From sequence record ON529852.1: a DNA stretch of 64,000 bases; one strand, given 5' to 3'. Both the position numbers and the translations under genes were made by a program. Below the pieces are notes generated by a model, which saw nothing but the letters and a program-made list of their open reading frames with translations, did no database searches and was not told the DNA's origin. Below, one piece after another: positions 1 through 64,000 of this stretch. Numbering within the stretch: the first letter of the stretch is position 1; the number at the start of each line of letters is the position of its first letter.

Positions 1-154
1 GTTGTCGGCCATGTGCGGCGTAAATCCTGCGTATCGGGTAGATGCGAAAAAGGGCGCAGTCGAGCCGCGCGAGACTAGGCTTTCTGGCATGAATCCTGCT
101 CAAAGTCAAGATTTCCAGCACTGAGCGCCAGGAATCGCGGCAATCAGAGTCCCC

Positions 155-204
155 TTGACGAGCGATCTAATCTCGATCTAAATCCGATCGTCTTTAGATC
201 GAGA
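155..204 (+). promoter_or_regulatory. sigma70-type promoter with overlapping 12-bp inverted repeat
   Basis: TTGACG at 155-160, 17 nt, then CTAAAT. Perfect IR TCTCGATCTAAA (171-182) / TTTAGATCGAGA (193-204) covers the -10 and reaches the RBS. Confidence 0.6.
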
Positions 205-212
205 GGAAACCC

Positions 213-383
213 ATGGACAAACTGTATAGCTGGTCGAGCAAGCGCGCCGGCGGCCGCATCACCATCAAACATGCAACCGGAAAGATCGTGAACGTGGACG
301 TGATCGAACCCATCAACGGCAAGGTCGTCGCGATCGACAAGGACGGCCGCTCCTATGAACTGGTCGTCGCACCGCCCGTTTAA
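213..383 (+). CDS. hypothetical protein, 56 aa (MDKLYSWSSKRAGGRITIKHATGKIVNVDVIEPINGKVVAIDKDGRSYELVVAPPV)
   Basis: Below the ORF-track cutoff; GAGAGGA RBS before ATG, upstream promoter, GC3-biased codons. Confidence 0.8.
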   Translation: MDKLYSWSSKRAGGRITIKHATGKIVNVDVIEPINGKVVAIDKDGRSYELVVAPPV

Positions 384-419
384 TCCACATATCCACAACA
401 GCAGCGCTTCTGTGGATAA
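381..419. promoter_or_regulatory. three DnaA-box-like 9-mers
   Basis: TAATCCACA 381-389, ATATCCACA 389-397, and a perfect TTATCCACA on the minus strand at 411-419. Confidence 0.45.
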
Positions 420-433
420 GTCAGGATTCCTGA

Positions 434-462
434 TTGACGGTCCAGGGCAGCCCGGCTACATC
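434..462 (+). promoter_or_regulatory. Caulobacter-type sigma70 promoter for the ncRNA
   Basis: TTGACG (434-439) and GCTACATC (455-462) match the Caulobacter TTGACG...GCTANAWC consensus. Confidence 0.7.
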
Positions 463-468
463 CCTAAT

Positions 469-985
469 CGTCGCTTCGGAAACGGAGCGGCCGGCAACCG
501 GGCCTCGGCCCTACTAGCCGGGCTTCCAAGGGTATGCAGCCTACGGGCTGATCCCACGGGAGTTGAGACCGGACGCCGGGGTGACCCGGTCCATCCGCCG
601 AGACATGGTATCTCAAGGCTGCCGCAGCCCAAGAGACCACCCCTCGGACCGCCCGAGGCCGTAAGGCTGGAGGTCAGGAGTCTCAGGAGATCGGTCAGCA
701 ATGATCCGGTCGACCCTAAGGCGTCGCGGACTTCGCACCCTCGGGTGCGGGAGCCAAGATGTAGAGATGCGGGTCTAGGCGTCACAGCTTCGACCTTCAG
801 GTATGAGCCCCTCCACGGCGACGTGAAGGAAGCGTCAGCCTCACCTTCTTCGGGGAAACCTGATGCCCTGGTGAACTCTCCTGCCCAGACTGTAACGGTC
901 GAAAGCAGGCGCGAAGTCGGACCAGAACCAGATTGTCGGGAAGGCCCGCCTCGTATCTTCGGATGCAGGCGGGCCTTTTGCGTTT
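469..985 (+). ncRNA. candidate large structured non-coding RNA (~515 nt), family not recognised
   Basis: Own promoter and terminator. Stems closed by GAAA, UACG, GUGA, GUAA, GCAA, CUCG, GCGA and UUCG loops, all in + orientation. No credible CDS. Confidence 0.75.
941..985 (+). terminator. intrinsic terminator of the candidate ncRNA
   Basis: ~16-bp stem 941-977 with C(UUCG)G loop, followed by TTGCGTTT. Confidence 0.8.
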
Positions 986-991
986 CAGCCT

Positions 992-1021
992 AAAGAAAAG
1001 GGCCGCCCCGAGAGGCGGCCC
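992..1021 (-). terminator. intrinsic terminator
   Basis: GGGCCGCC/GGCGGCCC stem plus TTTTCTTT on the minus strand, just after the 1029 stop. Confidence 0.85.
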
Positions 1022-1028
1022 TTGTGGT

Positions 1029-1964
1029 TCAGGTCGACACCGTGAACGTCACCTCGACGGGCGGCGAGGTTCGCGTGATGGTGGTCGCGGTCAGGGTGAC
1101 CGTGAAGTCGCCGCCGACGTAGCCGTGGCGGTAGAACGACAGGCGCTGGATGTTCTGATAGACGAAGCCATCCGTCGTGCCGTCGACAATGTCGATGCCC
1201 TCGGCCGGATTCTCCAGGTGGACCTTACCGGCGGCGTCGGTGCGCAGCGTCAGCACCAGGTCGTTTTCCGGAGCCTTGGCGGTCACGGTCAGCGTGATCG
1301 CATAGAGTTCCGTCAACTTTTTGCCCGAGACCTTGTTGGTCAAGCCGAAGCTGAACGGGATGATCCAGTCGCGCCCGGCGGCGTTCGGCAGGGCGTATAC
1401 GCCCTCGACCGGCGTGACGACCGTCAGATCGTTCGGGTAGCGGGCGGCTCCGGCCAGTTCGATCTCGCCGTTCGAGGCGACCGTCATCCCGCCGATCGGA
1501 TTGCCGGAACCGTGGGTCAGGTAGCCTTCGGGCGACTGGAAGGCCGGCTCCGCGTCCGGCGTCACCTCAGGCTCGACAAGTTCAGCCGCCGCGACAACGG
1601 GGATCGCGTAGATTTCCGCGACCGTTTCCAAGCCGTTATGGGCGCGGACCGTGACGGACAGCGGGTCCAGGGCGGAGGTTTCGACCGCGCCCGCCACAAA
1701 GCGGGTCCCATCCAGGGCGATGCGCCCGCCGGCGTCGTCGATCAGGGTCAGGGTGGCTTCGGGGTCGGACAGGTAGACTTCGCCGACCGGCGCCCCCGCC
1801 TCGGATTCCGCCGCCAGCGTGCCGCCGCTGTAGAACAGGCGCAAGGGCAGCCGGCCCTGGCTTCCAGCGCCGCTCATGCGGCCCGAGATACGGCGCGGCG
1901 TGGGGTCGCCCGGAGAGGCTTTCGCCAGGGCCGAGAGATTGATACGGCGAGTACGCACAGCCAT
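1029..1964 (-). CDS. probable virion structural protein (beta-rich, N-terminal cadherin/Ig-like segment)
   Basis: 311 aa directly after the capsid genes; Thr/Val/Gly-rich beta-strand pattern. Function inferred from position. Confidence 0.55.
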   Translation of the reverse strand: MAVRTRRINLSALAKASPGDPTPRRISGRMSGAGSQGRLPLRLFYSGGTLAAESEAGAPVGEVYLSDPEATLTLIDDAGGRIALDGTRFVAGAVETSALDPLSVTVRAHNGLETVAEIYAIPVVAAAELVEPEVTPDAEPAFQSPEGYLTHGSGNPIGGMTVASNGEIELAGAARYPNDLTVVTPVEGVYALPNAAGRDWIIPFSFGLTNKVSGKKLTELYAITLTVTAKAPENDLVLTLRTDAAGKVHLENPAEGIDIVDGTTDGFVYQNIQRLSFYRHGYVGGDFTVTLTATTITRTSPPVEVTFTVST

Positions 1965-2120
1965 GATGAGTTTCCTTGTCGCGTTGAAAGTGGTGATCGG
2001 CCGATACCCGATCCGACGTCGTTCGACCTTATGTCCTGGCCGACGTCCGCGCTGCGCGGTCCCACAGACCTCGCGATCTGCTCCATATTTACCCAGCGCG
2101 GGGCGTAAGCGCGCTGCATG

Positions 2121-2148
2121 AAAAAGGCCGCCCCTTTCGAGGCGGCCT
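2121..2148 (-). terminator. intrinsic terminator of the capsid operon
   Basis: AGGCCGCC/GGCGGCCT stem plus T-run on the minus strand. Confidence 0.85.
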
Positions 2149-2177
2149 CAATCGTTACCCGAAGGTGAAGGCCTGGA

Positions 2178-2606
2178 TTAGGCCTTCGAGTTCGGGGCGG
2201 CGAACGCGTAGTACGACACCGTGCCCGTGGTCGGCTCGACGTCGGCGAAGACGCGGATGCCGGCGGCGTCGGCGTCAGCCGCAGCCAGGGTGGCGGGATC
2301 GAACTTCAGCACGAAGGTCTTGCCGGCGACGGCAGTGACCGTGCCACCGGGGGCGTCGACCGGGTTGGCGCCAGCGGCGTCAACGGTCTGGACCTTGAGG
2401 GTGGCGTCCGTGGCGGCGTCGACGACGATGACGACGTCGAACGGCGTTTGGCCGTACAGGTTCTTCAGGTCGCCGCGACCAGCGGTCAGGCGGTGAAGGT
2501 CGACGACCAGGCCGCCGGGGCCATCAGCCGTGACGGCGGTGGCGCGATCATCGATCGAACGGAGCGCCAGAAGGGCGTCATAACCGTGCTTGATCTTGGA
2601 GTTCAT
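2178..2606 (-). CDS. minor capsid protein (phiCbK gp69-like), 142 aa
   Basis: MNSKIKHGYDALLAL...YAFAAP resembles the phiCbK minor capsid protein; directly downstream of the MCP; start set at ATG 2606. Confidence 0.85.
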   Translation of the reverse strand: MNSKIKHGYDALLALRSIDDRATAVTADGPGGLVVDLHRLTAGRGDLKNLYGQTPFDVVIVVDAATDATLKVQTVDAAGANPVDAPGGTVTAVAGKTFVLKFDPATLAAADADAAGIRVFADVEPTTGTVSYYAFAAPNSKA

Positions 2607-2646
2607 CTTGAGATGTCCGTTTCGAAGGTTTTGTAGAGAGAAAGCC

Positions 2647-2666
2647 GGGGTGGCCGAAGCCACCCC
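2647..2666 (-). terminator. intergenic UUCG hairpin between MCP and minor capsid (partial terminator or processing site)
   Basis: GGGGTGGC-TTCG-GCCACCCC then GGCTTTCT on the minus strand. Confidence 0.55.
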
Positions 2667-2682
2667 TTAGCCATCATCGCCC

Positions 2683-3618
2683 TTAGGCGACGACGGCAGC
2701 CTTCTTGATGCCCCAGACGCGAGCGGCGGCGCGGCCCGACAGCACCGCGAGGCTGATCAGCCACTCGATGCGGGTACGGTAGACCGGCTTGTCGTTGACT
2801 TGGCCGAGGTCGTCGACTTCCATCACGCCGTTTTGCAGGCCCATGACGCCCGAGTCGCCGATGTTCACGACGTAGATCGAGGTGCCGACAGCGGCGCCGC
2901 CACCGGGGTTCGCTTCATTGAAGTCGATGACCTGGGTGTTGGTGTCGTCGTAGTCGGTGGTCAGGATGGGCAGGTCGTTGTAGAACGCGATGCGCTCGCC
3001 GAACTCGTTCTTGTCCCAGGTGATGAAGCCGGCAACCGACGTCTGGCGCGAAGCGGCCGACAGCAGGTTACGCATGCGCTTCGACATGATCAGGTGCGTG
3101 GCACCGTCAACGGCGTCGATGGCTTCGTCCAGGACTTGCAGCGACAGAGCGTCGCCGCCGGCCGAGGCGCCAGCCGGGATCAGTTGGTCGCCGACGATGC
3201 GCTTGCGCAGGCCGTCGAATTCACGCGGATCAGCTTCCGAGTCGCCGGTGATGATCTTGCCAGCCAGGAACAGCGAGAGGGCCTTGACCTTCATCTTTTC
3301 CTGCATGGTGCGGATGTTCGCGCCATGGGTCTTGATCAGCGCCTTGTCGACGTCCAGGTCGCCGCCGACGATCTTCAGAACTTCGACCTGCGAGTTGATG
3401 ACGCCGACGCCGTTGCCGTAAGCTTCGTTGAAGCCACGGAACGCAACGCCCGGCAGTTGGCCTTCCTGGGTGTAGGTGTACGAGCCACCCGGAACATCCA
3501 TGAACGGCAGGACCTTCAGGAGGTCCGGATAGGCGAAGAGTTCGATGATCGCCGAACGCTTGACCTCGTCGTTGCCCATCGCCAGATCGGCGGCTTCGAG
3601 CAGAGTGAGAGCAGCCAT
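2683..3618 (-). CDS. major capsid protein (phiCbK gp68-like)
   Basis: 311 aa; LTLLEAA...LPFMDV.G..Y...EGQLPGVAFRGFNE..GGDLDVD pattern typical of this capsid family. Confidence 0.93.
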   Translation of the reverse strand: MAALTLLEAADLAMGNDEVKRSAIIELFAYPDLLKVLPFMDVPGGSYTYTQEGQLPGVAFRGFNEAYGNGVGVINSQVEVLKIVGGDLDVDKALIKTHGANIRTMQEKMKVKALSLFLAGKIITGDSEADPREFDGLRKRIVGDQLIPAGASAGGDALSLQVLDEAIDAVDGATHLIMSKRMRNLLSAASRQTSVAGFITWDKNEFGERIAFYNDLPILTTDYDDTNTQVIDFNEANPGGGAAVGTSIYVVNIGDSGVMGLQNGVMEVDDLGQVNDKPVYRTRIEWLISLAVLSGRAAARVWGIKKAAVVA

Positions 3619-3936
3619 GCTACTGTATCCTCAGAGTTTTTAATGGTGGTCGCGATTGAGGAGGCGGCCCCCGCCTCGGGCTCCCCCTCGGACCGACCAC
3701 CGGCACCCGAGGGAATGAGTGAGGAGTCATGTTTCCCAAGGAAACGTGACTCCGTTCTTGTTTCGCGGATCGCCATGCGGGCGCTCGACGCGGAAAGTGG
3801 GTTGCCCATTCGGGCGAAATCTGTGCCGGCAGTTTACGAGGGCCGGCGGCTCGGCGGGCTGTTTAAGGAGAGCCCGCAGTCTCCGATCGACGGTGCCGCC
3901 GATCACCTCTTGGCGGAGAGGAACCCGTGGGCGGCC
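3619..3936 (-). promoter_or_regulatory. 318-nt multi-hairpin leader of the MCP gene
   Basis: Non-coding gap with at least five stems, including GGAGTCA-N17-TGACTCC at 3723-3753. Confidence 0.5.
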
Positions 3937-4731
3937 TTAGTTCAGGCGCGCACCCTTGTCGCCGTTCGCCAGGGCCAGCTTGTCGTTGGCCGACATGCCG
4001 CGCATCTCGGCGGTCGTCTTGCCGAGCGGGCCGCGCTGGTCGCTACCGCCACCACCGCCAGCGCCGCCGCCGTGCGTGCCCTTGAACATGTGCGGGGCTT
4101 CGTCCTTCAGCTTCATGATCCACTCCTTGGGCGTCAGCGGCGAGCCGCCGTCAGCACCGTACAGTTGCAGATCGCCTTGGAACGCCAGCACACGGCCGTC
4201 GTCTTGGGCGCGCCACACATCGGCTGCGCGGGACAGGATGTCGCGAACCGCCGAGGGCTGGACACCGAGTTCCGGGTCGATGATGGCGTCCTTGATCGCG
4301 GTCGACACCAGCGTGCGCTTGTGAACACCTTCGATCTCGCCGGCCTTGGTCTTCCAGAGCGCGCCTTCCTTCTGGGCGGCGCGAATCTGGTCCTCCAGGA
4401 CCTTCTTCATGTCTTCAGTACGACGGATGACTTCTTCTTCGATCCGGCGGCTGTCGGTCAGTTGACCGTCTTTGACGCGCTGCGAGGTGGCCCGCAGTTC
4501 AGTCAGTTCGTTGGTGAAAGCGGTGGGGTCGTCGCCGACGATCGGCGCCAGGACCTCAACGGCCTTCTTGAGTTCGTCGCGCTCTTTGACGAGCCCGATG
4601 TTGGTTTCGCGGAACTCGTCCATCTTGTCCTGGGGGACCAGATTGATTTGGACCTTATCGCCGTCGGCCTTGGCGTAGCTGCGCAGGGCGTCCGGGATAG
4701 CGTCGAGCGAGTCGAACGTGAAAATCGGCAT
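3937..4731 (-). CDS. probable capsid scaffold protein
   Basis: 264 aa, coiled-coil, Gly-rich linker and short C-terminal helix, immediately upstream of the MCP. Confidence 0.65.
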   Translation of the reverse strand: MPIFTFDSLDAIPDALRSYAKADGDKVQINLVPQDKMDEFRETNIGLVKERDELKKAVEVLAPIVGDDPTAFTNELTELRATSQRVKDGQLTDSRRIEEEVIRRTEDMKKVLEDQIRAAQKEGALWKTKAGEIEGVHKRTLVSTAIKDAIIDPELGVQPSAVRDILSRAADVWRAQDDGRVLAFQGDLQLYGADGGSPLTPKEWIMKLKDEAPHMFKGTHGGGAGGGGGSDQRGPLGKTTAEMRGMSANDKLALANGDKGARLN

Positions 4732-4845
4732 AAGTGGATGTGTCTCTTGGACCCTGGACCCCAGGGCATGGCGCTACGACCCGTGCGTCGCGAGATGATG
4801 TGTGCGGACGTCGCCTCGGGAGCGCAGTCCTATTCGGGATGAGCG

Positions 4846-4919
4846 GGACCCTAACAAAAAAGATCGCCATTGTCAAGATTCTCAGCAAATAACGCTTGCA
4901 ATCCTGACAATGGCGATCT
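4846..4919 (-). promoter_or_regulatory. 20-bp inverted repeat acting as terminator and containing the capsid-operon promoter
   Basis: IR 4861-4880 / 4900-4919 (1 mismatch) followed by a T-run on the minus strand; TTGACA-17-TAGGGT starts within the arm. Confidence 0.6.
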
Positions 4920-4950
4920 ACAGATGGGGGTTTGCCGGAAGTTCGGCGGA

Positions 4951-5520
4951 TTATTCGGCGAGACGCTGCTTCAGAGTCTTGACAGGTTTGCGGTTCTTCC
5001 GATCAATAACGAAGCCGTAGCGGGCCATGTCGTTTTTAGATTTCTCCTTGTGGCATGGGTCCTTACACAGTATCTGGACGTTCTCCGGCTCCCAGAACGA
5101 CCAATCCCCAAACGCCATGAAGAGGGGGATTACGTGATCAGCCTCCCATGCGTCGGACATATACTTCCAGACAGTACCGCACTCGGCGCATTCACCTTGG
5201 TCGCGGAAGAAGACATGCTGGCGCATGACCGCAGGATCAGATCGGAGCAAGTAGTTGCCGACGCAACGCTTCGAACACCACGACCGCCGCAGGTTGAGCG
5301 TGCCATCCTTCTTCAGAATCCGGACGCCGCACCAGCGGCAATGTCCGGGCGGCTGGCGGTTGATCTTGCTGGGGTGGGTGCGGTGGTTATAGGACACAGG
5401 CAGTTTCGAGCCGCGCGGCTTCTTGGCGCGGCGAGGCCGGCGCGAGGATGAGCGGCGGCGGCTAACAGTACGGGACGGCGTCTTCGGAGGAGAGGCGCGC
5501 CGCGCGGGGCGGCGGGCCAT
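4951..5520 (-). CDS. HNH endonuclease
   Basis: CRWCG and WCSKRC Zn motifs; ECAECG...EADHVIPL...N..ILCKDPCH HNH core; TGATG coupling to the upstream gene. Confidence 0.88.
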   Translation of the reverse strand: MARRPARRASPPKTPSRTVSRRRSSSRRPRRAKKPRGSKLPVSYNHRTHPSKINRQPPGHCRWCGVRILKKDGTLNLRRSWCSKRCVGNYLLRSDPAVMRQHVFFRDQGECAECGTVWKYMSDAWEADHVIPLFMAFGDWSFWEPENVQILCKDPCHKEKSKNDMARYGFVIDRKNRKPVKTLKQRLAE

Positions 5521-5651
5521 CAGACGGTCTTCGGCTTTCGCCGGCTCCAGAAGAGGGCCGCCGTCTCGCGATGCGGCGAGCGGTCAAGCACCTTCTGCAT
5601 CTCAGTCGCCAGGCGCGCGGCGCCCGGAAGGGTAGGGTCGTAGTCAGTCAT
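5520..5651 (-). CDS. hypothetical protein, 43 aa
   Basis: Fills the gap and overlaps both neighbours; not in the ORF track. Confidence 0.6.
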   Translation of the reverse strand: MTDYDPTLPGAARLATEMQKVLDRSPHRETAALFWSRRKPKTV

Positions 5652-6096
5652 CAGTGAAGAGGTGACGCAGCGCCATCGCGTCCCAGTAGGCGTTGTGCTG
5701 GACGGCGCCCTCCAACGTGGTCGGATAGGCCTGGGCGCGGATCATCTCGAAGGTGAGGTGGCGCTTGGAGATCATCTCGCCCGGACCGGTCATCAGGGCG
5801 CGGCAGAAGTAGGCGATGTCGTCGGGCCAGTCCGAGATGATGTGGGGGCGCTCATCGCCCAGCAGGAAGGCGGCGATGGTGCGGGCGGCGTTGGCCGGCG
5901 TCAGGTGATCCCAGATGGTCTGGGTCTCGGGGACGGCGCCCATCAGCGGCTTGACGTTCTCTTCCACCCAGGGCGTGCAGGGCTGATAGGCCCGCTCCAG
6001 GATGATGTAGAGGGCGCGGCCGTCCTGGCGCACCAGGGCCAGGCTCAAGAGGTCGCCGCCGAAGCCGTCGAACTCGCAGTCGAGGAAGTAGTTCAC
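5644..6096 (-). CDS. DEDD-family 3'-5' exoribonuclease (Rv2179c-like)
   Basis: YFLDCEFDG, DWPDDIAYF and HNAYWDA motifs. Confidence 0.85.
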   Translation of the reverse strand: MNYFLDCEFDGFGGDLLSLALVRQDGRALYIILERAYQPCTPWVEENVKPLMGAVPETQTIWDHLTPANAARTIAAFLLGDERPHIISDWPDDIAYFCRALMTGPGEMISKRHLTFEMIRAQAYPTTLEGAVQHNAYWDAMALRHLFTDD

Positions 6097-6341
6097 AGGA
6101 AGTAAATCCGTTGCTCTCGACCAGGAGAGAGCAGGGTGGGAAGCATCTCCACCAGCCAGCGCGAATAGCCGTCGCGGGCGTCCTGGGTTTTCAGGCGGTG
6201 CTCCGGCGGCGATACCACCAGGATGGTGTCAAACCGGGCAGCGGTGCAGGCCCCGACGACGAACACCTTGATGTCGTCGCCCAGGGCCGGCGCCAGCCGA
6301 TCAGCCAGTTTCGCGTCCCAGTGAAAAAGCGCGGTCTTCAC
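6093..6341 (-). CDS. hypothetical protein, 82 aa
   Basis: GTG start with GTGA overlap; similar to the C-terminus of 10882..11358. Confidence 0.7.
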   Translation of the reverse strand: MKTALFHWDAKLADRLAPALGDDIKVFVVGACTAARFDTILVVSPPEHRLKTQDARDGYSRWLVEMLPTLLSPGREQRIYFL

Positions 6342-6610
6342 GTCAGCTTCCCCTTCAGCGCCGCCAGGTGGGCCAGGTTGTCGTGGTGGATGCGCATCGC
6401 GTCGAGCAGCGCTTCGTAGGCCGTGACGGCATGCAGCCGGAGGTTCTCCAGGTCCGTGCCGCTGCGCCGGCCCTTGGCGGGCGCTTCGGTCATGGCGCTG
6501 TTGTAGGCGTTGTGGGCCAGGGCCTGTTCGCGGTGCACGATCGTGATCTGGGCCAGGGAGACCTTGGCCTGGTGGATCGCCTCGCGCAGCTTGTCCTTGC
6601 GGGTGCTCAC
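6338..6610 (-). CDS. hypothetical helical protein, 90 aa
   Basis: GTG start overlapping the upstream stop. Confidence 0.7.
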   Translation of the reverse strand: MSTRKDKLREAIHQAKVSLAQITIVHREQALAHNAYNSAMTEAPAKGRRSGTDLENLRLHAVTAYEALLDAMRIHHDNLAHLAALKGKLT

Positions 6611-7044
6611 AGGCGGGTGTCCTCGTCGCCGTCGTCGCCCGTATAGAGGGGAAAGCCGCGCCAATCCGCAGGCGGGGTCGGCAGGACCTCGATCTGGGCG
6701 CCCGGCGGACCGACCCACTCGGCGAACCGAACCTCATGCGGGAACCGGGCGCGGCAGTCGGCGGCGGTCTTGTCGTCGCCCTGCACGAACAGGGTCTTCA
6801 GGTCGTCCAGCGTCCACGGTCCCGTGGGGTTTTCCAGCAGGATGTCGGACATCTCAGGCGTCACTTCATAGCCCAGCCGTTCCAGCGTGGTGCGCAACGT
6901 GAGGGGCGACGCCATGTCTGCCGTCAGGTGAATTGTGCCTGGCTCGGTGCGCACCAGGGCGTCGTAGAGTTCCGGGTCCGACAGATAGAGGGCGCGTTCG
7001 TCCCGCTCGGCGGCGATCTCGCCCAGGGTCTTGTCAGCCGACAT
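6607..7044 (-). CDS. hypothetical protein, 145 aa
   Basis: ATG 7044 with RBS; coupled in the operon. Confidence 0.75.
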   Translation of the reverse strand: MSADKTLGEIAAERDERALYLSDPELYDALVRTEPGTIHLTADMASPLTLRTTLERLGYEVTPEMSDILLENPTGPWTLDDLKTLFVQGDDKTAADCRARFPHEVRFAEWVGPPGAQIEVLPTPPADWRGFPLYTGDDGDEDTRL

Positions 7045-7459
7045 GGCGGTGCTCTTCTTCAACTTCAGCTTCTTGCTCAGCCTTTGGGCCGAGGGTGGCG
7101 CGGACCTGTTCGATCCAGGCGCGGTTATCTTCCGCCGTCGCGGCGCGCGGCGGCAGGTGAGGACGAAAGCCGACGACTTCATGGGAGCCAGGGGCGTAGA
7201 CGATCTCGACCGCCTCCGCGTGAGCGATGTCGCTCTCCAGTTCCTCGGCCGGGCCGGCGATCTCAAGAATCGCCAGCGCCAGCCTGCGCGCCAGGCGACG
7301 GTCGAACAGCATCGTGTTCTGCCCGGTCACGATCTCCACACAGCGACCGTCGGGGTTGCCGATCGTGCGGAAGACGTAGTGGAACCGGGGGTCCATCGCT
7401 TCGGTGCAGCGCCAGACCATGAGACCGGCCTGGATGGTCACGCTGAAGTCGTCGACCAA
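7034..7459 (-). CDS. hypothetical protein
   Basis: 141-aa ORF with TTG start and typical codon bias. Confidence 0.65.
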   Translation of the reverse strand: MVDDFSVTIQAGLMVWRCTEAMDPRFHYVFRTIGNPDGRCVEIVTGQNTMLFDRRLARRLALAILEIAGPAEELESDIAHAEAVEIVYAPGSHEVVGFRPHLPPRAATAEDNRAWIEQVRATLGPKAEQEAEVEEEHRHVG

Positions 7460-7464
7460 CGTCG

Positions 7465-7605
7465 TCAGCGCCGCGAGATCGGCTGCAAGGCGGTGGTGTT
7501 CATCAAGGCGCTGCGCAGCGTCTTGTAGACCGGGACTTCGTAGACCTTCGGCGGAGCGCCGGTGCTGAAGTCATCGACGTAGGTGTATTGGATGGGGTCG
7601 GTCAT
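7465..7605 (-). CDS. hypothetical protein, 46 aa
   Basis: GAGA RBS plus ATG; fills the gap. Confidence 0.55.
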   Translation of the reverse strand: MTDPIQYTYVDDFSTGAPPKVYEVPVYKTLRSALMNTTALQPISRR

Positions 7606-7615
7606 GGGGGTCTCG

Positions 7616-7837
7616 TTAACGGGGTTGGATGTTGTGGCGGCGTTGGGCGCGCCGGCGACTTTCCTGGTCGCCCAGGTCGAGCCAGCGCAGGAAGGCGAGC
7701 AGGGAAAGGCACAGGCTGAGCGCCGCGCCCAGTTCGACGCCCATCGACGAAGGCGGGGTCATGGACCCGAAGATCACGAACAGGCTGGACGCCAGCGCGA
7801 TCAACGAGGTCACCAGCCACAGGGCACGATTGCTCAT
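7616..7837 (-). CDS. small membrane protein
   Basis: Two hydrophobic segments; ATGA coupling. Confidence 0.7.
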   Translation of the reverse strand: MSNRALWLVTSLIALASSLFVIFGSMTPPSSMGVELGAALSLCLSLLAFLRWLDLGDQESRRRAQRRHNIQPR

Positions 7838-8082
7838 CGGAACCACCGGCCGAACACGAACTCAGCCAGCAGATAGAGCCCGGCCGCGACAGGCGGGATC
7901 GCCGCGAAGATCGAGACGGGCAGGATCATCACGGCGAAGTCGTGCTTCCACAGGGCGAACGGCAGCGAGAAGATCGCGCCGACCAAGGCGCCCAAGAAGG
8001 CCAGGGCCACAGCGGCGCCGAGGAAGGCCAGGCCGACGAGGAAGGTGAGCGCGCCTTTATCGATGACGGGGGCAGCGGCCAT
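7834..8082 (-). CDS. small membrane protein, 82 aa
   Basis: Strongly hydrophobic ORF with RBS. Confidence 0.75.
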   Translation of the reverse strand: MAAAPVIDKGALTFLVGLAFLGAAVALAFLGALVGAIFSLPFALWKHDFAVMILPVSIFAAIPPVAAGLYLLAEFVFGRWFR

Positions 8083-8083
8083 G

Positions 8084-8827
8084 TCATTCGCCTCCGTCGA
8101 GCAGATGTTGGACGCGGACCCAGCCCGCCGTGTCGATCTTGGAGATCGCCGCCAGCAGCAGGCCGACCAGGGTGTCCTTGTGGACCTGGGGTCCCGCCAT
8201 GCCGTGCACGGGCGGCTGGCCGCGTGGCGCGATGATGCCGGCCCAGGTCTCTTCCTGGTTGAACTTCTTCATCACCGTCAGGGTGACGCCGTGGCCCCGG
8301 CTCTCGTGGTAGCGGCGCTTCGGGAAGCTGTAGGTCGCGCCGGCGCGCAGCACTTCGATGCCGTCGATGTGGAGGTCGACGCCTTTCTGGCGGATGGTCG
8401 GTTCGGCCGCGCCGAGATGGGCCGGCATGACCTCCCATTCATCGAACCGGCCGAAGCCTTCCAGAACTTCTTCGCCCGATCCGGCGGTGGTGCGCCAGCC
8501 CGGCGTGATCGACAGGAAGATGTTGGTCACGGCGCCCAGCAGCACCGTCGAGGTGAAGTCGAAGCGGTGGTCATGGCGGCAGCCGAAGGACTCCGGTTCG
8601 GTCGGCAGGTCCGGATGCCACAGGTGCAGGCGGACGTCCTCGTTCAGATAGACCTGGGCGAAGCCGACCCCGGCGTGATAGCGCGGCTTCAACGCGCCGC
8701 TGAGCAGTCCCGCGCGGACAGTCTGGTAGAGAGGATGCGGGTCGGGCACGGAGAGGATTTCCTTGATACGGGCGTTGGCGGTCGCGCTGGCGCGTTTGAG
8801 GGTTTCGGGGGAGACGCGCCGCGTCAC
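8084..8827 (-). CDS. cupin-like (double-stranded beta-helix) protein
   Basis: RLHLWHP...HDHRFDFTSTVLLG...YHES metal-binding His pattern; GTG start at 8827. Confidence 0.6.
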   Translation of the reverse strand: MTRRVSPETLKRASATANARIKEILSVPDPHPLYQTVRAGLLSGALKPRYHAGVGFAQVYLNEDVRLHLWHPDLPTEPESFGCRHDHRFDFTSTVLLGAVTNIFLSITPGWRTTAGSGEEVLEGFGRFDEWEVMPAHLGAAEPTIRQKGVDLHIDGIEVLRAGATYSFPKRRYHESRGHGVTLTVMKKFNQEETWAGIIAPRGQPPVHGMAGPQVHKDTLVGLLLAAISKIDTAGWVRVQHLLDGGE

Positions 8828-9735
8828 CCCTCGCCCTCCCATCCGGCGGGGACGCGGAAACCAGCGGCGTTCTTGTGGCCGCCGCCGCCGAACTCGCTGG
8901 CGACCTGGGAGACGTCCACCGCCTTGGGGTCGTCCTTGTCGGAGCGCAGCGAGAACGACCGCTGGCCGTCCGAGGTGTCGAAGTAGCTGGCCGAGAAGGG
9001 CTCGCCGCGACACATGATGTTGCCGCCCTCGGACGCGAAGATGTAGGGCAGGTTCGCGACCGGCACGTCGTAACCGCCGATCACCATGCGGCGCTTGGCG
9101 GCGCGGATGGCGCCCGAGATTTCGGCGTCCTGCTTCTTGACCAGGGCCTCGCCGATCTTCACGGCGTGGCGCATGCCCTCGTCGTCGTCGAGCGTCTGGG
9201 CCATGTCCATCCAGCTATCGAAGTCCAGCGGAGCCAGGCCCATCCAGGCGCAGACCGCCTTGGCGTTGGGCAGCGCCCAGGTCCACAGATCGCGATCCTG
9301 GACGTAGCGGATGAGCGCCGGCGCGCCTTCGTCGTCTTTCAGGTCCCACACGGCCGCGACACCGTCTTCACCGCCGAAGCAGAACTCCCACGACAGCATG
9401 GCGCCCGACTTGGTCATGTCGAAGACACCCATGATCGTGCCGTCGGCGATCAGCGGCTCCAGAAGGCGCTGGGCCGAGACGTGGTGATCCAGGATGGTCA
9501 CCGAGGCGGCCTCGGACACGATCTGCAACGTCGCGTCGGGCTTGTAGGAGAAGTCGACGATCAGGACGTGCTTGCCGGCGACGTCCGGCAGGCTGTCGGC
9601 CTGGTAGACGCCGGGGACCATCTTGCAGTTCGGCCAGCGAAGCTGCACGGCCCAGGCGGCGGTGAAACCGTCCGCGCAAGGGTGGTGATAGATGCAGACG
9701 TCGGGCTCGTAGCCATAGGGGGCGTGGTAGGCCAT
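8824..9735 (-). CDS. DHH/DHHA1 family phosphoesterase
   Basis: YHHPCADG, VDFS, ILDHH, DRDLW and GGGGHKNAAGF motifs. Confidence 0.9.
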   Translation of the reverse strand: MAYHAPYGYEPDVCIYHHPCADGFTAAWAVQLRWPNCKMVPGVYQADSLPDVAGKHVLIVDFSYKPDATLQIVSEAASVTILDHHVSAQRLLEPLIADGTIMGVFDMTKSGAMLSWEFCFGGEDGVAAVWDLKDDEGAPALIRYVQDRDLWTWALPNAKAVCAWMGLAPLDFDSWMDMAQTLDDDEGMRHAVKIGEALVKKQDAEISGAIRAAKRRMVIGGYDVPVANLPYIFASEGGNIMCRGEPFSASYFDTSDGQRSFSLRSDKDDPKAVDVSQVASEFGGGGHKNAAGFRVPAGWEGEG

Positions 9736-10001
9736 CAGGCTTCGTCCCCGAAACCGTCAGCGTCTTCGTCTTCATCCACGGCGAGATTTTCGATCTCTTC
9801 CACGGCGCGCTCGATCAGGTCGTGCGTGACGGGCGTGGTGGCCGAGGAGGCGACGTAGATTTCGTCGTCGTCGGTCAGGCCGATGACGACGACCTGCTCC
9901 AGGTCAGCGTCCAGGGCGCCTTCCAGCACCTGGTGGACCGGGACGCGGAACTGCGGGCCTTCGCGCACAATGCGCTGGCGGGTGAACTTCTTGGAACTCA
10001 T
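9735..10001 (-). CDS. hypothetical acidic protein, 88 aa
   Basis: Coupled ORF. Confidence 0.75.
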   Translation of the reverse strand: MSSKKFTRQRIVREGPQFRVPVHQVLEGALDADLEQVVVIGLTDDDEIYVASSATTPVTHDLIERAVEEIENLAVDEDEDADGFGDEA

Positions 10002-10219
10002 GGGAGGGTCTCAGGGAACAGGTCGTATTGGCGGGGGACGAACCCGGCGCCCTTGCAGGTTTTGCAAGGAACGGTGCGGGCGCGCAGGGTGTAGGAATCG
10101 ATGTCGTCGGGGTCTGGCGCGATCCATCCGGCCTGACAGCCGGCGAGGCAGACGGCGTGTTTGTCGTGGTAGGCCTCGGTCATGGCCTTGAGGTCGGCCC
10201 TAGTGATCCGGTGACGCAT
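9998..10219 (-). CDS. small Cys-containing (Zn-finger-like) protein
   Basis: CLAGC and CKTCKGAG motifs. Confidence 0.65.
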   Translation of the reverse strand: MRHRITRADLKAMTEAYHDKHAVCLAGCQAGWIAPDPDDIDSYTLRARTVPCKTCKGAGFVPRQYDLFPETLP

Positions 10220-10571
10220 CGAGCGGCAGGCCGGTCTTGAGGTCGAAGGTCAGACCGGCGGCCTTGGCCTCTTCCATCTTGCGCTTGACGTGGGTGAACT
10301 CGCAGCACGCGAACTGGAAGCCGTGGACCACGTCGGCGTAGACGAAGATCGGCAGTTCGCCCGCCAGCTTGGCGGCCGCGAAACGTGACTCCCACGCCGC
10401 CTTCAGGCGCACGATGTCCAGCGGCGACTCCTTGACCGCCAGATAGTCGGTCTTTTCGGTCGCGAAGGTCGTGTGGACCAGGGTGCGGGCGGTGGAGCCG
10501 GGGCGCGCCGAGACGATCTGCTCCGGCGCGACGTAGGCATGCTCGCCGGTGGTGAGGGTGAGGCGGATCAT
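10200..10571 (-). CDS. hypothetical protein with FlbD/SwrD-like N-terminus, 123 aa
   Basis: MIRLTLTTGE..YVAPEQI...LAVKESP..IV pattern; paralogue of the next gene. Confidence 0.6.
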   Translation of the reverse strand: MIRLTLTTGEHAYVAPEQIVSARPGSTARTLVHTTFATEKTDYLAVKESPLDIVRLKAAWESRFAAAKLAGELPIFVYADVVHGFQFACCEFTHVKRKMEEAKAAGLTFDLKTGLPLDASPDH

Positions 10572-10885
10572 GCGTGTGCGAGTTCGAAGACGATTTCTTC
10601 TTCGCCTTCCCCACTGAAGTGCGCATACAGCGGGGCGTCGGACACAGCCACGTAAATCTCGCGACGCTCCCACGCAGCCTTGAGTCGCACGACCACGTCG
10701 GGCGTTTCGATTACGTCGATCGGGTCGTGTCCGCCCGACATCAGGACGAAGGTGCGCTCGACGGCGCCCTCTGTCCCTACCGGCACGGAGAAACCGCGCT
10801 CGTCGCAGGTATAGGTCCCGACTTCCTGAATGAAGGCGGGGTTCAACAGGCGCTTGAGGCCGTCAAGCAGGGTCACTTGAATCAC
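10568..10885 (-). CDS. hypothetical protein with FlbD/SwrD-like N-terminus, 105 aa
   Basis: VIQVTLLDG..LLNPAFI...VIETPDVVVRLKAAWE; GTGA overlap. Confidence 0.6.
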   Translation of the reverse strand: MIQVTLLDGLKRLLNPAFIQEVGTYTCDERGFSVPVGTEGAVERTFVLMSGGHDPIDVIETPDVVVRLKAAWERREIYVAVSDAPLYAHFSGEGEEEIVFELAHA

Positions 10886-11358
10886 AGGATCACCGTCGGC
10901 GCCCCAGGCGCCACGTAGCAGTGGATGGAGTCGCGGAGCCATTCGTCGAAGGCTTCGCGGGTGATGAGGTCGCCTTCACGGGGCGGGATCACGACCAGGG
11001 CGCGGAAGTTCTCCTGCCGGCGGCCGACATAGGTCAGGCCCTTCGCGCCGTAGGGAATGACGCGAACGCCGTCGTGCGCCTCGGTCGGGAAGGACGTCAC
11101 CAGAGGGATCAGGGCCTCGGCCTGGGCGTGGCTCGCCACTGCAAAGGCCAGGGCGCCGACCCGCTCCGGGTGGGTGGAGATGGGCCGCGTGAAGCCACCC
11201 AGCTTGTAGGCGTCCATCTGGGCCTGGGTCGGCTCATGCAGGAAGCGCAGGTGCGTCGGGTAGACGTGCCCGTTGCCGCATCGATCGTTCCCGCCAGGTC
11301 GGCGCTCCCGCGAATGTCCGCCGTCGCCGCAGACGGGGCAGTAGCCGAGCAGGCTCAT
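10882..11358 (-). CDS. hypothetical protein with N-terminal Zn ribbon, 158 aa
   Basis: CPVCG...C.NGH motif. Confidence 0.75.
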   Translation of the reverse strand: MSLLGYCPVCGDGGHSRERRPGGNDRCGNGHVYPTHLRFLHEPTQAQMDAYKLGGFTRPISTHPERVGALAFAVASHAQAEALIPLVTSFPTEAHDGVRVIPYGAKGLTYVGRRQENFRALVVIPPREGDLITREAFDEWLRDSIHCYVAPGAPTVIL

Positions 11359-11711
11359 TTCTGAGCCCACGAGACATCGAAGGAGGCGGAGCCGTGATGG
11401 CCGCCCTGATTGAAGCTGACCGCGTATCCGGCTTTCACCAGGGCGCGGTGCGTCGCCACGCGACATTCGTTGATGTAGGACGACGTCAACTGGCCGTCGT
11501 GTCGGGGCAGGACGCTGATGATGTCGACCTGGTCCTTACCAACGCGGGCGGCCGCCACGATCAGGGCTTCGATACGCTCCAGGGCTTCGTCGAGGTCGAA
11601 GACGGGCATGAGGCCGCGCACGGCGTCCGCCGAAGCGATGCCGTTGATGCGCTTGAGGCTCGGTCGTTCCATAGTCGGCTCCGGTTCAGGGCGCGGCGTC
11701 GAAGCCCACAT
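11355..11711 (-). CDS. hypothetical protein, 118 aa
   Basis: Coupled; paralogue of 11711..12034. Confidence 0.75.
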   Translation of the reverse strand: MWASTPRPEPEPTMERPSLKRINGIASADAVRGLMPVFDLDEALERIEALIVAAARVGKDQVDIISVLPRHDGQLTSSYINECRVATHRALVKAGYAVSFNQGGHHGSASFDVSWAQK

Positions 11712-12034
11712 CAGGCGTCGGCCGTTTCCGCCCACGAGAGGTTGATGAAGCCGCGCTTGGCGGGCGAGCCCTCGAAGGTCTCGACCTGATAGCCGGCGTC
11801 GGCGAGGGTTTCGATCAGCCCCAGGACCGTGGCGTTGCCGGCGATCTTGCCGGTCATCCAAGCGCCCGAGTTGGGCTGGGGGACGATCGTCGAGATGTCG
11901 ACATGGTCGCGGCCGAGCGAGACGGCGTTGCGCACGGCGTGGTCGATCTTGGCGTAGACGCCGGTCGGGTCCAGCGCCGGCACATAGGCGCGGGCTTCGG
12001 CGGCGGACAGGAGGGGGAGGGTCTTCTTGGTCAT
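11711..12034 (-). CDS. hypothetical protein, 107 aa
   Basis: Coupled; paralogue of 11355..11711. Confidence 0.8.
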   Translation of the reverse strand: MTKKTLPLLSAAEARAYVPALDPTGVYAKIDHAVRNAVSLGRDHVDISTIVPQPNSGAWMTGKIAGNATVLGLIETLADAGYQVETFEGSPAKRGFINLSWAETADA

Positions 12035-12035
12035 G

Positions 12036-12743
12036 TTACTCGGTGGTGGTTTGGGTCGCCAGGTAGGCCTGGATCGACTCGTGGTCGCCGCGCTGGGCGG
12101 CTTCGATCTGTTCGCGGGGAAGGCCCGTCATCCGCATGAGACTGCGGATGTTCCGCTCCGCCAGTTCAGCCGGCGTCACCTCGGGGATGACGAAGGTCTG
12201 GGGGTCCTTCATCTGACCGAACATCCAGGTCTTGATCTGGGCGCGGTGCGCGACTTCCCAGGCGCGGACCGCATCCTGGAGCAGACGCTGAAGGTCTTCT
12301 TCGGCCGTGACGTCGTCCGGGCTGCGGATGAAAATCCAATCGCCGGCCGCCTTCGTGAGGGCCGAGATCAGGGCGATCGTGGCGGCTTCAGCGTCGCCGG
12401 TCAGGCCGTCCCAGCCGTCCTCGCCCCAGCAGTCCTCATTGGCCTCCATGAAGAGGTCCAGGACTGCTTCACTGTCGAAACGAAGCGCACCGGTGGCCTG
12501 GTATTCAGCCAGCAGCGCCTGGGTGTCGAACGCCGGCGGCACGGTGGTGCGCTTGTCGGCTTCACAGACGTAAATCGTGACTCCAGGCTCAGGACCGAAG
12601 GTCGTTTCGACCGCCTGCTTGAGCGCGTGCGCCTTGGCCTCCTCGAAGCTGTCGAACGGCCCGTGGGCGTATTCGAACTCTTCGTGGTCAGCCCAGTAGA
12701 AGCGGAAGACGCCGTCGGAGGGTGAATCGTCCCAGAGCGCCAT
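12036..12743 (-). CDS. hypothetical protein, 235 aa
   Basis: Long ORF with typical codon bias. Confidence 0.8.
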   Translation of the reverse strand: MALWDDSPSDGVFRFYWADHEEFEYAHGPFDSFEEAKAHALKQAVETTFGPEPGVTIYVCEADKRTTVPPAFDTQALLAEYQATGALRFDSEAVLDLFMEANEDCWGEDGWDGLTGDAEAATIALISALTKAAGDWIFIRSPDDVTAEEDLQRLLQDAVRAWEVAHRAQIKTWMFGQMKDPQTFVIPEVTPAELAERNIRSLMRMTGLPREQIEAAQRGDHESIQAYLATQTTTE

Positions 12744-12922
12744 CAGCGCGCGCCTTCCAGGGCCGCGACCAGGACGCCGATCTCGGCCCGGTGCAGGACG
12801 AAGCGGCGATCGCCCATGTAGGTCTCGCCCGAGGTCTGCTCAACCAGGATGAAGGGCGAGTTGGGATCGCACTCGACGACGTCGCCCTGCGGATTGCAGG
12901 GATAGATGGTGAAGGCGGTCAT
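12743..12922 (-). CDS. hypothetical protein, 59 aa
   Basis: ATGA and TGATG overlaps at its two ends. Confidence 0.65.
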   Translation of the reverse strand: MTAFTIYPCNPQGDVVECDPNSPFILVEQTSGETYMGDRRFVLHRAEIGVLVAALEGAR

Positions 12923-13266
12923 GCCGCGAAATCCTTGCGCAGGGCGTAGACGACCGGGTTGGCGACGACGTCTTCGGCCTTCGCGATGGTCTCGGTGATC
13001 TGGGCGTGCGCCTTGGTGATCGCCTCGACGTCGATGTCCAGGCGCTCGGCCGGGCTGCCTTGCAGCAGGTTGTAGAGGCGCGCCTGCTCGTGGCGCAGCG
13101 AGGCGATGCCGACGCCCTTGAAGGCCAGCAGGCCCAGGCTGATGTCGCCGGCCTGGTAGCGCGCCAGCACGTCGTTGAAGCGGCCGTCCGCGTTGTTGGC
13201 GGCGATGTAGTCCAAGGCGTCCTGCTCGGACTCCGTCGGGGATTGGAGATGCGGTTGCACGGTCAT
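12919..13266 (-). CDS. hypothetical protein, 115 aa
   Basis: Paralogue of 13271..13510. Confidence 0.8.
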   Translation of the reverse strand: MTVQPHLQSPTESEQDALDYIAANNADGRFNDVLARYQAGDISLGLLAFKGVGIASLRHEQARLYNLLQGSPAERLDIDVEAITKAHAQITETIAKAEDVVANPVVYALRKDFAA

Positions 13267-13270
13267 GGGC

Positions 13271-13510
13271 TTAGAGGGCTCGCGGCGTGAAGTAGATCAC
13301 CGGCTGGGCGATCGAGATTTCAGCCTGTTTGATGATGTCGTCGTACTTGCCCAGGACGTTCGCCTGCTTGAGGATGTGCAGGCTCGGACCGAGGTAGCGG
13401 ATGATGCCGACGTTGATCTTGCCGGCGGCGTAATCTTCCAGAGTCTGGTCGTAGACTCCGGTCTGGTTGTTCGCCCGCATGTACGCGAGGGCGTCTTCCT
13501 GGTTGGTCAT
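13271..13510 (-). CDS. hypothetical protein, 79 aa
   Basis: Paralogue of 12919..13266. Confidence 0.8.
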   Translation of the reverse strand: MTNQEDALAYMRANNQTGVYDQTLEDYAAGKINVGIIRYLGPSLHILKQANVLGKYDDIIKQAEISIAQPVIYFTPRAL

Positions 13511-13518
13511 GGTACTCG

Positions 13519-13908
13519 TTACTTGGCAGGATAACTCGGCGCAGTCCGCTGGCTTTGATCCGTCGCGTCGTAGCGGCAGACCGCGCCTTCGAACGGCGGC
13601 GTGGTGTGGCGATAGGTGGTCGGCGCGCTGACCTCAGCCTGGACCAGGATCGCCTCGATCAGGTCCTTGACCGCGACGCCCGCGTCGACGGCCGCCGCAA
13701 TCACCATACGGGCCAGTTCCGGCGCCTTGGGCTTGATGGGCGGGGCGGCGGTGATGGTGGTATCCGGCGTGCACAGGTTGTTGATGAGGTTGGCCTGGGC
13801 GGCGCTGCCGATCACGAGGGCCTGGTCAGGCCGCAGGCCGGAGACGCCGCCTCGGGCGTAACGATCGCGCGCGACCTCGCGCTCAACCTGGGCGAAGATG
13901 TCGGTCAT
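13519..13908 (-). CDS. hypothetical protein, 129 aa
   Basis: TGATG coupling. Confidence 0.75.
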   Translation of the reverse strand: MTDIFAQVEREVARDRYARGGVSGLRPDQALVIGSAAQANLINNLCTPDTTITAAPPIKPKAPELARMVIAAAVDAGVAVKDLIEAILVQAEVSAPTTYRHTTPPFEGAVCRYDATDQSQRTAPSYPAK

Positions 13909-14891
13909 CAGTGCCGCCCCACGACGGAATGGATCGCCGTGCCGTGCCAGGGGTAGGACGGCGGAGAAGCGGGGTTGGCCCGGCGGAAACCTTCCACGTA
14001 TGCGGCAGGTGCGTCATTATGTGGCGTGGCGTAGGCTTCGCCGGGCTTGGGGAACACGCCCTGGGTCAGGTACGCGTAACGGTGCAGGAACCGCAGGCGC
14101 GCTTCGAGCGGCGACCAGGGTTCGATGGTGAAGGGGAGCGGCTCGACGTCGCGCAGCATCGTCCAGACGGCGTCATCGTCGGCGCGGCGCGGCATCAGAT
14201 CGCGCTTCTCGGTCGCCAGCATCACCAGGTCGATCGCCTTGACCTCGGGGCTCAAGGTGGTCGGCACGCCGAAGGTGGTGAAGATGCAGTTCTCGACGCG
14301 GGCCTCGACCGTCTTGTAGCAAGGCAGAAGCTGCTTCAGCGGGCTCGACATATCGCCGATGACGCTCTCGGCGCCGTCGTGCAGCAAGGCCGCCAACTCA
14401 TGACCGGGTTCGCAGTTCTCGCTCGCCAGGACCGAATGCTGGGCGATCGTGTAGATCGCGTCGTATGGGACGTGGTCGCCAAGCTGGCCCGTGAAACGAC
14501 ACAGCCGTGACAGGCCGGCGGCGATGTCCTCGATCGACAGAGGGGTGTCGCACGGGTTGAGGAAGTCGAAGTAGACGCCCGAAGCCAACTGGATCGACGG
14601 ATACATCTTCAGCGGGGCGGTGGTCTTGGCGCGGGCGTTGATCGCCGCGACGTGAAGAGCGTTCTGGTCGTCCCGGTTCGCCTTCACCAGATCGAGATAG
14701 GCCTGGGCGACCAGGGCGGCGTCAGTGCCGGGATCGGAGGCGCCCGAGCGGTAATCCGCGCCGCCGATCCGCGTCTTCATGGTCAAGCGGAACGCGGCGC
14801 GCTCAAGTTGGACCTCGGTCATCGACAGGCGGTTGTTGTCCACTTGGACGTCGCGCTCTCGATTGTTGCGGGCGGTGTCGGAAAGGGGCAC
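13908..14891 (-). CDS. HD-domain 5'-deoxynucleotidase (YfbR/YfdR-like) with N-terminal extension
   Basis: IEDIAAGLSRLCRFTGQ...YTIAQHSVL...ALLHDGAESVIGDMSSPLK. Confidence 0.87.
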   Translation of the reverse strand: MPLSDTARNNRERDVQVDNNRLSMTEVQLERAAFRLTMKTRIGGADYRSGASDPGTDAALVAQAYLDLVKANRDDQNALHVAAINARAKTTAPLKMYPSIQLASGVYFDFLNPCDTPLSIEDIAAGLSRLCRFTGQLGDHVPYDAIYTIAQHSVLASENCEPGHELAALLHDGAESVIGDMSSPLKQLLPCYKTVEARVENCIFTTFGVPTTLSPEVKAIDLVMLATEKRDLMPRRADDDAVWTMLRDVEPLPFTIEPWSPLEARLRFLHRYAYLTQGVFPKPGEAYATPHNDAPAAYVEGFRRANPASPPSYPWHGTAIHSVVGRH

Positions 14892-14907
14892 TGGTGCAGG
14901 GTCCAGA

Positions 14908-14953
14908 TATGGTTAACGCCAGTCGTTGTGTCACGACTGGCGTCCCATGTCAA
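14908..14953 (-). promoter_or_regulatory. promoter region with 11-bp perfect inverted repeat and TTAACCAT motif
   Basis: TTGACA (minus, 14948-14953); IR ACGCCAGTCGT/ACGACTGGCGT at 14916-14943; ungapped CtrA-type motif TTAACCAT at 14908-14915. Confidence 0.5.
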
Positions 14954-14983
14954 CAATACTGGCAATCAATGTTGCCGAAGGAG

Positions 14984-15349
14984 TCAGTCACAACCCCCGC
15001 CGCCGTCACCGCCGCTGCTGCCTCCACCGGACGAGCACGAACCGCCCGAATGATAGCTGCCGCTGCTGGACGAGGCGCCGTACTCGACATAGCCGAAGTC
15101 CACGATCTCCGACCGGTAGGGCGTTCGGGATGCGGCGGACGGCTTGCGGTAGACATCGGCTTTGGCGGTCTGGAACGACGGCGAGGGCTCGCGCGTGTGA
15201 CGGGCGCGGGCCGCCGAAGCGGACGCCGCCACGTTGGCGCGCACTTGCGCCTCGTGTCGACGATTGGCGGCGGCGATCGCGCCGCGCGCCCACAGGATCA
15301 AGGCGATGGTGAGGGCGATGACGACCCCGATGGTGATGGCGAGCCCCAT
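14984..15349 (-). CDS. membrane-anchored protein with Gly/Ser-rich tail
   Basis: N-terminal TM helix; C-terminal SSGGGSSGGDGGGGCD. Confidence 0.75.
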   Translation of the reverse strand: MGLAITIGVVIALTIALILWARGAIAAANRRHEAQVRANVAASASAARARHTREPSPSFQTAKADVYRKPSAASRTPYRSEIVDFGYVEYGASSSSGSYHSGGSCSSGGGSSGGDGGGGCD

Positions 15350-15370
15350 GCTCGTCTCCTTATGTTACGG

Positions 15371-15517
15371 TCAAAAAGGACGCCGACGGCGCACGGCCGT
15401 TCCGCCCGAGGGTGCGGCCTTGTCGGAGCCGCCGCGAGGTTGGTAGCCTCGGCCCCGTCCGCACCCCAGGGCGACGCTCAGGATCAGCAAGGCGAGGATG
15501 CAGGTCAGCAACCACAT
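15371..15517 (-). CDS. small membrane peptide or lipoprotein-like, 48 aa
   Basis: MWLLTCILALLILSVALGC...; GGAG RBS. Confidence 0.55.
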   Translation of the reverse strand: MWLLTCILALLILSVALGCGRGRGYQPRGGSDKAAPSGGTAVRRRRPF

Positions 15518-15521
15518 CGGT

Positions 15522-15614
15522 TCAACTCCATTCCGGCATGGTCAGCGTCAGGTAGGTCAGGCCGCCCGCCACGAACAGGGCGATGGCGCCCAGGATCACA
15601 TTGATCGCCCACAT
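15522..15614 (-). CDS. small membrane peptide, 30 aa
   Basis: MWAINVILGAIALFVAGGLTYLTLTMPEWS; TGATG coupling. Confidence 0.55.
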   Translation of the reverse strand: MWAINVILGAIALFVAGGLTYLTLTMPEWS

Positions 15615-15709
15615 CAGCGACGTCCTTCCGAAGGCAGCCACAGCACCGAGGCGACTTCCACGGCGGTGGCGGCGAGCAGCACGAACAGGATCAGGTGCGG
15701 CAGCGTCAT
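15614..15709 (-). CDS. small membrane peptide, 31 aa
   Basis: MTLPHLILFVLLAATAVEVASVLWLPSEGRR; TGATG coupling. Confidence 0.55.
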   Translation of the reverse strand: MTLPHLILFVLLAATAVEVASVLWLPSEGRR

Positions 15710-16002
15710 CAGAGTCGCCCCGACATGAAGGCGCGGTGCAGCCCCATGACCTGGGCGTCGGTCGCCTTCTTGGTCTGGGCCGGCAGGAGGCGGCGGCACA
15801 TGGCGATGATCTGGGCGTCGCGCGCTTCGCCGTCCGGCTCGGGAGCAGTGTCGTACTGGGTGAAGCGGGCGATGTAGGCGCGGCTGGTCATGGCCCCGGA
15901 GGCCTTGGCGCGATCCTCTTCCACCTTCGGATTGATGCGGGTCGGCCGCACCGGCGATTGCGCGGCGTCCGGGCGCGGCTTGCGTTCAGTCTGTCGGCTC
16001 AA
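15709..16002 (-). CDS. hypothetical protein (TTG start; alternative ATG at 15891)
   Basis: TTGA overlap with the upstream stop. Confidence 0.55.
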   Translation of the reverse strand: MSRQTERKPRPDAAQSPVRPTRINPKVEEDRAKASGAMTSRAYIARFTQYDTAPEPDGEARDAQIIAMCRRLLPAQTKKATDAQVMGLHRAFMSGRL

Positions 16003-16418
16003 AGGATCAGGCTCCGAATGGGACCGCCGGAATGGATGTCCAGCTTGATGGCGGCCTCGACCGCCTCGACCGCTGAGGCGCCGGCCAGCATTGCGCCCAT
16101 CGCCAGGTCGCCGCCGGAACCGAACGCCACCACGCCGGTGGTGTTGATCCAGGGACCTTGCGAGCCCCAGACGACCATGGTGCCGTCCGGCGCGATGACG
16201 AAGCCGTTGGCGTTGTTGCTGCCCTCGACCGGGCACTTGCCCCGCATGCCGCCGCGCACCCATTCAGAGAAACGGTGGCAGATGGCGGTGCAGCCGGCCC
16301 CGCCGATCAGCACACGACCATGCCGCCAAATCTTCTGCGAGAACCCGTCCCGCTGCCCGCCGGACGTCACGAGGGAATCGGCGGCGAGCACGCCGTCCTT
16401 GAATGCTATCGTTGTTAT
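15999..16418 (-). CDS. Ntn-hydrolase / proteasome-beta (HslV-like) peptidase, apparent ATA start
   Basis: (M)TTIAFKDGVLAADS...AFGSGGDLAMGAM...A.EAVEAAIKLD..SGG; GGAGG RBS precedes ATA; no in-frame ATG. Confidence 0.75.
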   Translation of the reverse strand: MTTIAFKDGVLAADSLVTSGGQRDGFSQKIWRHGRVLIGGAGCTAICHRFSEWVRGGMRGKCPVEGSNNANGFVIAPDGTMVVWGSQGPWINTTGVVAFGSGGDLAMGAMLAGASAVEAVEAAIKLDIHSGGPIRSLIL

Positions 16419-16864
16419 GATCCTCCCTCCATGTAACGCAGGAGTAGCCGGACCTCTTCAACCGTAGCATCCTTTTTCAATTGATTGGCACGGTTACTAA
16501 TGACGCGGACGTTATCCGGCGTGTATCCTTTCGCATTATCGAAACGATCCACACTGGGACTGTCATGCAAACCCGTAGCATTTCCGGAGCGCCCCAAGAC
16601 GAGAGGAATGCCCAGAACGGGACAAATCTCAGGGACGATCAGATCGGCACCAACCAGGGTGCATTCGAAGCCGCGCTTTTTGGCGCGGTGACGTAGGCGG
16701 GGGAGAATCTGCACGCCCCACTGCTGCGGGTCGGCGCGGCGGCGTTGAGTTGCCGCTTTCTCGGCCTCCCGCCATGTGCGTCGAAGCATCTTCTTCCGCT
16801 CGGCGTACTCAGGGCGCCGCGCTATATCGTAGGCGCGGCGGGCTTCTTTTGCCTCGGAAGACAT
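16415..16864 (-). CDS. free-standing HNH-like (homing) endonuclease
   Basis: CPVLGIPL...SPSVDRFDNAKGYTPDNVRVISNRANQLK; visibly more AT-rich than its neighbours. Confidence 0.8.
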   Translation of the reverse strand: MSSEAKEARRAYDIARRPEYAERKKMLRRTWREAEKAATQRRRADPQQWGVQILPRLRHRAKKRGFECTLVGADLIVPEICPVLGIPLVLGRSGNATGLHDSPSVDRFDNAKGYTPDNVRVISNRANQLKKDATVEEVRLLLRYMEGGS

Positions 16865-16870
16865 ACTTTA

Positions 16871-17158
16871 CTAGGTTCGCGGTTTGATGTTGCGGAAGTC
16901 CGCAGGCAGAGGCCAGCAGGTGATCAGGATGTCGTCGACGAACACATAGAGATGTCCGGCGTGGACCCGCATGTTGTTGGCGGTCCGCTCGCGCAGATAG
17001 ACCCCGTCCAGGTAACGCCGAAACTTGCCGGAGAACTGACTGTGGGTCGCGCCCTTCTCCAGGGCGGCGGCGGCCTGCCGTTCAACGGCGCGGCGGGGTA
17101 GACCCAGGCGTTTCCGCACTCTCAGGTCCGCGTGGTCGGTCACTTGAACATCGGTCAT
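16871..17158 (-). CDS. hypothetical protein, possible RelE/DUF4258-like RNase fold
   Basis: TDHADLRVRKRLG...HLYVFVDDILITCW; own TTGACA-N18-GACAAT promoter with near-leaderless start. Confidence 0.55.
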   Translation of the reverse strand: MTDVQVTDHADLRVRKRLGLPRRAVERQAAAALEKGATHSQFSGKFRRYLDGVYLRERTANNMRVHAGHLYVFVDDILITCWPLPADFRNIKPRT

Positions 17159-17197
17159 GCTGCATTGTCAGCTATCCCGGCATTCAGTGTCAAGGAT

Positions 17198-17392
17198 TCA
17201 GTGATCCGGGGAGAGCGTTTTCGCCGGCGTCGTTTCGGCCAGCGCCTTGTAGTCCTCCTCGGACATCAGGACGTAACGGTGGTAGCCGTCCACGATCACC
17301 AGGGGCTCGACATAGGCCTTGCGGGCGAAGTTCGACCAGTGGTCGCGAATCTGGCCGGCGGAGATGCGCAGCAGGCCGTTGAAGCTGATCAT
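17198..17392 (-). CDS. Phd/YefM-like antitoxin
   Basis: ISAGQIRDHWSNFARKAYVEPLVIV....YVLMSEEDYKAL matches the Phd beta-alpha-beta-beta-alpha pattern. Confidence 0.65.
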   Translation of the reverse strand: MISFNGLLRISAGQIRDHWSNFARKAYVEPLVIVDGYHRYVLMSEEDYKALAETTPAKTLSPDH

Positions 17393-17628
17393 TGCGGACG
17401 ATCCTTGAAACCGAACTGGGCGGGGGCGCCGTAGTTGGGGGCGTAGGCCGAGTAATCCTGATCATTCAGGATCACCCCATGGAAGTTGCGCATGTAGCGC
17501 CGATAGAAGATGTGGGCGCTCTTGGCGTCGTCTTCATCGAAAGCCAACTGCCGGCCGTTGACCTGGGCGCCGAACGCCTCCAGCTTGGCCGTGCCGGACG
17601 GGTTGAGCGTGAAGATGAACCGGGTCAC
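17389..17628 (-). CDS. hypothetical protein, 79 aa
   Basis: Coupled ORF. Confidence 0.7.
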   Translation of the reverse strand: MTRFIFTLNPSGTAKLEAFGAQVNGRQLAFDEDDAKSAHIFYRRYMRNFHGVILNDQDYSAYAPNYGAPAQFGFKDRPQ

Positions 17629-17795
17629 ATCGTCTCCGCGATGAACTGTTCATCCCACTCGCCGATTCCCATCGTCGCCGGCCAGTGGTCAGGGTCCAGC
17701 GCGTTGTGGGCGCGCCACTTGTCGGCGAAGGCGGTGATCTCGGCCTGAAGGCGCGCGACGTACTGATCCAGTGTGAGTTCGGTCGGCTCAGGCAT
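17625..17795 (-). CDS. hypothetical protein, 56 aa
   Basis: ATG overlapping the end of the upstream gene. Confidence 0.65.
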   Translation of the reverse strand: MPEPTELTLDQYVARLQAEITAFADKWRAHNALDPDHWPATMGIGEWDEQFIAETM

Positions 17796-17988
17796 CAGGC
17801 GTCTCCAGTTCGGCCTGCTTCTGACGGCGGGCGTGGTGTCCGGCGATGCGGGCCTGTCGGTCCCGCTCTTCACGCCAGTATTTGAGGCGGATCACCAGCC
17901 GCGCCATCTGCTCCTCCATGGAGGCGACCTGGTTCTCCAGGACGATGCAGCGCTGCGCGGCGGCGGCCGAGAGGATGGTGTCGCTCAT
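17788..17988 (-). CDS. hypothetical coiled-coil protein, 66 aa
   Basis: ATGA coupling. Confidence 0.7.
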   Translation of the reverse strand: MSDTILSAAAAQRCIVLENQVASMEEQMARLVIRLKYWREERDRQARIAGHHARRQKQAELETPDA

Positions 17989-18785
17989 TCCGGGTCCCGA
18001 TACGAAACGGCGCCGTCGGCCGCGATGACGCAGACCTTGCCCAGCGCGGCCTGGGCGGTCATTTTGGCTGCATCGACCTTGGTGACGCCAGGGTGATACT
18101 GAAGGGTCGCATCGTGCTCCGGATGCCAGCGCTCCATCGCCACGGCGCAGCCGACCGCTTCACGCAAGGTTTCGAACGGAGTGTTGGGTGAGCCGTTCTT
18201 GGTCCGGAATCCGGCGACCGAGAACAGCGGCTTGCCGGCGATCGAGGCCGAATGGCAAATGATCGAGGCGATCTTCACATCATCTTCAGGCATGTGGATG
18301 TCGAACGTCGGCAGGGACTTCGAATGGGTCGCGTTCATCACCCGGTATCCTGGGGAGGACGCAACGAGGGCTTCCACTTCCGCCAGCAGAGGTGTGTCCA
18401 GCGCGGGCTGGACGGACTTGTGCCGGGTTCGCTCCAACTCATTCTTGTACGCGGCAGCCTGCTGCCGCTTGAGGTCAACGGCGTCGCGAAGGGCCTGAAT
18501 TTGATCTTCGATCTCATCCACCTCAACCGTACCCGCGAGTTGTTGGCGGTGAAGGGCCTTGGAATGCTGTAGAAGCGCTGCGCGATATTCGGGCGCGGCC
18601 TCATTTGACGCCTGTTCGCTCAGCGCATCAAGGCCGGCGACTGCGCGTCGGAGTTGCTGCACTCGCTCTTGAGTCTTGAAGAGGCGCAGTTCCAACCTGG
18701 CGCTCTCTGCGCGGTGGTCTCGGATGGCGTACAGAAGGCCGGCGATGTAATCGCTCAGCATGCACGAGGTTTCGTAGGGGCTCAC
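17985..18785 (-). CDS. hypothetical coiled-coil protein, 266 aa
   Basis: Long coupled ORF. Confidence 0.75.
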   Translation of the reverse strand: MSPYETSCMLSDYIAGLLYAIRDHRAESARLELRLFKTQERVQQLRRAVAGLDALSEQASNEAAPEYRAALLQHSKALHRQQLAGTVEVDEIEDQIQALRDAVDLKRQQAAAYKNELERTRHKSVQPALDTPLLAEVEALVASSPGYRVMNATHSKSLPTFDIHMPEDDVKIASIICHSASIAGKPLFSVAGFRTKNGSPNTPFETLREAVGCAVAMERWHPEHDATLQYHPGVTKVDAAKMTAQAALGKVCVIAADGAVSYRDPE

Positions 18786-19072
18786 TTCGGTTCCCCCTCC
18801 AGCGCGACCTTGGTCAGGCGCGCGAGGTCTTCAGCGCGGAGGCCTGCCGCATTGACGGTGATGGTCGACTTGACCTCGACGGTCTTGTTGTCCTTGGTCG
18901 CGACCAGGATCACGCCGGCCAGGCCCGATCCAACGCCGCAGATCAGTTCGACGTGCTCGGGCTGCACGACGACGCCGAACGCCGCCAGCAGGGCGATGAC
19001 GCCGAGCCAGGTCGAGCGCTCAGTGGCTCGGGCGAGGGCCGTGGCCCAGAGGATGTTCCAGTCGATGGTCAT
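18782..19072 (-). CDS. putative holin / two-TM membrane protein
   Basis: ERSTWLGVIALLAAFGV...ELICGVGSGLAGVILVATKD: two TM segments and a charged tail. Confidence 0.55.
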   Translation of the reverse strand: MTIDWNILWATALARATERSTWLGVIALLAAFGVVVQPEHVELICGVGSGLAGVILVATKDNKTVEVKSTITVNAAGLRAEDLARLTKVALEGEPK

Positions 19073-19938
19073 GCGGTGGTTCCGGGTTTGGCGGCGCCCG
19101 TCAGCAAGGCGGCGGCGTTGACCGCCTGGGGCTTGGCCTGGGGCACGCCGAAGCGGATGTGGGAGAGGTCCAGCTTCGGTGCAGCGGGCTCATCCAGGAT
19201 CGCCAGGACCCTGTCAGGCGTCATCGGCTCGGGGATCGGGGCCTGGTCCATCTCCGGGTGATAAGCCTGCGTCAGCCGCAGCGCCTGGGTCTCGCGATCC
19301 AACGGCCCCTTCGGCTCATTGATCCCGTAGGGCAGGCCGGCGAGCAGGGGCGCATAGGCGTTGTCGACGTAGAAGCGGGCCAGGCCGGTCGGCAGTTCGA
19401 CGTCGATCTGGGTGAAATACTCGCCCGACCCGCAAGCCGCGACCTTGAGGCCGGCGTCCGACGCCAGGCGCGCGTAGGCGATGATCAGATGATCGTAGTC
19501 CTCGCGCAACTTCAGCGCGGCGTCGTTGGCGCCCTTCAGGTCATCCTTCAGGGTGAGGTTTTCCTGGGTGGCGGCCGCCAGGGCGGCTTCGGCGCGCTTG
19601 GCCCGTTGCAGGTTCTCATCCGCTTCCGCCCGAATCTCCTGAGCCGCCTTGGCCTGCGCCTCGTAGGCGCGATCCCGCTGCGCGATCGCGGCGCGGTATT
19701 GCTCCGGGGTCAGTTCCGGCGGCGCGGGGGGCTTGGCGGCTTTTTCGTCCAGCTTGGCGCGGGCCTCTTCCAGGAACTTCAGCTTCTCGGCGTCGAAGCA
19801 CTCGGGCTGCTTGGCGAGGCGATCAAACTCGTTCGCCTTCTTGACCAGGTCGTCGAAGATCGGCAGGGCGCCAGGCAACGTCCAGGTGTCCTGGGGCAGC
19901 TTGGAGCCGTAGTCGTGAACCATGGAGACGATGCACAT
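19069..19938 (-). CDS. hypothetical coiled-coil protein, 289 aa
   Basis: Long coupled ORF. Confidence 0.8.
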   Translation of the reverse strand: MCIVSMVHDYGSKLPQDTWTLPGALPIFDDLVKKANEFDRLAKQPECFDAEKLKFLEEARAKLDEKAAKPPAPPELTPEQYRAAIAQRDRAYEAQAKAAQEIRAEADENLQRAKRAEAALAAATQENLTLKDDLKGANDAALKLREDYDHLIIAYARLASDAGLKVAACGSGEYFTQIDVELPTGLARFYVDNAYAPLLAGLPYGINEPKGPLDRETQALRLTQAYHPEMDQAPIPEPMTPDRVLAILDEPAAPKLDLSHIRFGVPQAKPQAVNAAALLTGAAKPGTTA

Positions 19939-20891
19939 TAGTCGCGACCTTCCATCAGCTTGGCGATCACGGGATGGGCGAGGGTGTCTTCGTCCAGTCC
20001 GCGCGCGATCTCCGAGGCGAGCGTGGCGTCGCGGGCGTAACCTTGATCGCGATCAGCCTCAGAGCCCCACCCCGAAGCAGCGACCTCAGCCATGGCGTCG
20101 GCGATGGCGTGTGCCTCTGCGCCAACAGCGGCGGCTACGGTCTGCTCGGCTCCCGTGGAGGGGCGCTTCCCGTTCGCCAGGGCCAGCTTGTCCACCGCGC
20201 TCAGTTGACGGGCGGCGGCGCGGCGTTCCAGGGCGACGTCCGTCGGGGTCTTGACGCGGGGGCGATCGCCGGTCAGGGCGCAGGTCAGGAGCGCGTGCGC
20301 TTCACGCAGACGGGCCTCGGCCTCGTCCCGCATCTTGGAGGATTCCGACTTCAGGACCTCGGTGCGGCGCACCACCTCCTGCCGATCGCGCTCGATGATG
20401 ACGCTCTCGCGGGCATAGGTCAGCGCCTCGGTGATCATCGCCTCGGCCCTGGCGGGCGAGGGGATGCGGTCGCGCAGGTCGGACAGTTCTTTGGAGCGCT
20501 CGATCAGGGCTTGGCGGAACTCGCCCAGTTTGGCTTCAGTCTGCGCGGCGCGGGCGGACGCTTCGGCCGCTTCCTGGCGCGCGGCGGCGAGCGCCTCGGC
20601 CAAGCCCTCGGTGCGCTCAACGTAGCCTTCCAGTTCATCGGCGATGTCCTTGGTGTCCACCACCACGGTCAGGGTTTCGACGCCGGGCTTCGCCTCGCGG
20701 AAGGTGACGTGATAGGGGCGCGACAGGTCCGAGATCGCCCGCGTGGTGCTCGGCGTGCCTTCGGGCACTTCGACGGAGTGGCCGGCGCCGCTCAGGGCCT
20801 GGGCCAGCACCGCCATCAGGGTGGACTTGCCGGAGCCTGCGGCGCCGGACACCGTCACGGTCACTTCGCAGGTTTGGTTCTTATCGGTCAT
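19938..20891 (-). CDS. protein with N-terminal P-loop and coiled coil
   Basis: GAAGSGKST Walker A; contains SAVDKLALANG, shared with the scaffold C-terminus. Confidence 0.7.
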   Translation of the reverse strand: MTDKNQTCEVTVTVSGAAGSGKSTLMAVLAQALSGAGHSVEVPEGTPSTTRAISDLSRPYHVTFREAKPGVETLTVVVDTKDIADELEGYVERTEGLAEALAAARQEAAEASARAAQTEAKLGEFRQALIERSKELSDLRDRIPSPARAEAMITEALTYARESVIIERDRQEVVRRTEVLKSESSKMRDEAEARLREAHALLTCALTGDRPRVKTPTDVALERRAAARQLSAVDKLALANGKRPSTGAEQTVAAAVGAEAHAIADAMAEVAASGWGSEADRDQGYARDATLASEIARGLDEDTLAHPVIAKLMEGRD

Positions 20892-20900
20892 GGTGTTCTT

Positions 20901-21185
20901 TCAGAGCCACACGGGGCGGCGAGAGGGGCGCAGGCGAGGCGCGACGATGGTGTTGACCCAGTCGACGAGGCGTTTGCGCAGGTCAGGATCGACGAGGCGC
21001 GCTTCAGCGTCCGGACAGGAGTAGAGACTGGACCAGCAGATGATCGCGGTTTCGAACCGGAACCCGTAGATCGCGTCGCTGTCGAACGCTTCGACCGCGT
21101 GGACCATGGAACCCTCCAGGCCGACGTCGATCTTGTCCTCGACGACGTTGAACGCCACCAGGAGGATGGGCTTGGGGAACTGCAT
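20901..21185 (-). CDS. hypothetical protein, 94 aa
   Basis: TGATG coupling. Confidence 0.7.
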   Translation of the reverse strand: MQFPKPILLVAFNVVEDKIDVGLEGSMVHAVEAFDSDAIYGFRFETAIICWSSLYSCPDAEARLVDPDLRKRLVDWVNTIVAPRLRPSRRPVWL

Positions 21186-21346
21186 CAGAAGCACTTCCCG
21201 AGGATGTAGCCGATGACCACGCCGGTCATGACCGGCGTGCCGCCGACAACCACCAGGGTGGCCCGCCAGTGGGAGATGCACCAGGCGAAGAGCCGGTTGC
21301 CGCCCTCATCGAGCCATCCGAAGTAGTCGTCGGAGGTGGAGTTCAT
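21185..21346 (-). CDS. small membrane protein, 53 aa
   Basis: TGATG coupling; C-terminal TM segment. Confidence 0.65.
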   Translation of the reverse strand: MNSTSDDYFGWLDEGGNRLFAWCISHWRATLVVVGGTPVMTGVVIGYILGKCF

Positions 21347-21507
21347 CAGTTTGAGCCCAAGCCCTCGAAGATCGCCCCGAGGAGTTCGCCGCAACCTTCC
21401 AGAAGGTCGCCGAGGAAAGCGAAGACGAAGAAACCGTCCCAGAAGCTGTCGTTGTGACGACGCTGCGGCCGGGCCGGCTCCTTCTTCTTCAGATCGATGC
21501 GGGTCAC
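21346..21507 (-). CDS. small protein, 53 aa
   Basis: GTGA overlap; VTRIDLKKKEP...FWDGFFVFAFLGDLL. Confidence 0.6.
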   Translation of the reverse strand: MTRIDLKKKEPARPQRRHNDSFWDGFFVFAFLGDLLEGCGELLGAIFEGLGSN

Positions 21508-21650
21508 GCGTAGAGGACGCAGCCGGACATCACGCCGAGGATGAAGATCATCGCAGCGGCGATCTTGGTCTCCTTGACGATGGTGACAGCCTGCTTGGCA
21601 CCGGCTTCAAGGGCGGCCTTGACGGCCAGGAAGATGGAGTTGAAGTCCAT
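21504..21650 (-). CDS. small membrane protein, 48 aa
   Basis: C-terminal hydrophobic segment. Confidence 0.6.
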   Translation of the reverse strand: MDFNSIFLAVKAALEAGAKQAVTIVKETKIAAAMIFILGVMSGCVLYA

Positions 21651-21654
21651 AGGA

Positions 21655-21807
21655 TCAGGTCTCGGTTCGTTTGGGGGCGGTGAGGAAGGCGTAGTAGAGG
21701 CGGGCGGCCTCGACCACGTCATGCTTGTCGGCGAGTTCGTGACGGGTGGCGATGGCGGCGCGCAGGGCCTCCAGCGCCAGGTCGGGGTTGTATTCGGTAG
21801 ACATCAT
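21655..21807 (-). CDS. hypothetical protein, 50 aa
   Basis: TGATG coupling. Confidence 0.65.
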   Translation of the reverse strand: MMSTEYNPDLALEALRAAIATRHELADKHDVVEAARLYYAFLTAPKRTET

Positions 21808-22016
21808 CAGGGATTCTTCCGAGGTCTCCCGCGTTTCGGCTTGGCCGGCGCGGGCTTCTTGGCGGGGAGGGGACGCGGACCGTCGGGCGAGAAGCCGCCC
21901 AGGATCGCAAGGTCTTCATCGTCGAACTCGGCGATCCCGAAGGGGTTGTCCGAGTGGGCCTCTTCTTCATCCAGGTCGTGGATGAGATCGTTGAGGTCGG
22001 AGTAGCGGCGAGACAT
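21807..22016 (-). CDS. hypothetical protein, 69 aa (acidic N-terminus, basic C-terminus)
   Basis: ORF track; KPKRGRPRK AT-hook-like tail. Confidence 0.7.
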   Translation of the reverse strand: MSRRYSDLNDLIHDLDEEEAHSDNPFGIAEFDDEDLAILGGFSPDGPRPLPAKKPAPAKPKRGRPRKNP

Positions 22017-22036
22017 GATCTGGGCGGCTGACGCGG

Positions 22037-22447
22037 TTACGGGTTCGGGTTGATCCGGTAGATCGGCAGCGGCGCCGCTTCCTGACCGTTACGGGCGGCG
22101 TGGAAGAGGGCCGAGGCTTCCTCGACCGCGCCCTTGGCGACCAGTTCCGGGATGCGGAACCCGCGCACGCGGTGCGCCGCCAGGTCACGATCCGCGAACG
22201 AACGCCACTGGGTTTCCGTCACCCAGCCGGCGCCCGAGGCTTCCATCACGCGCGCCAGGCCGACGCAGGCCTTGATCTCGGTGTTGGTCATGCCGACGGT
22301 GGTCAGGTGGGCGGGCAGGGCCGTCGCGGTGAGCGTGTCTTCGGCCTCGGGCAGCTTGCCGAAGGAGACCGAGCCGGCGGGGCGGAGTTGCTGGGGCGCG
22401 CCGGCGGCGCCGGGGCCAGTGCGGAACTTATCGGTTTGGGAGGGCAT
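22037..22447 (-). CDS. hypothetical protein, 136 aa
   Basis: ORF track; possible winged-helix-like C-terminus. Confidence 0.7.
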   Translation of the reverse strand: MPSQTDKFRTGPGAAGAPQQLRPAGSVSFGKLPEAEDTLTATALPAHLTTVGMTNTEIKACVGLARVMEASGAGWVTETQWRSFADRDLAAHRVRGFRIPELVAKGAVEEASALFHAARNGQEAAPLPIYRINPNP

Positions 22448-22453
22448 GTACGG

Positions 22454-22570
22454 TTACGACTTCTTGCGCTTGTGAGGCACGGGGTTCTTCTTGGTGTTCG
22501 GTTTGGCCTTGCCGGGCTTTCCGGCGGGCTTGGCGAACGGGTTGGCGGTGAGGATGTCGAGCGGCGGCAT
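22454..22570 (-). CDS. small Lys/Pro-rich basic protein, 38 aa
   Basis: TGATG-coupled to the portal stop. Confidence 0.55.
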   Translation of the reverse strand: MPPLDILTANPFAKPAGKPGKAKPNTKKNPVPHKRKKS

Positions 22571-24552
22571 CAGGTGGCGCTACCGGGTCGACGCGGGGTG
22601 GTGGCGGCGGGAGCCGGCTTGTTCGCGGCGGCCTTGGCGGCGGCGTCAGCCTGCTTCTCCTGGATGTCCAGTTGGCGCTGGGCCTTCTGCGACGGCGGGG
22701 CCTGCTCGATGTCGCCCAGTTCGCGCGAAGCCGAGACGGACGTCGCGCCATACTGCTGCGCGAAGGCCAGCTTCTCTTCCTCCAGGGCGCGGGCGCGTTC
22801 CTGAAGGTCGATTTCCTGCTGCTGGAAGTCGGCTTCGCGCGCGATGCGGGCCTGCTCCAGTTCCTGGGCGCGGGAGACGTAGCCGCGACGCATGGCTTCA
22901 GCGTCCGGTTGGCCGACGAAGGAGTTGACGTCCTTCATCTTGGTGGTGAACTCGTCCAGGGTCTCGCTGGACGGGATCAGGCCGTACTTGATCCACACCT
23001 CATAGACATGCTCGGTGGTCAGGAGCCCGGCTTCGACCAGTTGCTGCACCGCGCGGATGGCGCGGGCGTCCAGGGCGGTCGACAGGAAGGTGGTGTCGAT
23101 CTCGTAGCGGACCTTGGCGGTGTCGCTGAGCAGGACGTCGCGGAACATCAGCCAGAAGCGCACGACCTGGGTCATGCCTTCTTCCAGGGCGGTGATGACG
23201 TTCAGCAGCAACGACTGTTCGTTGGCCTCGCGCATCGCCGACTGCTGGTTGGATTCAGAGGTCGACTTCGAGGCGCCCGGCATCATGCGGCCGCCGATCG
23301 CGGCGATCTGCTGTTCCTTCTCGTTCAAGGCGCGTTCCAGGGTCTTCAGACCCTCGCCCTTGAACTCCAGGATGCCCGGCTGTTCGCCCGACGGCACTTC
23401 CCAGACGGTGCCGGGACCGATGTGGTATTCCGCCGCGTCGTTGTCGGCGTTGCCCGGCGCATAGTAGGTCGGCAGGGCGGTATAGAAGCGACCGTACTCC
23501 AGTTCGGCGTAGGTGCGGTAGTGCTTCAGGTTCAGGTCGACGATGTCGAGGATCGGCGGCTTTTCGCAGTCCGCCGCATTGGAGAAGGCGCCGAAGAAGA
23601 CGAAGGGAATGAACCGCAGCGGGTTGCCCCGGATCAGCGGCGTCAACACTTCCTCGGGGATGCCCGTCGGGTCCTCGCGATAGACGCGCTGGACGTAGAT
23701 GCGGCTGCCGTCCTCCTGGAACTCCAGAACCAGTTCGCGATAGAGGGTGGCGTAGTGGTAGCCGCCGGCGGTGGACGGCTCGGGCATGGGTTGGCGCGCC
23801 TTGCCGGCCGCCGGGGTCAGGGTTCCGTCAGCGGTGCGGACCATGGCGGTCTGGGGGCGTTGACGGCGGCCACGGCGGTTCGGCTCATTGATCCACCGGT
23901 TATCGTGACTCCCCGGTTCCTGCTCGCGCACGAACTCGCGCAGGAGGACGCGGGTGGGGACATAGAAGCCGTCGACCTCGTCGATCTGCCAGTCGATGAT
24001 GTTCTCGGCCGAATAGCCGACGGCGAACGCCTGGGGCTTGGCGCCGGGCGCCGACTTGGCGGCGTCGACCAGAACGCCGAAACGGCCCAGGGCCAGTTGC
24101 TCGGTCGCGATGGTCTTGGCGAAGGTGGAATGGCTGGAGCCGTCTTTGGCGAAGCGATAGAGCGACGGCGCGATGTCCTGGCCGGCGTTGACCACGATCT
24201 CTTCACCGTTGACGCCGCGCGCGATCACAGCGCCGGGACGCGGCAGGCCGCGCACCTGGGGCGGACGGCGGAAGACCTGGCCCACCATGCCCGCCAGGGT
24301 CTGGTTGGTCATGTTGTAGAAGACCGCACGGTGCAGGTATTCTTCGTACTGGTCGCCGTCAGAACCCGTCATCGGGCGCAGGTATTCCGCACCCTTCTTC
24401 TTGATCTCACGCTCGCCGGCGATGGCGTCACGGATTTTCGACCACTCGGGGCGCCAGTATTCGTATTCGGGGTGGACGACGAGGTGGCTGAACGCCTGAA
24501 TCGCGCGCTTGGTGCGGCTGATGTTCGTCGAGTTGGGCGCAGTGCCGGCCAT
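22570..24552 (-). CDS. portal protein (DUF4055-type, phiCbK-like)
   Basis: 660 aa; HPEY..W..W..IRD...YL.RA.FYN.T..TL.GMVG.VFR and PP+LD+.DLN+.HY motifs. Confidence 0.9.
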   Translation of the reverse strand: MAGTAPNSTNISRTKRAIQAFSHLVVHPEYEYWRPEWSKIRDAIAGEREIKKKGAEYLRPMTGSDGDQYEEYLHRAVFYNMTNQTLAGMVGQVFRRPPQVRGLPRPGAVIARGVNGEEIVVNAGQDIAPSLYRFAKDGSSHSTFAKTIATEQLALGRFGVLVDAAKSAPGAKPQAFAVGYSAENIIDWQIDEVDGFYVPTRVLLREFVREQEPGSHDNRWINEPNRRGRRQRPQTAMVRTADGTLTPAAGKARQPMPEPSTAGGYHYATLYRELVLEFQEDGSRIYVQRVYREDPTGIPEEVLTPLIRGNPLRFIPFVFFGAFSNAADCEKPPILDIVDLNLKHYRTYAELEYGRFYTALPTYYAPGNADNDAAEYHIGPGTVWEVPSGEQPGILEFKGEGLKTLERALNEKEQQIAAIGGRMMPGASKSTSESNQQSAMREANEQSLLLNVITALEEGMTQVVRFWLMFRDVLLSDTAKVRYEIDTTFLSTALDARAIRAVQQLVEAGLLTTEHVYEVWIKYGLIPSSETLDEFTTKMKDVNSFVGQPDAEAMRRGYVSRAQELEQARIAREADFQQQEIDLQERARALEEEKLAFAQQYGATSVSASRELGDIEQAPPSQKAQRQLDIQEKQADAAAKAAANKPAPAATTPRRPGSAT

Positions 24553-24778
24553 GTAGGGATGTGTCGGTCAAAAAGACCGGGAGGGGCGTTGTCCGAACGA
24601 CGAACCGCGACCCTCCCGTAGGGTCAGACGAAAATGTCGGGGCCGAGCGGCTCCGAACGCCGTCATACCTGCCATGAAACGGCATCTGTGTCAAGATTTA
24701 CGGCAATCAGCGCCTCCGATCGAGTCATCAATCGCCGTGTTAACCCTCTTTTGCCATTGACGCTGACAGAATCATGGC

Positions 24779-24985
24779 TAAGGTCAAGGTTTCCAACGAG
24801 GCCTGCGGGCTTCCTGATAACCCGAACGGAGGAGGTCGCCATGAAGTGAGAGACACACCGCCCTGGGGGAGCCAGGGGTCGGCCGGCGCGAAACCTTACC
24901 CAGAGGCGCGACCGGTCTTCAGCAGCGCACTCTTGACCATATTGCGTGAAGGCCCCGCCGAATGATCGACGGGGCCTTTCTTCTG
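24779..24985 (+). ncRNA. candidate ~200-nt structured RNA with an internal ATG-AAG-TGA minigene
   Basis: CtrA-like promoter at 24740-24772; end-pairing GGTCAAG (24782-88) / CTTGACC (24932-38); internal stems; terminator at 24949-24985. Confidence 0.5.
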
Positions 24986-24993
24986 TTGCGCCT

Positions 24994-25701
24994 CTACGGC
25001 TGGGGAGCCTTCCATTGCAGGGCCGCGCACAACGGCGTCTCAATGAGGTTGCGCGCGCCGGCCGATCTCGGCCCGCCCGTGTTGAAGATGGCGACCACCT
25101 CACCCGCGCCGTTGACGATCGGGCCGCCCGACATGCCGGGATGGGCCTCGCCGCCGAGGAGAGCCTGGTGATGGGCGATCTCTCCCGTCTTCAGGCGCTG
25201 ATCGGCATAGTCGCCGGCGAAGGTCAGGCGCTGAACAGCGAAGTCGACGCCGTGGGCGTATCCGAACCCCAGATATTCGACGCCGGCGCGCAGGCCGTCG
25301 CAGTTCACCGGCGTGACCGGCGTGTCGCCCAGATCAGCGGTCAGGACCGCCGTGTCCAGGCGGCGATCGATGTAGGAGACGGCGACCAGGCGATCCTTGA
25401 AAAGGCAGGCGGCGTTCTTGTCGACGACGTGGGCGGCGGTGAGGATGCGATTGCGGGCGATGATCGTGCCGGTGCCCGTGTAGATGCGCGACGCAGCCTT
25501 CTGTTCCTGCGTCATGGCGTCCATGTCGGCGAGCCCCAGCCCGTCCGGCAGGCGCAGGCAGGTGATGAGGCCGACCGTGTTCAGGTTGAGAAAGTATCGG
25601 TCCTGGGAGGACCCTGTCAGGCCCAGGGGAGACGCCGACGGCGTCAGAGACGACGCAAAGAGGACGACGGCCGTGAACAGCACGGCGAGCGATCGGCGCA
25701 T
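24994..25701 (-). CDS. trypsin-like (S1) serine protease with signal peptide
   Basis: LTAAHV, LDTAVL and GMSGGP catalytic motifs; N-terminal MRRSLAVLFTAVVLFASS. Confidence 0.88.
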   Translation of the reverse strand: MRRSLAVLFTAVVLFASSLTPSASPLGLTGSSQDRYFLNLNTVGLITCLRLPDGLGLADMDAMTQEQKAASRIYTGTGTIIARNRILTAAHVVDKNAACLFKDRLVAVSYIDRRLDTAVLTADLGDTPVTPVNCDGLRAGVEYLGFGYAHGVDFAVQRLTFAGDYADQRLKTGEIAHHQALLGGEAHPGMSGGPIVNGAGEVVAIFNTGGPRSAGARNLIETPLCAALQWKAPQP

Positions 25702-26199
25702 GGCGATGACCAATGAGGGAGTGTCAGAAATACTGACACACCTGCCTGCGAAATGCAACGCTTACGCAACGCCGGCGCGAAAATAGCGAGAACCTTGCGG
25801 GGGCGAAGCGATCCTGCGCCAAATGGTCCCCGGAGGGCCGCGCGGCGGACGAAATGTGTCGCCTCTTGGGCAGGTTTCGCGGGGATCGCACCTGGAGTCT
25901 CCCCGAAGCGGATTCGCTAAATTTTGATTCAACAAAATTTCAGAAATTCGATGTTCGGATTCGATTCCGATTTCCGGAAAACACGCCGGCCGTTTTGATC
26001 AAGACCCCCTACCCGCCCCCCTCCCTGGCGGCTGCGCCAGGTTCGGAAGGGAATGCTCAAATCTCAATCCATCCGCCTGGCGCCCCGGCGAAAATCGGTC
26101 GAGGGAGGGGGGCCTTGGGTCCCTGACCGTCCCGTTTTGAAACAGGGGGGCCATGGGGGGTCCGGCCCCCATGGGAGGGGGCCGGGGGCGGCGGGGCGG

Positions 26200-26427
26200 T
26201 TAGGCCGCCGCCGCCATTTCCTCCGCGACCGCCGCCGAGATGCGGGCGAAGTCGGCGGCGGTGGTGTTGGCTTCGAGGTCCGCCATGGAGCGGATTTGAC
26301 GGCCCGCCATGTTGGCCTTGCGGAAAGCGGCGTTCAGGACGTAGTGGAAACGGGTGGCGAGTTCACCGGCTTGTTGCGAGGCCAGCATGGTGGCGAGAAC
26401 TTCGTAGTGCGATTGAACCGTTTTCAT
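26200..26427 (-). CDS. hypothetical protein, 75 aa
   Basis: Last cassette of the CtrA-promoter array. Confidence 0.75.
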   Translation of the reverse strand: MKTVQSHYEVLATMLASQQAGELATRFHYVLNAAFRKANMAGRQIRSMADLEANTTAADFARISAAVAEEMAAAA

Positions 26428-26629
26428 TTTCGTCAGTCCCTGTGCGGGGGGCCAATCCCTCCGTCCATGTGAAGACTATGCCCTGAAAGTCTTAACAAGA
26501 AGTTAACGGGCAAAAGAAAATGCGCGCCGCGCGAAGAAAAACGCACGTCGCCGGGAAGGCCGTTTTTAGCGCCATACAGGGCAGGGGAGGGCTCGCCGCT
26601 GTCAGGCGACGGGCGAGCCCCTGAAGCCC

Positions 26630-26875
26630 CTAGCTGGCCGCTCCCTCGGCCTCGCAACGCAGGTCGTCGGAGGCTTGCGCCGCGTTCAGGCAATCTTGCG
26701 CGCTCATGCCGTAGTCGTCCACATAGGCGTGAACCTCGCCGCCCTCGATCACATATTGAACGAGGGAGTAGGATTCGGCGGGCGGCTTGGGCAGGGCGAA
26801 GCCGTGACCGTCGAAGGCGACAACGGCGAGGGTGGCGACGGCGAACAGGGCGGCGGGCAGGATCAGGCGGGGCAT
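26630..26875 (-). CDS. secreted/membrane hypothetical protein, 81 aa
   Basis: N-terminal hydrophobic helix; two Cys. Confidence 0.75.
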   Translation of the reverse strand: MPRLILPAALFAVATLAVVAFDGHGFALPKPPAESYSLVQYVIEGGEVHAYVDDYGMSAQDCLNAAQASDDLRCEAEGAAS

Positions 26876-26899
26876 GGGCGGGATTCCTTTGGGCAGGGG

Positions 26900-27058
26900 T
26901 CAGGCGTGAAGGTCGAGGGCGGCGGCGTCCGCCTTCGCCAGCGCGTCCGCCTTGGCGTAGGCGACGGCGGCGAGGGTCAGCGTGTCCAGCCGGGCGGCGA
27001 TCTGGCGGCGGGCGGCGCGGCGCTGGCGGCGTTGCAGGGGGGTCAGGTCGCGGAGCAT
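26900..27058 (-). CDS. hypothetical protein, 52 aa
   Basis: RBS plus ATG 27058. Confidence 0.6.
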   Translation of the reverse strand: MLRDLTPLQRRQRRAARRQIAARLDTLTLAAVAYAKADALAKADAAALDLHA

Positions 27059-27108
27059 GGGGAACCTTGGCAGGAGGGCGGGAGGCGGGCTTGCGCCCGC
27101 CCCTTGGG

Positions 27109-27273
27109 TTAGGCCAGAAGGGCGGCGATGCGGGCGGCGGCGCCTTGCGGGCGGGCTTGCTCGCCGGTCCACTCGGCGCGGACGTGCGCGGGGGCGGGGG
27201 CGGCGGCTTCCATGGCGGGCTTGCGCTGGCCGAAGGTGGCGGTGCGGGTCAGGGGCGAGGCGTTCTTGAACAT
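27109..27273 (-). CDS. hypothetical protein, 54 aa
   Basis: CtrA promoter plus GGAGA RBS; not in the ORF track. Confidence 0.7.
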   Translation of the reverse strand: MFKNASPLTRTATFGQRKPAMEAAAPAPAHVRAEWTGEQARPQGAAARIAALLA

Positions 27274-27399
27274 GGGTCGTTCTCCGTTGTTGAACCCACT
27301 ATAGGGGCGCAGAACTTAACAGCAAGTTAAAATCGTCAGGCCCTTGAATCTTTTTTGAGGGCAGGGCGGGGGAGGCGCTGGGCCTCCCCTTGGGGCGGG

Positions 27400-27564
27400 T
27401 CAGCCGCGCGCGCCGCGCAGCCAGCCATCCGTCCAGTTCGCGGCGTCCGCCGTGTCGAGGGGATGCGGGCAGGCGTCGAAGGGCAGGCCCGAATTGTAAG
27501 CGTCACGGCCAGCCTTGTAAGCGGAGGTCAGGGGCATGAGAGGCGTTCCCGTCGGCGCTGTCAT
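27400..27564 (-). CDS. Rmf/CrpP-like small protein, 54 aa
   Basis: AYKAGRDAYNSG.PFDACPH.......NWTDGW matches the ribosome modulation factor pattern; own CtrA promoter. Confidence 0.65.
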   Translation of the reverse strand: MTAPTGTPLMPLTSAYKAGRDAYNSGLPFDACPHPLDTADAANWTDGWLRGARG

Positions 27565-27787
27565 GGGGCCAATCCCCTAGCGGCGACATAGGCAGATTAG
27601 CCGTCCAACCGTTAACAAGAAGTTAACGCCGCGAAAGTTTTTCAGGGCAGGATGGTTAACGGATTCGCCCCCCGGCGTTAACCATAGGGCCAGGCGCGGC
27701 GCGCGGGCGCGTTAACCTTAACGCCGCATTAGGGTTAACGGCGGCGTGTGCGCCTAGCCCCGCCCGGCGCGCCGGGCGGGGCGGGCG

Positions 27788-27988
27788 TCAATGCACCTCG
27801 CGGCCTAGCAGCTTGCCGCGCGGGCCGATTGTGACCTTCTGGGCCGCGCCATACATGGTGACGTTAACAACCGTTTTGTGGCCCGACTGGCGCACGGTCA
27901 GGGCCTCGATGGCGCCGCCGCCGACGATGCGGCGCAGGGCGTCGCGTTGCGCGGGGTTCAGCTTGGCGATCTCTTGGGCGGTGGTCAT
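27788..27988 (-). CDS. hypothetical protein, 66 aa
   Basis: CtrA promoter plus RBS. Confidence 0.75.
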   Translation of the reverse strand: MTTAQEIAKLNPAQRDALRRIVGGGAIEALTVRQSGHKTVVNVTMYGAAQKVTIGPRGKLLGREVH

Positions 27989-28104
27989 GGCGGCTCTCTC
28001 CGTTGATGCTCCTGTATCGCATCGGTTCCTTAACAACAAGTTAACGGCGGAAAGTTTTTCGCTGGCGCGGGCCGCCCGGCGCGCCGGGCGGCGGGTTCAG
28101 CGTA

Positions 28105-28347
28105 TCAGAACAAATCCAACCCCTTGTGTGAGGGGTCAGCGCCGATCTCGGCGCAATAGCCGCGCCACGCCGGGCTATGGCCGCGATCCCCGTTCAAGGC
28201 GTCTTTCAGGTCGTCGTAACGGTCGCAAAGGGTTTGACTACGCAGCGAGTTCAGGCCTTGGGCGCCGCGCGCGACATGGGCGGAAATGCTTTGGCGGGTG
28301 CGGTGCAGGGCCTTGATGATCTTGGTTTCGGTCTGGGCGGCGGTCAT
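28105..28347 (-). CDS. hypothetical protein, 80 aa
   Basis: CtrA promoter plus RBS. Confidence 0.75.
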   Translation of the reverse strand: MTAAQTETKIIKALHRTRQSISAHVARGAQGLNSLRSQTLCDRYDDLKDALNGDRGHSPAWRGYCAEIGADPSHKGLDLF

Positions 28348-28509
28348 GGCGTTTCCCTTGGGGTTGCCGTTGCTGTCCCTCCCTAATAGCCGCGATTCGT
28401 TAACAAGAGGTTAACGGCGCGAAGAATCTCCGGGCGGGCTTGGCGTTAACCTTAACAGGCGCGCCGGGGCCTGAAAAACCCCGCCCGGCGCGCCGGGCGG
28501 GGTCTGGCG

Positions 28510-28788
28510 TCAGGCGACCTGACGAATCAGCCGCCGTTGCCGGAACAGCCGATAAGTGAAGAACGCCCGGCCCATGTCCGATTCGGTGTCAGCCGCGAAG
28601 TGGTCGGCGAACGCCAGCGGCATCGACGTATAGTCGGCGCCGTCGTCGCCCGTCCGGGCGATCAGCGAGCCTTCCGCGTCGCAAAGGTAAAGGTCGAAGT
28701 CGCGACCGTCGTTCGGCGCGACCGCCGCGACCAGACGGCAGGCGGCGCAGTCATGAGCGAAGCGGGCGGTTTTGAAGAAAGAGGCCAT
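28510..28788 (-). CDS. hypothetical protein, 92 aa
   Basis: CtrA promoter plus RBS. Confidence 0.75.
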   Translation of the reverse strand: MASFFKTARFAHDCAACRLVAAVAPNDGRDFDLYLCDAEGSLIARTGDDGADYTSMPLAFADHFAADTESDMGRAFFTYRLFRQRRLIRQVA

Positions 28789-28905
28789 GGCGTGTCCCTT
28801 GGGGTTGCCGTTGATGTCATCCCCTTATCCCACCCAACCCTTAACAAAACGTTAACGGCGGAAAGAAAAATCGCCCGCCCGGTTCGCCGGGCGGGCGGGG
28901 TCGTC

Positions 28906-29817
28906 TTAGGCGGCGAGGGCGACGTCTAGGGCCTCGCCAGCGGGCTCCGCCTCGCCCGCGTCGGCGCTGGCGTTCAGGATGAATTCGGCGGCGGCTTGGG
29001 CCTTGGTGCAAGCCTGAATGAAGGCCTTGGGGTTGGAGCGGATGCGCTTGGCCCATGCGCCGATATAGGCGGCGTGGTCGTCGCGCTCGACGCTGGCGAA
29101 GCCTTGCGAGGCGCAGACAAACGCCGCCGTCAGTTCCGCGACCAGTTCCTCAAAGGCGTAAGCGTCGTCGCCGAACTCGCGACCAAAGACGCGGTTGAGG
29201 CGATGCGCCGCGCCGGTCCAGTGGCCGATTTCGTGGAAGGCCGTCGAATAAAAGCCATCGACCGAAACGAAGTCGGCGAAGGCCGGAAGCTGGATGCGAT
29301 CGACGCTCGGCGCGTAAAAGGCTTTCGTGCCGCCGTAGCGGATTTCGGCCCCGGTGGCGAGCATGAGGGCGTCAGCGGCGGCGATGCGCTCCAGTTCCGG
29401 GCGCGCCGCGACGGGCTCGCCTTGGGGCAGTTCGATTCCGTCGCACTGGGCGATGTTGAACACGGTGTAAGCCTTGGCGAAGAACGACGCCGTTTCCTCG
29501 CCCGTGGCCTTGTCTTTGCGGGTCGTCCGCGACCAGAAAAAGACCTGCGTTCCCTTCTCGCCCGCCCGGACGGAACCGCCCTTGGCCTTGGCTTGCTTGA
29601 ACGTCAGCCAAACGGGTTCAGCATAGCCGCGCGCTTCCTGTTCCATCCACAGCCAGAACACGTTGGCCCCGCGATAGGCGCGGCCTTCGATGTTGTGCGG
29701 CATGGCGATAGCGCCGGGGCGCGAGGTCCAAGGCTTGGCCCAAGGGCGCACGCCCGATTCCAGCTTGCCCGCGATGGTCGCGGCGATCTTGTCGAAAACG
29801 TCGTTTGCTTGAGCCAT
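28906..29817 (-). CDS. ardC: ArdC-family antirestriction / ssDNA-binding protein with zincin-like domain
   Basis: PWAKPW, YRGAN, WLTFKQA...GEKGT, VFNIAQ, HEIGHWTG, YAFEELVAE. Confidence 0.9.
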   Translation of the reverse strand: MAQANDVFDKIAATIAGKLESGVRPWAKPWTSRPGAIAMPHNIEGRAYRGANVFWLWMEQEARGYAEPVWLTFKQAKAKGGSVRAGEKGTQVFFWSRTTRKDKATGEETASFFAKAYTVFNIAQCDGIELPQGEPVAARPELERIAAADALMLATGAEIRYGGTKAFYAPSVDRIQLPAFADFVSVDGFYSTAFHEIGHWTGAAHRLNRVFGREFGDDAYAFEELVAELTAAFVCASQGFASVERDDHAAYIGAWAKRIRSNPKAFIQACTKAQAAAEFILNASADAGEAEPAGEALDVALAA

Positions 29818-29909
29818 GTCAGGCGCTCCCGTTGAGGTGATAGGGCCAAACTACCGTCCAACCCTTAACAAGAAGTTAACGGCAGAAATCTTTTCCGGCA
29901 AGCCCTATT

Positions 29910-30004
29910 TTAACTTTTTGTTAAGACTTGCGCCCTATGGTGTATCTTGGGGAGGGATCGGCTGGGCCGTTAACCATGTTCGTTAGGGCGGCGTTAACCT
30001 TAAC
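29910..30004 (+). repeat. copy 1 of a ~95-bp repeat: + strand CtrA promoter without a gene
   Basis: 55 bp (29950-30004) identical to 30908-30962. Confidence 0.85.
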
Positions 30005-30104
30005 GGAATCGAAAGCCGCGTTAAGGTTAACGAATCAGGCGGCGGCGTTAACCATGGGCCAGGGCCTCCGAAGGGCGGGCGGGGCCGAAGCCCCGCCGCG
30101 CCGG

Positions 30105-30467
30105 TCAGAACGGCTTGACGATTCGATAGGCGTCGTTCGCCCGCGCTTGGGCTCCGCCGTAGTCGCAAGCGAGGAAGTTTTCAGCCGCGCGGGCTTGCAG
30201 CATGAGCGACTCTTGCAGGGGCGTCGCCGGGGCGTTGTCCGGGCGCGCTTCGATCAGCTTGGCGATCACAACCCGAACCATGCCGGTCGCGTCGTTGCGG
30301 GTCAGTTGGCGCGTGTCGCGCATCCACTGAATCGCCTTTTCGTGAACGTCGTGAACCATGGTCAGGCACTCGCGGTCAAAGGCCGATGCGCCGCGCGCGG
30401 CGGCGGTGATGTCGCCCAGCGTTTGCAGCATGAAGCCGATGGTCCGGGTTTTGCGTTCGTTCCGCAT
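30105..30467 (-). CDS. hypothetical protein, 120 aa
   Basis: RBS; preceded by a palindrome and T13 tract rather than a CtrA box. Confidence 0.75.
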   Translation of the reverse strand: MRNERKTRTIGFMLQTLGDITAAARGASAFDRECLTMVHDVHEKAIQWMRDTRQLTRNDATGMVRVVIAKLIEARPDNAPATPLQESLMLQARAAENFLACDYGGAQARANDAYRIVKPF

Positions 30468-30569
30468 CGCGGTGATTCCTTGGCAGGGGCGGCAAGAGCG
30501 CCGCCCGACTGTTAGAGCACGCGGAACATTCCTTTACAAGAGCGTTCCGCGCTTTTTTTTTTTTTGAAG

Positions 30570-30755
30570 TCAGCGGCGGGCCGGGCGCGACCAGCGGGGT
30601 TCCGTCCCGCGCGGCGGCATCGGCGCCGAATCGTCGTCGTCGTGGTCGCGCCACTTGCGCGAGCGGGAGGCTTCGCGGCTGGCGAAACGGTCCTGCTTGT
30701 CAAGCGTGTTGCGGGTGTCGTCGAGGGCGGCGTTACGGCGGAAGGTGCGGGCCAT
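30570..30755 (-). CDS. hypothetical charged protein, 61 aa
   Basis: CtrA promoter at 30822 plus RBS. Confidence 0.65.
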   Translation of the reverse strand: MARTFRRNAALDDTRNTLDKQDRFASREASRSRKWRDHDDDDSAPMPPRGTEPRWSRPARR

Positions 30756-30867
30756 GTCTGGACTCCAAGGGTTCGGGCGGCGGCCAATCCGTCGCCCTGT
30801 TGACACCCTAGAGTCGAAGGTCTTAACAAAACGTTAAGAACGGGTCCAGTCGAAAATCTTTTCGCTG

Positions 30868-30962
30868 TTAACCCTTTGTTAAGACTTCCACCCTATGCTG
30901 TCTCTTAGGGAGGGATCGGCTGGGCCGTTAACCATGTTCGTTAGGGCGGCGTTAACCTTAAC
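30868..30962 (+). repeat. copy 2 of the ~95-bp + strand CtrA-promoter repeat
   Basis: Matches 29910-30004. Confidence 0.85.
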
Positions 30963-31070
30963 AAAACCTTAAGCCCGTTAACCTGAATCGTTAAGGTTAA
31001 CGGATTCGCCCGTCGCGTTAACCATGATTCGCAACGCACAAAGAAAGGGGGCTGTCAAGCCCCCTCCCTC

Positions 31071-31313
31071 TTAATCGTGGCGGAAGATCGTGCGGGGCTT
31101 GGCGGCCAGCCGCATGGCGTGGCGGCGCTCGATTCGCTTGCCCTGATAGAAGTAGGTGCAGCGACCGAAACGGCCCTTGGGGCCGCGATGGATGCGCGTG
31201 ACCAGTTCGCCGCCGTTCACTTGCGCGACCAGAACGGTCAGGCGGGCGGTGCGGGCCTCGACCAGCGAGGCGGTCAGGGCGTTGCGGGCGTTCAGTTCGC
31301 GAGCGGTTTGCAT
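31071..31313 (-). CDS. hypothetical basic protein, 80 aa
   Basis: CtrA promoter plus GGAGA RBS. Confidence 0.75.
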   Translation of the reverse strand: MQTARELNARNALTASLVEARTARLTVLVAQVNGGELVTRIHRGPKGRFGRCTYFYQGKRIERRHAMRLAAKPRTIFRHD

Positions 31314-31590
31314 CGGGCGTCTCCGTGAGGGCCAATCCCTCTTGACCTGACCAATATGGGGCCAAGAAGTTAACAAGAGGTTAACAGCGCGAGAAAAGTT
31401 CGCTGAAAACGACTCGCAAGTTTTCGGCCCTCGGCGCCGGGCGCGGAGGGGGCGCGGGCCTCGACCGGGCCGGGGCGGCGACCGGGCGGGCGCGGGCCTC
31501 GACCGGGCCGGGGCGACGGGCGCGGCCAGCCCGCCCCCCGGCGTGGGTCGGACGATCTGGGCGGGCCTCCCGTGGGCGGAAACGGCCCGA

Positions 31591-31738
31591 CGTCAAGTTC
31601 GCCCGCGTGGGTGAAAACGGCCCGACGTCAAGTTCGCCCGTGGGCGGAAATGAAGCCGCGTCAAGTCAAGTCCGCGAGCGAAAGCGAAGCGGCGTCAGGT
31701 CAAGCCCGAAGGCGAAAGCGACGCCGCGTCAGGTCAGG
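31591..31738 (+). repeat. CGTCA(A/G)GT array, locus 1 (5 units, 33-35 bp period)
   Basis: Cores at 31591, 31626, 31659, 31693, 31727. Confidence 0.8.
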
Positions 31739-32240
31739 ACAGGGCGACGCCGCGCACCATCAAGGTCGCCGGCTCGCCTGTGACGCCCTCGACGAAGGCC
31801 CCGTCGAAGTCCTGGACCTTGACCACATGGTCAGGCGGGAAGCCGAACGATTGCGTTTCGCCGTCCAGTCGGATGCAGTCCGGCGTCTCCTGTTCGAGGC
31901 GGACCACGGTGAACCACGAATGTTCCAGCACCATATCCGCGCCGTCCGGGTCGGCGATGTCGTCGTCTTGCAGGTCCAGTTGGTCGCCGGGGTGCAGGTC
32001 GCGCACGGCGATTTCGCTCGGGATGCTCGGCCCGTAATAGACCACGGCGCCGCCCTCGATCTTGCCGCCGGTCCAGCCGCGCGCGCGGGCGAAAGCGTAA
32101 AGGTCCACCGAGTCGGCGAAGACCGGGGACAGCAGGTCGGCCTCTTTCGGCCCCTTGCCGTCCGTGGGGTCGAACAGGAAGGTTCCCAGCGCGCCGGTGA
32201 CGGCGGTGCATTGGATGGCGAGGTGAGCGATCTTGGTCAT
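31734..32240 (-). CDS. hypothetical protein, 168 aa
   Basis: CtrA promoter plus RBS. Confidence 0.8.
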   Translation of the reverse strand: MTKIAHLAIQCTAVTGALGTFLFDPTDGKGPKEADLLSPVFADSVDLYAFARARGWTGGKIEGGAVVYYGPSIPSEIAVRDLHPGDQLDLQDDDIADPDGADMVLEHSWFTVVRLEQETPDCIRLDGETQSFGFPPDHVVKVQDFDGAFVEGVTGEPATLMVRGVALS

Positions 32241-32374
32241 CGGGCGTCTCCGGTTTCGATCCTGCTACCCTAGCGGACAGAAGTTAACAAGAGGTTAACG
32301 CCGGGGCGATTTTTCGAGCGCGCTCGGGGCGAGCGGGCGTTAACCTTAACGGCCGTTAACGAAGCCAGGCCCGC

Positions 32375-32704
32375 CTAGTGCGCGTGGAAGTCCACGCGAC
32401 CGGCGGGCGAGACGTCGAAGTCCCAGACGTTGAAGCGGGCGGCTTCGGCGGCCTCCGCCTCTTCAGCCGCGCGGGCGGCGGCGTAGGCCTCGCCCTCGGC
32501 CTTGTGGGCCGCTTCGGCCTCGGCCAGTTCCGCGCACTCGCGGGCGTAGGCCTCGGGGCAGCCGTAGCCCGTGGGGCGGTCGGGGCGCGCGTCGAGCCAA
32601 GCCCGCGCGGCGGCGACCGTGACGCCCGCCATGACCGGGCGGACGCCGTAGTCGTTGCGGTGCAGGGCGTAGTAGAGGTCGAGGGTTTCCTGATCGGCGG
32701 TCAT
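32375..32704 (-). CDS. hypothetical protein, 109 aa
   Basis: CtrA promoter plus RBS. Confidence 0.75.
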   Translation of the reverse strand: MTADQETLDLYYALHRNDYGVRPVMAGVTVAAARAWLDARPDRPTGYGCPEAYARECAELAEAEAAHKAEGEAYAAARAAEEAEAAEAARFNVWDFDVSPAGRVDFHAH

Positions 32705-32792
32705 CACGTCTCTCCGGCGGGCCAGTCCCGCCACGTCTTCACCCTAGCGGACAGGTATTAACAAGAGGTTAACGCCCGCGCGAAAATCGGGC

Positions 32793-32899
32793 AGGGTCCC
32801 CGGCGATGAATTGGGCAGGGTCCCCGGTCGAAAAATCAGGCAGGGTCCCCGGCGATGAATTGGGCAGGGTCCCCGGTCGAAAAATCAGACAGGGTCCCC
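32793..32899 (+). repeat. AGGGTCCCC array, locus 1 (5 units, 24/25 bp period)
   Basis: Cores at 32793, 32817, 32842, 32866, 32891. Confidence 0.9.
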
Positions 32900-32925
32900 G
32901 TTAACCTTAACGGGCGGGGGCCGCG

Positions 32926-33045
32926 CTAGGCTCCGCGTCCCTTGCGGGAGTAGGAGCCTTTGCCCTTGCGGGCCTTGACCACGCGGACCCGGTAAGCCGG
33001 GGTGGCGAGGGCGGCGGCGGCGGGGTTGCGTTTCGGGGCGGCCAT
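32926..33045 (-). CDS. arfA: ArfA-like alternative ribosome-rescue factor, 39 aa
   Basis: MAAPKRNPAAAALATPAYRVRVVKARKGKGSYSRKGRGA carries the L..P.(F/Y)R.RV.K.+KGKGSY.RK signature; own CtrA promoter and RBS. Confidence 0.8.
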   Translation of the reverse strand: MAAPKRNPAAAALATPAYRVRVVKARKGKGSYSRKGRGA

Positions 33046-33098
33046 GGGTGTCTCCGTGGTTGATGGAAACACCCTAGCCGACAGAAGTTAACAAGAGG

Positions 33099-33545
33099 TT
33101 AAGCGTCGGGATATTGCGCCTGAAGCTTCGCCAGCGTGGCCCGGTCCTCGGCTTCGGCGGCGCGGCGGGCCTCGTCGCGGCGCTTCGCGGCGGCGGTGCG
33201 CTTGGCGTCGCGGGCGGCGGTTTCAGGGGCCAGCCACGCCGGTTCAGCGCCCTCGGCGGCCGGGGCCAGGTATGCCAAGGGGAAAGACACCTCGGCCCAG
33301 TCCTGATAGCCGTAGCTTCCCGAAACGTAGAATTTGACGTCCACGGTTTCAGGCTTGTCGCCGCGCGCCTCGTCCAGTTCCCAGCTTTCGAGATAGCCAT
33401 AGACGACAGTGTCCAGACGTTGGTCCTTGGGCTTCACAGGCTCATCCAGCCGGAAGATGTAAATCGCGCGGGCCAAGTGCTCCAGCGCCTCGTTAAGGGC
33501 GTCGCGCTCGGTCACAAAAGCCTTGAGACGGTCAGGGGTCAGCAT
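33099..33545 (-). CDS. hypothetical protein, 148 aa
   Basis: RBS; stop lies in the next CtrA box. Confidence 0.8.
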   Translation of the reverse strand: MLTPDRLKAFVTERDALNEALEHLARAIYIFRLDEPVKPKDQRLDTVVYGYLESWELDEARGDKPETVDVKFYVSGSYGYQDWAEVSFPLAYLAPAAEGAEPAWLAPETAARDAKRTAAAKRRDEARRAAEAEDRATLAKLQAQYPDA

Positions 33546-33560
33546 GGGCGGTTCTCCGGT

Positions 33561-34034
33561 TCAGGTCGCGGCGGTTTCGGTCAGGGCGGCGCGCAGGGCT
33601 TGGGTGACGGGGTGGATCGTCAGGGGATAGACTTTCGAGACGTCCCAGTGGCGTTGCATCAGGGCTTCGGCCTCGTCCAGAGTCTCGGCGGTCCCCTCCT
33701 TCAGCTTGACCCAGCCGGGCGCGATAGACGACACGTCTTCCAGCACGACGAACGGCGCGGGCAGGCGGACGACCTCGAAGCGCAAGGCCGGGTTTTCGTC
33801 CACGCCGAACGACTTGGAGACTTTGAAGTGAGACTCGTCCATGACCCGCAGGGCGAAGCGGGCCTGATAGGTGTCCGCGTCTTTCTTTTCGATGAAGCGA
33901 CCCAGCCCGTTGTTGCGCTCCCACTCGGCCAGCTTCTTGGTGAAGCGGGCGGGCGGCTTCGGCGCGCCGTCAGTGAAGCGGATCGTGGCGCCGAACGGGG
34001 CCAGCGCGTGCAGTTCGGTGGCGGTCAGAAACAT
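33561..34034 (-). CDS. hypothetical protein, 157 aa
   Basis: CtrA promoter plus RBS. Confidence 0.8.
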   Translation of the reverse strand: MFLTATELHALAPFGATIRFTDGAPKPPARFTKKLAEWERNNGLGRFIEKKDADTYQARFALRVMDESHFKVSKSFGVDENPALRFEVVRLPAPFVVLEDVSSIAPGWVKLKEGTAETLDEAEALMQRHWDVSKVYPLTIHPVTQALRAALTETAAT

Positions 34035-34173
34035 GGGGCTCTCCCGGAAATGATGCTTCGGTTCTAGCACTGATTCGTTAACAGGAGGTTAACACACCGG
34101 GCGGGACTGGCGGGCGTTAACCTTAACGGGGCGCGGGCAGGATCAGGCCCGCCGTGGGAGGCGGGCCGTCGCC

Positions 34174-34686
34174 CTAGACCGTGATGGCGTCGCGGGCCTT
34201 GGTCAGTTCCTCGATCAGGGCATCAAGGCGGCGCACGGCCTCTTCGCCGCTATCGCAGCCTTCCTTGGCGTCCAGTTCCACCAAAACGGCGGTGAAGATG
34301 GTGTCGGACTCAAACATGGTTCCGGCCAGGGTTTCGTTCCCGGCGTAGTCCCCTTGGCCGTAGGTGTCGGCGAACTCGCGTTGCCACGGCGACAACGGCG
34401 TGTCGGGCAGGGTGACGCCCAGCGTGTGCGGCATCAGGTCGGTGGCGACTTTCAGGATTTGGAAAGAGCCCGCCATGCCGTCGTCATAGGCGCATTGCAG
34501 TTCCTTGGCGATCTGGCGGGCGAGGGCGTCGCCGGTCACCGCGCCTTGATCGTCGCCCAGCACGGCCTCGTCGTCGCCGAGGTCTCGGGTCAGCAACACG
34601 ATGGCCTGATATTGATGATCAGGGTGGGCGCGGCAATGTTCCACCACGTCGGCGCGGGGCAGGATGAAAGGGGTCAGGTCGGTCAT
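34174..34686 (-). CDS. hypothetical protein, 170 aa
   Basis: CtrA promoter plus RBS. Confidence 0.8.
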   Translation of the reverse strand: MTDLTPFILPRADVVEHCRAHPDHQYQAIVLLTRDLGDDEAVLGDDQGAVTGDALARQIAKELQCAYDDGMAGSFQILKVATDLMPHTLGVTLPDTPLSPWQREFADTYGQGDYAGNETLAGTMFESDTIFTAVLVELDAKEGCDSGEEAVRRLDALIEELTKARDAITV

Positions 34687-34799
34687 GGGCTCTCCCGTCG
34701 ATGTTGCATCGGTTCTAGCACCGATTCGTTAACAAGAGGTTAACACGCGCCCGGCTGACGGCGGGCGTTAACCTTAACGGAAGGTGAAGGGTCGGCGCG

Positions 34800-35129
34800 T
34801 CAGGGGAGGCGCGCCGGGTTCAGGGACAAGCTGACGCGGCGGGCCTTGGACGGCTTGCCGGTCAGGATTCGCTTGTCGGTCTTGGCCCCGCAGCAGGTGC
34901 AGACGGCGCGGCCTAGATCGAATCGGACCGAGGCCAGGGGGTCGGCGGTGCCGTTCACGGTCAGCTTGAGCGCCACGTCTGACAGCTTGGGGTGATGGCC
35001 CAGCCTGCCCCGGCGGCGCTCGGCGTGGGCGCTCATGCCCGCCGCGTTGCGGTTGCCCCGGCGGACCACAGTCCCGGCGACCTTGTAAAGGCCGCCGGAA
35101 AAGGTGTTGTCGATGACGTAGCGCCGCAT
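34800..35129 (-). CDS. hypothetical basic protein, 109 aa
   Basis: TGATG coupling; CTCCG motif. Confidence 0.7.
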   Translation of the reverse strand: MRRYVIDNTFSGGLYKVAGTVVRRGNRNAAGMSAHAERRRGRLGHHPKLSDVALKLTVNGTADPLASVRFDLGRAVCTCCGAKTDKRILTGKPSKARRVSLSLNPARLP

Positions 35130-35302
35130 CAGGCGCCCACGTCGAAACTGCCGACCTTGTTTCCGTTGACGTCGCGGACAGAACCCGCCTCGTCCCCGTT
35201 CTCGACCCTATCGGCGAGGGCGCGCAGGATGCGGGCGATTTCGTAGGCCTTGTCGCCGTCGTCAAAGGCGGCGTTGCCGGTTTCGATTTCCAGTTTGAAC
35301 AT
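35129..35302 (-). CDS. hypothetical phage protein, 57 aa (MFKLEIETGNAAFDD...RDVNGNKVG)
   Basis: CtrA promoter plus RBS; not in the ORF track. Confidence 0.8.
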   Translation of the reverse strand: MFKLEIETGNAAFDDGDKAYEIARILRALADRVENGDEAGSVRDVNGNKVGSFDVGA

Positions 35303-35457
35303 GGTCTGTCTCCGTTGCGATCCTTAGACCATAGACGACATAAGTTAACAAGAGGTTAAGGGCTTCACGGCCTGTTGCGAGGGGTTGGCGTTAACCTTAA
35401 CAGGCAGGACGAAAAGAGGGACGGCGCCGGTATGGCCGCCGTCCCGTTGCAGGCGGT

Positions 35458-35751
35458 TCAGGCCGCGAAGGGCCGATTACGGGCGCGACGCTCGCCGTAG
35501 TCGGTGACGGCCTCGCGCAGGTCCGAGAAGTAGTGACCCGACGAATAGCCAGGGCGCGGCTGGTTGCGATAGTCGACTCGCATATGGGTCACATAGCGAT
35601 TCGCGTCGTGATGGTCGGGGCCGAAGTCGCGCAGGACGATGGCGCCGGGTTCGGTGGCGGCGTCGCCGCGCAGTTTGAACTCCGCGAGGGTGGCGGGGAA
35701 CTTCGTCGCCGCTTCAGAGCGGGCCTTGATCTGGTTGAACAGGTCGGACAT
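35458..35751 (-). CDS. hypothetical protein, 97 aa
   Basis: CtrA promoter plus RBS; GHYFSD motif. Confidence 0.8.
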   Translation of the reverse strand: MSDLFNQIKARSEAATKFPATLAEFKLRGDAATEPGAIVLRDFGPDHHDANRYVTHMRVDYRNQPRPGYSSGHYFSDLREAVTDYGERRARNRPFAA

Positions 35752-35934
35752 CGGTTTCTCTCCTTCGATGCCCTAACATCGCACAAAAGTCTTAACGAAC
35801 CGTTAACACGGCAGGGGCCGGGCGGCGGGCGCGTGTTAAGGTTAACGGGACGACCCAAAAGAGGGGACGGCGGCCATCCCGGCGCCGTCCAGTTTGCCGC
35901 GATCAGCGTTCGCGGCGACGCGTTCGGTTGCCGC

Positions 35935-36228
35935 CTAGAGGGCCGTCAGGGCGTGCCACAGGGCGTTAGGGACCACGCCGCCCGCCGCGACCGGATCGAA
36001 GGCGGTTTCGCCGCCCTCGGGGCCGTAGTGGGGCATGACGTAGCCCGGCAGGGCGTCGATCATGCGGATGCGGTAGAGCGGCACGTCCGCGAAAGGCGGG
36101 TTCTCGACCAGACCCAGGACCTCGGCGCGGCCTTCGCCGCCGTTGAGGTAGCCCGGCGCATAGGTCACGATCTGACCCGGTGCAAAGGTGGTGTTTTCCG
36201 GGGTGCGGGCGGGGGCGATGCGGGTCAT
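35935..36228 (-). CDS. hypothetical protein (SH3-like), 97 aa
   Basis: RBS; FAPGQIVTY pattern. Confidence 0.75.
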   Translation of the reverse strand: MTRIAPARTPENTTFAPGQIVTYAPGYLNGGEGRAEVLGLVENPPFADVPLYRIRMIDALPGYVMPHYGPEGGETAFDPVAAGGVVPNALWHALTAL

Positions 36229-36229
36229 G

Positions 36230-36409
36230 TCAGGCTCCAGCGGACAGAAGGACGGCGGTCGAGAGGTGTTGCGTCGCCTGCTTGCGCAGGGCGGCGGTGA
36301 GGAGGCGGGCGGCTTCCTTGGCGTTCCCGGCCAGCGCCGCCGCTTCGGCGCGCTTGGCGAAAAAGGCCTTGGACTTGCGGGCGCGCCGGGCGCGTTGGTG
36401 GTCGGTCAT
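36230..36409 (-). CDS. hypothetical basic protein, 59 aa
   Basis: CtrA promoter plus RBS; not in the ORF track. Confidence 0.65.
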   Translation of the reverse strand: MTDHQRARRARKSKAFFAKRAEAAALAGNAKEAARLLTAALRKQATQHLSTAVLLSAGA

Positions 36410-36539
36410 CGGGCTTGCTCCCTTGTGATGCCCCTAGTCCTACAGGACAGAAGTTAACAAGGGGTTAACGCCACGAACTTTTCGGCCGCCGGGCGGCGCG
36501 GGCGGCGTTAACCTTAACGCCGGGCGGCGGCGGGGCGGC

Positions 36540-36755
36540 CTAGCGGCGGCCAGCCCCTTGGGTCTTTTGGGCCAGGCGCCGCTCGCGCCCGGCAGCCCAG
36601 CCCCGGCGGTAGGCGTCGCCGATCTGGCGACGATCCACGCCCGCCGCCCACGACATCCGGTTGTCGCGTCGCCCGTATTCCAACCCGGACTCGGCGTCGA
36701 TGACGCCGCCGTGATATTGCGCCATCAGGGCGCGTTCCGTGACCGGGAGCCCCAT
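36540..36755 (-). CDS. small protein, weakly Rmf-like, 71 aa
   Basis: AYRRGWAAG motif; TGATG coupling. Confidence 0.65.
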   Translation of the reverse strand: MGLPVTERALMAQYHGGVIDAESGLEYGRRDNRMSWAAGVDRRQIGDAYRRGWAAGRERRLAQKTQGAGRR

Positions 36756-36979
36756 CAGTGAACCCCGCCCAGCCGGGCGGCGCGCTGGCCGTCGTTTTCC
36801 ATGTAGAAGTGACCGTCGATGCGGTAGATGCGTTTCCCGGCGTCATAGGGGCGCAGGCCCCCGAACGCGACTTGGAAGGTGGCGGGGGCGTCGCCCACGT
36901 AGAGGGTCGCGCCGTCCGGCTTGACGCAGACGGCGACCCCCTCGCGGACCTGAACGGTTCCGATCAGACGGCGGGCCAT
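36755..36979 (-). CDS. hypothetical protein, 74 aa
   Basis: Coupled. Confidence 0.75.
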   Translation of the reverse strand: MARRLIGTVQVREGVAVCVKPDGATLYVGDAPATFQVAFGGLRPYDAGKRIYRIDGHFYMENDGQRAARLGGVH

Positions 36980-37278
36980 CAGGCGGCGGCCTTCTTGGCG
37001 GCGGGCTTATAGTCCTCGACGCGGCCTTCCAGCAGGGCGGCCCCGTCCAGCGGTCCCTCGAACGAGTCCACGTCGCCCATGGCCGCCATCGTCACGGCGC
37101 GGAAGGCCTTTTTGCGGACGACGGAATTCACCGCCCCGTCGTTGGCGCGGCTGACGGCGCGGTAGCAGGCTTCGGGGTGAGATTGAGCGCGGACGGTCTG
37201 CTTATAGACGCCCATGTCGTCGCCCATCCAGAACAGGACGACGAACTCTTGGCGTTCGGGGCGGATCGGGTGTTGCAT
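36979..37278 (-). CDS. hypothetical protein, 99 aa
   Basis: CtrA promoter plus RBS. Confidence 0.75.
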   Translation of the reverse strand: MQHPIRPERQEFVVLFWMGDDMGVYKQTVRAQSHPEACYRAVSRANDGAVNSVVRKKAFRAVTMAAMGDVDSFEGPLDGAALLEGRVEDYKPAAKKAAA

Positions 37279-37429
37279 CGCGGGTGGTCCCTTGCGGTGG
37301 TTTGTTCCCTTATACATAGGGGACAGAAGTTAACAAGAGGTTAAGACGCGAAAGTTTTTCAGGCGGGGCGGGCGGGCGTTAACCTTAACGGCGAGTTAAC
37401 GGGTCAGCGGCCCCGAAGGGCCGCCCCTG

Positions 37430-37849
37430 TCAGGCCGCGACCGGCTGGCGCAACAGGGTCCACAGGCGGTCCATCGCCTTGTTGACGACGTGGGGCGACC
37501 CGACGCCGAACGGCGTGACGTTGACCACGTCAGCGGACTTCCAGACATAGGCCCGGATCGTCGCGACGCGGGGTCCGTGCGGCGGCTGTTCGGTGGTGAC
37601 GAACAGGGTCACGCCCAAGCCGTGGAAGTCGTAGAAGCCGCCGGGGAACTTCGTGCCGAAGCCCTTCATGGCGCCTTTGTCGAACCAATGACCGCGACGA
37701 CGGCGGGCGTAGTCGCGTTCGATGTTGGCGAGGCAATTGCCCGATCCCTCGAAGGCCGGGCCTTCGTGCGGCGCGGGGGCGGCGGCGGCGAGGAGGCCCG
37801 GCAGGGCGGCGGCGGCGGCGAGGGCGATGCGTTCGGCTTGGGTGGTCAT
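37430..37849 (-). CDS. hypothetical protein, 139 aa
   Basis: CtrA promoter plus RBS. Confidence 0.8.
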   Translation of the reverse strand: MTTQAERIALAAAAALPGLLAAAAPAPHEGPAFEGSGNCLANIERDYARRRRGHWFDKGAMKGFGTKFPGGFYDFHGLGVTLFVTTEQPPHGPRVATIRAYVWKSADVVNVTPFGVGSPHVVNKAMDRLWTLLRQPVAA

Positions 37850-37996
37850 GGTCGTCTCCGGTTTGATAGGTCCAACCTACAGGGGAGAAGTTAACAAAGC
37901 GTTAACGGCCGTCAAGGCCTTTCGGGCCGCGCGTTAAGGTTAACGGCGGGCGGGCGACAGGGATGCGCCCCGGCGCCAAGCCGGGGCGACCCTGGG

Positions 37997-38317
37997 TCAG
38001 CCGATCAGGCGCGTCTTGAGCGTCGCCCGGCCTTCCGGCGTCAGCTTGGCGCGTTGGGCGCGGAGGAAGTCAAGCCCCTTTTGATAGGAGTCGATCCTGC
38101 CGCCGTATTGGCGCTCCAACCACTTCAACGGCTCCGGGTAATGCGAGGCGTAGAAGGCCACGCGACCCGGCCTGATGCGGGGGAACAGCTTGGCGCGGGC
38201 CTCTTTGATCGAGGTCGCGCCGGGGACGGGCAGTTCCGCGACCACGCGCCCCTTGCGGAGGATATGGGCCGTGTTCAGTTCCGGCGCGTAGGCGTGGCGT
38301 TCGAGGATCAGTTTCAT
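37997..38317 (-). CDS. hypothetical protein, 106 aa
   Basis: CtrA promoter plus RBS. Confidence 0.8.
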   Translation of the reverse strand: MKLILERHAYAPELNTAHILRKGRVVAELPVPGATSIKEARAKLFPRIRPGRVAFYASHYPEPLKWLERQYGGRIDSYQKGLDFLRAQRAKLTPEGRATLKTRLIG

Positions 38318-38370
38318 CGGTCGTCTCCGTTTCGATCCTTAGACCATAGGCGACAGAAGTTAACAAGAGG

Positions 38371-39012
38371 TTAAGACGTGAAGTTTTCCAGATAGCGGCG
38401 GCGCATCCCCGCGACCGTCGTCGGCGTGACCCGGACAATGTCGGCGTTTTTGCGCATCATGTCCGCCCGCATGAACGACGTCGTCGCCAATTGCAGGGTG
38501 TGGTTCACGCAGGAATGATAGCCGTCTTTCAGGCGCTCAATCGGCCACGTCGCCGGTTGCAGCTTGGCGCGTTCCAAGGTCTCCAGCGGGATCGGCACGG
38601 CGAGGTCGTCGCGGTGCTGATCGGACTCCGTCCGTTCATAGGTCGCGCCGCGCGGATAGACGCCCAAGATCAAATCCCCGTTGTTCAGCCGGAACCACGT
38701 CAGGCCGGAACGCCCGTCGTCGTCAACCGCTTGCGCCAGCACGTAGCGGGCCACGGCGGCGTCCGCCGGGACGGCCCACGCCACAACCGAATCGAGCATA
38801 TTGCCGTCTTCGTCATGGGCGAAGATCGCGGACGGGGGGCCAGGTTCCTCCACGACGCCGGACGGGTCTAGGCCATAGCGCCCTTCGAGCCAGACGGCGC
38901 GGGCCATGGTCAGGCCGTCGCGATAGGCGTCGCGTTCGGCCTCCGTCTCAAAGGGGCCGTGCAGGACGTTCGCCGGGCAACGCATGTAAAAGCCAACCGC
39001 TGAATCGGTCAT
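38371..39012 (-). CDS. hypothetical protein, 213 aa
   Basis: CtrA promoter plus RBS; stop in the next CtrA box. Confidence 0.8.
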   Translation of the reverse strand: MTDSAVGFYMRCPANVLHGPFETEAERDAYRDGLTMARAVWLEGRYGLDPSGVVEEPGPPSAIFAHDEDGNMLDSVVAWAVPADAAVARYVLAQAVDDDGRSGLTWFRLNNGDLILGVYPRGATYERTESDQHRDDLAVPIPLETLERAKLQPATWPIERLKDGYHSCVNHTLQLATTSFMRADMMRKNADIVRVTPTTVAGMRRRYLENFTS

Positions 39013-39119
39013 CGGGGTCTCCCTTGATTGAGCCCCCTGTCTAGCACTGATTCGTTAACAAGAGGTTAACGTCGCGTGGCGGGCGGGCGTTAACCTTAAC
39101 GGGCGGTAAGGGTAGAACG

Positions 39120-39350
39120 TCACCGGACAGGCCGGTAACGCTCCACGGGATAAGAGCCCGCTTTGGTGTAGATGGCGTAGGCGCCGTCGGCGTCGGGACC
39201 CAGGCAGGCAAAAGCGCCGCGCGAGGCATTGCGATTGCGCCGGTAGAACAGGGCGAGGAATCCTGCGGGCGTTTTGGCTGCGGTCTCTTCAAGGTCCGGC
39301 AAGTCGCGGGAGCGACCATCCTCATAGTCGGTGACACTGTAGCGTTTCAA
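39120..39350 (-). CDS. hypothetical protein, 76 aa (TTG start)
   Basis: CtrA promoter plus GGAGG RBS. Confidence 0.7.
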   Translation of the reverse strand: MKRYSVTDYEDGRSRDLPDLEETAAKTPAGFLALFYRRNRNASRGAFACLGPDADGAYAIYTKAGSYPVERYRPVR

Positions 39351-39458
39351 GGGGCTTCCTCCATTGCTGCCCCATTCTTGTAGCGCTGATTCGTTAACAA
39401 GAGGTTAACGCGTTTCGGCGGTGGGCGTTAACCTTAATGGGCGTTAGGAAAGCCAGGA

Positions 39459-39869
39459 TCACAGACCCCGGCAGGTGGGGCCGAACCCGGACTCGATCGA
39501 CACGGGGTCGGTCAGGGGCAGGGCGCAGCGCCCGCAACGCCCCTCATGATAGACCTTGAGCGCGGGCGGGATGCGCCCGGCGGCGAGGTGGGGCCACGCC
39601 CACGCGAAGGCCTTCGCCGAGGGGGCGTCGGCGCCGACGTGGGCGCGGCGGCCATGCCGGAACGAATCGTCGGCGAAGATCGTGCCGAGGAAGGTGTAGT
39701 CGGATTCGTTGTCCGAGCCCGTCAGGACCGACACGAACCAGACGCTGTCCTTGGCGCCCACGCGATAGGTGTAGCGGGCGCCGGTCGCCGCGCTGACCAG
39801 CGTGACGCGGGCGCGCCCGGCGAGCATGAAACGGCGGACGTTTTCGGCGGACATCTCGGCGGCGGACAT
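39459..39869 (-). CDS. DUF6011-like Zn-binding protein
   Basis: HEGRCGRCALPLTDPVSIESGFGPTC C-terminal motif. Confidence 0.75.
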   Translation of the reverse strand: MSAAEMSAENVRRFMLAGRARVTLVSAATGARYTYRVGAKDSVWFVSVLTGSDNESDYTFLGTIFADDSFRHGRRAHVGADAPSAKAFAWAWPHLAAGRIPPALKVYHEGRCGRCALPLTDPVSIESGFGPTCRGL

Positions 39870-40007
39870 GGGGCGGCTCCGGTGATTGACCAGACCACCC
39901 TAGAGCCGATTCATTAACAAAACGTTAAAGACTTGGTGGCGCGCGCCGCCGTTAACCTTAACGGCGGGCGGGCGCGGGAAGCCGCCCGGCGAACCGGGCG
40001 GCGAGGG

Positions 40008-40517
40008 TCACGGCGCCAGAGGATCGGGAGCCGGGACGATCTCGACATTGCGCCTGCCCTGCTTGACGCGACCGACCTTGATTCGCTTCTCGATGGCGGC
40101 GCGCGCCCATTCGGTGCGCGTGGTCTCGGCGGCGTGGCGGCCCGTCTCATCAACGGCGCTATAGATGGAATAGAGCAGGCCGAACAACGCGACCTCCGGC
40201 ATGGCCTTGATCGCCTCCAGCATTTCGCCGTTGTCATAGGCCCCGGACACTTCCACCACGCGGGTGCCGGCGCCGTGCTGCATCAGGATATAGAAGGTCG
40301 ATTTGCGGTCGCGGCGGCGCTCGCTTTCGCCGGTGCGGCGGACGGCCAGCTTGACGTCATAGGCGCGGTAACAGACGCCGGTCCCCGGCTTGCCGTTGTC
40401 GCTTCCCAGGATGCGCATTTCGCGTTCCGGCAGCGGATGGCGCAGAACCTCGAAGGGCTCGAAAGAGGTGTCGTCGGCGTAGCCCGATCCACGGGCGATG
40501 ATGGCGCTTTTCAGCAT
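40008..40517 (-). CDS. hypothetical protein, 169 aa
   Basis: CtrA promoter plus RBS. Confidence 0.8.
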   Translation of the reverse strand: MLKSAIIARGSGYADDTSFEPFEVLRHPLPEREMRILGSDNGKPGTGVCYRAYDVKLAVRRTGESERRRDRKSTFYILMQHGAGTRVVEVSGAYDNGEMLEAIKAMPEVALFGLLYSIYSAVDETGRHAAETTRTEWARAAIEKRIKVGRVKQGRRNVEIVPAPDPLAP

Positions 40518-40571
40518 GAGGGGTCTCCGGTTGCGGGCCTGCATCTCTACAGGCCCGACGTTAACAGGGCG

Positions 40572-41015
40572 TTAAAAACTGTCCACGGCGATGGCGCGGG
40601 CGCGCAACGCTTCAATGGCCGTGCGGTAGGGCTGCGATTCGCCTTTGCCCTCGAAGGCGTCGAACCAATGGAACATCTCGACAGGCGCGTCGTCCGGGGT
40701 CGCGCCCGGATAGGTCCGGCGGTAGATTTGCAGGTCGTCCAAATCATCATCGGCGGGATTCAGCACCAGTTCCGGCGCGGGGCGCAGGGCCGGGACTTCA
40801 CCGGTCGAGTAGGCCTCGACGCAGACACCGACGAAGGTGGCGATTTCGGTGGCCTGCACCATGAATTGTCGGGCGCGGTGGCCCGGCAGGGCTTGAGCCA
40901 CGGCGAAGGCGAAGGCGTCGCCGCGTAGGCTCCAGACCAGTTCGCTGAAGGCCTCGACGCCGTCGTCCATGTCGGCGTAACCGACGACGGTGTAAAAAGC
41001 GGGGGATTCGGCCAT
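40572..41015 (-). CDS. hypothetical protein, 147 aa
   Basis: CtrA promoter plus RBS; stop in the next CtrA box. Confidence 0.8.
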   Translation of the reverse strand: MAESPAFYTVVGYADMDDGVEAFSELVWSLRGDAFAFAVAQALPGHRARQFMVQATEIATFVGVCVEAYSTGEVPALRPAPELVLNPADDDLDDLQIYRRTYPGATPDDAPVEMFHWFDAFEGKGESQPYRTAIEALRARAIAVDSF

Positions 41016-41205
41016 GGGGCTCTCCTGTTTCGTTGGGGATACCCTAGACCGAAGAAGTTAACAATAGGTTAAGACGCGCGAGTTTTTCAGGCGGGCGCGG
41101 CGGGCGTTAACCTTAACACAGCGTTAACCTTAACGGCGGGCGGGCAGGGGCGGCCCCGGCCTAGAGCCGGGGCGCCGGGGCGGCGTCATTCCGCCCCGTT
41201 CCCTG

Positions 41206-41403
41206 TCAGTCTTCGTCCGGCTGATAATCCGGGTCGGGATCGAAGCGACCGCAGAACGTCCGGCCCTCCGATTCCATGCCGGGCTCGAAAGCCCGGATGA
41301 CATACATGGCCCGGCCCACGGTGTTGAGGTTGAGCACCGCCACCGGGGCGCCCTCCCGGTTTGCGGTGCGTTGCGCGTCGCGCTTGACCTGATCGAGGCC
41401 CAT
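41206..41403 (-). CDS. hypothetical protein, 65 aa
   Basis: Second gene of a cassette. Confidence 0.7.
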   Translation of the reverse strand: MGLDQVKRDAQRTANREGAPVAVLNLNTVGRAMYVIRAFEPGMESEGRTFCGRFDPDPDYQPDED

Positions 41404-41406
41404 GGG

Positions 41407-41775
41407 TCAGCCCTCGTAACGGTCGTGAACCGAAACCGGGCCGCCGAAGCGGGGGCCGCCGAGACGTTCCACGGCTTCGTTGAAGCGGCTGTCCGTCGTT
41501 CCGGCGAAGTTGCCGCCCGCCATCAGCCAGCGCGTGTCCATCTCGCCGGTTTCCGTCGCCGGGACGATCTTGACCGCGCCGGGGACGTTGCCCTTGACCA
41601 GATAGGCGGCGGGGCGCGACGGGTTGGGGTCGAACGGGCCATCGACGTTGACCAAGGTCAGTTGCGCGACCTTGGACGTCACGCCGCCGTTGGTGCAGTC
41701 CACCGAGTCCAGCTTGATGATGTCGCCGGGGTGGTCGGCGGCGGCGCGGCGGTAGATGGAAACGATCAGGCCCAT
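41407..41775 (-). CDS. hypothetical phage protein, 122 aa
   Basis: CtrA promoter plus RBS; DCTNGGV...MAGGNFAGTTDSRF...VHDRYE. Confidence 0.8.
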   Translation of the reverse strand: MGLIVSIYRRAAADHPGDIIKLDSVDCTNGGVTSKVAQLTLVNVDGPFDPNPSRPAAYLVKGNVPGAVKIVPATETGEMDTRWLMAGGNFAGTTDSRFNEAVERLGGPRFGGPVSVHDRYEG

Positions 41776-41849
41776 GGGGCTCTCCTTTGTTTTGACCTTC
41801 ACACCATAGCGCGAAGGTCTTAACAAGAGGTTAACGCCGGAAAGATTTT

Positions 41850-42020
41850 TCAGGCGATGGCGAAGGTGACGGCTCCGGTCGAGACGCCACCCAGCAGGGC
41901 GCGGCGGAACGGGTCGAGCGCGGGCGCCGGGGCGGCCTTGGCCTTGCGGGCGCGCGGCTTGGGCGCGGCCTTCGCGGCGGCGGGCTTGCGGGCGCGGGTC
42001 GTCTTCGGGGCGTCGGTCAT
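41850..42020 (-). CDS. Lys/Ala-rich histone-like peptide with hydrophobic tail, 56 aa
   Basis: Degenerate CtrA promoter; KPAAAKAAPKPRARKAK. Confidence 0.65.
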   Translation of the reverse strand: MTDAPKTTRARKPAAAKAAPKPRARKAKAAPAPALDPFRRALLGGVSTGAVTFAIA

Positions 42021-42179
42021 GGCAGGGCCTTTCAGCAGGGGTTGAAGTCCAGAGCCCCCAGCCTCGCACTGATTCCTTACCAAAGGATTAACGGACCAGG
42101 TCACGCCGGGCGGGCGTTAACCTTAACGGATCGGGCGGGACCGTTAACCACGGCGGAGGGGTCCGCCGTGGTCGTGGGG

Positions 42180-42518
42180 TCAGTTCACCCCGGCGATGAT
42201 CGAGCAATCGCCGTAAAACTTGCCTTGGAACGGCAGGCAGTCGCCTTGCGGGGTGATGTGGTGCTCAATCCAGAACCGGTCGTCGCCCTCGACCTTGGAG
42301 CCGTGCGCGTTGCTGTAGCCCTTGGCTTCCCACTCGGCGATGACTTCGGGGAAGGCGGCGCGGAAGGCCTCGCGCTCCATGGCGAACTTGAGTTCGCTCA
42401 TGTAGGTGATCTGGATATAGCGGAAGGGGCCGATGGTCGGGCCTTCGAATCCCCAGTCTTCCATGTTTTGATCGGCGTCATCGCGGCCATGGAACAGGCG
42501 CAGGTGAACGTCGGACAT
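42180..42518 (-). CDS. hypothetical protein, 112 aa
   Basis: CtrA promoter plus RBS. Confidence 0.8.
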   Translation of the reverse strand: MSDVHLRLFHGRDDADQNMEDWGFEGPTIGPFRYIQITYMSELKFAMEREAFRAAFPEVIAEWEAKGYSNAHGSKVEGDDRFWIEHHITPQGDCLPFQGKFYGDCSIIAGVN

Positions 42519-42695
42519 TGGTCGTCTCCTCTTTCGATACAGACCACTATAGAGGCGATTCGTTAACAAGGGGTTAACGCCGGGACGATTTTTCGGGGGC
42601 GCGGGCGGGCGTTAACCTTAACAGCGCGTTAACCTTAACGACCGGTTTACGCCCCCGTTAACCATGGCGGGGGCGCCGCCATGGTCGGGGTCCGA

Positions 42696-42947
42696 TCAGG
42701 CCGCCGGGGGCGGCGGGATCGGGTGACGCGCGGCGAGGCTCTTGGCGGTCCACGCGTCGGGGGTCGAGAGGTCGTAGGCCTCGGCGAACAGGCGGGCGCA
42801 GTCCTGCACCGTCTCGCCCGTCAGGTGGTCTTCATACCAGCTACGCAGTTGGTCTTCATCGGCCCCGGCGTCGCGGTAGTCGATGCCGTAGCCCGCCAGC
42901 AGGGCGGCGTTGGCGGCGGCGAGCCAGAGTTCAAACGTGGGATACAT
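42696..42947 (-). CDS. hypothetical protein, 83 aa
   Basis: CtrA promoter plus RBS. Confidence 0.8.
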   Translation of the reverse strand: MYPTFELWLAAANAALLAGYGIDYRDAGADEDQLRSWYEDHLTGETVQDCARLFAEAYDLSTPDAWTAKSLAARHPIPPPPAA

Positions 42948-43135
42948 CGGGCGTCTCTCCTTGTTCCGATGCTTAGACCATATCCGGCAGAAGTTAACAA
43001 GAGGTTAAGACCGGAAAGATTTTTCAGGGGTCGTCCGGGGCGGCGTTAACCTTAACAGGCCTTAAGGTTTTGTTAAGGTTAACGGGCGGGGCCTGGAAAT
43101 GGTTAACGGCCGTTAACCACTCCCCTTAACCGTCC

Positions 43136-43420
43136 CTAGTTGGGACGGTCGTCGACGAACTCGATTTTCTGTTCCGTCGTGGCGATCAGGGCCGTGACGT
43201 CGGCGATGGCGTCGTCCAGCTTGGCGGCGCCCTTGTAGGTCTTGCCGGTCCAGCCGCCGACCATCGCCAGCAGGTTCTTGGCGGTGTAGGCCCGGTTGAC
43301 CTTCATGCCGATCTTGAGGGCGCGCAGGCCTTGGCGAACAACGATCATCTGGTAGCGGGTGATGGCCGCGCCGGTGTGGGTGACGGCGCCGTGTTCGGAG
43401 ATGTGGACTAGATCGGTCAT
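43136..43420 (-). CDS. hypothetical protein, 94 aa
   Basis: CtrA promoter plus RBS. Confidence 0.8.
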   Translation of the reverse strand: MTDLVHISEHGAVTHTGAAITRYQMIVVRQGLRALKIGMKVNRAYTAKNLLAMVGGWTGKTYKGAAKLDDAIADVTALIATTEQKIEFVDDRPN

Positions 43421-43616
43421 GTCTGTGTTCCCTTGTTGGTGAGATCACTATAGCGACCCAGTTCTTAACAACAAGTTAAAATCGAAATAAATCGTGCTTA
43501 ACGGGAATGGTTAATTTTTCGGGGCTGGGCGTTAACCTTAACAAGAGGTTAACGGCTGTTAAGGTTAACGCCGGAGGGTCAGGCGAGACCGCCCCGGCGA
43601 ACCGGGGCGGCGGGGA

Positions 43617-44240
43617 TCAGCCCAGTTGAATCGTGCCGTCGTCGGCGGTGTAGAGATAGACTTCTTCGGGGTATTTTTGCGCGGCTTCCGTCAGGGCCTC
43701 GCCCTCCGCTTCGGGCCAGTCGCCGTCTTCCCAGAACCCGACGCCGTTACGGGTCCGGGTCATGTAGAAGTCATATCCGGCCTGCTCTTGCACCGAACAA
43801 TTGACCGCGCGGACCTCGCCCGACGCATAGGCCGCTTCCAAGGTGGCGGCGTTCTCGCGTTGGAAGCGTTCGCAGTCCGCGACCATTTCGCGCAAGCCGT
43901 CCGGGTGAATCTCTTCCGGGCAAATGGTGTTGTCACGGTCCGAATCGGCGGCGGGGTGTCCGGTCGGATACTCGGCGCCGTTCGAGGCGGCGGCGCCGAT
44001 GTAGCCCCGCGTGAACGGATCGCACGGCGTCAGGACGGCCCAGGCATCGGCTTCATAGGCGGCGCGCGCCTTGGCGTTGGCCTCTTCGAGGGCGTCCACA
44101 ACCGCGCGGGCTTCCGCGACCAGAGCGGCGGGTTCGGTGTGCGGAAATTGCATCACCGTCAGGGCGGCGATCTGTTGCGCCGTCAGGGGGCTGTAGTCGG
44201 GGACCGTGGTTTCGGCGGTCAGCTTGGCGAGGGTCGTCAT
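43617..44240 (-). CDS. hypothetical phage protein, 207 aa
   Basis: CtrA promoter plus RBS; QAGYDFYMTR..NGVGFWED motif. Confidence 0.8.
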   Translation of the reverse strand: MTTLAKLTAETTVPDYSPLTAQQIAALTVMQFPHTEPAALVAEARAVVDALEEANAKARAAYEADAWAVLTPCDPFTRGYIGAAASNGAEYPTGHPAADSDRDNTICPEEIHPDGLREMVADCERFQRENAATLEAAYASGEVRAVNCSVQEQAGYDFYMTRTRNGVGFWEDGDWPEAEGEALTEAAQKYPEEVYLYTADDGTIQLG

Positions 44241-44406
44241 GGGGTTGCTCCCGTTGATGTGCGGGCATATTGCACGCCAAGGTCTTAACAACAAGTTAAC
44301 GCCGCGTAGATTTTTCAGGGCGGGCGGTCGTTAAGGTTAATGCGAAAGACTCGCACAGGGCGGCGTTAACCTTAACGGAATCGTCCGAAAAATTAACCAT
44401 GCCCGT

Positions 44407-44438
44407 TGACGCTTTCTTAACGACTCGGCGCTAGGCTC
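44407..44438 (+). promoter_or_regulatory. + strand CtrA-type promoter reading into repeat locus 2
   Basis: TTGA-N7-TTAAC-N8-GCTAGGCT, the same geometry as the cassette promoters. Confidence 0.55.
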
Positions 44439-44608
44439 AAGGGTTCCATAGCCACGCCTCGCGCCGGGTCCGACCCCCCCGCGCGCGGTGTCACGCGCTC
44501 GCCTCATCCGGGGCGGGGCGCCCGGCCACGCGCCCCGACATCAGGAGGCGCGAGCCCGCCCGGCTGGGCGGTCGATCGGTCATGCCGGCGACCGCCAGGG
44601 CGGGGGTG

Positions 44609-44796
44609 CGTCGAATCGAAACGGCGTCAGGTCAAGTCGGCCGGCGTCGAAACGAAACGGCGTCAGGTCAAGTGCGTGCGCGTCGAATCGAAATGGCGTC
44701 AAGTCAAGTTCGCTTGCGTCAAATCGAAATGGCGTCAGGTCAAGTGCGCTTGCGTCAAATCGAAACGGCGTCAGGTCAAGTGCGCGGGCGTCAAGT
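44609..44796 (+). repeat. 36-bp tandem repeat x5 (CGTCA/GTCAAG array, locus 2)
   Basis: Units start at 44611, 44647, 44683, 44719, 44755. Confidence 0.9.
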
Positions 44797-44981
44797 TCGC
44801 CTGGGCGGGACGCGCCGACGCCCGGCGGGCGAATGCCGACCGGGCGTCTTTTGATCAGGCGGGAGCCCGATGAATTCGAGTCACGGAACCTAAAAACAGA
44901 GTCCGATGAGCACGAGGGCGAAAACCATCTTCGACGCGCTACAGAGTTTATCGAGCATATTCAGGGGCTTCCTTCTACTAC

Positions 44982-45084
44982 GGAGTCACGTCTGGTGGAA
45001 AACGTGACAGGGAACCGCCGGAGTCATCGTTCGTGGCTAAACTGACTCCGAATTGGAGTCACGTCTGGTGGAAAACGTGACTCC
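44982..45084. repeat. three GGAGTCA-N16-TGAC(TCC) dyads
   Basis: 44982, 45020, 45055; the first and third share 27 identical bp. Confidence 0.85.
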
Positions 45085-45096
45085 GGGGTTTCGGTT

Positions 45097-46104
45097 TCAG
45101 GCCTCGTCTTGGAGGACGACCGTGGCGGCGGTCGTGCGGCTGGCGAACTGCTCGCTCGCGATGCTCCCCTTCAGCCCTTCAAAGGCCATGATGCTCGCCC
45201 TCAGGTCCGGGGCAATGTAGTCGGTCCCCTCAGCCGACGCGTCCGCCTGAAACAGGTCCAGCAGGCGCGCCCGCACCCCGGCGGCGTCGTCCGCATAGAG
45301 GATCGGGGCGCCCTCCTGCTCGGGTTCGATCCGATACGGGCGGCGCTCGCACTGGATGTCGAACGGGCCTTGCCAGTTGCGGACCTCGGCCGGCGCCAGG
45401 GCGGCGTCGGACAGTTCGTCATAGACGCCTTTTTCGCGATCGAAGCAGGCTTCAACCTCGGCCTGCGAGACATAGAAGGCGTGCCGGGCCTCATCCGCCG
45501 CGATAGCGTGGTCCATGATCCAAGCCTGGCCTTGGAAGGTCGCGCGATAGGGCAGGGTCTCGGGCGCCGGCAGGGCGGACGCCGGGGGATCGCGGTCCAT
45601 CCAGTAGCGGTAGAGGGCCGCCCAGGCGCGCGCGCGCTGGCGGTCCCCCGTCGCGGGCAGGTAGGCGTCGTGCAAGGCCTCGGCGGCGGCGGTGCGATCC
45701 GGCGTGTCCGGGTCGGCCTGATCCGCATCAAAGGCGTCGAAGGTCAGCAGGACGGCCTGCGTGTGGCGGGCGGTCCATTCGCCGTCCGGCCCGGCCGCCA
45801 GAACCTCGCGCACTTCGGGAAGGGTCAGGTGGGAAAACTGGGCAGGGTCCCCGACGATGAATTCGGCAGGGTCCCCGACGATGAATTCGGCAGGGTCCCC
45901 GGCCGTCGATTCGCGAGGGTCCCCGATGATGAATTGCGCAGGGTCCCCGGCGATGGATTCGGCAGGGTCCCCCCGCTCGATGCTTTCCGCGATGCCGTAG
46001 AGCCGGCCGATCAGGCCTTGGGCGGCTTCCGGCGTGGGGTTGTGACGCAACGCCAGCACTTGGGCGGCGGCGGCGCGGATCAGGGCGGGATAGGTGATGC
46101 TCAT
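45097..46104 (-). CDS. hypothetical protein, 335 aa, with 6x GDP(A/R/T)xxxx repeat
   Basis: CtrA promoter plus RBS; the repeat is encoded by the AGGGTCCCC array. Confidence 0.8.
   Translation of the reverse strand: MSITYPALIRAAAAQVLALRHNPTPEAAQGLIGRLYGIAESIERGDPAESIAGDPAQFIIGDPRESTAGDPAEFIVGDPAEFIVGDPAQFSHLTLPEVREVLAAGPDGEWTARHTQAVLLTFDAFDADQADPDTPDRTAAAEALHDAYLPATGDRQRARAWAALYRYWMDRDPPASALPAPETLPYRATFQGQAWIMDHAIAADEARHAFYVSQAEVEACFDREKGVYDELSDAALAPAEVRNWQGPFDIQCERRPYRIEPEQEGAPILYADDAAGVRARLLDLFQADASAEGTDYIAPDLRASIMAFEGLKGSIASEQFASRTTAATVVLQDEA
45844..45972 (+). repeat. AGGGTCCCC array, locus 2 (6 units, 24 bp period, inside a CDS)
   Basis: Cores at 45844, 45868, 45892, 45916, 45940, 45964. 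Confidence 0.9.
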
Positions 46105-46298
46105 AAAGGGCTCCTCTTGGAGGGAGATGGTCAGAGGTCCTGTCTAGCGGCCAATCGTTAACATCCGGTTAACGGGCCGCGTTCAGGGGCCGGCGCCGGC
46201 GTTCACCCGGCGTTAAGGTTAACGGCGGACGGGCGACCCGAAAGCGCCCGCCTGCGGTGCATCGCAGGCGGGCGCGGACCTGACGGGGAGACGGGCCG

Positions 46299-46778
46299 TC
46301 AGGCGGTCGGGGACAGTTCGTCCTCGAAGGCGTGATGCTCGGCGCCGTCTGCGGTGCGGACCAGATACATAGGTCCGACCTCGGCGTCAGCCTCGGCCTC
46401 GGACAGGGCGCGCACGACCTCGGCGGGCGTGTCGGGCGGCGTCGTCGCGTCCGAACAGGTCGAGGTGAACAGGACGCGGGCGCCCGGCTCGAAGGCATAG
46501 ACCAAGGGCTCGGCGGCGTCGTCGTCGTTCGACGCCTGGAACTCCGCCGACGACCCGTCGATCGAGGTGCCGGGCCAGGACGCGCCGGGATCGGCCAGCA
46601 TCGTCAGACAGCCGCTGATGTCGGGCTGGGCGCGGGTGCCGATATAGTCGCGATAGGCGTCCGGTTCGCCGACCGGGGTTCCGGGGTTCTCGGCGTGGAA
46701 GCGTTGCAGGGCCGCGTCGAACAGTTGGCGGGGGTCGGTCACGTCGAGGGTGATGGTGATCTGGTAGGCGTCGCGCAT
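46299..46778 (-). CDS. hypothetical protein with SH3-like C-terminus, 159 aa
   Basis: CtrA promoter plus RBS. Confidence 0.8.
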   Translation of the reverse strand: MRDAYQITITLDVTDPRQLFDAALQRFHAENPGTPVGEPDAYRDYIGTRAQPDISGCLTMLADPGASWPGTSIDGSSAEFQASNDDDAAEPLVYAFEPGARVLFTSTCSDATTPPDTPAEVVRALSEAEADAEVGPMYLVRTADGAEHHAFEDELSPTA

Positions 46779-46847
46779 GGGGGCTCTCCCGGCTGGGTGT
46801 CGATGATCTGACCCTAGAGGACAGAAGTTAACAGGCGGTTAACGCGC

Positions 46848-47621
46848 TCAGGTATTGAGCGCGGGAACCGGGGCGAGGAGGCCATACAGTTCGTTATAGT
46901 CGTCGCCCTCGGGCGCCTTCTCGGCGGCGTTCATCTTGGCGTCATAGTCCTGCATCGCCGTGACGGTGCGGTCGTAAGCGTCCGCCTTGGCCTTCATGAC
47001 CGAAACGTCGGTGTTGCGGGTCGAGGCCAGCAGGGCGGTGCGGGCGGCCTCGGGCAGGGCGTCCCACGCCTGATCATCCAGATCAAAGGCCCGCATGGCG
47101 CGGCTGGCGTCCTCGCGCTCGGCCTCGTCCAGTTCGTCCACGCGGGCCTTCAACAGGTCGCGCTGTTCGGCGTCGGGCAGGTTGGCGAGGATGAAGCGCA
47201 GGTCCACGTCCGAAATCCCGTTGCCGCGCAGGAAGGCGACGACGCGATCCCAGGCGGCGACCTCGGCCACCGCGTCGCGCGGTTGCAGGTCGAACAGACG
47301 GGCGGCGTGGTTGTCGCTGGCCTCCGACAGCATGGCGATCAGGTCTTCCGCCGTCGTGTCGTTCAGCAGGGCGGTGGGGCGGGGCAGGGTCCGGCCGTCC
47401 GTCACTCGGGTGTCCCAGTTGATGGTCGGCGTTATCGTCAGTTCCGACATGACGGTCCAGCCGTCTTGCAGGTCGGAGTCGCCTCGGAGGGCGGCCACGG
47501 CCTGTTGAACCGCCTCCTGCGGGGTCTCCGCCGTGACGGCGACCGTCTTGTGGGCGAAGAGGGTGGCGTAGGCCGTGACCAGATAGTTGATCTGGGCCGA
47601 AGATCGGACGGGGCTGGACAT
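46848..47621 (-). CDS. hypothetical protein, 257 aa
   Basis: CtrA promoter plus RBS. Confidence 0.8.
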   Translation of the reverse strand: MSSPVRSSAQINYLVTAYATLFAHKTVAVTAETPQEAVQQAVAALRGDSDLQDGWTVMSELTITPTINWDTRVTDGRTLPRPTALLNDTTAEDLIAMLSEASDNHAARLFDLQPRDAVAEVAAWDRVVAFLRGNGISDVDLRFILANLPDAEQRDLLKARVDELDEAEREDASRAMRAFDLDDQAWDALPEAARTALLASTRNTDVSVMKAKADAYDRTVTAMQDYDAKMNAAEKAPEGDDYNELYGLLAPVPALNT

Positions 47622-47766
47622 GGTGTCTCCTGTCGTTGCGTTGAGGCTGTTCTAGCGCCGATGTCTTAACAAAAAGTTAACGCCGGTCAACTCTTTTCGT
47701 CGGCCCAGGTCCGTTAACCTTAACGCGACTGGGCCGCAGAACGCCCGGCCGAAGCCGGGCGCCGCG

Positions 47767-48513
47767 TCACTTGACCGGGGGCAGGTTGCGCAGATCGACG
47801 GTCGGCGGGGCGCCGTTTGTGGCGGCCTTGGCGGCTTGGAGGATCGACTCCATCAGGGTCTTGGTCGCCCTGCCGTCGCGCAGGCGGGCCGCCGCATCGG
47901 TCGATTCGACGTCATCCGGGATGATGGTCGGCGCCGCCTTCAACGCCTCCAGACAGGCCTTCATCGCGGCTTTCGCGCCGAGGGTGGCTTGCGCCGCCGC
48001 CGCGCGAAGGGCGTCGGCGTAATCGCCCTGCTCTTCGTCCGCCATCTGCAAGAGACGGTCCTGCTCCTTCAGCAACCGCGCCGCCTCATGGGCGGTGACG
48101 GCGATGGCGTTGGGCAGGGCCTGGGCCTCCTTGGCGTAGAGGGTCAGCAGTCGGGCCGCCTCCTCGGCGTCTTCGGCATAGACGGCGCCGGCGTCCGACC
48201 AGTTGTTGACCAGCACCGCCATGGCGGCCTCGGCCGCATAGTGGGGCAGGGAGGAGCCGCTGCCGATGTCTTCCAGCTTCTGGCACAGGCGCAGGGTCAG
48301 GGGGTCGGTGTTCTGGGCCAGGGCGAGGGTCAGGAACTCGGGCTGGACCTGAAACTCCGTGACGGAACCGGCGTCGTCGTCCGCCGACAGGCCTTCGGCG
48401 TCCCTGTAGTGCTGAATGGCGAACTCCAGCGAGCGGCGCACATGGGCGGGGTCCACCGCGCCGCCTTCGATCTGCAAGCTGACGATGTAGTTGATGTTGA
48501 CGGGTGCGGTCAT
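47767..48513 (-). CDS. hypothetical protein, 248 aa
   Basis: CtrA promoter plus RBS. Confidence 0.8.
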   Translation of the reverse strand: MTAPVNINYIVSLQIEGGAVDPAHVRRSLEFAIQHYRDAEGLSADDDAGSVTEFQVQPEFLTLALAQNTDPLTLRLCQKLEDIGSGSSLPHYAAEAAMAVLVNNWSDAGAVYAEDAEEAARLLTLYAKEAQALPNAIAVTAHEAARLLKEQDRLLQMADEEQGDYADALRAAAAQATLGAKAAMKACLEALKAAPTIIPDDVESTDAAARLRDGRATKTLMESILQAAKAATNGAPPTVDLRNLPPVK

Positions 48514-48651
48514 CGGTGTCTCCTGATGTGGCGTTGACCCTGTTCTAGCACCGATTCGTTAACAAGAAGTTAACACGATGCTGCGAAACGCTCGCGTTAA
48601 CCTTAACGGCGGGCGCCCCGAAAACGCCCCGACCGAAGCCGGGGCGCAGGA

Positions 48652-48975
48652 TCAGCAGACGGTGTTCGCGCCGACCGTTTCGGAGACGTGGGTGGGTTCC
48701 TCGTCTTCATCGTCTTCGGCGTCGTCCGCCCCGGACGGCTCCATGTCAGGATAGGTCGCGACCATTTCGCTGGCCCATTCGTCCACGGCGCCCACGGCGG
48801 CGGCCAGGTTGCCCTGCTCCCAGTTGTCCCGAACGGCGGTCGCCAGCATCACGCCCTCGGCGGCGTCCTGATACAGCGCCAGCAGCAGGGCCGTGGACAG
48901 GGTGACGGTCTTCTCGCCCGCGTTCATCGCGGCGTCGAGGATGGTGTCGATGGTCGGTTCGGCGGCGTCGGTCAT
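48652..48975 (-). CDS. hypothetical acidic protein, 107 aa
   Basis: CtrA promoter plus RBS. Confidence 0.8.
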   Translation of the reverse strand: MTDAAEPTIDTILDAAMNAGEKTVTLSTALLLALYQDAAEGVMLATAVRDNWEQGNLAAAVGAVDEWASEMVATYPDMEPSGADDAEDDEDEEPTHVSETVGANTVC

Positions 48976-49030
48976 GGGTGTCTCCCGGTGGTTGATGGGC
49001 TGACCCTACAGGCCAGAGGTTAACAAGCGG

Positions 49031-49450
49031 TTAATGGGTGCGGAGTTCGGCGGTGGGTATTTCGACGCCGTCGCGGTAGGCGAGCGAGCCGAGGACGCCG
49101 AGGATCGGGTTATAGTCGCCGCGTTCTTTCTCGGCGGCGTAGAAGCGTTCGAGGATGGCGGGCTGGGCGGCGAAACGGTTGTTCCGCCACATCGGCGTCA
49201 ACTTCGGCGGCAGGCCGTCGAAGATGAACCATCCACGCTCATGCGTCGCGCCGCCCATCCAACGCCGTTTGCGGCTGATGTAGATTTCACGCTCACCGTT
49301 GCCCGCCAGCAGCCAGACCGTCCGCCCTGGCAGGGCCAGAGACAGGTCGCGCAGGGCGTCGCGCATCATCTGCTCCGACAGGGCGACAAGGCGGATTTCC
49401 GCCGCCTCGACCGCTTCGAGGGCGACGACGAAGGGATCGCGGCGGCTCAT
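49031..49450 (-). CDS. hypothetical protein, 139 aa
   Basis: ATGA coupling; stop in a CtrA box. Confidence 0.75.
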   Translation of the reverse strand: MSRRDPFVVALEAVEAAEIRLVALSEQMMRDALRDLSLALPGRTVWLLAGNGEREIYISRKRRWMGGATHERGWFIFDGLPPKLTPMWRNNRFAAQPAILERFYAAEKERGDYNPILGVLGSLAYRDGVEIPTAELRTH

Positions 49451-49746
49451 GCGGCGACGGGGACGCAGCGCGTCCCTTCCGGCAGGAGGTCGAGCGCGGC
49501 TTGGGTGAAATGGAAGCGAATCGGCCCCTCATAGTCGCCGCGCTCGATGGCGTCGGCGGCGGCGGTTCCCCAGCCTTTGGAAACCGAACCCTTGGGCGTG
49601 ATGTCCACCCAATTGGGGGCGTCATAGAGAATCTTGATCCGCACGGTGTTTTCGGTGCGGCGGATCAGAAAATACTCGGTCCCGTCCGGGCCGACGATCT
49701 TGTGCGTCGGCTTGGACAGCTTGGCGCTCGGGGGCAGGAAGGCCAT
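49447..49746 (-). CDS. hypothetical protein, 99 aa
   Basis: CtrA promoter plus RBS. Confidence 0.8.
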   Translation of the reverse strand: MAFLPPSAKLSKPTHKIVGPDGTEYFLIRRTENTVRIKILYDAPNWVDITPKGSVSKGWGTAAADAIERGDYEGPIRFHFTQAALDLLPEGTRCVPVAA

Positions 49747-49887
49747 GAGGTGTCTCCTTTGTTCCTGATCGTTCTAGCAGGGAGAAGTTAACAAGAGGTT
49801 AACGGCAGGCGAAAAGGCGCGGCGGCCGGCGTTAACCTTAACGCGACGGGCTCGCAGAAAGGCCGGGGGAGCGCCCCGGCCTTGGCG

Positions 49888-50583
49888 TCACTCGCTGGCG
49901 TGGCCCGCGTCGATCTTGACCGCCAGTTGATCGAAGCGGTCGGCCTTGTGGCGCAGCCAGTCGGCGGCCCGCTCGATGACCTCGACCATCGGCAGGCGGT
50001 GAACCAGACCGGACGGGAACGATCCCGACAGGTTGTCCAGCAGCTTGATCGGCGGGACGTGGCCGCAGGCGATATAGGCCGCCGCAAGGTGGTCGGTCAG
50101 GTTCATGCCGCCGCCGGTCAGGGCGATTTCATAGTCCGGTTCGTCGTGGCGGCCGTTGGCGATCTCGATCAGGGTGCAGGCCAGACCCCAGGCGTCGAAG
50201 CGCGCGGCGATGGCGGCGACGCCCTCCGAGTCGACGTATTTCAGATCGACCGGCCAGCCGTAGTTCATCATGGGGTCGAAGCTGTCGCGCCACTCGTCGT
50301 AACCGTCCGACTGGCGGAAGGCGTCTTCGAGTTCTTCGTCGGCCAGCACGGCGGCGCCGTCCACTTCGAACAGGGCGCGGGCCTTGGGGAAGTCGTCCCA
50401 GAGTTCCGAAGCGCGCTCGTCGATCACGCCCAGCGTGATCGCGGGCAGGACCGTTTGAAAGCCGGGCTCGCCGGTGTCCGCGTTGTGGAACTCCGACCAG
50501 TCGCGCTCAATCGAGTCGTTGGTGATCGAGGCCAGCGAGAAGGTCGCGTCGGCGGCGATGGGGCGGGCGAAGGGCTGCGACAT
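49888..50583 (-). CDS. hypothetical protein, 231 aa
   Basis: CtrA promoter; AAGGA RBS. Confidence 0.8.
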   Translation of the reverse strand: MSQPFARPIAADATFSLASITNDSIERDWSEFHNADTGEPGFQTVLPAITLGVIDERASELWDDFPKARALFEVDGAAVLADEELEDAFRQSDGYDEWRDSFDPMMNYGWPVDLKYVDSEGVAAIAARFDAWGLACTLIEIANGRHDEPDYEIALTGGGMNLTDHLAAAYIACGHVPPIKLLDNLSGSFPSGLVHRLPMVEVIERAADWLRHKADRFDQLAVKIDAGHASE

Positions 50584-50759
50584 GGGGGCGGGTTCCTTTG
50601 GCATATGGTTCTTATGCTGAGACTATGCACCTCATGTCTTAACAAAAGGTTAAAATCAAGCAGTATATGGGTCATATGCTGAAAAAGATGGTTAACCCCG
50701 CGTTAAGGTTAACGCCCGCCGCCGGACAAAAGAAAACCCGGCCGAAGCCGGGTCTCTCG

Positions 50760-51467
50760 TCAGATTTCGTCGGGCGGGACGCCGTTCATGTGATCGACCG
50801 CCCCCGCCCAGGCCTCTTCCTCGCTGACGGCCCAGGCCACGTCGTCGCCCTCGGGGCCGATAGCGGTGTAAGGATAGGTCTCACCCTCCTTCTCGGAGAA
50901 GACGACCTGATAGCCCGCCGCCGAGGCGATGGTCTCGTTGTCGTCCTCGTCGTCTTCGCTCCTGAAGAGGCCGTCGCCCGCCAGCAGGTCGTCAATCGCC
51001 TGATTGCCGCGCTCGGACAGCAGGTCTTCGATGCGGCGGGCGTTGTCGCGCAGCCAGCCTTCCGGGTCGTCGCCGCCGTAGCGGTCGGTCAGGTCGTCGG
51101 TGGTGAAGACGACCGGCACGGCGCCGGCGACGCGGATGGCCTCGGTCAGCGTATAGACATCGACCTCGGCCCAGGCCGATTCGACGCTAGAGCGAAACCC
51201 GGCGACTTCCTCGGCCAGCAGGACGGTCTCACCGTCCGTCAAGTCGGAAAGGGATTCGATCTGGTCGAGCGGCTTGAGGGTTGCGATGCCGTGGTCGTTC
51301 AGGGCCTCGCGCAGGCTTTCGCCCGACCCCGTCGAAATCAGGGATGCGGCGGCGGCTTCAGTTTCGGCGCGCATGGCCTCGGCTTGAGAGGCGAAGGGTG
51401 TGCTCTCCGGGGCGTTGTCGGCCGACTGGAAGGTCAGTTGGAAAAGCTGGATGCGGGCGGTGGTCAT
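50760..51467 (-). CDS. hypothetical acidic protein, 235 aa
   Basis: CtrA promoter plus RBS. Confidence 0.8.
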   Translation of the reverse strand: MTTARIQLFQLTFQSADNAPESTPFASQAEAMRAETEAAAASLISTGSGESLREALNDHGIATLKPLDQIESLSDLTDGETVLLAEEVAGFRSSVESAWAEVDVYTLTEAIRVAGAVPVVFTTDDLTDRYGGDDPEGWLRDNARRIEDLLSERGNQAIDDLLAGDGLFRSEDDEDDNETIASAAGYQVVFSEKEGETYPYTAIGPEGDDVAWAVSEEEAWAGAVDHMNGVPPDEI

Positions 51468-51527
51468 GCGGGTGTCTCCCGGTGAATGTCGATGATGCGA
51501 CCCTAGCGGTCAGAGGTTAACAAGAGG

Positions 51528-51635
51528 TTAACCGATGGTGTAGCGGCGCCAGATTTGTTGCCCCAGCATGACGGCGAACACCGCCAGCATGACCAGCACG
51601 GTCACGACCAGGGTTCGGGGTCCGGGGCGGGCCAT
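51528..51635 (-). CDS. single-TM peptide, 35 aa
   Basis: TGATG coupling; stop in a CtrA box. Confidence 0.55.
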   Translation of the reverse strand: MARPGPRTLVVTVLVMLAVFAVMLGQQIWRRYTIG

Positions 51636-52096
51636 CAGTCGCCCTCGTCGTCAAGGGTCTCGATGTCGCGAATGTTGCCCTCCCACAGGACGCCGGTCGG
51701 CCAGTAGTCAAGCTGCATCTTCACGCGCGCATGACCGGCGTCCGCGTCAGTCAGTCCCTCGGTGATGATCTCGACGATCTCGCCCCGGTCGGCTTCCGCG
51801 CCGACATAGGCGCGCTGACCCACTTCCCAGTCGCCGACCTCGACCTCGTCTTCCTCGTCCTCTTCATCCGTGTAGGGTTCCAACCCGCGCATGGCGTCGG
51901 CCCAGGCCGTGACCGCCGCGACGTTGTCGCCGAGGATCGGGGTGGTGGAGCCCCACTGCTGATAGGAGCCCTCGTAATAGGAGGCCTTGATGAAATGCTC
52001 CAGACCGCCGGGCTCGCGGCGGTGGAACACGACCCAGGCGCCGTCCTCGGCTTCTTGCGCGTTCGGGCCGCGAATTTCGATCAGCTTGGAAGTCAT
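51635..52096 (-). CDS. hypothetical acidic protein, 153 aa
   Basis: CtrA promoter plus RBS. Confidence 0.8.
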   Translation of the reverse strand: MTSKLIEIRGPNAQEAEDGAWVVFHRREPGGLEHFIKASYYEGSYQQWGSTTPILGDNVAAVTAWADAMRGLEPYTDEEDEEDEVEVGDWEVGQRAYVGAEADRGEIVEIITEGLTDADAGHARVKMQLDYWPTGVLWEGNIRDIETLDDEGD

Positions 52097-52252
52097 GACG
52101 GGTGTCTCCTGTCGGATGGCGTTGAAGCCTGTCTAGCAGGAAGGCCTTAACAAGAAGTTAACGCGAAGGGAAGTCGTATTTTAACTTTCCGTTAAGGTTA
52201 ACGGACGGCGGTCGGGAAAGAAACGCCCGGCTTCAGACAGCCGGGCGTGGGG

Positions 52253-52447
52253 TTAGCGGCGTTCGCCGATGGACTCGATCAGGAGGCAGCGGCTGACCAA
52301 CAACGGCAGGTCAGAGCCCCGCCGGTTGCGGGGCTTCCCCGCCTTGGTGTAGGCGCGTAGGCTGAGGGAACCGCTCGCCAGTTCCGCGCGGCTGACATAG
52401 GTCGATCCGCCGAGGATGAACGAGACCTGTTCGACGGCGGGTCTCAT
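52253..52447 (-). CDS. hypothetical protein, 64 aa
   Basis: ATGA coupling. Confidence 0.65.
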   Translation of the reverse strand: MRPAVEQVSFILGGSTYVSRAELASGSLSLRAYTKAGKPRNRRGSDLPLLVSRCLLIESIGERR

Positions 52448-53064
52448 ACAGGCCCCGCGCCGACGTAGGCGGCGGTTTCTGCCAGCACGGCTTCAAGGGT
52501 CGCGTCGGCGATCATGTCGTCGGCGCTATACTGGCGCGCGGCGGCGCGGTAGGCGGCGGCGGTCGCCTTGGACGGATCGTCGCGGAAGGCGTCGCAGGCC
52601 TGATCCAGGGTCGTCACACCATGATCCTCCTTAATCGTCAGTAGCGGTTCGTCGCGGCCGATGGCGTAGAGGAAGACCGACACGTCGCGGTCAGGCTGGG
52701 CGAAGCCCTGCTGATTCCAGATCATCCCGGCGAAGTGCTCGGCGGCCTCGCGATCCAGCGTGTCGGCGATCCGGTTGTCCAGCACCGTGTCCGTGCGGTG
52801 GTCGTAGGCGACGACGCGGAAGCCGGGCAGGGCGGCGGGCTGCACCGCGAACTCATAGCGCACGTCTTCTTCGGCGATCCAGCGGCTGATGTCTTCGATG
52901 GTCGGTTGCAGATCGTCCGGGGCGTCGTTGTCGGCTTGCAGTTCGCGCACGACGTCGCTCAAGGCCTCGGCCTCGCTGACATGGATCGAGGCGCCCAGGC
53001 CGCCCGAATGGGACGTGACCAGGATGACCAGGGCGGGCAGGCCGGAAATGGCGGAAAGCTTCAT
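52444..53064 (-). CDS. hypothetical protein, 206 aa
   Basis: CtrA promoter plus RBS. Confidence 0.8.
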   Translation of the reverse strand: MKLSAISGLPALVILVTSHSGGLGASIHVSEAEALSDVVRELQADNDAPDDLQPTIEDISRWIAEEDVRYEFAVQPAALPGFRVVAYDHRTDTVLDNRIADTLDREAAEHFAGMIWNQQGFAQPDRDVSVFLYAIGRDEPLLTIKEDHGVTTLDQACDAFRDDPSKATAAAYRAAARQYSADDMIADATLEAVLAETAAYVGAGPV

Positions 53065-53206
53065 GGGGGTCTCCTTCGTTGAGGCTCCCTTGTCGCACGG
53101 ATTCGTTAACAAGAGGTTAACGCGGCGCGTTTATTTTCCGTTAAGGTTAACGGCCGGGCGGGGGGCCGAAAAAGCCCGCCGGGGGAGACGACCCGGCGGG
53201 CTCGGT

Positions 53207-53290
53207 TCAGATCAGCGCCAGCAGGCTGAGCGCGATCAGAATATTCATGGCGACGACCGGGCGGACATGCGCCGACAGGACGGCGGTCAA
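53207..53290 (-). CDS. possible hydrophobic peptide, 27 aa
   Basis: TTGA overlap; MNILIALSLLALI tail. Confidence 0.35.
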   Translation of the reverse strand: MTAVLSAHVRPVVAMNILIALSLLALI

Positions 53291-53598
53291 GCGGCGGCCT
53301 CGGGGAAGACGCGGCCGTCGCCGGTCTGGACTTCCAGCGCGGTCGCGGCGGGCTTCAGCCCGGACTGTTCCAGATCGACGCCCAGCGAGCGGACGGCGTC
53401 CTTTTCATCCTCGCGCCAGGCCCCGGCGACCGGGATCGCGCGTTCCAGCACCTTCTTGCGGTCGTCCTGATAGGCGCCGAGCGCCCGGAACTGAACCGGC
53501 GAGGCCTTGGTGCGCTGGCGGCTGAGCATGGTCACGACCAGCCGACGCTGCGGCGAGACGGTGATGCGGAAGGTGCGGGTGACGGTGGGTGCGGGCAT
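53287..53598 (-). CDS. hypothetical protein, 103 aa
   Basis: AAGGAGG RBS. Confidence 0.75.
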   Translation of the reverse strand: MPAPTVTRTFRITVSPQRRLVVTMLSRQRTKASPVQFRALGAYQDDRKKVLERAIPVAGAWREDEKDAVRSLGVDLEQSGLKPAATALEVQTGDGRVFPEAAA

Positions 53599-53763
53599 TC
53601 AGGCCTCCTTTCGGGGGAGTTGTTTCAGAGCCCAGCGCCGGGCCGCCCCTCGGGACGGCAACGGGGTGGACATGGCGATCAGGGTGTTGTCGCCGTTCCA
53701 GGCGGCGCCGTAGTAGGTCCCGTCAGGACAGGCGGCGGTGGTGACGTAGGCGGGGGCGCGCAA
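53599..53763 (-). CDS. hypothetical protein, 54 aa (TTG start)
   Basis: GAGGA RBS; fills the gap. Confidence 0.55.
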   Translation of the reverse strand: MRAPAYVTTAACPDGTYYGAAWNGDNTLIAMSTPLPSRGAARRWALKQLPRKEA

Positions 53764-53765
53764 GG

Positions 53766-54140
53766 TCAGTCCTCATCCTCAAAGACCAGAGCGAACTCGC
53801 TGTCGGGGTCGTTGAACTCCAAGGCCGTGGATTCGGCATAGGTGGTGGTGCGCGAGTGGCCGAAGACGCCGGTCGCCTCGTCCTGCGAGACGACCGTGTA
53901 GGTCATGCGGACATCGGTGATGTTGGCGAAGTCGCCGAAGTGCTGATCGCGGCGGATCAGGCCCGAAATCGCGGTGACCTTGGCCGAGGCCAGCAGTTCG
54001 CGGCGGATCGACTGGACCGCATCACGCGCTTCGGCGCCGCTGGCGAAGGGTCGCACGAGGTCCACAGTCTGGATCAGGGAAATCGTCTGATTCATCCAGC
54101 CGGTCCCGACCAGATAGAGTTTCAAGGCGGCGTGGTTCAT
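53766..54140 (-). CDS. hypothetical protein, 124 aa
   Basis: CtrA promoter plus RBS. Confidence 0.8.
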   Translation of the reverse strand: MNHAALKLYLVGTGWMNQTISLIQTVDLVRPFASGAEARDAVQSIRRELLASAKVTAISGLIRRDQHFGDFANITDVRMTYTVVSQDEATGVFGHSRTTTYAESTALEFNDPDSEFALVFEDED

Positions 54141-54200
54141 GCGGGGTCTCCTTCCCGGTGGTCGATGGTCTGACCCTACGGGCCAGCGGTTAACAGGCGG

Positions 54201-54824
54201 TTAACGCGCGATGTCTCTTTCGCCCGCCTGCCATGCGTCAGCGAGGGCGTGGACTTGCTCGGCGGACAGGCCGGGGTGCTCCATGCCGTTGGTCAGGATT
54301 TGACCGATGTCGTTGTCGTCGGGGGCGACCCGTCCGGCGGCGAGTTCGCGGGCCAGCAGGCGCAGGCCCGCCAGGGCGGCGTCGTATTCACGCGGGCTCA
54401 AGCCCAGGACGGCGGAGTCGCGGGGGTCGTTCAGTCCCTGGGCGATGACAGCCGCCTCGGCGCGGGACAGGACGCCCTGCCCCTCGACCAGGGCCAGGAC
54501 GAAGTCCGAGCGCGAGGTCTGGGTGTGCTTCAAGCTGTCGCGGTGCTCCTCCCAAAGCAGGGCGGCGTCGGACAGGCTGAGGCCGCCGCTTTGCAAGCGG
54601 TCAGTGTCGAACGCCAGGGCCAGATGCTCGGCGCGGCGCAGGGCGGCCGACAGGTGGTCGAAGTTGTCGTCGGCCTCGCCCTGGTCGATCACCTGATAGC
54701 GCGGCTTGCCGTCGTCCACGACGCCTTGCCAGTCGAGAACGCTGAAGGCGCCTACGGCGTTGTCGCGTTCGGCCTGCGTGCGCAGGTTGGCGCTGATCTC
54801 GTTGAGGTGGATGGGCGCAGGCAT
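54201..54824 (-). CDS. hypothetical protein, 207 aa
   Basis: CtrA promoter plus RBS; stop in a CtrA box. Confidence 0.8.
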   Translation of the reverse strand: MPAPIHLNEISANLRTQAERDNAVGAFSVLDWQGVVDDGKPRYQVIDQGEADDNFDHLSAALRRAEHLALAFDTDRLQSGGLSLSDAALLWEEHRDSLKHTQTSRSDFVLALVEGQGVLSRAEAAVIAQGLNDPRDSAVLGLSPREYDAALAGLRLLARELAAGRVAPDDNDIGQILTNGMEHPGLSAEQVHALADAWQAGERDIAR

Positions 54825-54880
54825 GGGGCGTCTCCCGTGTTTCGATGGTCTGACCCTACAGGACAGAAGTTAACAAGAGG

Positions 54881-55417
54881 TTAATCGGCGAAGATTTCCG
54901 ACAGGGGCGGGATGATTTTGTAGGGGATCGCCTCGACGCTGGCCTTGTTGAAGGCGGCCAGATAGGTCTTGTAGTAGCGGGCGCGTTTGCCGTCCGTCAT
55001 CAGCTTCCACTTGGTCTCGTGGCCCGGAATCCACTGCTGATTGTCAGCGGCCTCAATCGCGGCGATGAACTGGGCGACGGTCATCCCGTCGTGGTCCTGC
55101 CGGGTCGGGGAAATGCTGTTCAGTTCGTGCCAGGGGTGGTCGTCGGCGTAGTGGGCGCCGCCGCCATCGCTGGACCATGAGGCCGATTCCATCCCCAGCA
55201 GGACGGGCAGGAAGTCGTCGCCGTCGCCGGTCAACAGGGAACAGACCTTGACCGCCTGTTCCATCGTCATCAGGCCGTCCAGAATGAACTCCAGATGCTC
55301 CTTATAGTTGGAAGCGTCGCGATACATATAGGACAGGCGCGTGTTCTGCCCCGGATGGCCCGCCCAGACGGACGGGTTGATCTGATGGGGCAGGGCGGCG
55401 GGGGTCTGGGCGGTCAT
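54881..55417 (-). CDS. hypothetical phage protein, 178 aa
   Basis: CtrA promoter plus RBS; YMYRDASNYK...DDHPWHEL motif. Confidence 0.8.
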   Translation of the reverse strand: MTAQTPAALPHQINPSVWAGHPGQNTRLSYMYRDASNYKEHLEFILDGLMTMEQAVKVCSLLTGDGDDFLPVLLGMESASWSSDGGGAHYADDHPWHELNSISPTRQDHDGMTVAQFIAAIEAADNQQWIPGHETKWKLMTDGKRARYYKTYLAAFNKASVEAIPYKIIPPLSEIFAD

Positions 55418-55479
55418 GGCGTCTCCTCCATGGGTGATCTCGATTGAGACCACCCTACAGGCAAGAAGTTAACAAGAGG

Positions 55480-55962
55480 TTAATCGGCGGCGGGAACTTT
55501 GAGGTCCACGCCGAAGACGTGAACCAGTTCGCCGCTCGGCTTGCGCACGATCACGCCCAGCCACTTCTCCTCGACAAAATAGCCCGTCACCTCGGCGTCG
55601 CCGATTCGGTTGACGGCGACGCGCACGGTCGCGCCGACCTGGGGCGGTGAATCCTCGCCGGACCACAGGACAGCGCCTTCGATGCCCGGCGGAAGCAGGC
55701 GGCCGTCTTCCCAGCGCGCCAGTTCATAGGCGGGCAAGTGCGGACGCCACAGGGGCGCATAGACATCCATCAGCCACGACGGGCCGTAGGTGTTGCGGAT
55801 CGCGCGCAGGAGATTGCCCGCGTCCTCCTGCGTGTCGCCGCCGGTCGCCCACAGAATGGTCAGATGCTCTTTCCAACCGCCTTCGACCTTGGCGTATTTG
55901 TCGGCGAAGTTCAGCAGGGCGGCGGACGCCTCGGGCGTCAGGGCGGGGTAGGTGTCAGGCAT
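55480..55962 (-). CDS. hypothetical protein, 160 aa
   Basis: CtrA promoter plus RBS; stop in a CtrA box. Confidence 0.8.
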   Translation of the reverse strand: MPDTYPALTPEASAALLNFADKYAKVEGGWKEHLTILWATGGDTQEDAGNLLRAIRNTYGPSWLMDVYAPLWRPHLPAYELARWEDGRLLPPGIEGAVLWSGEDSPPQVGATVRVAVNRIGDAEVTGYFVEEKWLGVIVRKPSGELVHVFGVDLKVPAAD

Positions 55963-56136
55963 GGGGCGTCTCCCTTGTTCGATGATTCCTTGTAGCGGCG
56001 ATCTCTTAACAAGAGGTTAACGCCGTGACAAGAGCGCGCGGGCGTTAACCTTAACGCGACGTTAAGGTTAACGCCCGGCGAAAGGGAAAGACGCGCCGCC
56101 GGGGGAGACAACCCGGCGGCGCGGCAGGCGGCGGCC

Positions 56137-56697
56137 TCAGACGTCGAGGTCGCCGTATTGCGTCCCGCACTGGACGATTTCGCCGGTGGCGTCATCCCAG
56201 TGGATGCGGTTCAGGCGCAGCTTGTTGCCGGTGCGGGCGTGGGTCCATTCCACCTGACAGGTAATCATGTCGTCGAAGACCGCCGAGGGCGCGCCGTATT
56301 GCGTCCAGTCCACGCCGCCCCGGTCGTCAACCTGCTGCTTGGCGTCGGACAGGATGCGGGCCAGAACCTCGGGCATCAGGCGGCCGGGCGCCTTCTTGAG
56401 GCCGTAGGCCCCGCGTCCGTTGTTCGCCATATTGCTGAAGTTCGTGAAGTCCTGCGTGTAGTTCTCGACCTCGATCGACCCCGGCTGGGGCAGGTCAAAC
56501 ATCAGGTCCGACAGCATGTCGCCAACCGTATAGGTCTCGGTGGCGGCGTCCAGCTTGTCGGCCAGTTCGGCGCCCTCGTCGCCCGGCTGGACGTAGAGTT
56601 CGGCGCCGTCAGCGCGGCGCGCCAGGACGCCGCCCATCGAATCACGCCACGCCTTGAACGCGCCGTCGTCGCTCTCCCAGGTCGGAGCCTTGCTCAT
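56137..56697 (-). CDS. hypothetical protein, 186 aa
   Basis: ATGA coupling. Confidence 0.8.
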   Translation of the reverse strand: MSKAPTWESDDGAFKAWRDSMGGVLARRADGAELYVQPGDEGAELADKLDAATETYTVGDMLSDLMFDLPQPGSIEVENYTQDFTNFSNMANNGRGAYGLKKAPGRLMPEVLARILSDAKQQVDDRGGVDWTQYGAPSAVFDDMITCQVEWTHARTGNKLRLNRIHWDDATGEIVQCGTQYGDLDV

Positions 56698-57107
56698 GCC
56701 TCGGCCTCCTCTTCGACTTCGGCGTAGGCGCTGGGGATGCGCTGGCCGGTGTGGTCGCAGAACAGGTCCGCGTTCTCATAGTTGATTTGGGCGCCGTCGA
56801 TCCGCCAGCCGGTCGAACAATCGTTCAGGTGGTCATAGCAGACCTGGGCGAATTGTTGCTGCACCGCGTCGAACGACAGGGCGGCGCCGTCGCGGGTGAC
56901 GAAGTAGAGCGGATAGCCGCCGAGGTCCGTGAAAGGTCCGGCGCGCAGCGCGGCCTTGACCTGCTGAAGGGCCTTGATCGGGCGGGTGTCCGAGACGAGC
57001 AGCGGTTGGCGATAGCCGCAGCGCAGGGGCGGGCGCTTCGACCAGTCAGGGTCGCGCGTGTCGAAGAGGTCGCCGTGGCTGACGAAAAGGTGGGCGGGCA
57101 ATGTCAT
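56694..57107 (-). CDS. hypothetical phage protein, 137 aa
   Basis: CtrA promoter plus RBS; GGYPLYFVT.DG..L...INYEN.DL.CDH...IPSAY motif. Confidence 0.8.
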   Translation of the reverse strand: MTLPAHLFVSHGDLFDTRDPDWSKRPPLRCGYRQPLLVSDTRPIKALQQVKAALRAGPFTDLGGYPLYFVTRDGAALSFDAVQQQFAQVCYDHLNDCSTGWRIDGAQINYENADLFCDHTGQRIPSAYAEVEEEAEA

Positions 57108-57274
57108 GGGGTCTCCTCCCGTTGCTGACCCTCCCTGTATCGCACGAAGTTCTTAACAACAAGTTAACGCCGCGATTTATTTTCAGCGGGGGAGGCGGCG
57201 GCGTTAACCTTAACGCGCCGTTAAGGTTAACGCGAGCGGGTCGCAGGAAGAGAGAGGGCCGTAGCCCTCTCCCC

Positions 57275-57784
57275 TTATTGCTGCTCGACATGAGCGCGGT
57301 AATAGGCGACGCCTTCGGCCTCAGGCATCAGGTTCAGGATCACCGCCTGAGGCTGCTTCTCATGGATGACCTTGACGTGGGCGGCGAGCGGGTGCGGCGC
57401 CGTCAAGTCCATCTGGAAGATGCCGGGCGAGCCCGGTTTGGTGAAGAGGACTTTTTTCTTGATGGTGCGGCGATAGGCCTTGAGCCATTCGTGGGCGGTA
57501 ATCTCCTCGCCGATGAGCAAAGACAGGTCCATGTCGATCAGGCCCAGCCCTTCGGACAGGTCGAACTGGGGATAGGTCGCCTTGATGCGCGCCTCCAAGG
57601 CGGCGAGGTCGTCATAGGTGAATCGGCCGACCGGGTGGATGCGGTCTTCGCCGCCCTGGCCGGTGTTGGAGGCCTCGGCGAACTTCTCGCCATCGACATA
57701 GACGGTGGCGGTGTAGGCGGTCGTCTCCTCCGACAGGGACGGCATGGTCTTGAGGTTCTTGAGGGTGATGACGGGTTTCTGCAT
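57275..57784 (-). CDS. hypothetical phage protein, 169 aa
   Basis: CtrA promoter plus RBS; LKNLK....SEET.AYTA.VY.DG...A..SNTGQGG motif. Confidence 0.8.
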   Translation of the reverse strand: MQKPVITLKNLKTMPSLSEETTAYTATVYVDGEKFAEASNTGQGGEDRIHPVGRFTYDDLAALEARIKATYPQFDLSEGLGLIDMDLSLLIGEEITAHEWLKAYRRTIKKKVLFTKPGSPGIFQMDLTAPHPLAAHVKVIHEKQPQAVILNLMPEAEGVAYYRAHVEQQ

Positions 57785-57922
57785 GGCGGTCTCCTGATCC
57801 GGCGATGTCTCACCCTAGCCGCAAGGTCTTAACAAATCGTTAACGCCGGTCAGCCTCGGCGCTGCGTTAAGGTTAACGCGGTCGGGTCGCAAAAAGGCGC
57901 CCGGTCGAAGCCGGGCGCTGGT

Positions 57923-58063
57923 TCAGGCGGCGGTGCGGTAGCGGGTGTGGCCCCGGTCCCAGGCGTAGGCCTCGACCGATCCGCTCGGGTGGGGGTTGTT
58001 CCACCACTTGACGCCCCGGTGCGCGGCGGCGTAGCCCGCGCCTTCGATCTGGGCGGCGTCCAT
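57923..58063 (-). CDS. Rmf/CrpP-like small protein, 46 aa
   Basis: GAGYAAAHRG...NPHPSGS.EAYAWDRGH; TGATG coupling. Confidence 0.55.
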   Translation of the reverse strand: MDAAQIEGAGYAAAHRGVKWWNNPHPSGSVEAYAWDRGHTRYRTAA

Positions 58064-58317
58064 CAGGCGCCGATCCGGTGGGCCGGGCAGAAGCCCGACA
58101 CGACCTTGACGCGACCGCGCTTGAAGCCGGGGCGCAGGGCGCGCGCCGAGCGTTCGGCGTCGGCGGTCTTCATGTGGCCGCAGGCGCAGGATGCGCCGGG
58201 GTCGCGGGCCTTGGCCTCGCGCACCTTGTCGGCGCCGGCCTGGGTGCCGAGCCAGCCGCAAAAGGGCTCGCCGCCGACCGTGATGTGAGCGGGTTGGGTG
58301 TTAGTCATCGTCGCCAT
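58063..58317 (-). CDS. hypothetical Cys-containing protein, 84 aa
   Basis: ORF track; GAGGAGG RBS. Confidence 0.7.
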   Translation of the reverse strand: MATMTNTQPAHITVGGEPFCGWLGTQAGADKVREAKARDPGASCACGHMKTADAERSARALRPGFKRGRVKVVSGFCPAHRIGA

Positions 58318-58837
58318 CCTCCTCGTCCTGGGGCATGTCTTCGGCGTCGGTCAGGCCGGTGACGGTCCACCAGCCGAGGCCCTGGGCGTCGCCCGAGGTG
58401 TAGCCTTCACGGACCATCGTCGCCATCTGTTCCAGCGCGTCGGCCACGTCCTCGTCGGTCATGGCGTCGTGACCGTTGAAGGTGAAGGTCGGCTTGACCG
58501 TCACCGGGGCGGGGGTCGATTCGCTGTTGATCTCTTCATGATGCGTCACGCTCTCGGCGACGATCTTAGCGAGGTCGTCGCCGACCAGCATCCAGTCTTC
58601 GGCGTCGCCGTCCGGGTCATAGACGACGAAGGCGCCGGGGTATTGCGCGACGCGGGCGCGCCAGCCGATGCGCACCTCGGCGTGTTTCTCGGCGATCCAG
58701 TCTTCGCCCATTTGGGTCGCGCCCGCGTAGGCGCCGACATGGAAATTGGTCGTCATCAGTTCGCTGCGAGTGGCGACGCGCAGGCCCCACACGTCGAGGG
58801 CGGTCTGGGCTTGCGTCAGGGTCATGGCCTCGGGCAT
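58301..58837 (-). CDS. hypothetical protein, 178 aa
   Basis: GGAGA RBS. Confidence 0.8.
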   Translation of the reverse strand: MPEAMTLTQAQTALDVWGLRVATRSELMTTNFHVGAYAGATQMGEDWIAEKHAEVRIGWRARVAQYPGAFVVYDPDGDAEDWMLVGDDLAKIVAESVTHHEEINSESTPAPVTVKPTFTFNGHDAMTDEDVADALEQMATMVREGYTSGDAQGLGWWTVTGLTDAEDMPQDEEDGDDD

Positions 58838-58847
58838 CGGGGTCTCC

Positions 58848-59045
58848 TTAGAGATGGATCGCGGCGTCGAACGCCTGGGATTGCAGTTTCTTGGCGGCTT
58901 CGGCCTCGGCGGGGTAGAGCCGGGCCAGGCCGTCAAAGCGTTCTTTCTGATGCGAGCGCTCGCCCTCGGCGGCGGTCATGTGCATGACCTCGCCCCACAG
59001 GTGGGCCATTTCGAGGATCAGGACAGAGCGGCGGGAAGCGTTCAT
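58848..59045 (-). CDS. hypothetical protein, 65 aa
   Basis: CtrA promoter plus RBS. Confidence 0.75.
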   Translation of the reverse strand: MNASRRSVLILEMAHLWGEVMHMTAAEGERSHQKERFDGLARLYPAEAEAAKKLQSQAFDAAIHL

Positions 59046-59097
59046 GGCGGTCTCCTTGTTGACCTCGCCACCCTAGCAGCGAGGTCTTAACAAGAGG

Positions 59098-59583
59098 TTA
59101 ACAGCGGCGAAGCATTTCACGCATCAGGGCTTCCTCGTTGCGGGCGATGTCCAGCGCGGCGCGGTCGTGGCCCTGCTCATACGCCAGCTTGGCCTGCTGT
59201 CGGCAGATGTCCTGGCGCTTGCGGATGTCCGCCTCGGACAGGGTGCGGAACAGGGCGTCGGCCTCCTGATCGACCTTGGCGGTCCATTTCTGCTGCGATT
59301 CGTCCTCGCTTTGCAGATGGGCCGGGAAGTAGAGTTCAGCGACCTCTTGCGCAAAGAAGGTCCCGTCGTTGCCGAGCGCCTGACAGATGGCCTCGACTTC
59401 GCCGGGGGCGATCTCCTCGCAGAGCGTGGTCTTGTAGTCGCCCAGGCCGTCGCCCTCTTCGATGAAGCGCGCGATTTGAGTGAGGTCCATGGCGTCCACC
59501 TTGATCCGGTCCTGAGGATCGCGGGCGAGGTGCAGGACCGTCACGGTGACGGTGGTGCGGATGAAGGTCGGCGTGTCGGTCAT
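59098..59583 (-). CDS. hypothetical protein, 161 aa
   Basis: CtrA promoter plus RBS; stop in a CtrA box. Confidence 0.8.
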   Translation of the reverse strand: MTDTPTFIRTTVTVTVLHLARDPQDRIKVDAMDLTQIARFIEEGDGLGDYKTTLCEEIAPGEVEAICQALGNDGTFFAQEVAELYFPAHLQSEDESQQKWTAKVDQEADALFRTLSEADIRKRQDICRQQAKLAYEQGHDRAALDIARNEEALMREMLRRC

Positions 59584-59741
59584 GGGGGTCTCCCGCGTTT
59601 CGTTGCTCAGGTTCTAGCACCGATTCGTTAACAAGAGGTTAACAAGGTTCGCGGCGGCGCCGGGCGTTAACCTTAATGCGCTGTTAAGGTTAACGGCGGG
59701 CGGGCGAAAGGGACGCCCCGGCGCGAGGCCGGGGCGCGGGG

Positions 59742-59954
59742 TCAGTAGGGCCGGTCGAGGATGCGCCAGCCGGGCTTGTCGTCGGGGCCGGTCTCCGGCT
59801 CGACCTGATAGACGGTCCAGCGCTGGCCCATCGGCGATTGCAGGGCGGCGGTGGTGTCCGGGTAGGTCTTTTCGGTCACGTCGCGGTCGTCCTTGGCGAG
59901 CCAGTCGCCGACCCACGGTTCGCCGGTGCGGTGCAGCAGGTAAACGGCCCCCAT
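59742..59954 (-). CDS. hypothetical protein, 70 aa
   Basis: TGATG coupling. Confidence 0.7.
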   Translation of the reverse strand: MGAVYLLHRTGEPWVGDWLAKDDRDVTEKTYPDTTAALQSPMGQRWTVYQVEPETGPDDKPGWRILDRPY

Positions 59955-60166
59955 CAGACGACCGCCAGCAGGCGCGAGTGCGAGGTCTCGACCGAATAGG
60001 CCTCGATCTGGAGCCCCGGCAGGGCGGCGCGCAGTTCGTCGCGCACAGCGAGGGCTTCGGCGGGGTCTTCGGTGGTCAGGCGCAGTTCGCCGATCCGGCG
60101 GGCTGGGGCGCCCTCGGCGGCGCGGCGCGACAGTTCCAGCCGCAGGTCGTAGGGGGTGTCGGTCAT
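59954..60166 (-). CDS. hypothetical protein, 70 aa
   Basis: CtrA promoter plus RBS. Confidence 0.75.
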   Translation of the reverse strand: MTDTPYDLRLELSRRAAEGAPARRIGELRLTTEDPAEALAVRDELRAALPGLQIEAYSVETSHSRLLAVV

Positions 60167-60219
60167 CAGTGTCTCCCGTGATTGAGCGTCCGGTATAGCC
60201 GGAAGGTCTTAACAAATCG

Positions 60220-60591
60220 TTAACGGCTGGGTGCGCTTAGGCGGGCGATGATTTCGTCGTTCGTCATCGTGTCCATCAGGTCCTGGACCTGCCGGGCCTT
60301 GTCATCCTCGACCGCCTGGGCCGCCGCCTGGGCGCGGCGATGCTCGGCCAGCGCCGCCTTGCCGGCCTCGGTGGTCTCCGGGTCGATGGTCATGTAAAGG
60401 CTGACCTCGCGGCCCTGCCGATCCACGAAGGTCAGGCTTCCAGACGGCCGCACCTTGACGGTGAAGTGATGCTTGACCAGCCGCTCGGCGGTTTCCTGAC
60501 CGAAGTCGCCGCCGAAACTGCCGCCCGCCGCCTTGACGGTGTTGTCGCTCTTGAGCCGGGTGTGATAGCCGACGTTCTTGTAGGGGGGCAT
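60220..60591 (-). CDS. hypothetical protein, 123 aa
   Basis: AAGGAG RBS; stop in a CtrA box. Confidence 0.75.
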   Translation of the reverse strand: MPPYKNVGYHTRLKSDNTVKAAGGSFGGDFGQETAERLVKHHFTVKVRPSGSLTFVDRQGREVSLYMTIDPETTEAGKAALAEHRRAQAAAQAVEDDKARQVQDLMDTMTNDEIIARLSAPSR

Positions 60592-60601
60592 GGGGCGCTC
60601 C

Positions 60602-60940
60602 TTAGAAGGGAATGTCGTCGTCGAACGACGGGGGCGGGGCGTAGGTCTGGGCGGCGCGGGCGCGGCGGGCCGCGTCCATCTCGGCGCGCTCCTCGTCCGT
60701 CGCGCTCCAATACTCGTCGTCTTCCGGGTGCGCGCCGGGCTCGCCCTGATAATGCGGGTTGCGGACCCAAGCGTCGAACGGGTGCAACAGCCACTCACGC
60801 TCGGGGACCTCGTAGCCTTCCGAACGGGCGAAGCCCGACAGGGCCAGGCTCATGAACTCGCCTTGGCTCAGCGACTCCATCGCCAGAGCGTCTTCCTTTT
60901 CGCGGCGGGCCTCTTCGGCCATTTCGATAACGTCACGCAT
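60602..60940 (-). CDS. hypothetical phage protein, 112 aa
   Basis: CtrA promoter plus RBS; WLLHPFDAWVRNPHYQG.PG.HPEDD motif. Confidence 0.8.
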   Translation of the reverse strand: MRDVIEMAEEARREKEDALAMESLSQGEFMSLALSGFARSEGYEVPEREWLLHPFDAWVRNPHYQGEPGAHPEDDEYWSATDEERAEMDAARRARAAQTYAPPPSFDDDIPF

Positions 60941-61120
60941 CGGCGTGTCTCCTTGTGAGCCACCCTTATGCCATCCAGAAGTTAACAACAAGTTAACGCC
61001 GACGCTTTTCTGGATTTTTCTTCGGGCGGCGGCTCCGGGCGTTAACCTTAACAGCCTGTTAAGGTTAACGCGACCCGGTCGCAGGTGAAATCCGGTGTCC
61101 CAGGGTGGGACACCGGCCTT

Positions 61121-61189
61121 TCAAAAGGTGAGCAGGATGACCAGCAGGGCCAGAAAGAGGCGGGAGGCTCCGGCCAGCTTGTCGATCAA
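61121..61189 (-). CDS. possible hydrophobic peptide, 22 aa
   Basis: TTGA overlap; RLFLALLVILLTF. Confidence 0.35.
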   Translation of the reverse strand: MIDKLAGASRLFLALLVILLTF

Positions 61190-61785
61190 GAGCGGTCGGC
61201 CAGCGCGCGACGGTTCAGCGCCGCCAGCAGGTCGTCCACCAGAAGCTTGTGAAGGCGACGCTTTTCAGGATCGCCCTCGTCCCGCAGCGGTACGTCCACC
61301 AGAGGCGTGGCCTCGGCATCGTAGGCGAAGATGATTTCGGTCACGCCTTGCGCCTCTTGGGCGTAGTAGGCGGGCTGGATGAAGGCGACAGGACGACCGT
61401 CGCGAGTGACTTCGCCGCTCAGGGCGGCATCGAAGGCGCCGGCTATGTAGGTCTTGATGGCGTCGCGGTCCTTACCGCTCACCTTCAAATCGAAGCCTGA
61501 CGTCAGCGAGGGGGTTACGGTCACGACGTGTTCCGTCCAGCCGTCATAGCCGCCGCTGGCGTCCATGTGGTGATAGGATGTCAGGAAGACCAGCTTGGAC
61601 GGCGTCGAGCGGTCCAGATCAAGCGTGGTCCCCGCATCGAAGCCCGATCCGCTGGGCATGGCTTCCTTGACCATCGCCGTGAGCCTGTCGGTGTGGCGGT
61701 CCAGCCATTCCGTGTTGTCGGTGGCGATGCAGGTCAGGCGCGCTTGCACCAGCGTCGCCAGAGCGACATAGAGAGGACGGATCAT
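61186..61785 (-). CDS. hypothetical phage protein, 199 aa
   Basis: CtrA promoter plus RBS; PSGSGFDAG...YHHMD..G.YDGWTEH.V.V.PSL motif. Confidence 0.8.
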   Translation of the reverse strand: MIRPLYVALATLVQARLTCIATDNTEWLDRHTDRLTAMVKEAMPSGSGFDAGTTLDLDRSTPSKLVFLTSYHHMDASGGYDGWTEHVVTVTPSLTSGFDLKVSGKDRDAIKTYIAGAFDAALSGEVTRDGRPVAFIQPAYYAQEAQGVTEIIFAYDAEATPLVDVPLRDEGDPEKRRLHKLLVDDLLAALNRRALADRS

Positions 61786-61938
61786 CAGGGTCTCCTTTGT
61801 GTGTTCCGAGGCTGCAATCTACCCGACAAGGTCTTAACAAAAAGTTAACAGCAGCGCAATCGCTTTTCTTCGCGGCGTTAACCTCTTGTTAACTTCTTCG
61901 TGGGATAAGGGTCAGGTCAACAACACAGGAGATCGCCG

Positions 61939-62184
61939 ATGGGCGAAGTCATCCCGCACCGCGTCTGGCATCACAAGCCGTCAGGCCGCACCGCCAGCAT
62001 CTTCGGCGCCGTCCCTTGGGTCTCGGCGGCGCAAGAGTCCGAATGGGAACGGGTCACGGTCGGCTGGACCGTCCGCCACCCGGACGGCACGACCGGGGTC
62101 GGTCGCTTCGCCTTCGAGACGAAGGACGAGGCGCAGGCTTGGGTCGATAAGAATCCCAACTTCCCCGGCATGAGCCAAGGCTAG
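61939..62184 (+). CDS. hypothetical protein, 81 aa (only + strand cassette)
   Basis: + strand CtrA box at 61878-61892, CAGGAG RBS, GCAA-loop hairpin after the stop. Confidence 0.85.
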   Translation: MGEVIPHRVWHHKPSGRTASIFGAVPWVSAAQESEWERVTVGWTVRHPDGTTGVGRFAFETKDEAQAWVDKNPNFPGMSQG

Positions 62185-62443
62185 TCACAGGGGCGTCGGT
62201 CGCAAGGCCGGCGCCCTTCGTCGTTGCGACCCGCTCGCGTTAACCTTAACAGAGCGTTAACCTTAATGCCCCTGCCCGCTCCAGGGGTATGACCGGGTAG
62301 GACCAGGTATGACCGGGTCATACCGGCGCGGATTCCCACTGAAAATCACCCAAATTCGCCGAATTGCGCCCGAAATCGCCGGATTTTGACCCTAAAACGC
62401 TGTTTTTGCTCGATTTTTCGGTATTTCAGGCCCGGCGGCGGCC

Positions 62444-62597
62444 GTTAACCTTAACAAGGCGTTAACCTTAACGCGGTTTTGGTTAACGGGGCGTTAACCT
62501 TAACGCCTGGATGGTTAACGCGGTGTTAACCTTAACGCGGTGATGGTTAACGGGCCGTTTACCTTGACGGCGGGAGGGTTAACGGCCCCAGGGTTAA
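62444..62597. repeat. 32-bp-period tandem array of CtrA boxes
   Basis: TTAA-N7-TTAA at 62451, 62483, 62515; near-match at 62547; half-site at 62579. Confidence 0.85.
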
Positions 62598-62606
62598 TCG
62601 GGGCGG

Positions 62607-62873
62607 CGTCAAATCGCGCTCGCGTCAAATTCGGCCGGCGTCAAATCGAAACGCCGTCAAGTCAAGTCTGTCGCGTTGAAGCGCGCTCGCGTCAAATCGG
62701 CCGATCGTCAAATCGCGCTCCCGTCAAATCCAGATCGCGTCAAATTCGCGGGGCGTCAAATCGCGCTCCCGTCAAATCGACCGGGCGTCAAATCGGCGAG
62801 GCGTCAAATCGACCGGGCGTCAAATCGTCGAGGCGTCAAGTCGACCGGGCGGCCTGAAGCGGGCCGGCGTCAA
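62607..62873 (+). repeat. CGTCAA(A/G)T array, locus 3 (15 cores, 16-bp period)
   Basis: 62607, 62623, 62639, 62655, then 62690 to 62834 every 16 bp, and 62868. Confidence 0.92.
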
Positions 62874-63075
62874 GTCGGGCTGCCAGGGCGCGCCCGAGCG
62901 GGCTTGCGCGGCGCTCCGCCTCCCAGGGAGGACGCCTGGAAGAAACGGCCTGAAGCGCGCCCCAGCGCCTCTTTTTACCCCGAGCCGGGGCAGGGTCAAG
63001 CCGAACAGGGTCGAGAAGGCCGTTTTCCGGGCCGTGGAGCGCCCTGGCGCGGGCGGGGCGTCCGCAGGCTCGGCA

Positions 63076-63513
63076 GAGTCACGAAACCCATCCACGGGCC
63101 GGAAAACCAGGCAGGACGGGCGATTGTCAGTCATGATACCTGCGAACGATGACTCTGCCGGGATTTTTGTCAGTCACGAAACCCGGAGGCGGGCTTAGCC
63201 GGCGATCCCGGCGCCCAGGCGGGTCAGTGTCAGCGATTGTATCAATGCGGGACACAATAAGGCGAGATTAGGGCGAAATGCGATTTCAGGGCGGAGTCAC
63301 GTTTGCCGGAGGCGGAGTCACGTTTGCCGACGAAGAATCAATGACTTAGCGACGATCTGGGCGCGGTCGGCGACCAGGCGGCGGCCGTGAAACAATTCCA
63401 GATCGACGATTCCGGGCGGCGCTCAGAAAACGTGACTCAGTCGAGCCTTTGAAATCATTGAGGAAATCGGGACGATCGCGATGTGAGTCACATCATGCAC
63501 CAACGATGACTCC
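63076..63513. repeat. cluster of (G)AGTCA / TGACT(C) motifs including N16 dyads
   Basis: Dyads at 63128-63155 and 63485-63512; GGAGTCACGTTTGCCG twice (63293, 63314). Confidence 0.75.
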
Positions 63514-63592
63514 GTCAGTCGAGGCGCAAAAACAGGCAAAATCACAGTAAAATCAGTGATTTAGGGGCGTTTTTCGGGATTTTGGGGTGAAA

Positions 63593-63775
63593 TTAGCGGC
63601 GATTCCGGTGAAATCGGTCGATGGCGGTGTCGTGAGGGGCTTGCCGCCCGTCAAAACGCCCTGCACGCTCCCGATGACGCCGTTTGCGCTCCCAGGGACC
63701 GGGCCAGATGATCTGGACGGTCCAGACCAGCAGCAGGAGGAACACAAAGGCCCCCATGACGATCGCTACCCACAT
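63593..63775 (-). CDS. possible small membrane protein, 60 aa
   Basis: N-terminal hydrophobic helix; GGAGAG RBS. Confidence 0.5.
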   Translation of the reverse strand: MWVAIVMGAFVFLLLLVWTVQIIWPGPWERKRRHRERAGRFDGRQAPHDTAIDRFHRNRR

Positions 63776-63805
63776 CGCGCGCTCTCCGTGACCTGGTGAA
63801 TGACC

Positions 63806-64000
63806 AGGGTCCCCGACGGATGAATCTGGAGGGTCCCCCGACCGAAAATTCGCCAGGGTCCCTGGACGAAAAATTCCAAAGGGTCCCCGGCCGTTAATTC
63901 AGCAGGGTCCCCCGGTCGAAAAATCCCGAGGGGTCCCCGCGTTGAATTCGCCAGGGTCCCTGGGCGATGAATCCAGACGGGTCCCCGGTCCAGAAAATCC
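63806..64000 (+). repeat. AGGGTCCCC array, locus 3 (at least 8 units, 24-26 bp period, runs off the window)
   Basis: Cores near 63806, 63830, 63855, 63880, 63904, 63929, 63953, 63978. Confidence 0.9.

Follow-up and report, generated by a model that had tools for sequence, protein, structure and literature searches.

Large, intricately folded RNAs are rare in bacteria and phages, and RNase P, introns, OLE, GOLLD, and ROOL have each revealed new RNA biology. ROOL is a homo-oligomeric nanocage held together by kissing loops and A-minor contacts. ROOL (RF03087) and GOLLD (RF01998) are large ornate RNAs of phages and prophages that form RNA-only nanocages; GOLLD is often adjacent to tRNA genes, and its members are commonly longer than 800 nt (PMC12286853). 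This report describes a candidate non-coding RNA of about 515 nt, here called the Kabachok RNA, that would be a further, unrelated example of a large ornate RNA. The DNA analyzed, a window of 64,000 nucleotides, comes from Brevundimonas phage vB_BpoS-Kabachok (ON529852.1; 356,285 bp; Dolichocephalovirinae), to which it is 100% identical, with window base 1 at record base 292,286. Kabachok, a giant siphovirus, infects Brevundimonas pondensis and has an extremely elongated head (the heads of the giant phages of this host measure about 53 x 370 nm), and the paper describing these phages reports no ncRNA (PMC10070969).

The element matches none of the described families with which it was compared. 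Rfam 15 gives no match at gathering threshold in the 64-kb window, only terminator-like noise at E<=10 in window positions 350-1050, and nothing on the element in the corresponding loci of the related phages Marchewka and Kikimora. The GOLLD and ROOL covariance models have no match in the Kabachok, Marchewka, or Kikimora loci. An initial annotation of the sequence had recognized no hallmarks of tmRNA, RNase P, or group I or II introns, and the searches agree: ARAGORN finds 0 tmRNA genes and the Rfam tmRNA models are unmatched, the RNase P models have no match even at E<=10, and the group I and II intron models have none in an element that carries its own promoter and terminator. Small-ribozyme models are likewise unmatched at E<=10. 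The same annotation had proposed the Rfam comparison itself, and no family in it, GOLLD and ROOL included, was matched at either threshold. Most likely, the element represents a new family of large structured RNAs encoded by phages.

Genomic setting and distribution

The candidate RNA gene is housed in the head-gene block of Kabachok, as delimited by gene annotation and PHROG assignments. Its upstream neighbors, on the - strand, encode a phrog_10854 protein and a phrog_240 head protein; its downstream neighbors, also on the - strand, encode a 311-aa protein without a family, a minor capsid protein (phrog_427), and the major capsid protein. The initial placing of the element beside the capsid module is thus apt, the flanks being head and minor-capsid genes. 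Every gene across the 50 kb upstream of the locus lies on the - strand, and the RNA element forms a small + strand island with a 56-aa ORF that is present in the Kabachok clade only. Apart from a spurious 212-aa CDS, the element overlaps no gene and interrupts no ORF in the annotation of seven genomes, which together with its own promoter and terminator upholds the earlier statement that it interrupts no gene. Because it overlaps no gene, antisense action on a neighbor is considered excluded. A convergent terminator on the - strand (998-1023) belongs to the neighboring 311-aa gene and is separate from the RNA. ARAGORN finds no tRNA in the 64-kb window, and the nearest tRNA array lies about 18-27 kb upstream. 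An RNase H gene is located within about 10 kb of the RNA locus.

A sensitive blastn search of 50,697 phage genomes with Kabachok and Kikimora queries finds the element only in seven giant phages of B. pondensis, divided among three clades: Kabachok, Papperlapapp, and Domovoi (97-100% identity); Marchewka and Bambus (about 84% identity); and Kikimora and Gurke, which are alignable in blocks only, with patchy identity of about 80%. The blastn search also gives a second match place in the Kikimora and Gurke genomes. About 147 invariant columns, the promoter boxes, and the terminator are common to all seven phages. The same flanking genes and the same 690-750-bp gap surround the element in each of them. 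Neighboring gene content varies: the 311-aa gene is absent in Domovoi and is replaced in Marchewka and Bambus.

Motif scans of IMG/VR for further members yield nothing, or chance matches in coding DNA, and a metagenome scan yields 18 loci, all chance. A conserved unpaired 19-mer of the element, compared with 185,579 bacterial genomes, matches 65 loci, all within unrelated coding DNA. No relatives are retrieved through a 208-aa neighbor protein. Neither a covariance model nor motifs find the RNA in the 10 loci to which the major capsid protein leads, or in the regions of the phages CcrColossus, CcrPW, CcrSC, and CcrSwift that are syntenic with the locus; a 20-bit covariance-model match in CcrPW falls inside a coding gene, on the opposite strand, and was discounted. 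In the available data, the RNA family is confined to the seven isolates.

Transcription signals and coding potential

A host sigma-70-type (RpoD) promoter is predicted on the + strand at 434-462, with a -35 box (TTGACGG, 434-440), a 14-nt spacer, and a -10 box (GCTACATC, 455-462). It agrees at 15 of 15 positions with the Caulobacter RpoD consensus, TTGaCgS / GCtANAWC (PMC8144410). The site is the sole match to TTGAC-N15-19-GCTANA in the 64-kb window, where 0.14 are expected, and still the sole match when 114 kb of the Kabachok genome are scanned. Both boxes are kept in the alignment of all three phage clades. Judged only by promoter spacing, the RNA would start at about 466-470. At its other end is an intrinsic terminator (941-985, + strand) with a 16-bp stem (941-977) and a UUCG loop, followed by the U-tract UUUUGCGUUU; its fold has an energy of -32.3 kcal/mol (z = -5.3), and it is kept in all seven phages. 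A consensus scanner missed this terminator because its stem contains one internal mismatch. Promoter and terminator motifs of its own thus bracket a conserved non-coding region, and the initial descriptions of the promoter as Caulobacter-consensus and of the terminator as strong both hold.

Upstream of the promoter, at 381-419, are three DnaA-box-like 9-mers. Two of them, TGTGGATTA and TGTGGATAT, lie on the - strand, and the third, at 411-419 on the + strand, is a perfect TGTGGATAA. The trio forms an imperfect inverted repeat centered about 50-70 nt upstream of the predicted start. Sites of this type with at most one mismatch number five in 114 kb, three of them at 381-419, and TCTGTGGATAA within the cluster is invariant in 7/7 phages. 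The region may be bound by a protein, DnaA or a phage factor, through which the RNA promoter is controlled, and a host-type promoter bearing DnaA boxes suggests a regulatory input that can be tested.

The same boxes could instead mark a replication origin or primer-RNA unit, in which DnaA would bind 381-419 and the transcript would prime or activate DNA synthesis. Three sites, one of them perfect, are kept in seven phages directly upstream of a strong promoter, and the RNase H gene mentioned above is nearby; the combination of a structured transcript of about 0.5 kb, a strong promoter, and adjacent (in the element, predicted) DnaA-box-like sites recalls ColE1 RNA II-type primers and DnaA-box origins. 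Unlike those systems, however, the element ends in a strong terminator of -32 kcal/mol and, in the 114 of 356 kb examined, shows no skew inflection, strand switch, or unwinding element. Within that stretch, cumulative GC skew rises smoothly through the locus, genes on both sides keep the same orientation for at least 50 kb, and there are neither iterons nor an AT-rich unwinding element (the minimum GC is 0.49, at 101-200). The helices of the element, moreover, covary as expected of a folded RNA product. An origin or primer function is very unlikely.

A protein-coding gene must also be considered, for an ATG-initiated reading frame of 212 aa covers 355-993 on the + strand. It is annotated as a hypothetical protein in two records (KABACHOK_04620 in Kabachok and DOMOVOI_05190 in Domovoi) and is without annotation in five of the seven genomes. 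The initial annotation had seen no credible ORF; an ORF does exist, but credibility is indeed what it lacks, since its frame is not kept in the other clades. Without meeting a stop, the + strand can be read for at most 202-215 aa in the Kabachok clade, for 83 in Marchewka and Bambus, and, in a different frame, for 137 aa in Kikimora and Gurke. The 93 substitutions between Kabachok and Marchewka fall on codon positions 1, 2, and 3 in a ratio of 37/25/31, without codon periodicity, and three 1-nt indels between the two shift the frame. The predicted product matches no Pfam or PHROG family, and the frame begins upstream of the promoter and overlaps the preceding ORF. Long spurious ORFs are common in DNA of 65% GC. 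A real protein-coding gene at this position is extremely unlikely; the annotated CDS is judged spurious and, from the sequence comparison, the element is considered non-coding. The homologs that had been proposed as a check conserve, in all seven phages, base pairs and not a reading frame, and a mis-annotated CDS in two GenBank records is thereby corrected.

Predicted architecture and covariation

The element is structured on the + strand only. The minimum free energy of the whole element has a z-score of -3.56 on the + strand and -0.51 on the - strand; without the terminator, the body scores -2.60, -2.35, and -3.49 on the + strand in representatives of the three clades, and +0.15, -0.68, and -1.13 on the - strand in the same representatives. 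The + strand has 10 hairpins in which a GNRA or UNCG loop caps a stem of at least 3 bp and the - strand has 0, in keeping with the earlier remark that the tetraloops read correctly on the + strand only. Other 523-nt windows of the genome piece contain a mean of 1.5 (sd 1.3), and 0 of 1270 reach 10. Among the loops listed in the initial annotation, the seven of GNRA or UNCG type (GAAA 479, UACG 542, GUGA 581, GUAA 661, GCAA 698, GCGA 818, and UUCG 958) do cap stems of at least 4 bp; the eighth, CUCG at 740-743, caps a stem but is neither a canonical UNCG nor a GNRA loop. An additional, invariant GAAA loop lies at 855-858. Across the clades, six or seven GNRA loops stay GNRA while their stems change.

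This asymmetry also bears on the idea that the hairpins act as DNA, with the element serving in cis, for instance as a site of packaging or a hot spot of recombination. A location in the head-gene block and the variable content of neighboring genes would suit such an element, but strand-asymmetric folding and tetraloops, together with 90 G-U cells in the pair table described below, argue for a single-stranded RNA of + sense, and a promoter and terminator bracket the element exactly. A role as DNA is highly improbable.

The candidate RNA extends on the + strand from its predicted start to the U-tract of the terminator (466-985) and is kept in seven phages. At the 5' end is P1, a 9-bp hairpin (470-491) with a GNRA loop that is GAAA, or GUAA in Kikimora and Gurke, where the outermost G-C pair is A-U. 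Next to it, a predicted long-range closing helix of 6 bp (492-497, CGGCAA, with 933-938, UUGUCG) would join the 5' and 3' ends; it has an A-U to G-C change in Kikimora and Gurke. The segment 492-497 is the only complement of the 3' hexamer at a homologous position in 7/7 phages, and structures in which the helix is imposed lie 0.4, 0.0, and 2.1 kcal/mol above the minimum free energy in the three clades. Alternatively, 492-497 could pair with 517-520 to form P2, a local helix that is mutually exclusive with the closing helix and, being invariant, shows no covariation either way. The same is true of the P2a hairpin (500-511), whose invariance speaks neither for nor against it. An invariant, apparently unpaired CUAGCCGGG (514-522) precedes P3, a long irregular hairpin (522-563) tipped with UACG, CUG, or UUCG, which has 8 compensatory pair columns across the clades.

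Next comes a predicted four-way-junction domain (564-685), in which P4 (564-569 with 680-685) encloses three arms: P5 with an invariant GUGA hairpin (575-590), P6 (598-647) with an invariant CUGCCGCAG tip, and P7 (648-674) with a GUAA loop. This topology is predicted independently in Kabachok and Kikimora, and compensatory pairs occur in P4, P5a, P6a-c, and P7. The P8 hairpin (689-711) follows, with a GNRA loop that reads GCAA, GCGA, and GCAA in the three clades and 4 compensatory pair columns. In Kabachok coordinates, CCUAAG (715-720) then leads into P9, a long hairpin (721-762) with a CUCG tip. The base of P9, which is CCUAAG in Kabachok and Marchewka and CCUACA...UAUGG in Kikimora, resembles the 11-nt GAAA receptor, and may be a GAAA-receptor-like element.

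A variable region (771-827) is predicted to contain P10 (771-796), with a GUCACA loop that is UUCG in Marchewka and Bambus and 3 compensatory pair columns at its tip, and P11 (812-827), with a GCGA or GUGA loop and 2 compensatory pair columns. P12 (841-874) consists of an outer stem and an inner hairpin that carries the invariant GAAA loop, and has 4 compensatory pair columns. P13 (880-909, predicted), whose inner hairpin has a conserved GUAA, is the weakest region in Kikimora. Near the 3' end of the body, an invariant, apparently unpaired CCAGAACCAGA (922-932) directly precedes 933-938, the second strand of the closing helix. The invariant segments CUAGCCGGG, UAGAGA, CUCUCC, and CCAGAACCAGA all appear unpaired.

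Several other pairings were considered. One between CUAGCCGGG and the promoter -10 region (446-458) was dropped, as the latter precedes the start and its changes go uncompensated. A 5'-leader/GAUU pairing is not conserved, a UCGUC/GGCGA helix is found in Kikimora only, and a CCCGGC/GUCGGG pairing predicted for Kikimora is impossible in Kabachok; all three were likewise dropped. An AGAG/CUCU helix closing P10-P12 and an alternative pairing of GACUUCGC with GCGAAGUC are unsupported.

Covariation was assessed at two depths. When the 5 phages of the two closer clades are aligned by sequence alone, 96.9% of the model cells are paired and 10 pairs are changed on both sides. Sliding the 3' partners by 1-3 columns leaves 0-2 two-sided changes, and a count of 10 is reached in 14 of 500 shuffles. 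The table of pairs for all three clades was aligned by hand, helix by helix, because MAFFT misaligns Kikimora and Gurke in several helices, and having been fitted to the structure it leans towards it. Its 112 homologous pair columns comprise 59 that are invariant, 34 that are compensatory, 2 that are compensatory with a mismatch, 8 that are one-sided, and 9 with mismatches, and they represent only three effective lineages, each covarying pair resting on one or two evolutionary events. Canonical pairs fill 712 of the 732 cells in this hand-curated table, and 90 cells hold G-U, a combination that would read C-A on the opposite strand. Of 21 helix segments, 19 contain compensatory pairs, the exceptions being the invariant P2/P2a and P9c. 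Because it is fitted to the structure and covers three lineages, the three-clade table is supportive rather than statistically decisive.

The terminal blocks are informative in their few changes. Between the Kabachok and Kikimora clades, there are four substitutions in the 5' block (470-511) and one in the 19-nt 3' block (922-940), and base 941, directly after the 3' block, also differs. Two of the 5'-block changes are partners in the outermost P1 pair (G-C to A-U), and another falls on the N of the GNRA loop of P1. The remaining one, A to G at 496, is opposite the sole 3'-block change, U to C at 934, in the closing helix. Three of the 5'-block substitutions and the one in the 3' block thus form two compensatory pairs, 8-29 and 34-472 in element numbering.

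When the segments between the conserved anchors are folded clade by clade, the same series of helices emerges despite the differing sequences. Summed over the segments, the tree-edit distance from the Kabachok to the Kikimora structures is 201, versus 292 +/- 23 for dinucleotide-shuffled Kikimora segments (z = -3.9; 0 of 300 shuffles as low), a similarity owed partly to shared sequence anchors. A covariance model trained on two clades recovers the third (Kikimora, 27.9 bits, E ~3e-4; Gurke, 19.6 bits), with scores about equal to the roughly 21 bits that the reverse strand of the training loci obtains with that model. The RNAalifold covariance term is only modestly better on the + strand (-5.9) than on the - strand (-3.4). 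Taken together, the alignments of three lineages support the view that base pairs are kept through compensatory changes on one strand. The earlier suggestion of a stand-alone structured RNA, possibly of a new class, gains from this covariation, from the strand-specific structure, and from the lack of an Rfam match, and the region from about 466 to 985 on the + strand is very probably a genuine structured ncRNA gene that matches no described family.

Large ribozymes are typically marked by their size, multiple junctions, closed ends, and invariant unpaired stretches. The element has a comparable size, a multi-junction architecture, a predicted helix closing its 5' and 3' ends, and invariant unpaired segments, and it might therefore process itself or act on RNAs of the phage or its host, for example the 24 tRNA precursors of the phage. 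It shares with type A RNase P RNA its size class, a terminal helix closing the ends, and multiple GNRA loops, and its 3' block (CAGAACC...UU.UCGG) loosely resembles the RNase P CR-V/P4 3' strand, a likeness without a model match that serves as a lead only. Yet the conserved P4/CR-I motif GGAAAGUCCGG and the GGAAAGUCC motif of RNase P RNA are absent from the element, no RNase P, intron, or small-ribozyme model matches it even at E<=10, and it lies without a substrate gene or exon context, with the tRNA arrays 18-27 kb away. A ribozyme is quite unlikely.

Proposed mode of action and relation to known RNAs

The preferred reading, a trans-acting folded RNA, would operate as follows. Host RNA polymerase with its principal sigma factor would start at the consensus promoter, just downstream of the DnaA-box-like, protein-binding-type site, and transcription would end at the strong intrinsic terminator. 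The 6-bp long-range helix beside P1 would then join the 5' and 3' ends, and the closed ends would enclose P3, the four-way-junction domain P4-P7, and the further hairpins and sub-domains P8-P13. The RNA would act in trans through a compact three-dimensional fold, as a scaffold, a decoy, or a self-associating particle. The terminated stand-alone gene, the conserved fold, the lack of gene overlap, and the accessory slot are the reasons for which this reading is favored. Neighbors that vary between close relatives are a pattern typical of accessory "moron" functions, and the element probably has a dispensable function of this type, manipulating the host from a variable accessory slot of the head-gene block. 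Overall, it is probable, with good confidence, that the locus is a stand-alone ncRNA gene of about 515 nt in giant B. pondensis phages that acts through its three-dimensional fold; the specific scaffold, decoy, or self-assembly mode of action is put forward tentatively, as one possibility.

One form of this reading, which overlaps the best explanation, is a decoy or sponge RNA serving anti-defense or host takeover, which would bind and tie up a protein or RNA of the host soon after infection begins. A host-type promoter, as opposed to a phage late promoter, would suit such an RNA, as would an accessory slot in which neighboring genes come and go between close relatives and a distribution limited to phages of one host. 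No defense-related gene or target has been identified, however, and the 65 bacterial matches of the conserved unpaired 19-mer include none that is meaningful. A decoy function is somewhat unlikely. Fairly unlikely, too, is a new RNA class that works as an RNA-only machine, whether a homo-oligomer, a head cofactor like the phi29 pRNA, or a new ribozyme, with expression tied to the DnaA status of the host; the head-cofactor idea arises solely because the element lies in the head-gene block of extremely long-headed phages. Deletion, probing, and cryo-EM are directly feasible because the giant phages are lytic and cultivable and their laboratory host is non-pathogenic, and three diverged versions of the RNA are already in hand for mutational design.

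The phi29 pRNA is a phage-encoded structured RNA with a host-type early promoter that serves in head assembly, and of the head-related features the element shares only its position in the head-gene block. The pRNA differs in its length of about 174 nt, its model is unmatched here, and nothing links the element to portal or terminase. The closer likeness is to ROOL and GOLLD, which are also phage-encoded, several hundred nucleotides long, non-coding, multi-junction, rich in GNRA-type loops, and present as stand-alone genes; in length the element is near ROOL. In contrast to GOLLD, it is about 515 nt long and not next to a tRNA array. ROOL and GOLLD are widespread in prophages and metagenomes, whereas the family of the Kabachok RNA is tiny and belongs to the giant lytic phages of one host. 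By this comparison, the Kabachok RNA resembles ROOL and GOLLD in kind and is judged a member of neither.

Putative control region upstream of the RNA promoter

Three DnaA-box-like 9-mers, one of them a perfect TGTGGATAA, are clustered at window 381-419, immediately 5' of the promoter of the candidate structured RNA (434-462, + strand). Within this cluster, TCTGTGGATAA is identical in all seven B. pondensis giant phages. Expression of the RNA could, through these sites, depend on host DnaA; alternatively, the cluster could be an operator for a phage regulator. A palindrome, TCAGGATTCCTGA (421-433), adjoins the -35 box of the promoter. The equivalent position in Kikimora and Gurke is held by a palindrome unlike that of Kabachok, ACGATGTGTCGT, as if an operator were co-varying with its regulator.

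Annotated reading frames and a possible alternative pairing

GenBank places two CDSs across the RNA, KABACHOK_04620 and DOMOVOI_05190 (window 355-993), each annotated as a hypothetical protein. Both look like spurious gene predictions in non-coding DNA of high GC content. Within the RNA, GACUUCGC (729-736) and GCGAAGUC (911-918) are perfectly complementary, and this complementarity is retained in part in Kikimora (GACUUG/UAGGUC). Pairing between the two segments would replace the distal part of P9, the long CUCG-tipped hairpin of the predicted fold (721-762), and would possibly constitute a pseudoknot or a switch.

Neighbouring genes and repeats

The RNA is neighboured by a gene for a 311-aa protein (1029-1964, - strand) without any match in Pfam or PHROG. 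This gene is missing in Domovoi, is replaced by a 143-aa gene in Marchewka and Bambus, and is present in the distant Kikimora and Gurke; its patchy distribution marks a hot spot for accessory genes within the head module. On the other side of the RNA lies a 56-aa ORF (213-383) that only phages of the Kabachok clade carry and that matches no family. A near-perfect inverted repeat of 17 nt (171-187/188-204, within region 163-204) is found just 5' of this ORF. The sequence GAATCCTGCTCAAAGTCAAGATTTCC (91-119), located just upstream of a divergent - strand gene and kept in all clades, has no further copies in the window and is probably the promoter or leader of that gene. The tRNA gene arrays of Kabachok (22836-32110 of L042, a piece of its genome; record 265-274 kb), which include small ORFs, a peptide deformylase gene, and a PhoH-like gene among the tRNA genes, lie 18-27 kb upstream of the RNA.

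Other signals in related genomes

A BLAST search with Kikimora positions 1400-2043 (L006) as the query reported a second matching place elsewhere in each of the Kikimora and Gurke genomes. BjrC68 is an alphaproteobacterial sRNA, and two - strand matches to its Rfam family were sub-threshold (gathering score 39), at 30.3 bits in sequence L004 (2689-2773) and 24 bits in L006 (3024-3085). Both occupy an intergenic gap downstream of the major capsid gene, just upstream of the start of the minor-capsid gene, and these resemblances to BjrC68 most likely reflect a terminator-type hairpin.

Follow-up and report, generated by a model that had tools for sequence, protein, structure and literature searches.

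The DNA analyzed here (the window) comprises the final 64 kb of the 356,285-bp genome of the Brevundimonas jumbo phage vB_BpoS-Kabachok (ON529852.1). It carries copies of a dyad made up of an AGTCAYG arm, about 14 free bases, and a CRTGACT arm, together with single half-sites. The half-site consensus is GGAGTCA[C/T]GTTTC, with the variants GGAGTCATCGTT and AGTCACGAAAC, and is a longer unit than the AGTCA/TGACT arms described in an earlier, sequence-only reading of this DNA. The features are as follows.

3723..3753, minus strand: dyad or hairpin of the late class, N17, with the major capsid protein start (3618) 107 nt downstream
10380..10392, minus strand: perfect 13-mer GGAGTCACGTTTC within a CDS, sense orientation
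12572..12584, minus strand: half-site GGAGTCACGATTT within a CDS, sense orientation
23900..23912, minus strand: half-site GGAGTCACGATAA within the portal gene, sense orientation, a weaker match
44877..44889, plus strand: single half-site GAGTCACGGAAC; the triple dyad is about 100 nt away
44982..45011, minus strand: third dyad of the tandem triple, one arm degenerated to TGACA
45020..45049, minus strand: middle copy of the triple dyad, N16, with conserved arms and little complementarity inside
45055..45084, minus strand: first copy of the triple dyad, N16, 14 nt past the stop of the CDS at 45097-46104
63075..63087, plus strand: single half-site, AAAC variant GAGTCACGAAAC
63127..63156, no strand assigned: dyad of the early/hub class, N16, in the terminal non-coding hub, pairing confined to the arms
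63171..63183, plus strand: single half-site CAGTCACGAAACC
63293..63326, plus strand: two identical half-sites GGAGTCACGTTTG (63293-63305 and 63314-63326), a direct repeat of 21 bp start to start
63427..63439, minus strand: single half-site TGAGTCACGTTTT
63484..63513, no strand assigned: dyad of the early/hub class, N16, in the terminal non-coding hub

The capsid-leader dyad lies 186 nt past the stop of a scaffold-like gene (3937). On the sense strand, its 5′ arm, GGAGTCACGTTTC, does not vary among six phages, and its 3′ arm decays. In the triple, the dyad at 44984-45009 and the 45055 copy form a direct repeat of 27 nt. The same terminal region of CcrPW and Colossus likewise has a triple dyad following a stop codon, the match being one of position. 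The dyad at 63484..63513 is the positional counterpart of a CcrPW dyad located 715 bp from the physical left end.

We found five exact AGTCA-N16/17-TGACT matches in the window, one with N17 (3725-3751) and four with N16 (45022-45047, 45057-45082, 63129-63154, and 63486-63511). Only 0.02 were expected, and none of 100 shuffles reached five. Exact matching thus bore out the dyads placed by the sequence-only reading at 3723 (N17), 45020, 45055, 63128, and 63485 (N16), whose coordinates were 1 to 2 nt off because they had been counted from the flanking G. The copy with an altered right arm that it saw at 44982 was also confirmed, the arm being TGACA at 44984-45009. The whole-genome motif scan that it proposed gave nine sites, compared to approximately 0.05 expected and none for the reversed-pattern control. 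Throughout the genome, close convergent AGTCA/TGACT pairs had a spacer of 16 (four sites) or 17 (five sites), with a single exception of 21; the chance expectation for each spacer value is approximately 0.026. The arm centers are 21 to 22 bp apart, in agreement with the 21 bp, or about two helical turns, suggested before.

The dyad family is conserved across the subfamily, including the Caulobacter-phage relatives: five relatives carry 8 to 10 dyads each, compared to 0 to 1 for controls. In IMG/VR, the strict palindrome was found in this phage clade only. A search of 596 Gb of bacterial genomes returned four matches, all in unrelated bacteria and none in Caulobacterales, so the strict form does not represent a site of the Caulobacterales hosts.

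We aligned 27 dyads from seven phages and found that the invariant core is AGTCAYG and not GANTC. In CcrSwift, which is phiCbK-like, the core is GTCAYG...CRTGAC. Sequence constraint is confined to the outer 7 bp of the dyad, the center of 13 to 15 bp is variable, and the arm span is constant at 26 to 27 bp irrespective of pairing in the middle.

These data bear on the proposal that the dyad is a methylation-sensitive site, in which GANTC arms methylated by CcrM serve as a switch tied to the host cell cycle, with GcrA or a phage GcrA-like protein as the reader. Most Kabachok arms do contain GANTC, as had been noted (9 of 12 in the window; 16 of 18 over the whole genome). GANTC is otherwise depleted, both in the window (167 versus approximately 300 expected) and genome-wide (686 versus 918), and 27% of the sites fall in the intergenic 17% of the genome. 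As at Caulobacter GcrA/CcrM promoters, the host has CcrM and GcrA; Kabachok encodes a protein with a GcrA-like domain, and the CtrA boxes that also lie in the hubs make a cell-cycle link plausible (PMC9437464). However, the flanking G or C that makes GANTC is present in only 7 of 14 arms in Gurke, whose host strain is that of Kabachok, in 7 of 14 in Kikimora, and in 1 of 12 in CcrSwift. GcrA prefers the context YGAKTCK, and GGAGTCT ranks 30th of 32 contexts (PMC4647560); the dyad context, G-GAGTC-A/T-GACTC-C, does not fit YGAKTCK and is closely related to GGAGTCT. Kabachok, Marchewka, Gurke, and Swift have a GcrA-like gene; Colossus and CcrPW, which carry 8 to 10 dyads, including the most perfect ones, do not. 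The phage encodes no CcrM-type methylase, and an MT-A70 methylase occurs in the Brevundimonas phages only. In a published scan of these phages, GcrA motifs did not cluster by position (PMC9437464). GcrA/CcrM promoters also have promoter-proximal single sites, whereas the dyads here lie at gene 3′ ends. Host CcrM likely methylates the Kabachok arms as a matter of chemistry, but this methylation cannot be the conserved function and is incidental to it. We consider a GcrA-read switch very improbable and the least likely of the explanations weighed here. What stands of the proposal is the architecture, which fits a 2-fold symmetric binder.

Comparison across genera showed that the same positions are occupied in every lineage. 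In the late region, dyads lie at the scaffold/capsid, PhoH/tail cassette, and methylase/DNA polymerase junctions and directly after the tail-tube gene, and the tail-tube cassette has dyads on either side. At most junctions, the dyad starts 0 to 14 nt past the upstream stop codon (Kabachok, CcrPW, Swift, and one metagenome contig). In the early region, the non-coding terminal-repeat hubs hold clustered dyads adjoining CtrA boxes, with half-sites in both orientations, including the 21-bp direct repeat. This supports the earlier view that two non-coding repeat loci and the capsid-gene leader have one family in common. One dyad lies exactly over the σ70-like promoter (TTGACA-N17-TATGTG) of a small tyrosine-recombinase gene. 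The overlap with this conserved promoter is found in Kabachok, Marchewka, Gurke, and Kikimora, and the same promoter in CcrPW and Swift has RTGACT(CC) copies. Those of CcrPW are downstream of a canonical terminator and hence largely untranscribed.

The copies fall into two classes. Those at late genes are almost perfectly palindromic and show compensatory changes. Early and hub copies keep the arms and the fixed length, with inner complementarity near chance and, in the early region, freely drifting spacers. Between Kabachok and Marchewka, which are approximately 87% identical over the whole early region, 0 of 40 arm positions were changed in four early-region dyads, compared to 17 of 64 spacer positions. 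The 13-mers that stand alone (GGAGTCACGTTTC, at most one mismatch) are in the sense orientation in 11 of 11 cases and often lie 0 to 2 nt past a stop codon. Three of them, after RNA ligase, after DNA polymerase, and upstream of the RNR gene, are common to Brevundimonas and Caulobacter phages.

The hairpins are predicted to fold strongly (−19 to −23 kcal/mol; z, −5.7 to −8.4). In the late copies, changes on both sides of the stem occurred in 16 cells, compared to 3.8 ± 1.6 in shuffles (0 of 500 reached 16), and the inner stems differ between sites of one genome. These compensatory changes indicate that pairing itself is selected, as RNA or as a cruciform. In the late hairpins, 203 of 231 cells were Watson-Crick pairs, and G·U-type pairs numbered 8 in the sense and 5 in the antisense direction. 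This lack of strand asymmetry matches the prediction for a DNA-level palindrome.

The main rival explanation, which we regard as possible but doubtful, is that the motif acts when transcribed. GGAGUCAYG... would be a sequence-specific stem base recognized by a phage or host factor, and it would set mRNA ends between cistrons by factor-dependent termination or antitermination, endonucleolytic processing, or 5′/3′ end protection. The capsid mRNA and the tail-tube cassette would then bear protective end hairpins. The preserved inner stems, the strong folds, the placement just past stop codons, the sense-oriented 13-mers kept between host genera, and the invariant sense 5′ arm at the capsid site all favor this explanation. 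The absence of a sense-strand G·U excess argues against it, as do the exact span of early and hub copies without inner pairing, the recombinase-promoter copies upstream of the likely transcription start, and the hub copies in both directions. We also found no T-run or U-tract at the dyads, so they are not canonical terminators, and no Rfam family match in the window; the capsid gene is followed by a classical GC-rich terminator with a T-run. Like T7 RNase III sites and RAT/boxB-type antiterminator hairpins, about 10 conserved intercistronic hairpins per genome flank highly expressed late genes. Unlike in those systems, conservation falls on the stem base rather than on the loop or internal loops; stem length is 11 to 14 bp; and some copies are unpaired inside or lie in promoter DNA. 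DNA uptake sequences (Neisseria DUS and Haemophilus USS), which stand as inverted pairs in terminators, and REP/BIME elements also have a sequence-specific DNA word repeated as inverted pairs directly after stop codons, with one element doubling as a site for protein recognition and a stem-loop in the transcript. The phage element differs in having only about 10 to 30 copies per genome, in a lytic phage, without a U-tract, fixed at the same junctions across genera and neither dispersed nor mobile.

The strand-specific 13-mers and the complementarity kept without G·U asymmetry would also fit a single-strand or cruciform DNA signal for replication or packaging, e.g., a site where priming or assembly takes place on the lagging-strand template. 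The hubs, which combine CtrA boxes, 16-bp-period iteron-like arrays, and dyads near the physical genome end, would then be origins silenced by CtrA. We consider this unlikely, since 10 to 30 sites per 300 kb are too few for general priming and the late sites track gene borders precisely, by stop codons, as a replication signal need not.

Equally unlikely, in our judgment, is that the conserved small tyrosine recombinase (224 aa, catalytic domain only), a homologue of phiCbK gp143 to which the literature assigns no target (PMC3556154), binds or targets the dyads. It might recombine identical sister copies, in terminal-repeat circularization or Cre-lox-like multimer resolution, or bind DNA without catalysis and repress its own promoter. 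The recombinase is present in every phage with the element, its promoter is overlapped by the dyad or arm copies in all four lineages examined, and dyad copies lie within the terminal repeat. The consensus form of the late sites, with 11- to 12-bp inverted arms and a 3- to 7-bp center, resembles the loxP, dif, and Tn4430 IRS core sites (inverted arms of about 11 to 13 bp, short center), and the own-promoter copy recalls TnpI autoregulation. Unlike those sites, the dyads are constrained in the outer 7 bp alone, and their variable center is much longer than the crossover region used by known tyrosine recombinases (6 to 8 bp); a genome holds many of these dyads, and the center differs from site to site. 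Recombination also leaves the sense-oriented single half-sites without explanation, and Lacusarx, a distant phage with the same recombinase, has no comparable dyad in its recombinase promoter.

The explanation that we favor, tentatively and at somewhat less than even odds on sequence evidence, is that the dyad is the site of a putative phage dimeric DNA-binding protein at transcription-unit boundaries. The enrichment, the restriction of spacers to 16 or 17, the 8 to 10 sites in each relative, and the span that stays fixed where the middle cannot pair argue for this, as do the unchanged early-region arms beside drifting spacers. So do the dyad over the recombinase promoter, the largely untranscribed CcrPW copies, the hub half-sites in both orientations, the clade restriction of the strict palindrome, the lack of strand asymmetry in the late hairpins, and the fact that the dyads are not canonical terminators. 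The uniform sense orientation of the 13-mers counts against it, because a symmetric DNA binder does not predict strand bias, and so does the pairing kept in the late copies. A distance of 21 to 22 bp between arm centers is unusual for simple helix-turn-helix dimers and is a further point against. Among 25 reading frames of the terminal region of the window, a search for the binding protein gave no Pfam match.

Dimeric-repressor operators of the lambda OR1-OR2-OR3 type resemble the dyads in their 2-fold symmetry, in the conserved arms, fixed length, and unconstrained spacer, in having three copies in tandem (here in the early region), and in the placement of one copy over a σ70-like promoter. 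They differ in that their arms are one helical turn apart and not two. The phage dyads are also perfect palindromes at late junctions, with strand-specific single half-sites, and the repressor is only putative.

We propose that a 2-fold symmetric phage protein, a dimer or two dimers, would read the duplex dyad through its two invariant 7-bp arms, which a span of about two turns places on the same DNA face. The copy at the recombinase promoter is placed as an operator would be, and the late near-perfect palindromes could additionally form an mRNA stem-loop or extrude as a cruciform. The dyad is best explained as a recognition element specific to this phage clade, where the bound protein would act as a gate for host RNA polymerase at transcription-unit borders.

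We found that the window is identical to record positions 292,286-356,285 of Brevundimonas phage vB_BpoS-Kabachok (Kabachok; ON529852.1; 356,285 bp; Dolichocephalovirinae; host B. pondensis LVF1; record coordinates are those of the whole genome) and that its minus strand carries nearly all of its genes. We searched the entire Kabachok genome together with the genomes or site regions of its relatives Marchewka, Gurke, Kikimora, CcrPW, CcrColossus (Colossus), and CcrSwift (Swift). As the sequence-only reading had proposed, the window holds a dyad family, AGTCA-N16/17-TGACT, at positions 3725, 45022, 45057, 63129, and 63486 (5 copies versus 0.02 expected), and the extra copy that it had claimed is present at 44984, a sixth dyad with a degenerate right arm. 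Genome-wide, the dyads exceed chance, with nine in Kabachok and none for a reversed-pattern control. The spacers between convergent arm pairs are 16 or 17 only, with about 0.026 pairs expected per spacer value. The full half-site, meaning one arm alone, extends beyond AGTCA to GGAGTCA[C/T]GTTTC and also occurs singly.

Five relatives carry 8 to 10 dyads per genome, whereas controls give 0 to 1. In CcrSwift, a phiCbK-like phage, the common core is reduced to GTCAYG-N11-13-CRTGAC and is found at five loci. The following positions are kept across lineages.

Dyad positions kept across lineages
Capsid leader: dyad some 107 nt 5' of the capsid gene's start (by alignment)
PhoH/tail-cassette junction: dyad
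Tail tube: dyad 6 to 7 nt 3' of the tail-tube stop codon
Methylase/DNA polymerase junction: dyad
Promoter of the small tyrosine recombinase: dyad or arm copies
Terminal repeat: tandem triple dyad, 3' of a stop codon
Near the physical genome end: further dyads

In Kabachok, Colossus, and Swift, 3.93 to 3.95 kb separates the PhoH/tail-cassette dyad from the tail-tube dyad, and the PhoH/tail junction dyad is also present in a metagenome contig. In IMG/VR, the strict palindrome is restricted to this phage clade. A search of 596 Gb of bacterial genomes returned only four matches to it, all in unrelated bacteria of unrelated phyla. We therefore concluded that the strict form is no host Caulobacterales site and rejected a host transcription factor site. 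The AGTCAYG motif was absent from the papers on phiCbK genomics, CtrA in phages, and XRE/TgrL and from a full-text search.

The dyads had been read as a methylation-sensitive site for a dimeric protein, GANTC being methylated by CcrM and read by GcrA in Caulobacterales. The observation that most arms carry GANTC stands for Kabachok (16 of 18 arms), and counts are similar in Marchewka (15/18), Colossus (13/16), and CcrPW (11/14); as a conserved trait it falls, with 7 of 14 arms in both Gurke and Kikimora and 1 of 12 in Swift. A methylation switch is not supported: the invariant columns of our site alignment are AGTCA.G, and GANTC retention varies by lineage. The arm contexts, G-GAGTC-A and T-GACTC-C, do not match the YGAKTCK preferred by GcrA, and a study of GcrA placed the related context GGAGTCT 30th of 32 (PMC4647560). 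The GcrA-like domain PF07750 is missing from the two phages with the cleanest dyads, Colossus and CcrPW, which argues against a phage GcrA-like reader. We found no CcrM-type methylase (PF01555) in the Kabachok genome, and the MT-A70 methylase is confined to the Brevundimonas phages. The methyltransferase genes of Kabachok are as follows.

Methyltransferase genes in Kabachok (record coordinates)
202,558-203,127: MT-A70 N6-adenine methyltransferase
217,781-218,788: C5-cytosine type
221,325-222,035: weakly SAM-methyltransferase-like

GANTC is depleted overall, so the arms stand out as GANTC sites in Kabachok, a lineage feature. Judged from sequence, the CcrM/GcrA reading fails on conservation, and we consider it highly improbable that the dyad is a methylation switch of this kind.

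To examine the late class, the near-palindromic dyads at late gene junctions (capsid, tail, and DNA polymerase), we built an alignment of 27 sites of the late region drawn from seven phages. Its 5' arm has AGTCA.G as invariant columns, and its 3' arm has GA. In the 11-bp helix, 91.3% of cells were paired, 203 of 231 cells being Watson-Crick, and shifting the 3' partners lowered pairing to 26 to 46%. Both-sided substitutions were found in 16 cells versus 3.8 ± 1.6 in shuffles, and none of 500 shuffles reached that number; these are the compensatory substitutions expected of a selected RNA or DNA hairpin. The inner stems vary among the sites of one genome (TTTC/GAAA, AAAC/GTTT, ATTC/GAAT, and ATCC/GGAT), so it is complementarity itself that is maintained. 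The predicted fold energy of the late stems is -19 to -23 kcal/mol. On the sense strand, there was no significant excess of G.U over A.C, either in the late sites (8 versus 5) or in all sites (26 versus 18).

The early/hub dyads, which include the copies in two noncoding repeat loci (the hubs, at about 44 to 45 kb and 62 to 64 kb of the window), retain the arms and the exact 26- to 27-bp span, and their inner complementarity is near chance. Between Kabachok and Marchewka, we found changes at 0 of 40 arm positions and at 17 of 64 spacer positions. Conserved arms, a free spacer, and fixed spacing are together what is expected of a dimeric operator. Helical phasing was also seen among the hub copies.

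Both hubs contain other repeats in a common order: CtrA boxes, then a GCGTCAAATCG array, then the AGTCAYG elements. The CtrA-type arrays (TTAAC-N6-TTAAC, equivalent to TTAA-N7-TTAA) lie at window positions 44280-44420 and 62230-62600, and also just past the record start (record 45-145). In phiCbK-like phages, CtrA sites have been reported to cluster in the terminal repeats (PMC9437464), and these arrays match that pattern. We rejected the CtrA box (TTAA-N7-TTAA) as an identity for the dyad because the dyad arms differ from it and true CtrA-type boxes adjoin dyads in the hubs. The GCGTCAAATCG array comprises about 13 to 15 repeats with a strict 16-bp period at window 62596-62881 and 36-bp units in the other hub (44571-44792); on the minus strand, its unit corresponds to TTGACGC, which is the -35 consensus of Caulobacter.

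We also considered whether the dyads mark replication or packaging. Dyads do occur within the terminal repeat and near the physical genome end, and we rejected them as boundaries of the direct terminal repeat, given that the triple dyad of CcrPW falls within its 18,407-bp repeat, at 13 kb. The physical end of CcrPW falls within a GGGGACCC repeat. We consider a replication or packaging signal very unlikely. Separately, arrays of 24- to 25-bp repeats based on GGGTCCCC occur at window 32794-32892, 45845-45965 (inside an annotated CDS), and 63807-63979 (onward at record position 5). The left physical end of CcrPW starts within a repeat unit of this type (GGGGACCCTTCGAAATT), and a copy is found some 50 nt within the inner boundary of its terminal repeat. 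We think it probable that the GGGTCCCC repeat has to do with packaging or the termini.

For the single half-sites, we used gene calls from a GC3-based caller, which reproduced the deposited annotation. Outside the dyads and terminal hubs, all 11 single 13-mers (at most one mismatch) were in the sense orientation. Many follow a stop codon by 0 to 2 nt, and the next start codon lies 0 to 160 nt away, 4 to 7 nt past the core at the tightest junctions. Three are common to Brevundimonas and Caulobacter phages: after RNA ligase, after DNA polymerase, and upstream of the RNR gene. We rejected the single 13-mers as promoters, as no conserved -10-like element follows them. At most junctions, the dyads likewise lie 0 to 14 nt past a stop codon and are co-oriented with the gene.

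This placement is reminiscent of terminators. The dyad stems have a GC content of about 45%, against 65% for the genome, with no T-run after them, and a terminator scan flagged none of the six window dyads (44982-45084 and 63127-63513). One row of the scan touches the half-site at 63427-63439, its own ACGTTTTCTG being the T-rich tail. We therefore rejected a canonical intrinsic terminator for the dyads. No Rfam family matched anywhere in the window. A canonical intrinsic terminator does lie directly 3' of the capsid gene, at window 2640-2672 on the minus strand (GGGGTGGC-TTCG-GCCACCCC plus a T-rich tail).

Other features flank the late dyads. Downstream of its dyad, the capsid-gene leader (window 3619-3720) hardly varies between Brevundimonas and Caulobacter phages and holds two GC-rich stems (CCCTCGG...CCGAGGG and GAGGCGG-GGG-CCGCCTC); it is therefore a conserved structured 5' UTR. 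A box, CCCCGAYAGACC, follows a pyrimidine tract at record 258,500-258,535, 15 to 20 nt downstream of the tail-tube hairpin, and is kept in all four lineages (counterparts in Gurke, CcrPW, and Swift). Elsewhere, a second dispersed intergenic motif, TGCCGTAAATCTTGACA, occurs on one strand at window 24700-24740 and record 7,000, 131,990, 222,140, and 238,570; from its sequence, it looks like the upstream element and -35 hexamer of early promoters. A rhizosphere metatranscriptome holds a relative of Kabachok, with contig depths of 18,282 (window 486-693) and 11,603 (761-886) versus 152 for a contig over the capsid gene, so a candidate noncoding RNA at window 469-985 is very abundant as RNA.

We also looked for proteins that might read the dyads. 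A Pfam scan for a binder among 25 reading frames in the terminal region of the window gave no matches. As for N4-type hairpin promoters or other promoters of a single-subunit phage polymerase, we found no match to sigma70 region 2 (PF04542) and none to phage RNA polymerase (PF00940), whose control likewise matched no genome. A 3,019-aa virion protein is made of glycine-rich repeats and was rejected as a polymerase. The phage encodes an XRE helix-turn-helix protein and a small recombinase, neither of which is linked to the dyads. The recombinase (224 aa; record 176,815-177,560) is a tyrosine recombinase with the catalytic domain only (PF00589), its catalytic residues (R, H-x-x-R, H, and Y) seem intact, and it is kept in 65 phage records, including phages of Sphingobium, Ruegeria, Mesorhizobium, and Citromicrobium. 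A dyad copy lies on top of its promoter, TTGACA-N17-TATGTG. In CcrPW, the arm copies there lie behind a canonical terminator and are therefore largely untranscribed. In Lacusarx, a distant phage with the recombinase, the promoter has no comparable dyad. The core site of a tyrosine recombinase has a 6- to 8-bp crossover; here the outer 7 bp are constrained and the centre of 13 to 15 bp is variable, which does not fit such a site. We consider it very unlikely that the dyad is the target of this conserved, catalytic-domain-only recombinase.

The evidence on mechanism is split between a DNA-level binder and an RNA or single-strand hairpin. A two-fold symmetric binder of DNA is suggested because the span is fixed whatever the pairing, the hub spacers drift freely, the hub copies are helically phased, and a G.U asymmetry is absent. 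The copy on the recombinase promoter and the largely untranscribed arm copies in CcrPW point the same way. A hairpin is instead favored by the compensatory changes, by the exclusive sense orientation of the single half-sites, and by the placement beside stop codons, and we regard a purely RNA-level element as rather unlikely. Our tentative preference, held at somewhat below even confidence, is that the dyad is a clade-specific, operator-like element for a putative phage protein at the borders of transcription units and that the late copies are also stem-loops.

In a broader version of this operator-like reading, to which we give little credence, a single putative phage factor would read AGTCAYG dyads across the Dolichocephalovirinae, including phiCbK. 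Through these dyads, it would delimit the major late transcription units and would also control the early, terminal-repeat hubs. In the most striking form, the factor would be the orphan recombinase of the phiCbK gp143 family, working at palindromes or cruciforms as a regulator or sister-copy recombinase rather than as an integrase.

The phiCbK-like phages are standard tools in Caulobacter cell cycle research. To our knowledge, almost nothing is known of how their transcription is programmed: neither an RNA polymerase nor a sigma factor of their own has been detected, and previous descriptions are limited to the CtrA boxes of the terminal repeats. Our results correct a tempting but unsupported epigenetic link to CcrM and GcrA and map a conserved cis-element that, in every lineage examined, occurs at capsid, tail, replication, and terminal-repeat junctions. 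The AGTCAYG element predicts start and end points of transcription units, can be used as bait for its regulator, and allows a test of whether a DNA target exists for the orphan small recombinase. If one factor does act on all AGTCAYG dyads, they would constitute a clade-wide regulatory code.

Follow-up and report, generated by a model that had tools for sequence, protein, structure and literature searches.

A predicted minigene-bearing small RNA family in jumbo phages of the Dolichocephalovirinae

An unannotated gap in the genome of Brevundimonas phage vB_BpoS-Kabachok (ON529852.1) is predicted to encode a small RNA that carries a minigene. Kabachok is a jumbo phage of 356 kb within the Dolichocephalovirinae, the phiCbK-like prolate siphophages. 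From the comparison of phage genomes, it is considered highly probable (about 0.85) that the unit represents a real, conserved, minigene-bearing RNA family. The predicted family is a previously undescribed small-RNA family of the Dolichocephalovirinae, characterized by a minigene of 1-4 codons, an optimal ribosome-binding site and an ACCCAG loop. The best reading of the unit is a stand-alone phage sRNA of ~195 nt on the plus strand, roughly from 24790 to 24987, with both ends predicted. The stand-alone status is suggested by the terminator of the unit, which is followed by a convergent gene. No published description of a minigene-bearing RNA of these phages was found in the literature, and the phiCbK genome paper reports tRNAs as the sole functional RNAs.

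Location and layout of the predicted RNA

The window in this study is the whole stretch of 64,000 nucleotides of ON529852.1 that was analyzed. The gap at 24553-24993 (441 bp) is 100% identical to the Kabachok record and carries no annotation there. The gap lies between the portal gene and a trypsin-like peptidase gene, both of which are on the minus strand. Almost all genes of the window are on the minus strand, and thus the plus-strand unit runs against the prevailing direction of transcription. The features are listed below.

22570-24552, minus strand: portal gene (PHROG portal, E 3e-109)
24757-24762, plus strand: -35 box TTGACG; TTGAC is invariant in 15 of the 15 units aligned on it
24777-24784, plus strand: -10-like box GCTAAGGT, 14 nt after the -35 hexamer; CTAG, CTAA or TTAAA in relatives
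24798-24813, plus strand: predicted 5' hairpin GAGGCC-UGCG-GGCUUC; all cells pair in the seven Brevundimonas phages, with one pair changed on both sides
24814-24827, plus strand: A/C-rich linker, predicted to be unpaired when the 5' segment is folded alone
24828-24835, plus strand: Shine-Dalgarno (SD) sequence GGAGGAGG; GGAG(G/A)-N5-ATG in all 18 isolates
24841-24849, plus strand: minigene ATG AAG TGA (Met-Lys-stop); an ORF of 1-4 sense codons in every lineage
24858-24882, plus strand: predicted hairpin 2 with a GGGAG loop; Gurke and Kikimora share the stem but have another loop; 32/33 nt identical to Marchewka
24883-24915, plus strand: predicted hairpin 3 with a 16-nt loop that carries ACCCAG at 24898-24903
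24916-24947, plus strand: variable 3' linker; 28/32 nt identical to Marchewka, partly absent in Gurke and Kikimora
24948-24987, plus strand: predicted intrinsic terminator, G+C-rich, with a 14-pair stem and a U-rich tail; 95.8% of cells pair
24994-25758, minus strand: trypsin-like peptidase gene, adjoining the gap and convergent with the plus-strand unit

A sequence-only reading of this DNA had placed a plus-strand unit between the portal and the protease, with a ribosome-binding site and a Met-Lys-stop minigene at 24828-24849, two internal hairpins, one of them with a GGGAG loop, and a terminator. Direct reading confirmed the unit at its place and the minigene to the exact coordinates, and the two hairpins and the terminator were found at the positions given above. 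The 5' hairpin and the ACCCAG loop are extra features beyond that list.

The promoter was also part of that reading, which described it as CtrA-like. The letters quoted for it, TTAA-N7-TTGC and CAGAAT, are indeed present. The CtrA assignment is unsupported: the site reads TTAA-N7-TTGC versus the required TTAA-N7-TTAA or TTAACCAT, its TTAA is missing in Gurke and Kikimora, and TTGAC with GCTAAGGT is conserved instead. These two boxes resemble the consensus of the Caulobacter housekeeping sigma factor. A T-rich tract upstream of the -35 box recurs in the relatives, and the portal promoter on the other strand is only ~60 bp away. Between 33 and 62 kb, roughly twelve or more minus-strand genes have a -10 box of the GCTAGGGT or GCTAGAAC type ~20 nt ahead of their GGAGAC-N4-ATG. 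The promoter of the unit looks like a member of this uniform class, which belongs to the short-leader genes of the window. This membership predicts a transcript start near 24790, at about 24788-24792. The predicted sRNA is probably expressed early.

A helix of GGTCAAG with CTTGACC had been proposed to close the RNA at its two ends. Both strings exist (24782-24788 and 24932-24938); the helix is unsupported. Its 3' arm differs by a substitution plus a 1-nt deletion in Papperlapapp and by a substitution in Domovoi, and has no counterpart in Gurke and Kikimora. The 5' arm overlaps the -10 box and is therefore probably upstream of the transcript.

The pairing of the four hairpins was measured in an alignment of the seven Brevundimonas phages. 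In total, 94.5% of the cells pair, compared with 28-60% in shifted controls, and four pairs are changed on both sides, two of which (CG to UA) are in the terminator. The pairing and covariation evidence is supportive rather than decisive, and the covariation is thin since there are only ~10 diverged lineages. When the 5' and 3' parts were folded separately for each lineage, the same module order was predicted in most lineages. Similarly, a 5' hairpin of differing sequence is predicted in most lineages, being weak or absent in the metagenomic relative L109. A/C-rich linkers (~12-25 nt) stand ahead of the SD in every lineage. In cleanly predicted cases, the first 3' hairpin starts ~6-12 nt past the stop codon; a large loop is found in one of the hairpins, and the terminator comes last.

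In the minimum free energy fold of the whole RNA, the SD pairs with 24808-24815, and most of the A/C-rich linker (24817-24830) stays unpaired as the loop of this helix. Thermodynamic folding revealed nothing special in SD accessibility, with an unpaired probability of 0.05-0.54 across lineages. Nothing in the region was picked up by a simple scanner for promoters and terminators, which missed the terminator due to its internal mismatch and large loop. Three further structural candidates were set aside. A switch in which the 3' arm of hairpin 1 acts as an anti-SD and sequesters the SD is possible in the Brevundimonas group and is not conserved elsewhere. A long-range pairing of the 5' end with the loop of hairpin 3 is perfect in Kabachok, has a C-C mismatch in Marchewka, and was left out of the model. 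The likeness of GAUAACCCGAA to the anticodon arm of the initiator tRNA is absent in other lineages and was taken as a coincidence.

Conservation among relatives and selection on the minigene

An SD-N5-ATG followed by 0-3 further codons and a stop was found at the syntenic site in 18 isolates from at least five genera, and in two metagenomic relatives. The syntenic unit is present in seven Brevundimonas phages: Kabachok, Papperlapapp, Domovoi, Marchewka, Bambus, Gurke and Kikimora. Papperlapapp, Domovoi, Marchewka and Bambus are 88-93% identical to Kabachok over the gap. The portal region of Gurke and Kikimora has ~74% DNA identity, and the unit is found at the identical place with Met-Lys-stop retained despite the diverged surroundings. 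The Caulobacter phages with the unit are Colossus, CcrPW, phiCbK, Magneto, Swift, Ccr5, Karma, Rogue, BL57, RB23, CcrSC and CcrBL9. In these phages the unit is located in the gap upstream of the portal gene, on the strand opposite to the portal, and the CcrPW unit is a few genes further off. The order within the Caulobacter-phage units is a TTGAC promoter, a 5' hairpin, an A/C-rich linker, GGAG(G/A), N5, ATG, the short ORF, hairpins and a terminator.

A portal-guided metagenome search yielded nine loci, and the unit is present in two of them, with the ORF (Met)-Met-His-Thr-TAA in L109 and (Met)-Met-Lys-TAG in L110. A degenerate form, GGAG-N3-GTG-CCT-TCC-TGA, was found in the metagenomic locus L111. 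The portal-side gap of the metagenomic locus L108 has no unit, the distant AT-rich metagenomic relatives L112-L114 are without it, and no such unit was found upstream of the portal gene in the outgroup Erythrobacter phage L02. The Caulobacter-phage units are at the edge of detection for a profile built from the Brevundimonas units (E 0.003 to 6). Pattern searches were also extended beyond the syntenic sites. The pattern AACCCG-N6-GGAGG-N4-CATG gave 86 matches in viral contigs, essentially all of which are ordinary gene starts; a start-stop is present in L048 and L049 of that scan, at about the chance rate. With a two-module pattern of minigene plus ACCCAG, Rogue was the sole true member among the viral contigs. 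A strict three-module pattern gave four matches in 185,579 bacterial and archaeal genomes, all in unrelated taxa and none in Caulobacterales, and no host copy of the unit was detected at this stringency.

When the units were stacked on the SD, the GGAG(G/A), the spacer length, the start codon and mostly the AAG-stop aligned, and the flanks did not. The spacer is TCGCC in Kabachok, where ATG, AAG and TGA occupy 24841-24843, 24844-24846 and 24847-24849. Across the 18 isolates the letters of the spacer vary and its length is constant at 5 nt. Met-Lys-stop is the form in 10 of the 18 isolates, with TAG in RB23, Rogue and BL57, and TGA in CcrSC and CcrBL9. The ORF reads Met-Leu-Lys-TAA in phiCbK, Magneto, Swift, Ccr5 and Karma, and Met-Arg-Ala-TAG in Colossus and CcrPW, so that all three stop codons are in use across lineages. 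The length differences are multiples of 3 nt without exception. The AAG codon was lost as exactly 3 nt in Marchewka and Bambus, which leaves ATG-TGA, and the phiCbK-type and Colossus-type ORFs are longer by 3 nt. A stop after no more than three further sense codons follows just 8.9% of random ATGs in the G+C-rich Kabachok genome.

Within the window, the SD-N5-ATG-short-ORF pattern was observed once versus 0.16 expected, and at least one occurrence was seen in 15% of the simulated sequences. The lone occurrence in the window is therefore not significant, and the significance comes from its retention across the phage subfamily. The same spacing without an early stop was found at 21 window sites versus 2.7 expected, and almost all of these start ORFs of 39-248 codons. 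This indicates that N5 is the spacing used by the phage for real genes. The fixed spacer length, the in-frame indels, the turnover of stop codons and the short ORF together point to a frame in which ribosome binding and an immediate in-frame stop, rather than the peptide, are selected. The tiny reading frame thus appears to be kept by selection, and consequently the minigene is very probably translated. On this pattern, the minigene peptide itself is taken to be irrelevant. The sequence-only reading had named loss of the minigene in relatives as evidence against its own proposal; the minigene is kept.

Sequence identity of the RNA core was measured by comparing Kabachok with Marchewka. The core at 24791-24915 matches at 119 of 126 positions (94%); of the seven differences, three come from the loss of the AAG codon. 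Identity falls to 76% at the four-fold sites of the portal gene and to 74% over the promoter interval at 24757-24790. By this comparison, the core is under strong purifying selection and evolves about four times slower than synonymous sites. The core identity, far above that of the four-fold sites, indicates that the 3' domain is constrained in sequence and not just in shape.

The most widely shared hexamer is ACCCAG, which is present in 8 of the 10 lineages and outranks ATGAAG. In 500 shuffles the maximum was 7 and the 95th percentile was 6, and the observed value exceeds every shuffle. ACCCAG is found in the terminator loop of Colossus, L109 and L110, and in the loop of the first 3' hairpin of phiCbK and Rogue. 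In RB23 it is located just upstream of the SD and not in a 3' loop, and CcrSC is without it. No extended complement of the ACCCAG loop beyond chance was found in the 64-kb window.

Comparison with known RNA families and minigenes

The window and ten homologous loci were searched with Rfam at the gathering score, and no match was found. At permissive thresholds the best scores were at most 21 bits (E 0.11 to 8.1), mainly on the terminator, and ARAGORN found no tRNA or tmRNA. The promoter boxes, the covarying terminator and the ACCCAG loop motif of the predicted transcript are conserved; the unit may be a terminator-ended trans-acting sRNA. Classical base-pairing sRNAs similarly have their own promoter, a 5' hairpin, a single-stranded loop motif and a Rho-independent terminator, but they are normally without a conserved, optimally spaced start site and an ORF of 1-4 codons.

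A known phage-borne minigene is lambda bar, an AUG-AUA-stop inside a long early lambda transcript, which is toxic only when Pth is limiting. The arrangement of lambda bar and of synthetic two-codon minigenes, with an SD, an AUG, one sense codon and a stop, is found in Kabachok as GGAGGAGG-N5-ATG-AAG-TGA at 24828-24849. However, there is no sequence relationship to bar, and the sense codon of the phage units varies or is absent. In contrast to the position of bar within a long early transcript, the Kabachok minigene is in a unit of its own, from predicted promoter to predicted terminator with structured domains, and such units occur in several phage genera.

A second group of similar elements acts in cis. 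A mini-ORF ribosome-binding site reportedly protects a T3SS mRNA from RNase E, as the title of Lodato et al. 2012 has it, and the aprE leader is said, again by title, to be the subject of Hambraeus et al. 2002. The layout of a 5' hairpin with a strong ribosome-binding site is alike in the Kabachok unit, in these two stabilizer types, and in the cis mini-ORFs axe-txe mg2 and the EHEC LEE1 leader minigene. In the unit, the short ORF and its ribosome-binding site are near the 5' end, with the SD ~40 nt from the predicted 5' end and after the hairpin. The known cis mini-ORFs serve a downstream protein cistron, whereas what follows in the Kabachok unit is limited to a non-coding, structured 3' domain with a terminator; no downstream protein cistron on the transcript was found in the window, where the convergent gene follows the terminator.

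The published work on such elements describes effects both in trans and in cis. Two-codon minigenes are the most toxic, and with a strong SD the ribosome reinitiates without dissociating, as summarized from the literature in PMC8708949. The same source links minigene ORFs to ribosome recycling and peptidyl-tRNA drop-off, describes the toxicity as seen on over-expression, and reports that a two-codon mini-ORF raises the expression of a downstream cistron in cis, probably by mRNA protection (PMC8708949). A 5' hairpin or a 5'-proximal ribosome-binding site can stabilize the downstream RNA according to a review (PMC3997798), and a tiny translated ORF or a bound 5' ribosome has been reported to protect or activate the RNA downstream (PMC8708949, PMC3997798).

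Start-stop elements are also related. A start codon directly followed by a stop binds ribosomes and yields no product, as described for E. coli yecJ and hslR (Meydan et al., bioRxiv 10.1101/520783). The ATG-TGA of Marchewka and Bambus is exactly this bacterial element, and these are the only units with it; Kabachok has one sense codon. The E. coli start-stops are inside genes and are proposed to tune the host ORF, while the phage unit is a predicted stand-alone RNA with mostly 1-3 codons after the start. An attenuator with an ORF of regulatory codons, alternative helices and a regulated downstream gene was not recognized, and the start is followed by 0-3 varying codons.

Proposed function and biological meaning

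The mechanism favored in this study, held tentatively and at less than even odds, is that the minigene loads a ribosome in cis and so protects or shapes an RNA whose ACCCAG loop would be the effector. Transcription would start from the host-type TTGAC/GCTA promoter and end at the intrinsic terminator of the unit. The 5' module, consisting of the hairpin, the A/C-rich linker, the SD, the AUG and the immediate stop, would load a ribosome, which would terminate after 1-4 codons, a few nucleotides ahead of the structured 3' domain. The hairpin and the occupied ribosome-binding site would act in cis like the known mini-ORF and ribosome-binding-site stabilizers and guard the RNA from decay. Since the ORF ends just before the structured domain, the 3' domain would be kept folded and free, and its ACCCAG loop would contact an RNA or protein partner. 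The effector is placed there because the loop motif is conserved and the 3' domain is constrained in sequence. A cis role is favored because a 5' hairpin with a bound ribosome is a documented stabilizer and two-codon mini-ORFs have been reported to act in cis. The presence of AAG as the second codon in most lineages is not obviously explained by a pure stabilizer role.

A link of the unit to translation is plausible, since Kabachok encodes an ArfA homologue (39 aa, Pfam E 6e-10), in agreement with the ArfA-like gene noted by the sequence-only reading, and a PTH2-type peptidyl-tRNA hydrolase (36 bits versus a cut-off of 23). The paper on the Brevundimonas isolates reports 24 tRNAs. These components also agree with a minigene that works in trans as a decoy, the proposal of the sequence-only reading in broader form and a possibility given a lower probability than the cis model, which is favored over it. 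An abundant RNA would undergo repeated initiation and termination, hold ribosomes or release di- or tripeptidyl-tRNA, and so perturb host translation, while the phage may tolerate this through its own tRNAs, PTH2 hydrolase and ArfA. The strong SD, the exact 5-nt spacing and the mostly two-codon ORF look built for maximal loading, and two-codon minigenes with a strong SD are reported to be toxic, to recycle ribosomes and to release peptidyl-tRNA; that toxicity is, however, an over-expression effect (PMC8708949). PTH2 homologues are also present in RNA-carrying members of Bertelyvirus and Colossusvirus, but were not detected in the RNA-carrying phiCbK-type, Rogue-type and BL57 phages, and PTH2 is common in other large alphaproteobacterial phages, one of which, the Erythrobacter phage L02, was examined and has no such unit ahead of its portal gene. 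The association between PTH2 and the RNA is therefore loose. Lineages differ in the last sense codon, which is Lys, Ala or Thr or is absent, and this indicates that no single tRNA is the target; the tRNA-Lys specificity suggested by the sequence-only reading is unsupported: Marchewka and Bambus have no sense codon after the start and cannot yield peptidyl-tRNA beyond fMet-tRNA, Colossus and CcrPW encode Met-Arg-Ala, and the last codon of L109 is Thr. A decoy also leaves unexplained the ACCCAG loop and why hairpins 2 and 3 are so strongly constrained. A more elaborate proposal, regarded as rather unlikely, is a dedicated trans-acting minigene RNA that would trap or recycle ribosomes, with ACCCAG perhaps as a second contact to the ribosome or a translation factor, as part of a takeover kit with ArfA, PTH2, tRNA-maturation enzymes and tRNAs. 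If true, a physiological role would thereby be demonstrated for a minigene for the first time.

The remaining explanations do without a small RNA acting on its own. In Caulobacter phages, the unit could be a cis leader or attenuator of the co-oriented gene for a transglutaminase-like cysteine peptidase, with occupancy of the mini-ORF setting the terminator read-through and the Brevundimonas copies as a relic. The next gene is indeed co-oriented in phiCbK, Rogue, RB23, CcrSC, Colossus, CcrPW and L110, starting 39-65 nt past the terminator or, in Colossus and CcrPW, after two further units, and the ~6-12 nt from the stop to the first 3' hairpin correspond to the edge of the footprint of a terminating ribosome. 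This is nevertheless improbable. A convergent gene follows the unit in all seven Brevundimonas phages and the core is still under strong purifying selection, so a leader role cannot be the shared function. Moreover, the ORF is without a series of regulatory codons, a search for an alternative antiterminator helix found none that is conserved, and phiCbK-type phages contain a separate promoter-like palindrome located after the terminator and ahead of the peptidase gene. It is very unlikely that the region has no RNA function at all and consists of back-to-back promoters with an insulating terminator and the minigene as a decaying gene start. Such an origin would agree with the nearby portal promoter on the opposite strand, and with a promoter and ribosome-binding site of the type seen at many window genes, from which a truncated gene start could derive. 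But decay would remove the SD, the spacing and the ATG first; here these are the best-conserved positions with the surroundings diverged, the ORF indels are solely multiples of three, and the core is 94% identical versus 76% at the neutral-like sites. Least credible of all is a small protein gene, either the 63-aa ORF at 24774-24965 or a longer read-through or frameshift product at the minigene stop. The 63-aa ORF is present in Kabachok, and a GTG that overlaps AAG-TGA shares its frame. However, its ATG falls inside the -10 box and is replaced in Marchewka and Bambus, and Papperlapapp and Domovoi carry 1-nt indels that disrupt its frame, so the comparative data refute the frame and agree with the sequence-only reading, which had preferred a non-coding RNA. 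Extension of the minigene by read-through, selenocysteine or frameshift is ruled out by indels of 2, 3, 1 and 16 nt downstream of the minigene stop between the Kabachok and Gurke groups, and by the TAG or TAA stops and unrelated downstream sequence of other lineages. The 63-aa, 71-aa and 146-aa ORFs of the gap had no match in Pfam and PHROG.

Minigenes have been known since the work on lambda bar and are mainly seen as curiosities that are toxic on over-expression or with defective Pth. To our knowledge, whether any minigene is selectively retained for its own sake has so far been an open question. The comparative record, with its invariant spacing, in-frame indels, stop codon turnover and slowly evolving core, points to selection on a frame of 1-4 codons in a predicted stand-alone RNA. 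This pattern spans the whole jumbo-phage subfamily, a member of which, phiCbK, is the standard phage for work on the model bacterium Caulobacter. For phiCbK and Caulobacter, genetics, Ribo-seq and infection RNA-seq are already available, which makes the question directly testable. The predicted family would add an unannotated RNA gene to about 20 published genomes.

Additional units and gene calls around the minigene RNA

In Colossus and CcrPW, the minigene RNA is followed by two more TTGAC-promoter-to-terminator units, which lack a minigene; the three units together may be an array of small RNAs. The additional units are as follows.

Colossus (L095), 5238-5355 and 5357-5470: promoter-to-terminator units
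CcrPW (L094), ~7255-7375 and 7376-7490: promoter-to-terminator units

Hypothetical proteins are annotated over the promoter and the 5' part of the RNA unit in Rogue (CcrRogue_gp045, L100 414-608) and BL57 (BL57_044c, L101 400-528), and both are probably spurious gene calls. The minigene pattern scans also matched two identical 45-kb viral contigs (L048, 8415-8427, and L049), where GGAGG-N5-ATG-TGA lies within a gene leader, and two AT-rich jumbo-phage contigs (L135 and L144), where GGAGA-N5-ATG-AAG-TGA adjoins a tRNA gene. These matches probably arose by chance.

Translation-related genes and the short-leader class

Translation-related genes of Kabachok include the following.

32926-33045, minus strand: 39-aa ORF annotated as an alternative ribosome-rescue factor (Pfam ArfA, E 6.3e-10)
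72093-72518 of ON529852.1, outside the window (22093-22518 of stretch L153): PTH2-family peptidyl-tRNA hydrolase (Pfam, E 8.8e-9)

The ArfA match, at 38.8 bits, clears the cut-off of 25.5 bits. The promoter and RBS layout of this ORF is of the short-leader type, as in its neighbours. About a dozen or more minus-strand genes at window ~33000-62000 share a -10-like GCTAGGGT or GCTAGAAC, followed by an A/C-rich leader of ~15 nt and GGAGAC-N4-ATG. This promoter and short-5'UTR class is very uniform, and its members are probably early genes transcribed by the host polymerase.

The annotation places a tRNA-His guanylyltransferase gene and a CCA-adding enzyme gene close to the PTH2 gene. All seven Brevundimonas jumbo phages have a PTH2 homologue, as do Bertelyvirus, Colossusvirus and many other large phages of Alphaproteobacteria. 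The search detected no homologue in phages of the phiCbK and Rogue types or in BL57 phages.

Promoters and leader of the portal gene

The portal promoters of the Caulobacter phages read TCTTGACA-N9-GTTAACCATG, and a related palindrome, TGTCATGGTTAATGACA, lies upstream of their transglutaminase-like peptidase gene. TTAACCAT is a CtrA half-site. Kabachok carries GTTTCATGGCA in place of the Caulobacter-phage sequence. The annotated start of the phiCbK portal (CbK_gp042, JX100813; L096:4720-4788) is 23 codons too short; translation from the upstream ATG gives MAGQTPNSLNISR..., in agreement with the Kabachok portal N-terminus, MAGTAPNSTNISR....

Portal promoter or palindrome sites:
Colossus (L095), ~4855-4885
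phiCbK (L096), ~4880-4905 and ~5185-5205
RB23 (L097), ~4655-4685

Kabachok portal leader (window 24568-24696):
24696 to 24689, minus strand: promoter-like TCTTGACA
24617 to 24579, minus strand: long hairpin, 3' of this promoter-like sequence

The Kabachok hairpin is followed by GUCUUUUUGAC, with the portal ATG only ~15 nt further on. In Colossus, RB23, CcrSC (L102) and a metagenomic relative (L110), a similar hairpin and U-tract come immediately 5' of the portal start, and a comparable pair occupies this position even in the outgroup, Erythrobacter phage L02. The hairpin and U-tract resemble a terminator placed within the leader of a late gene, an arrangement that would point to antitermination control.
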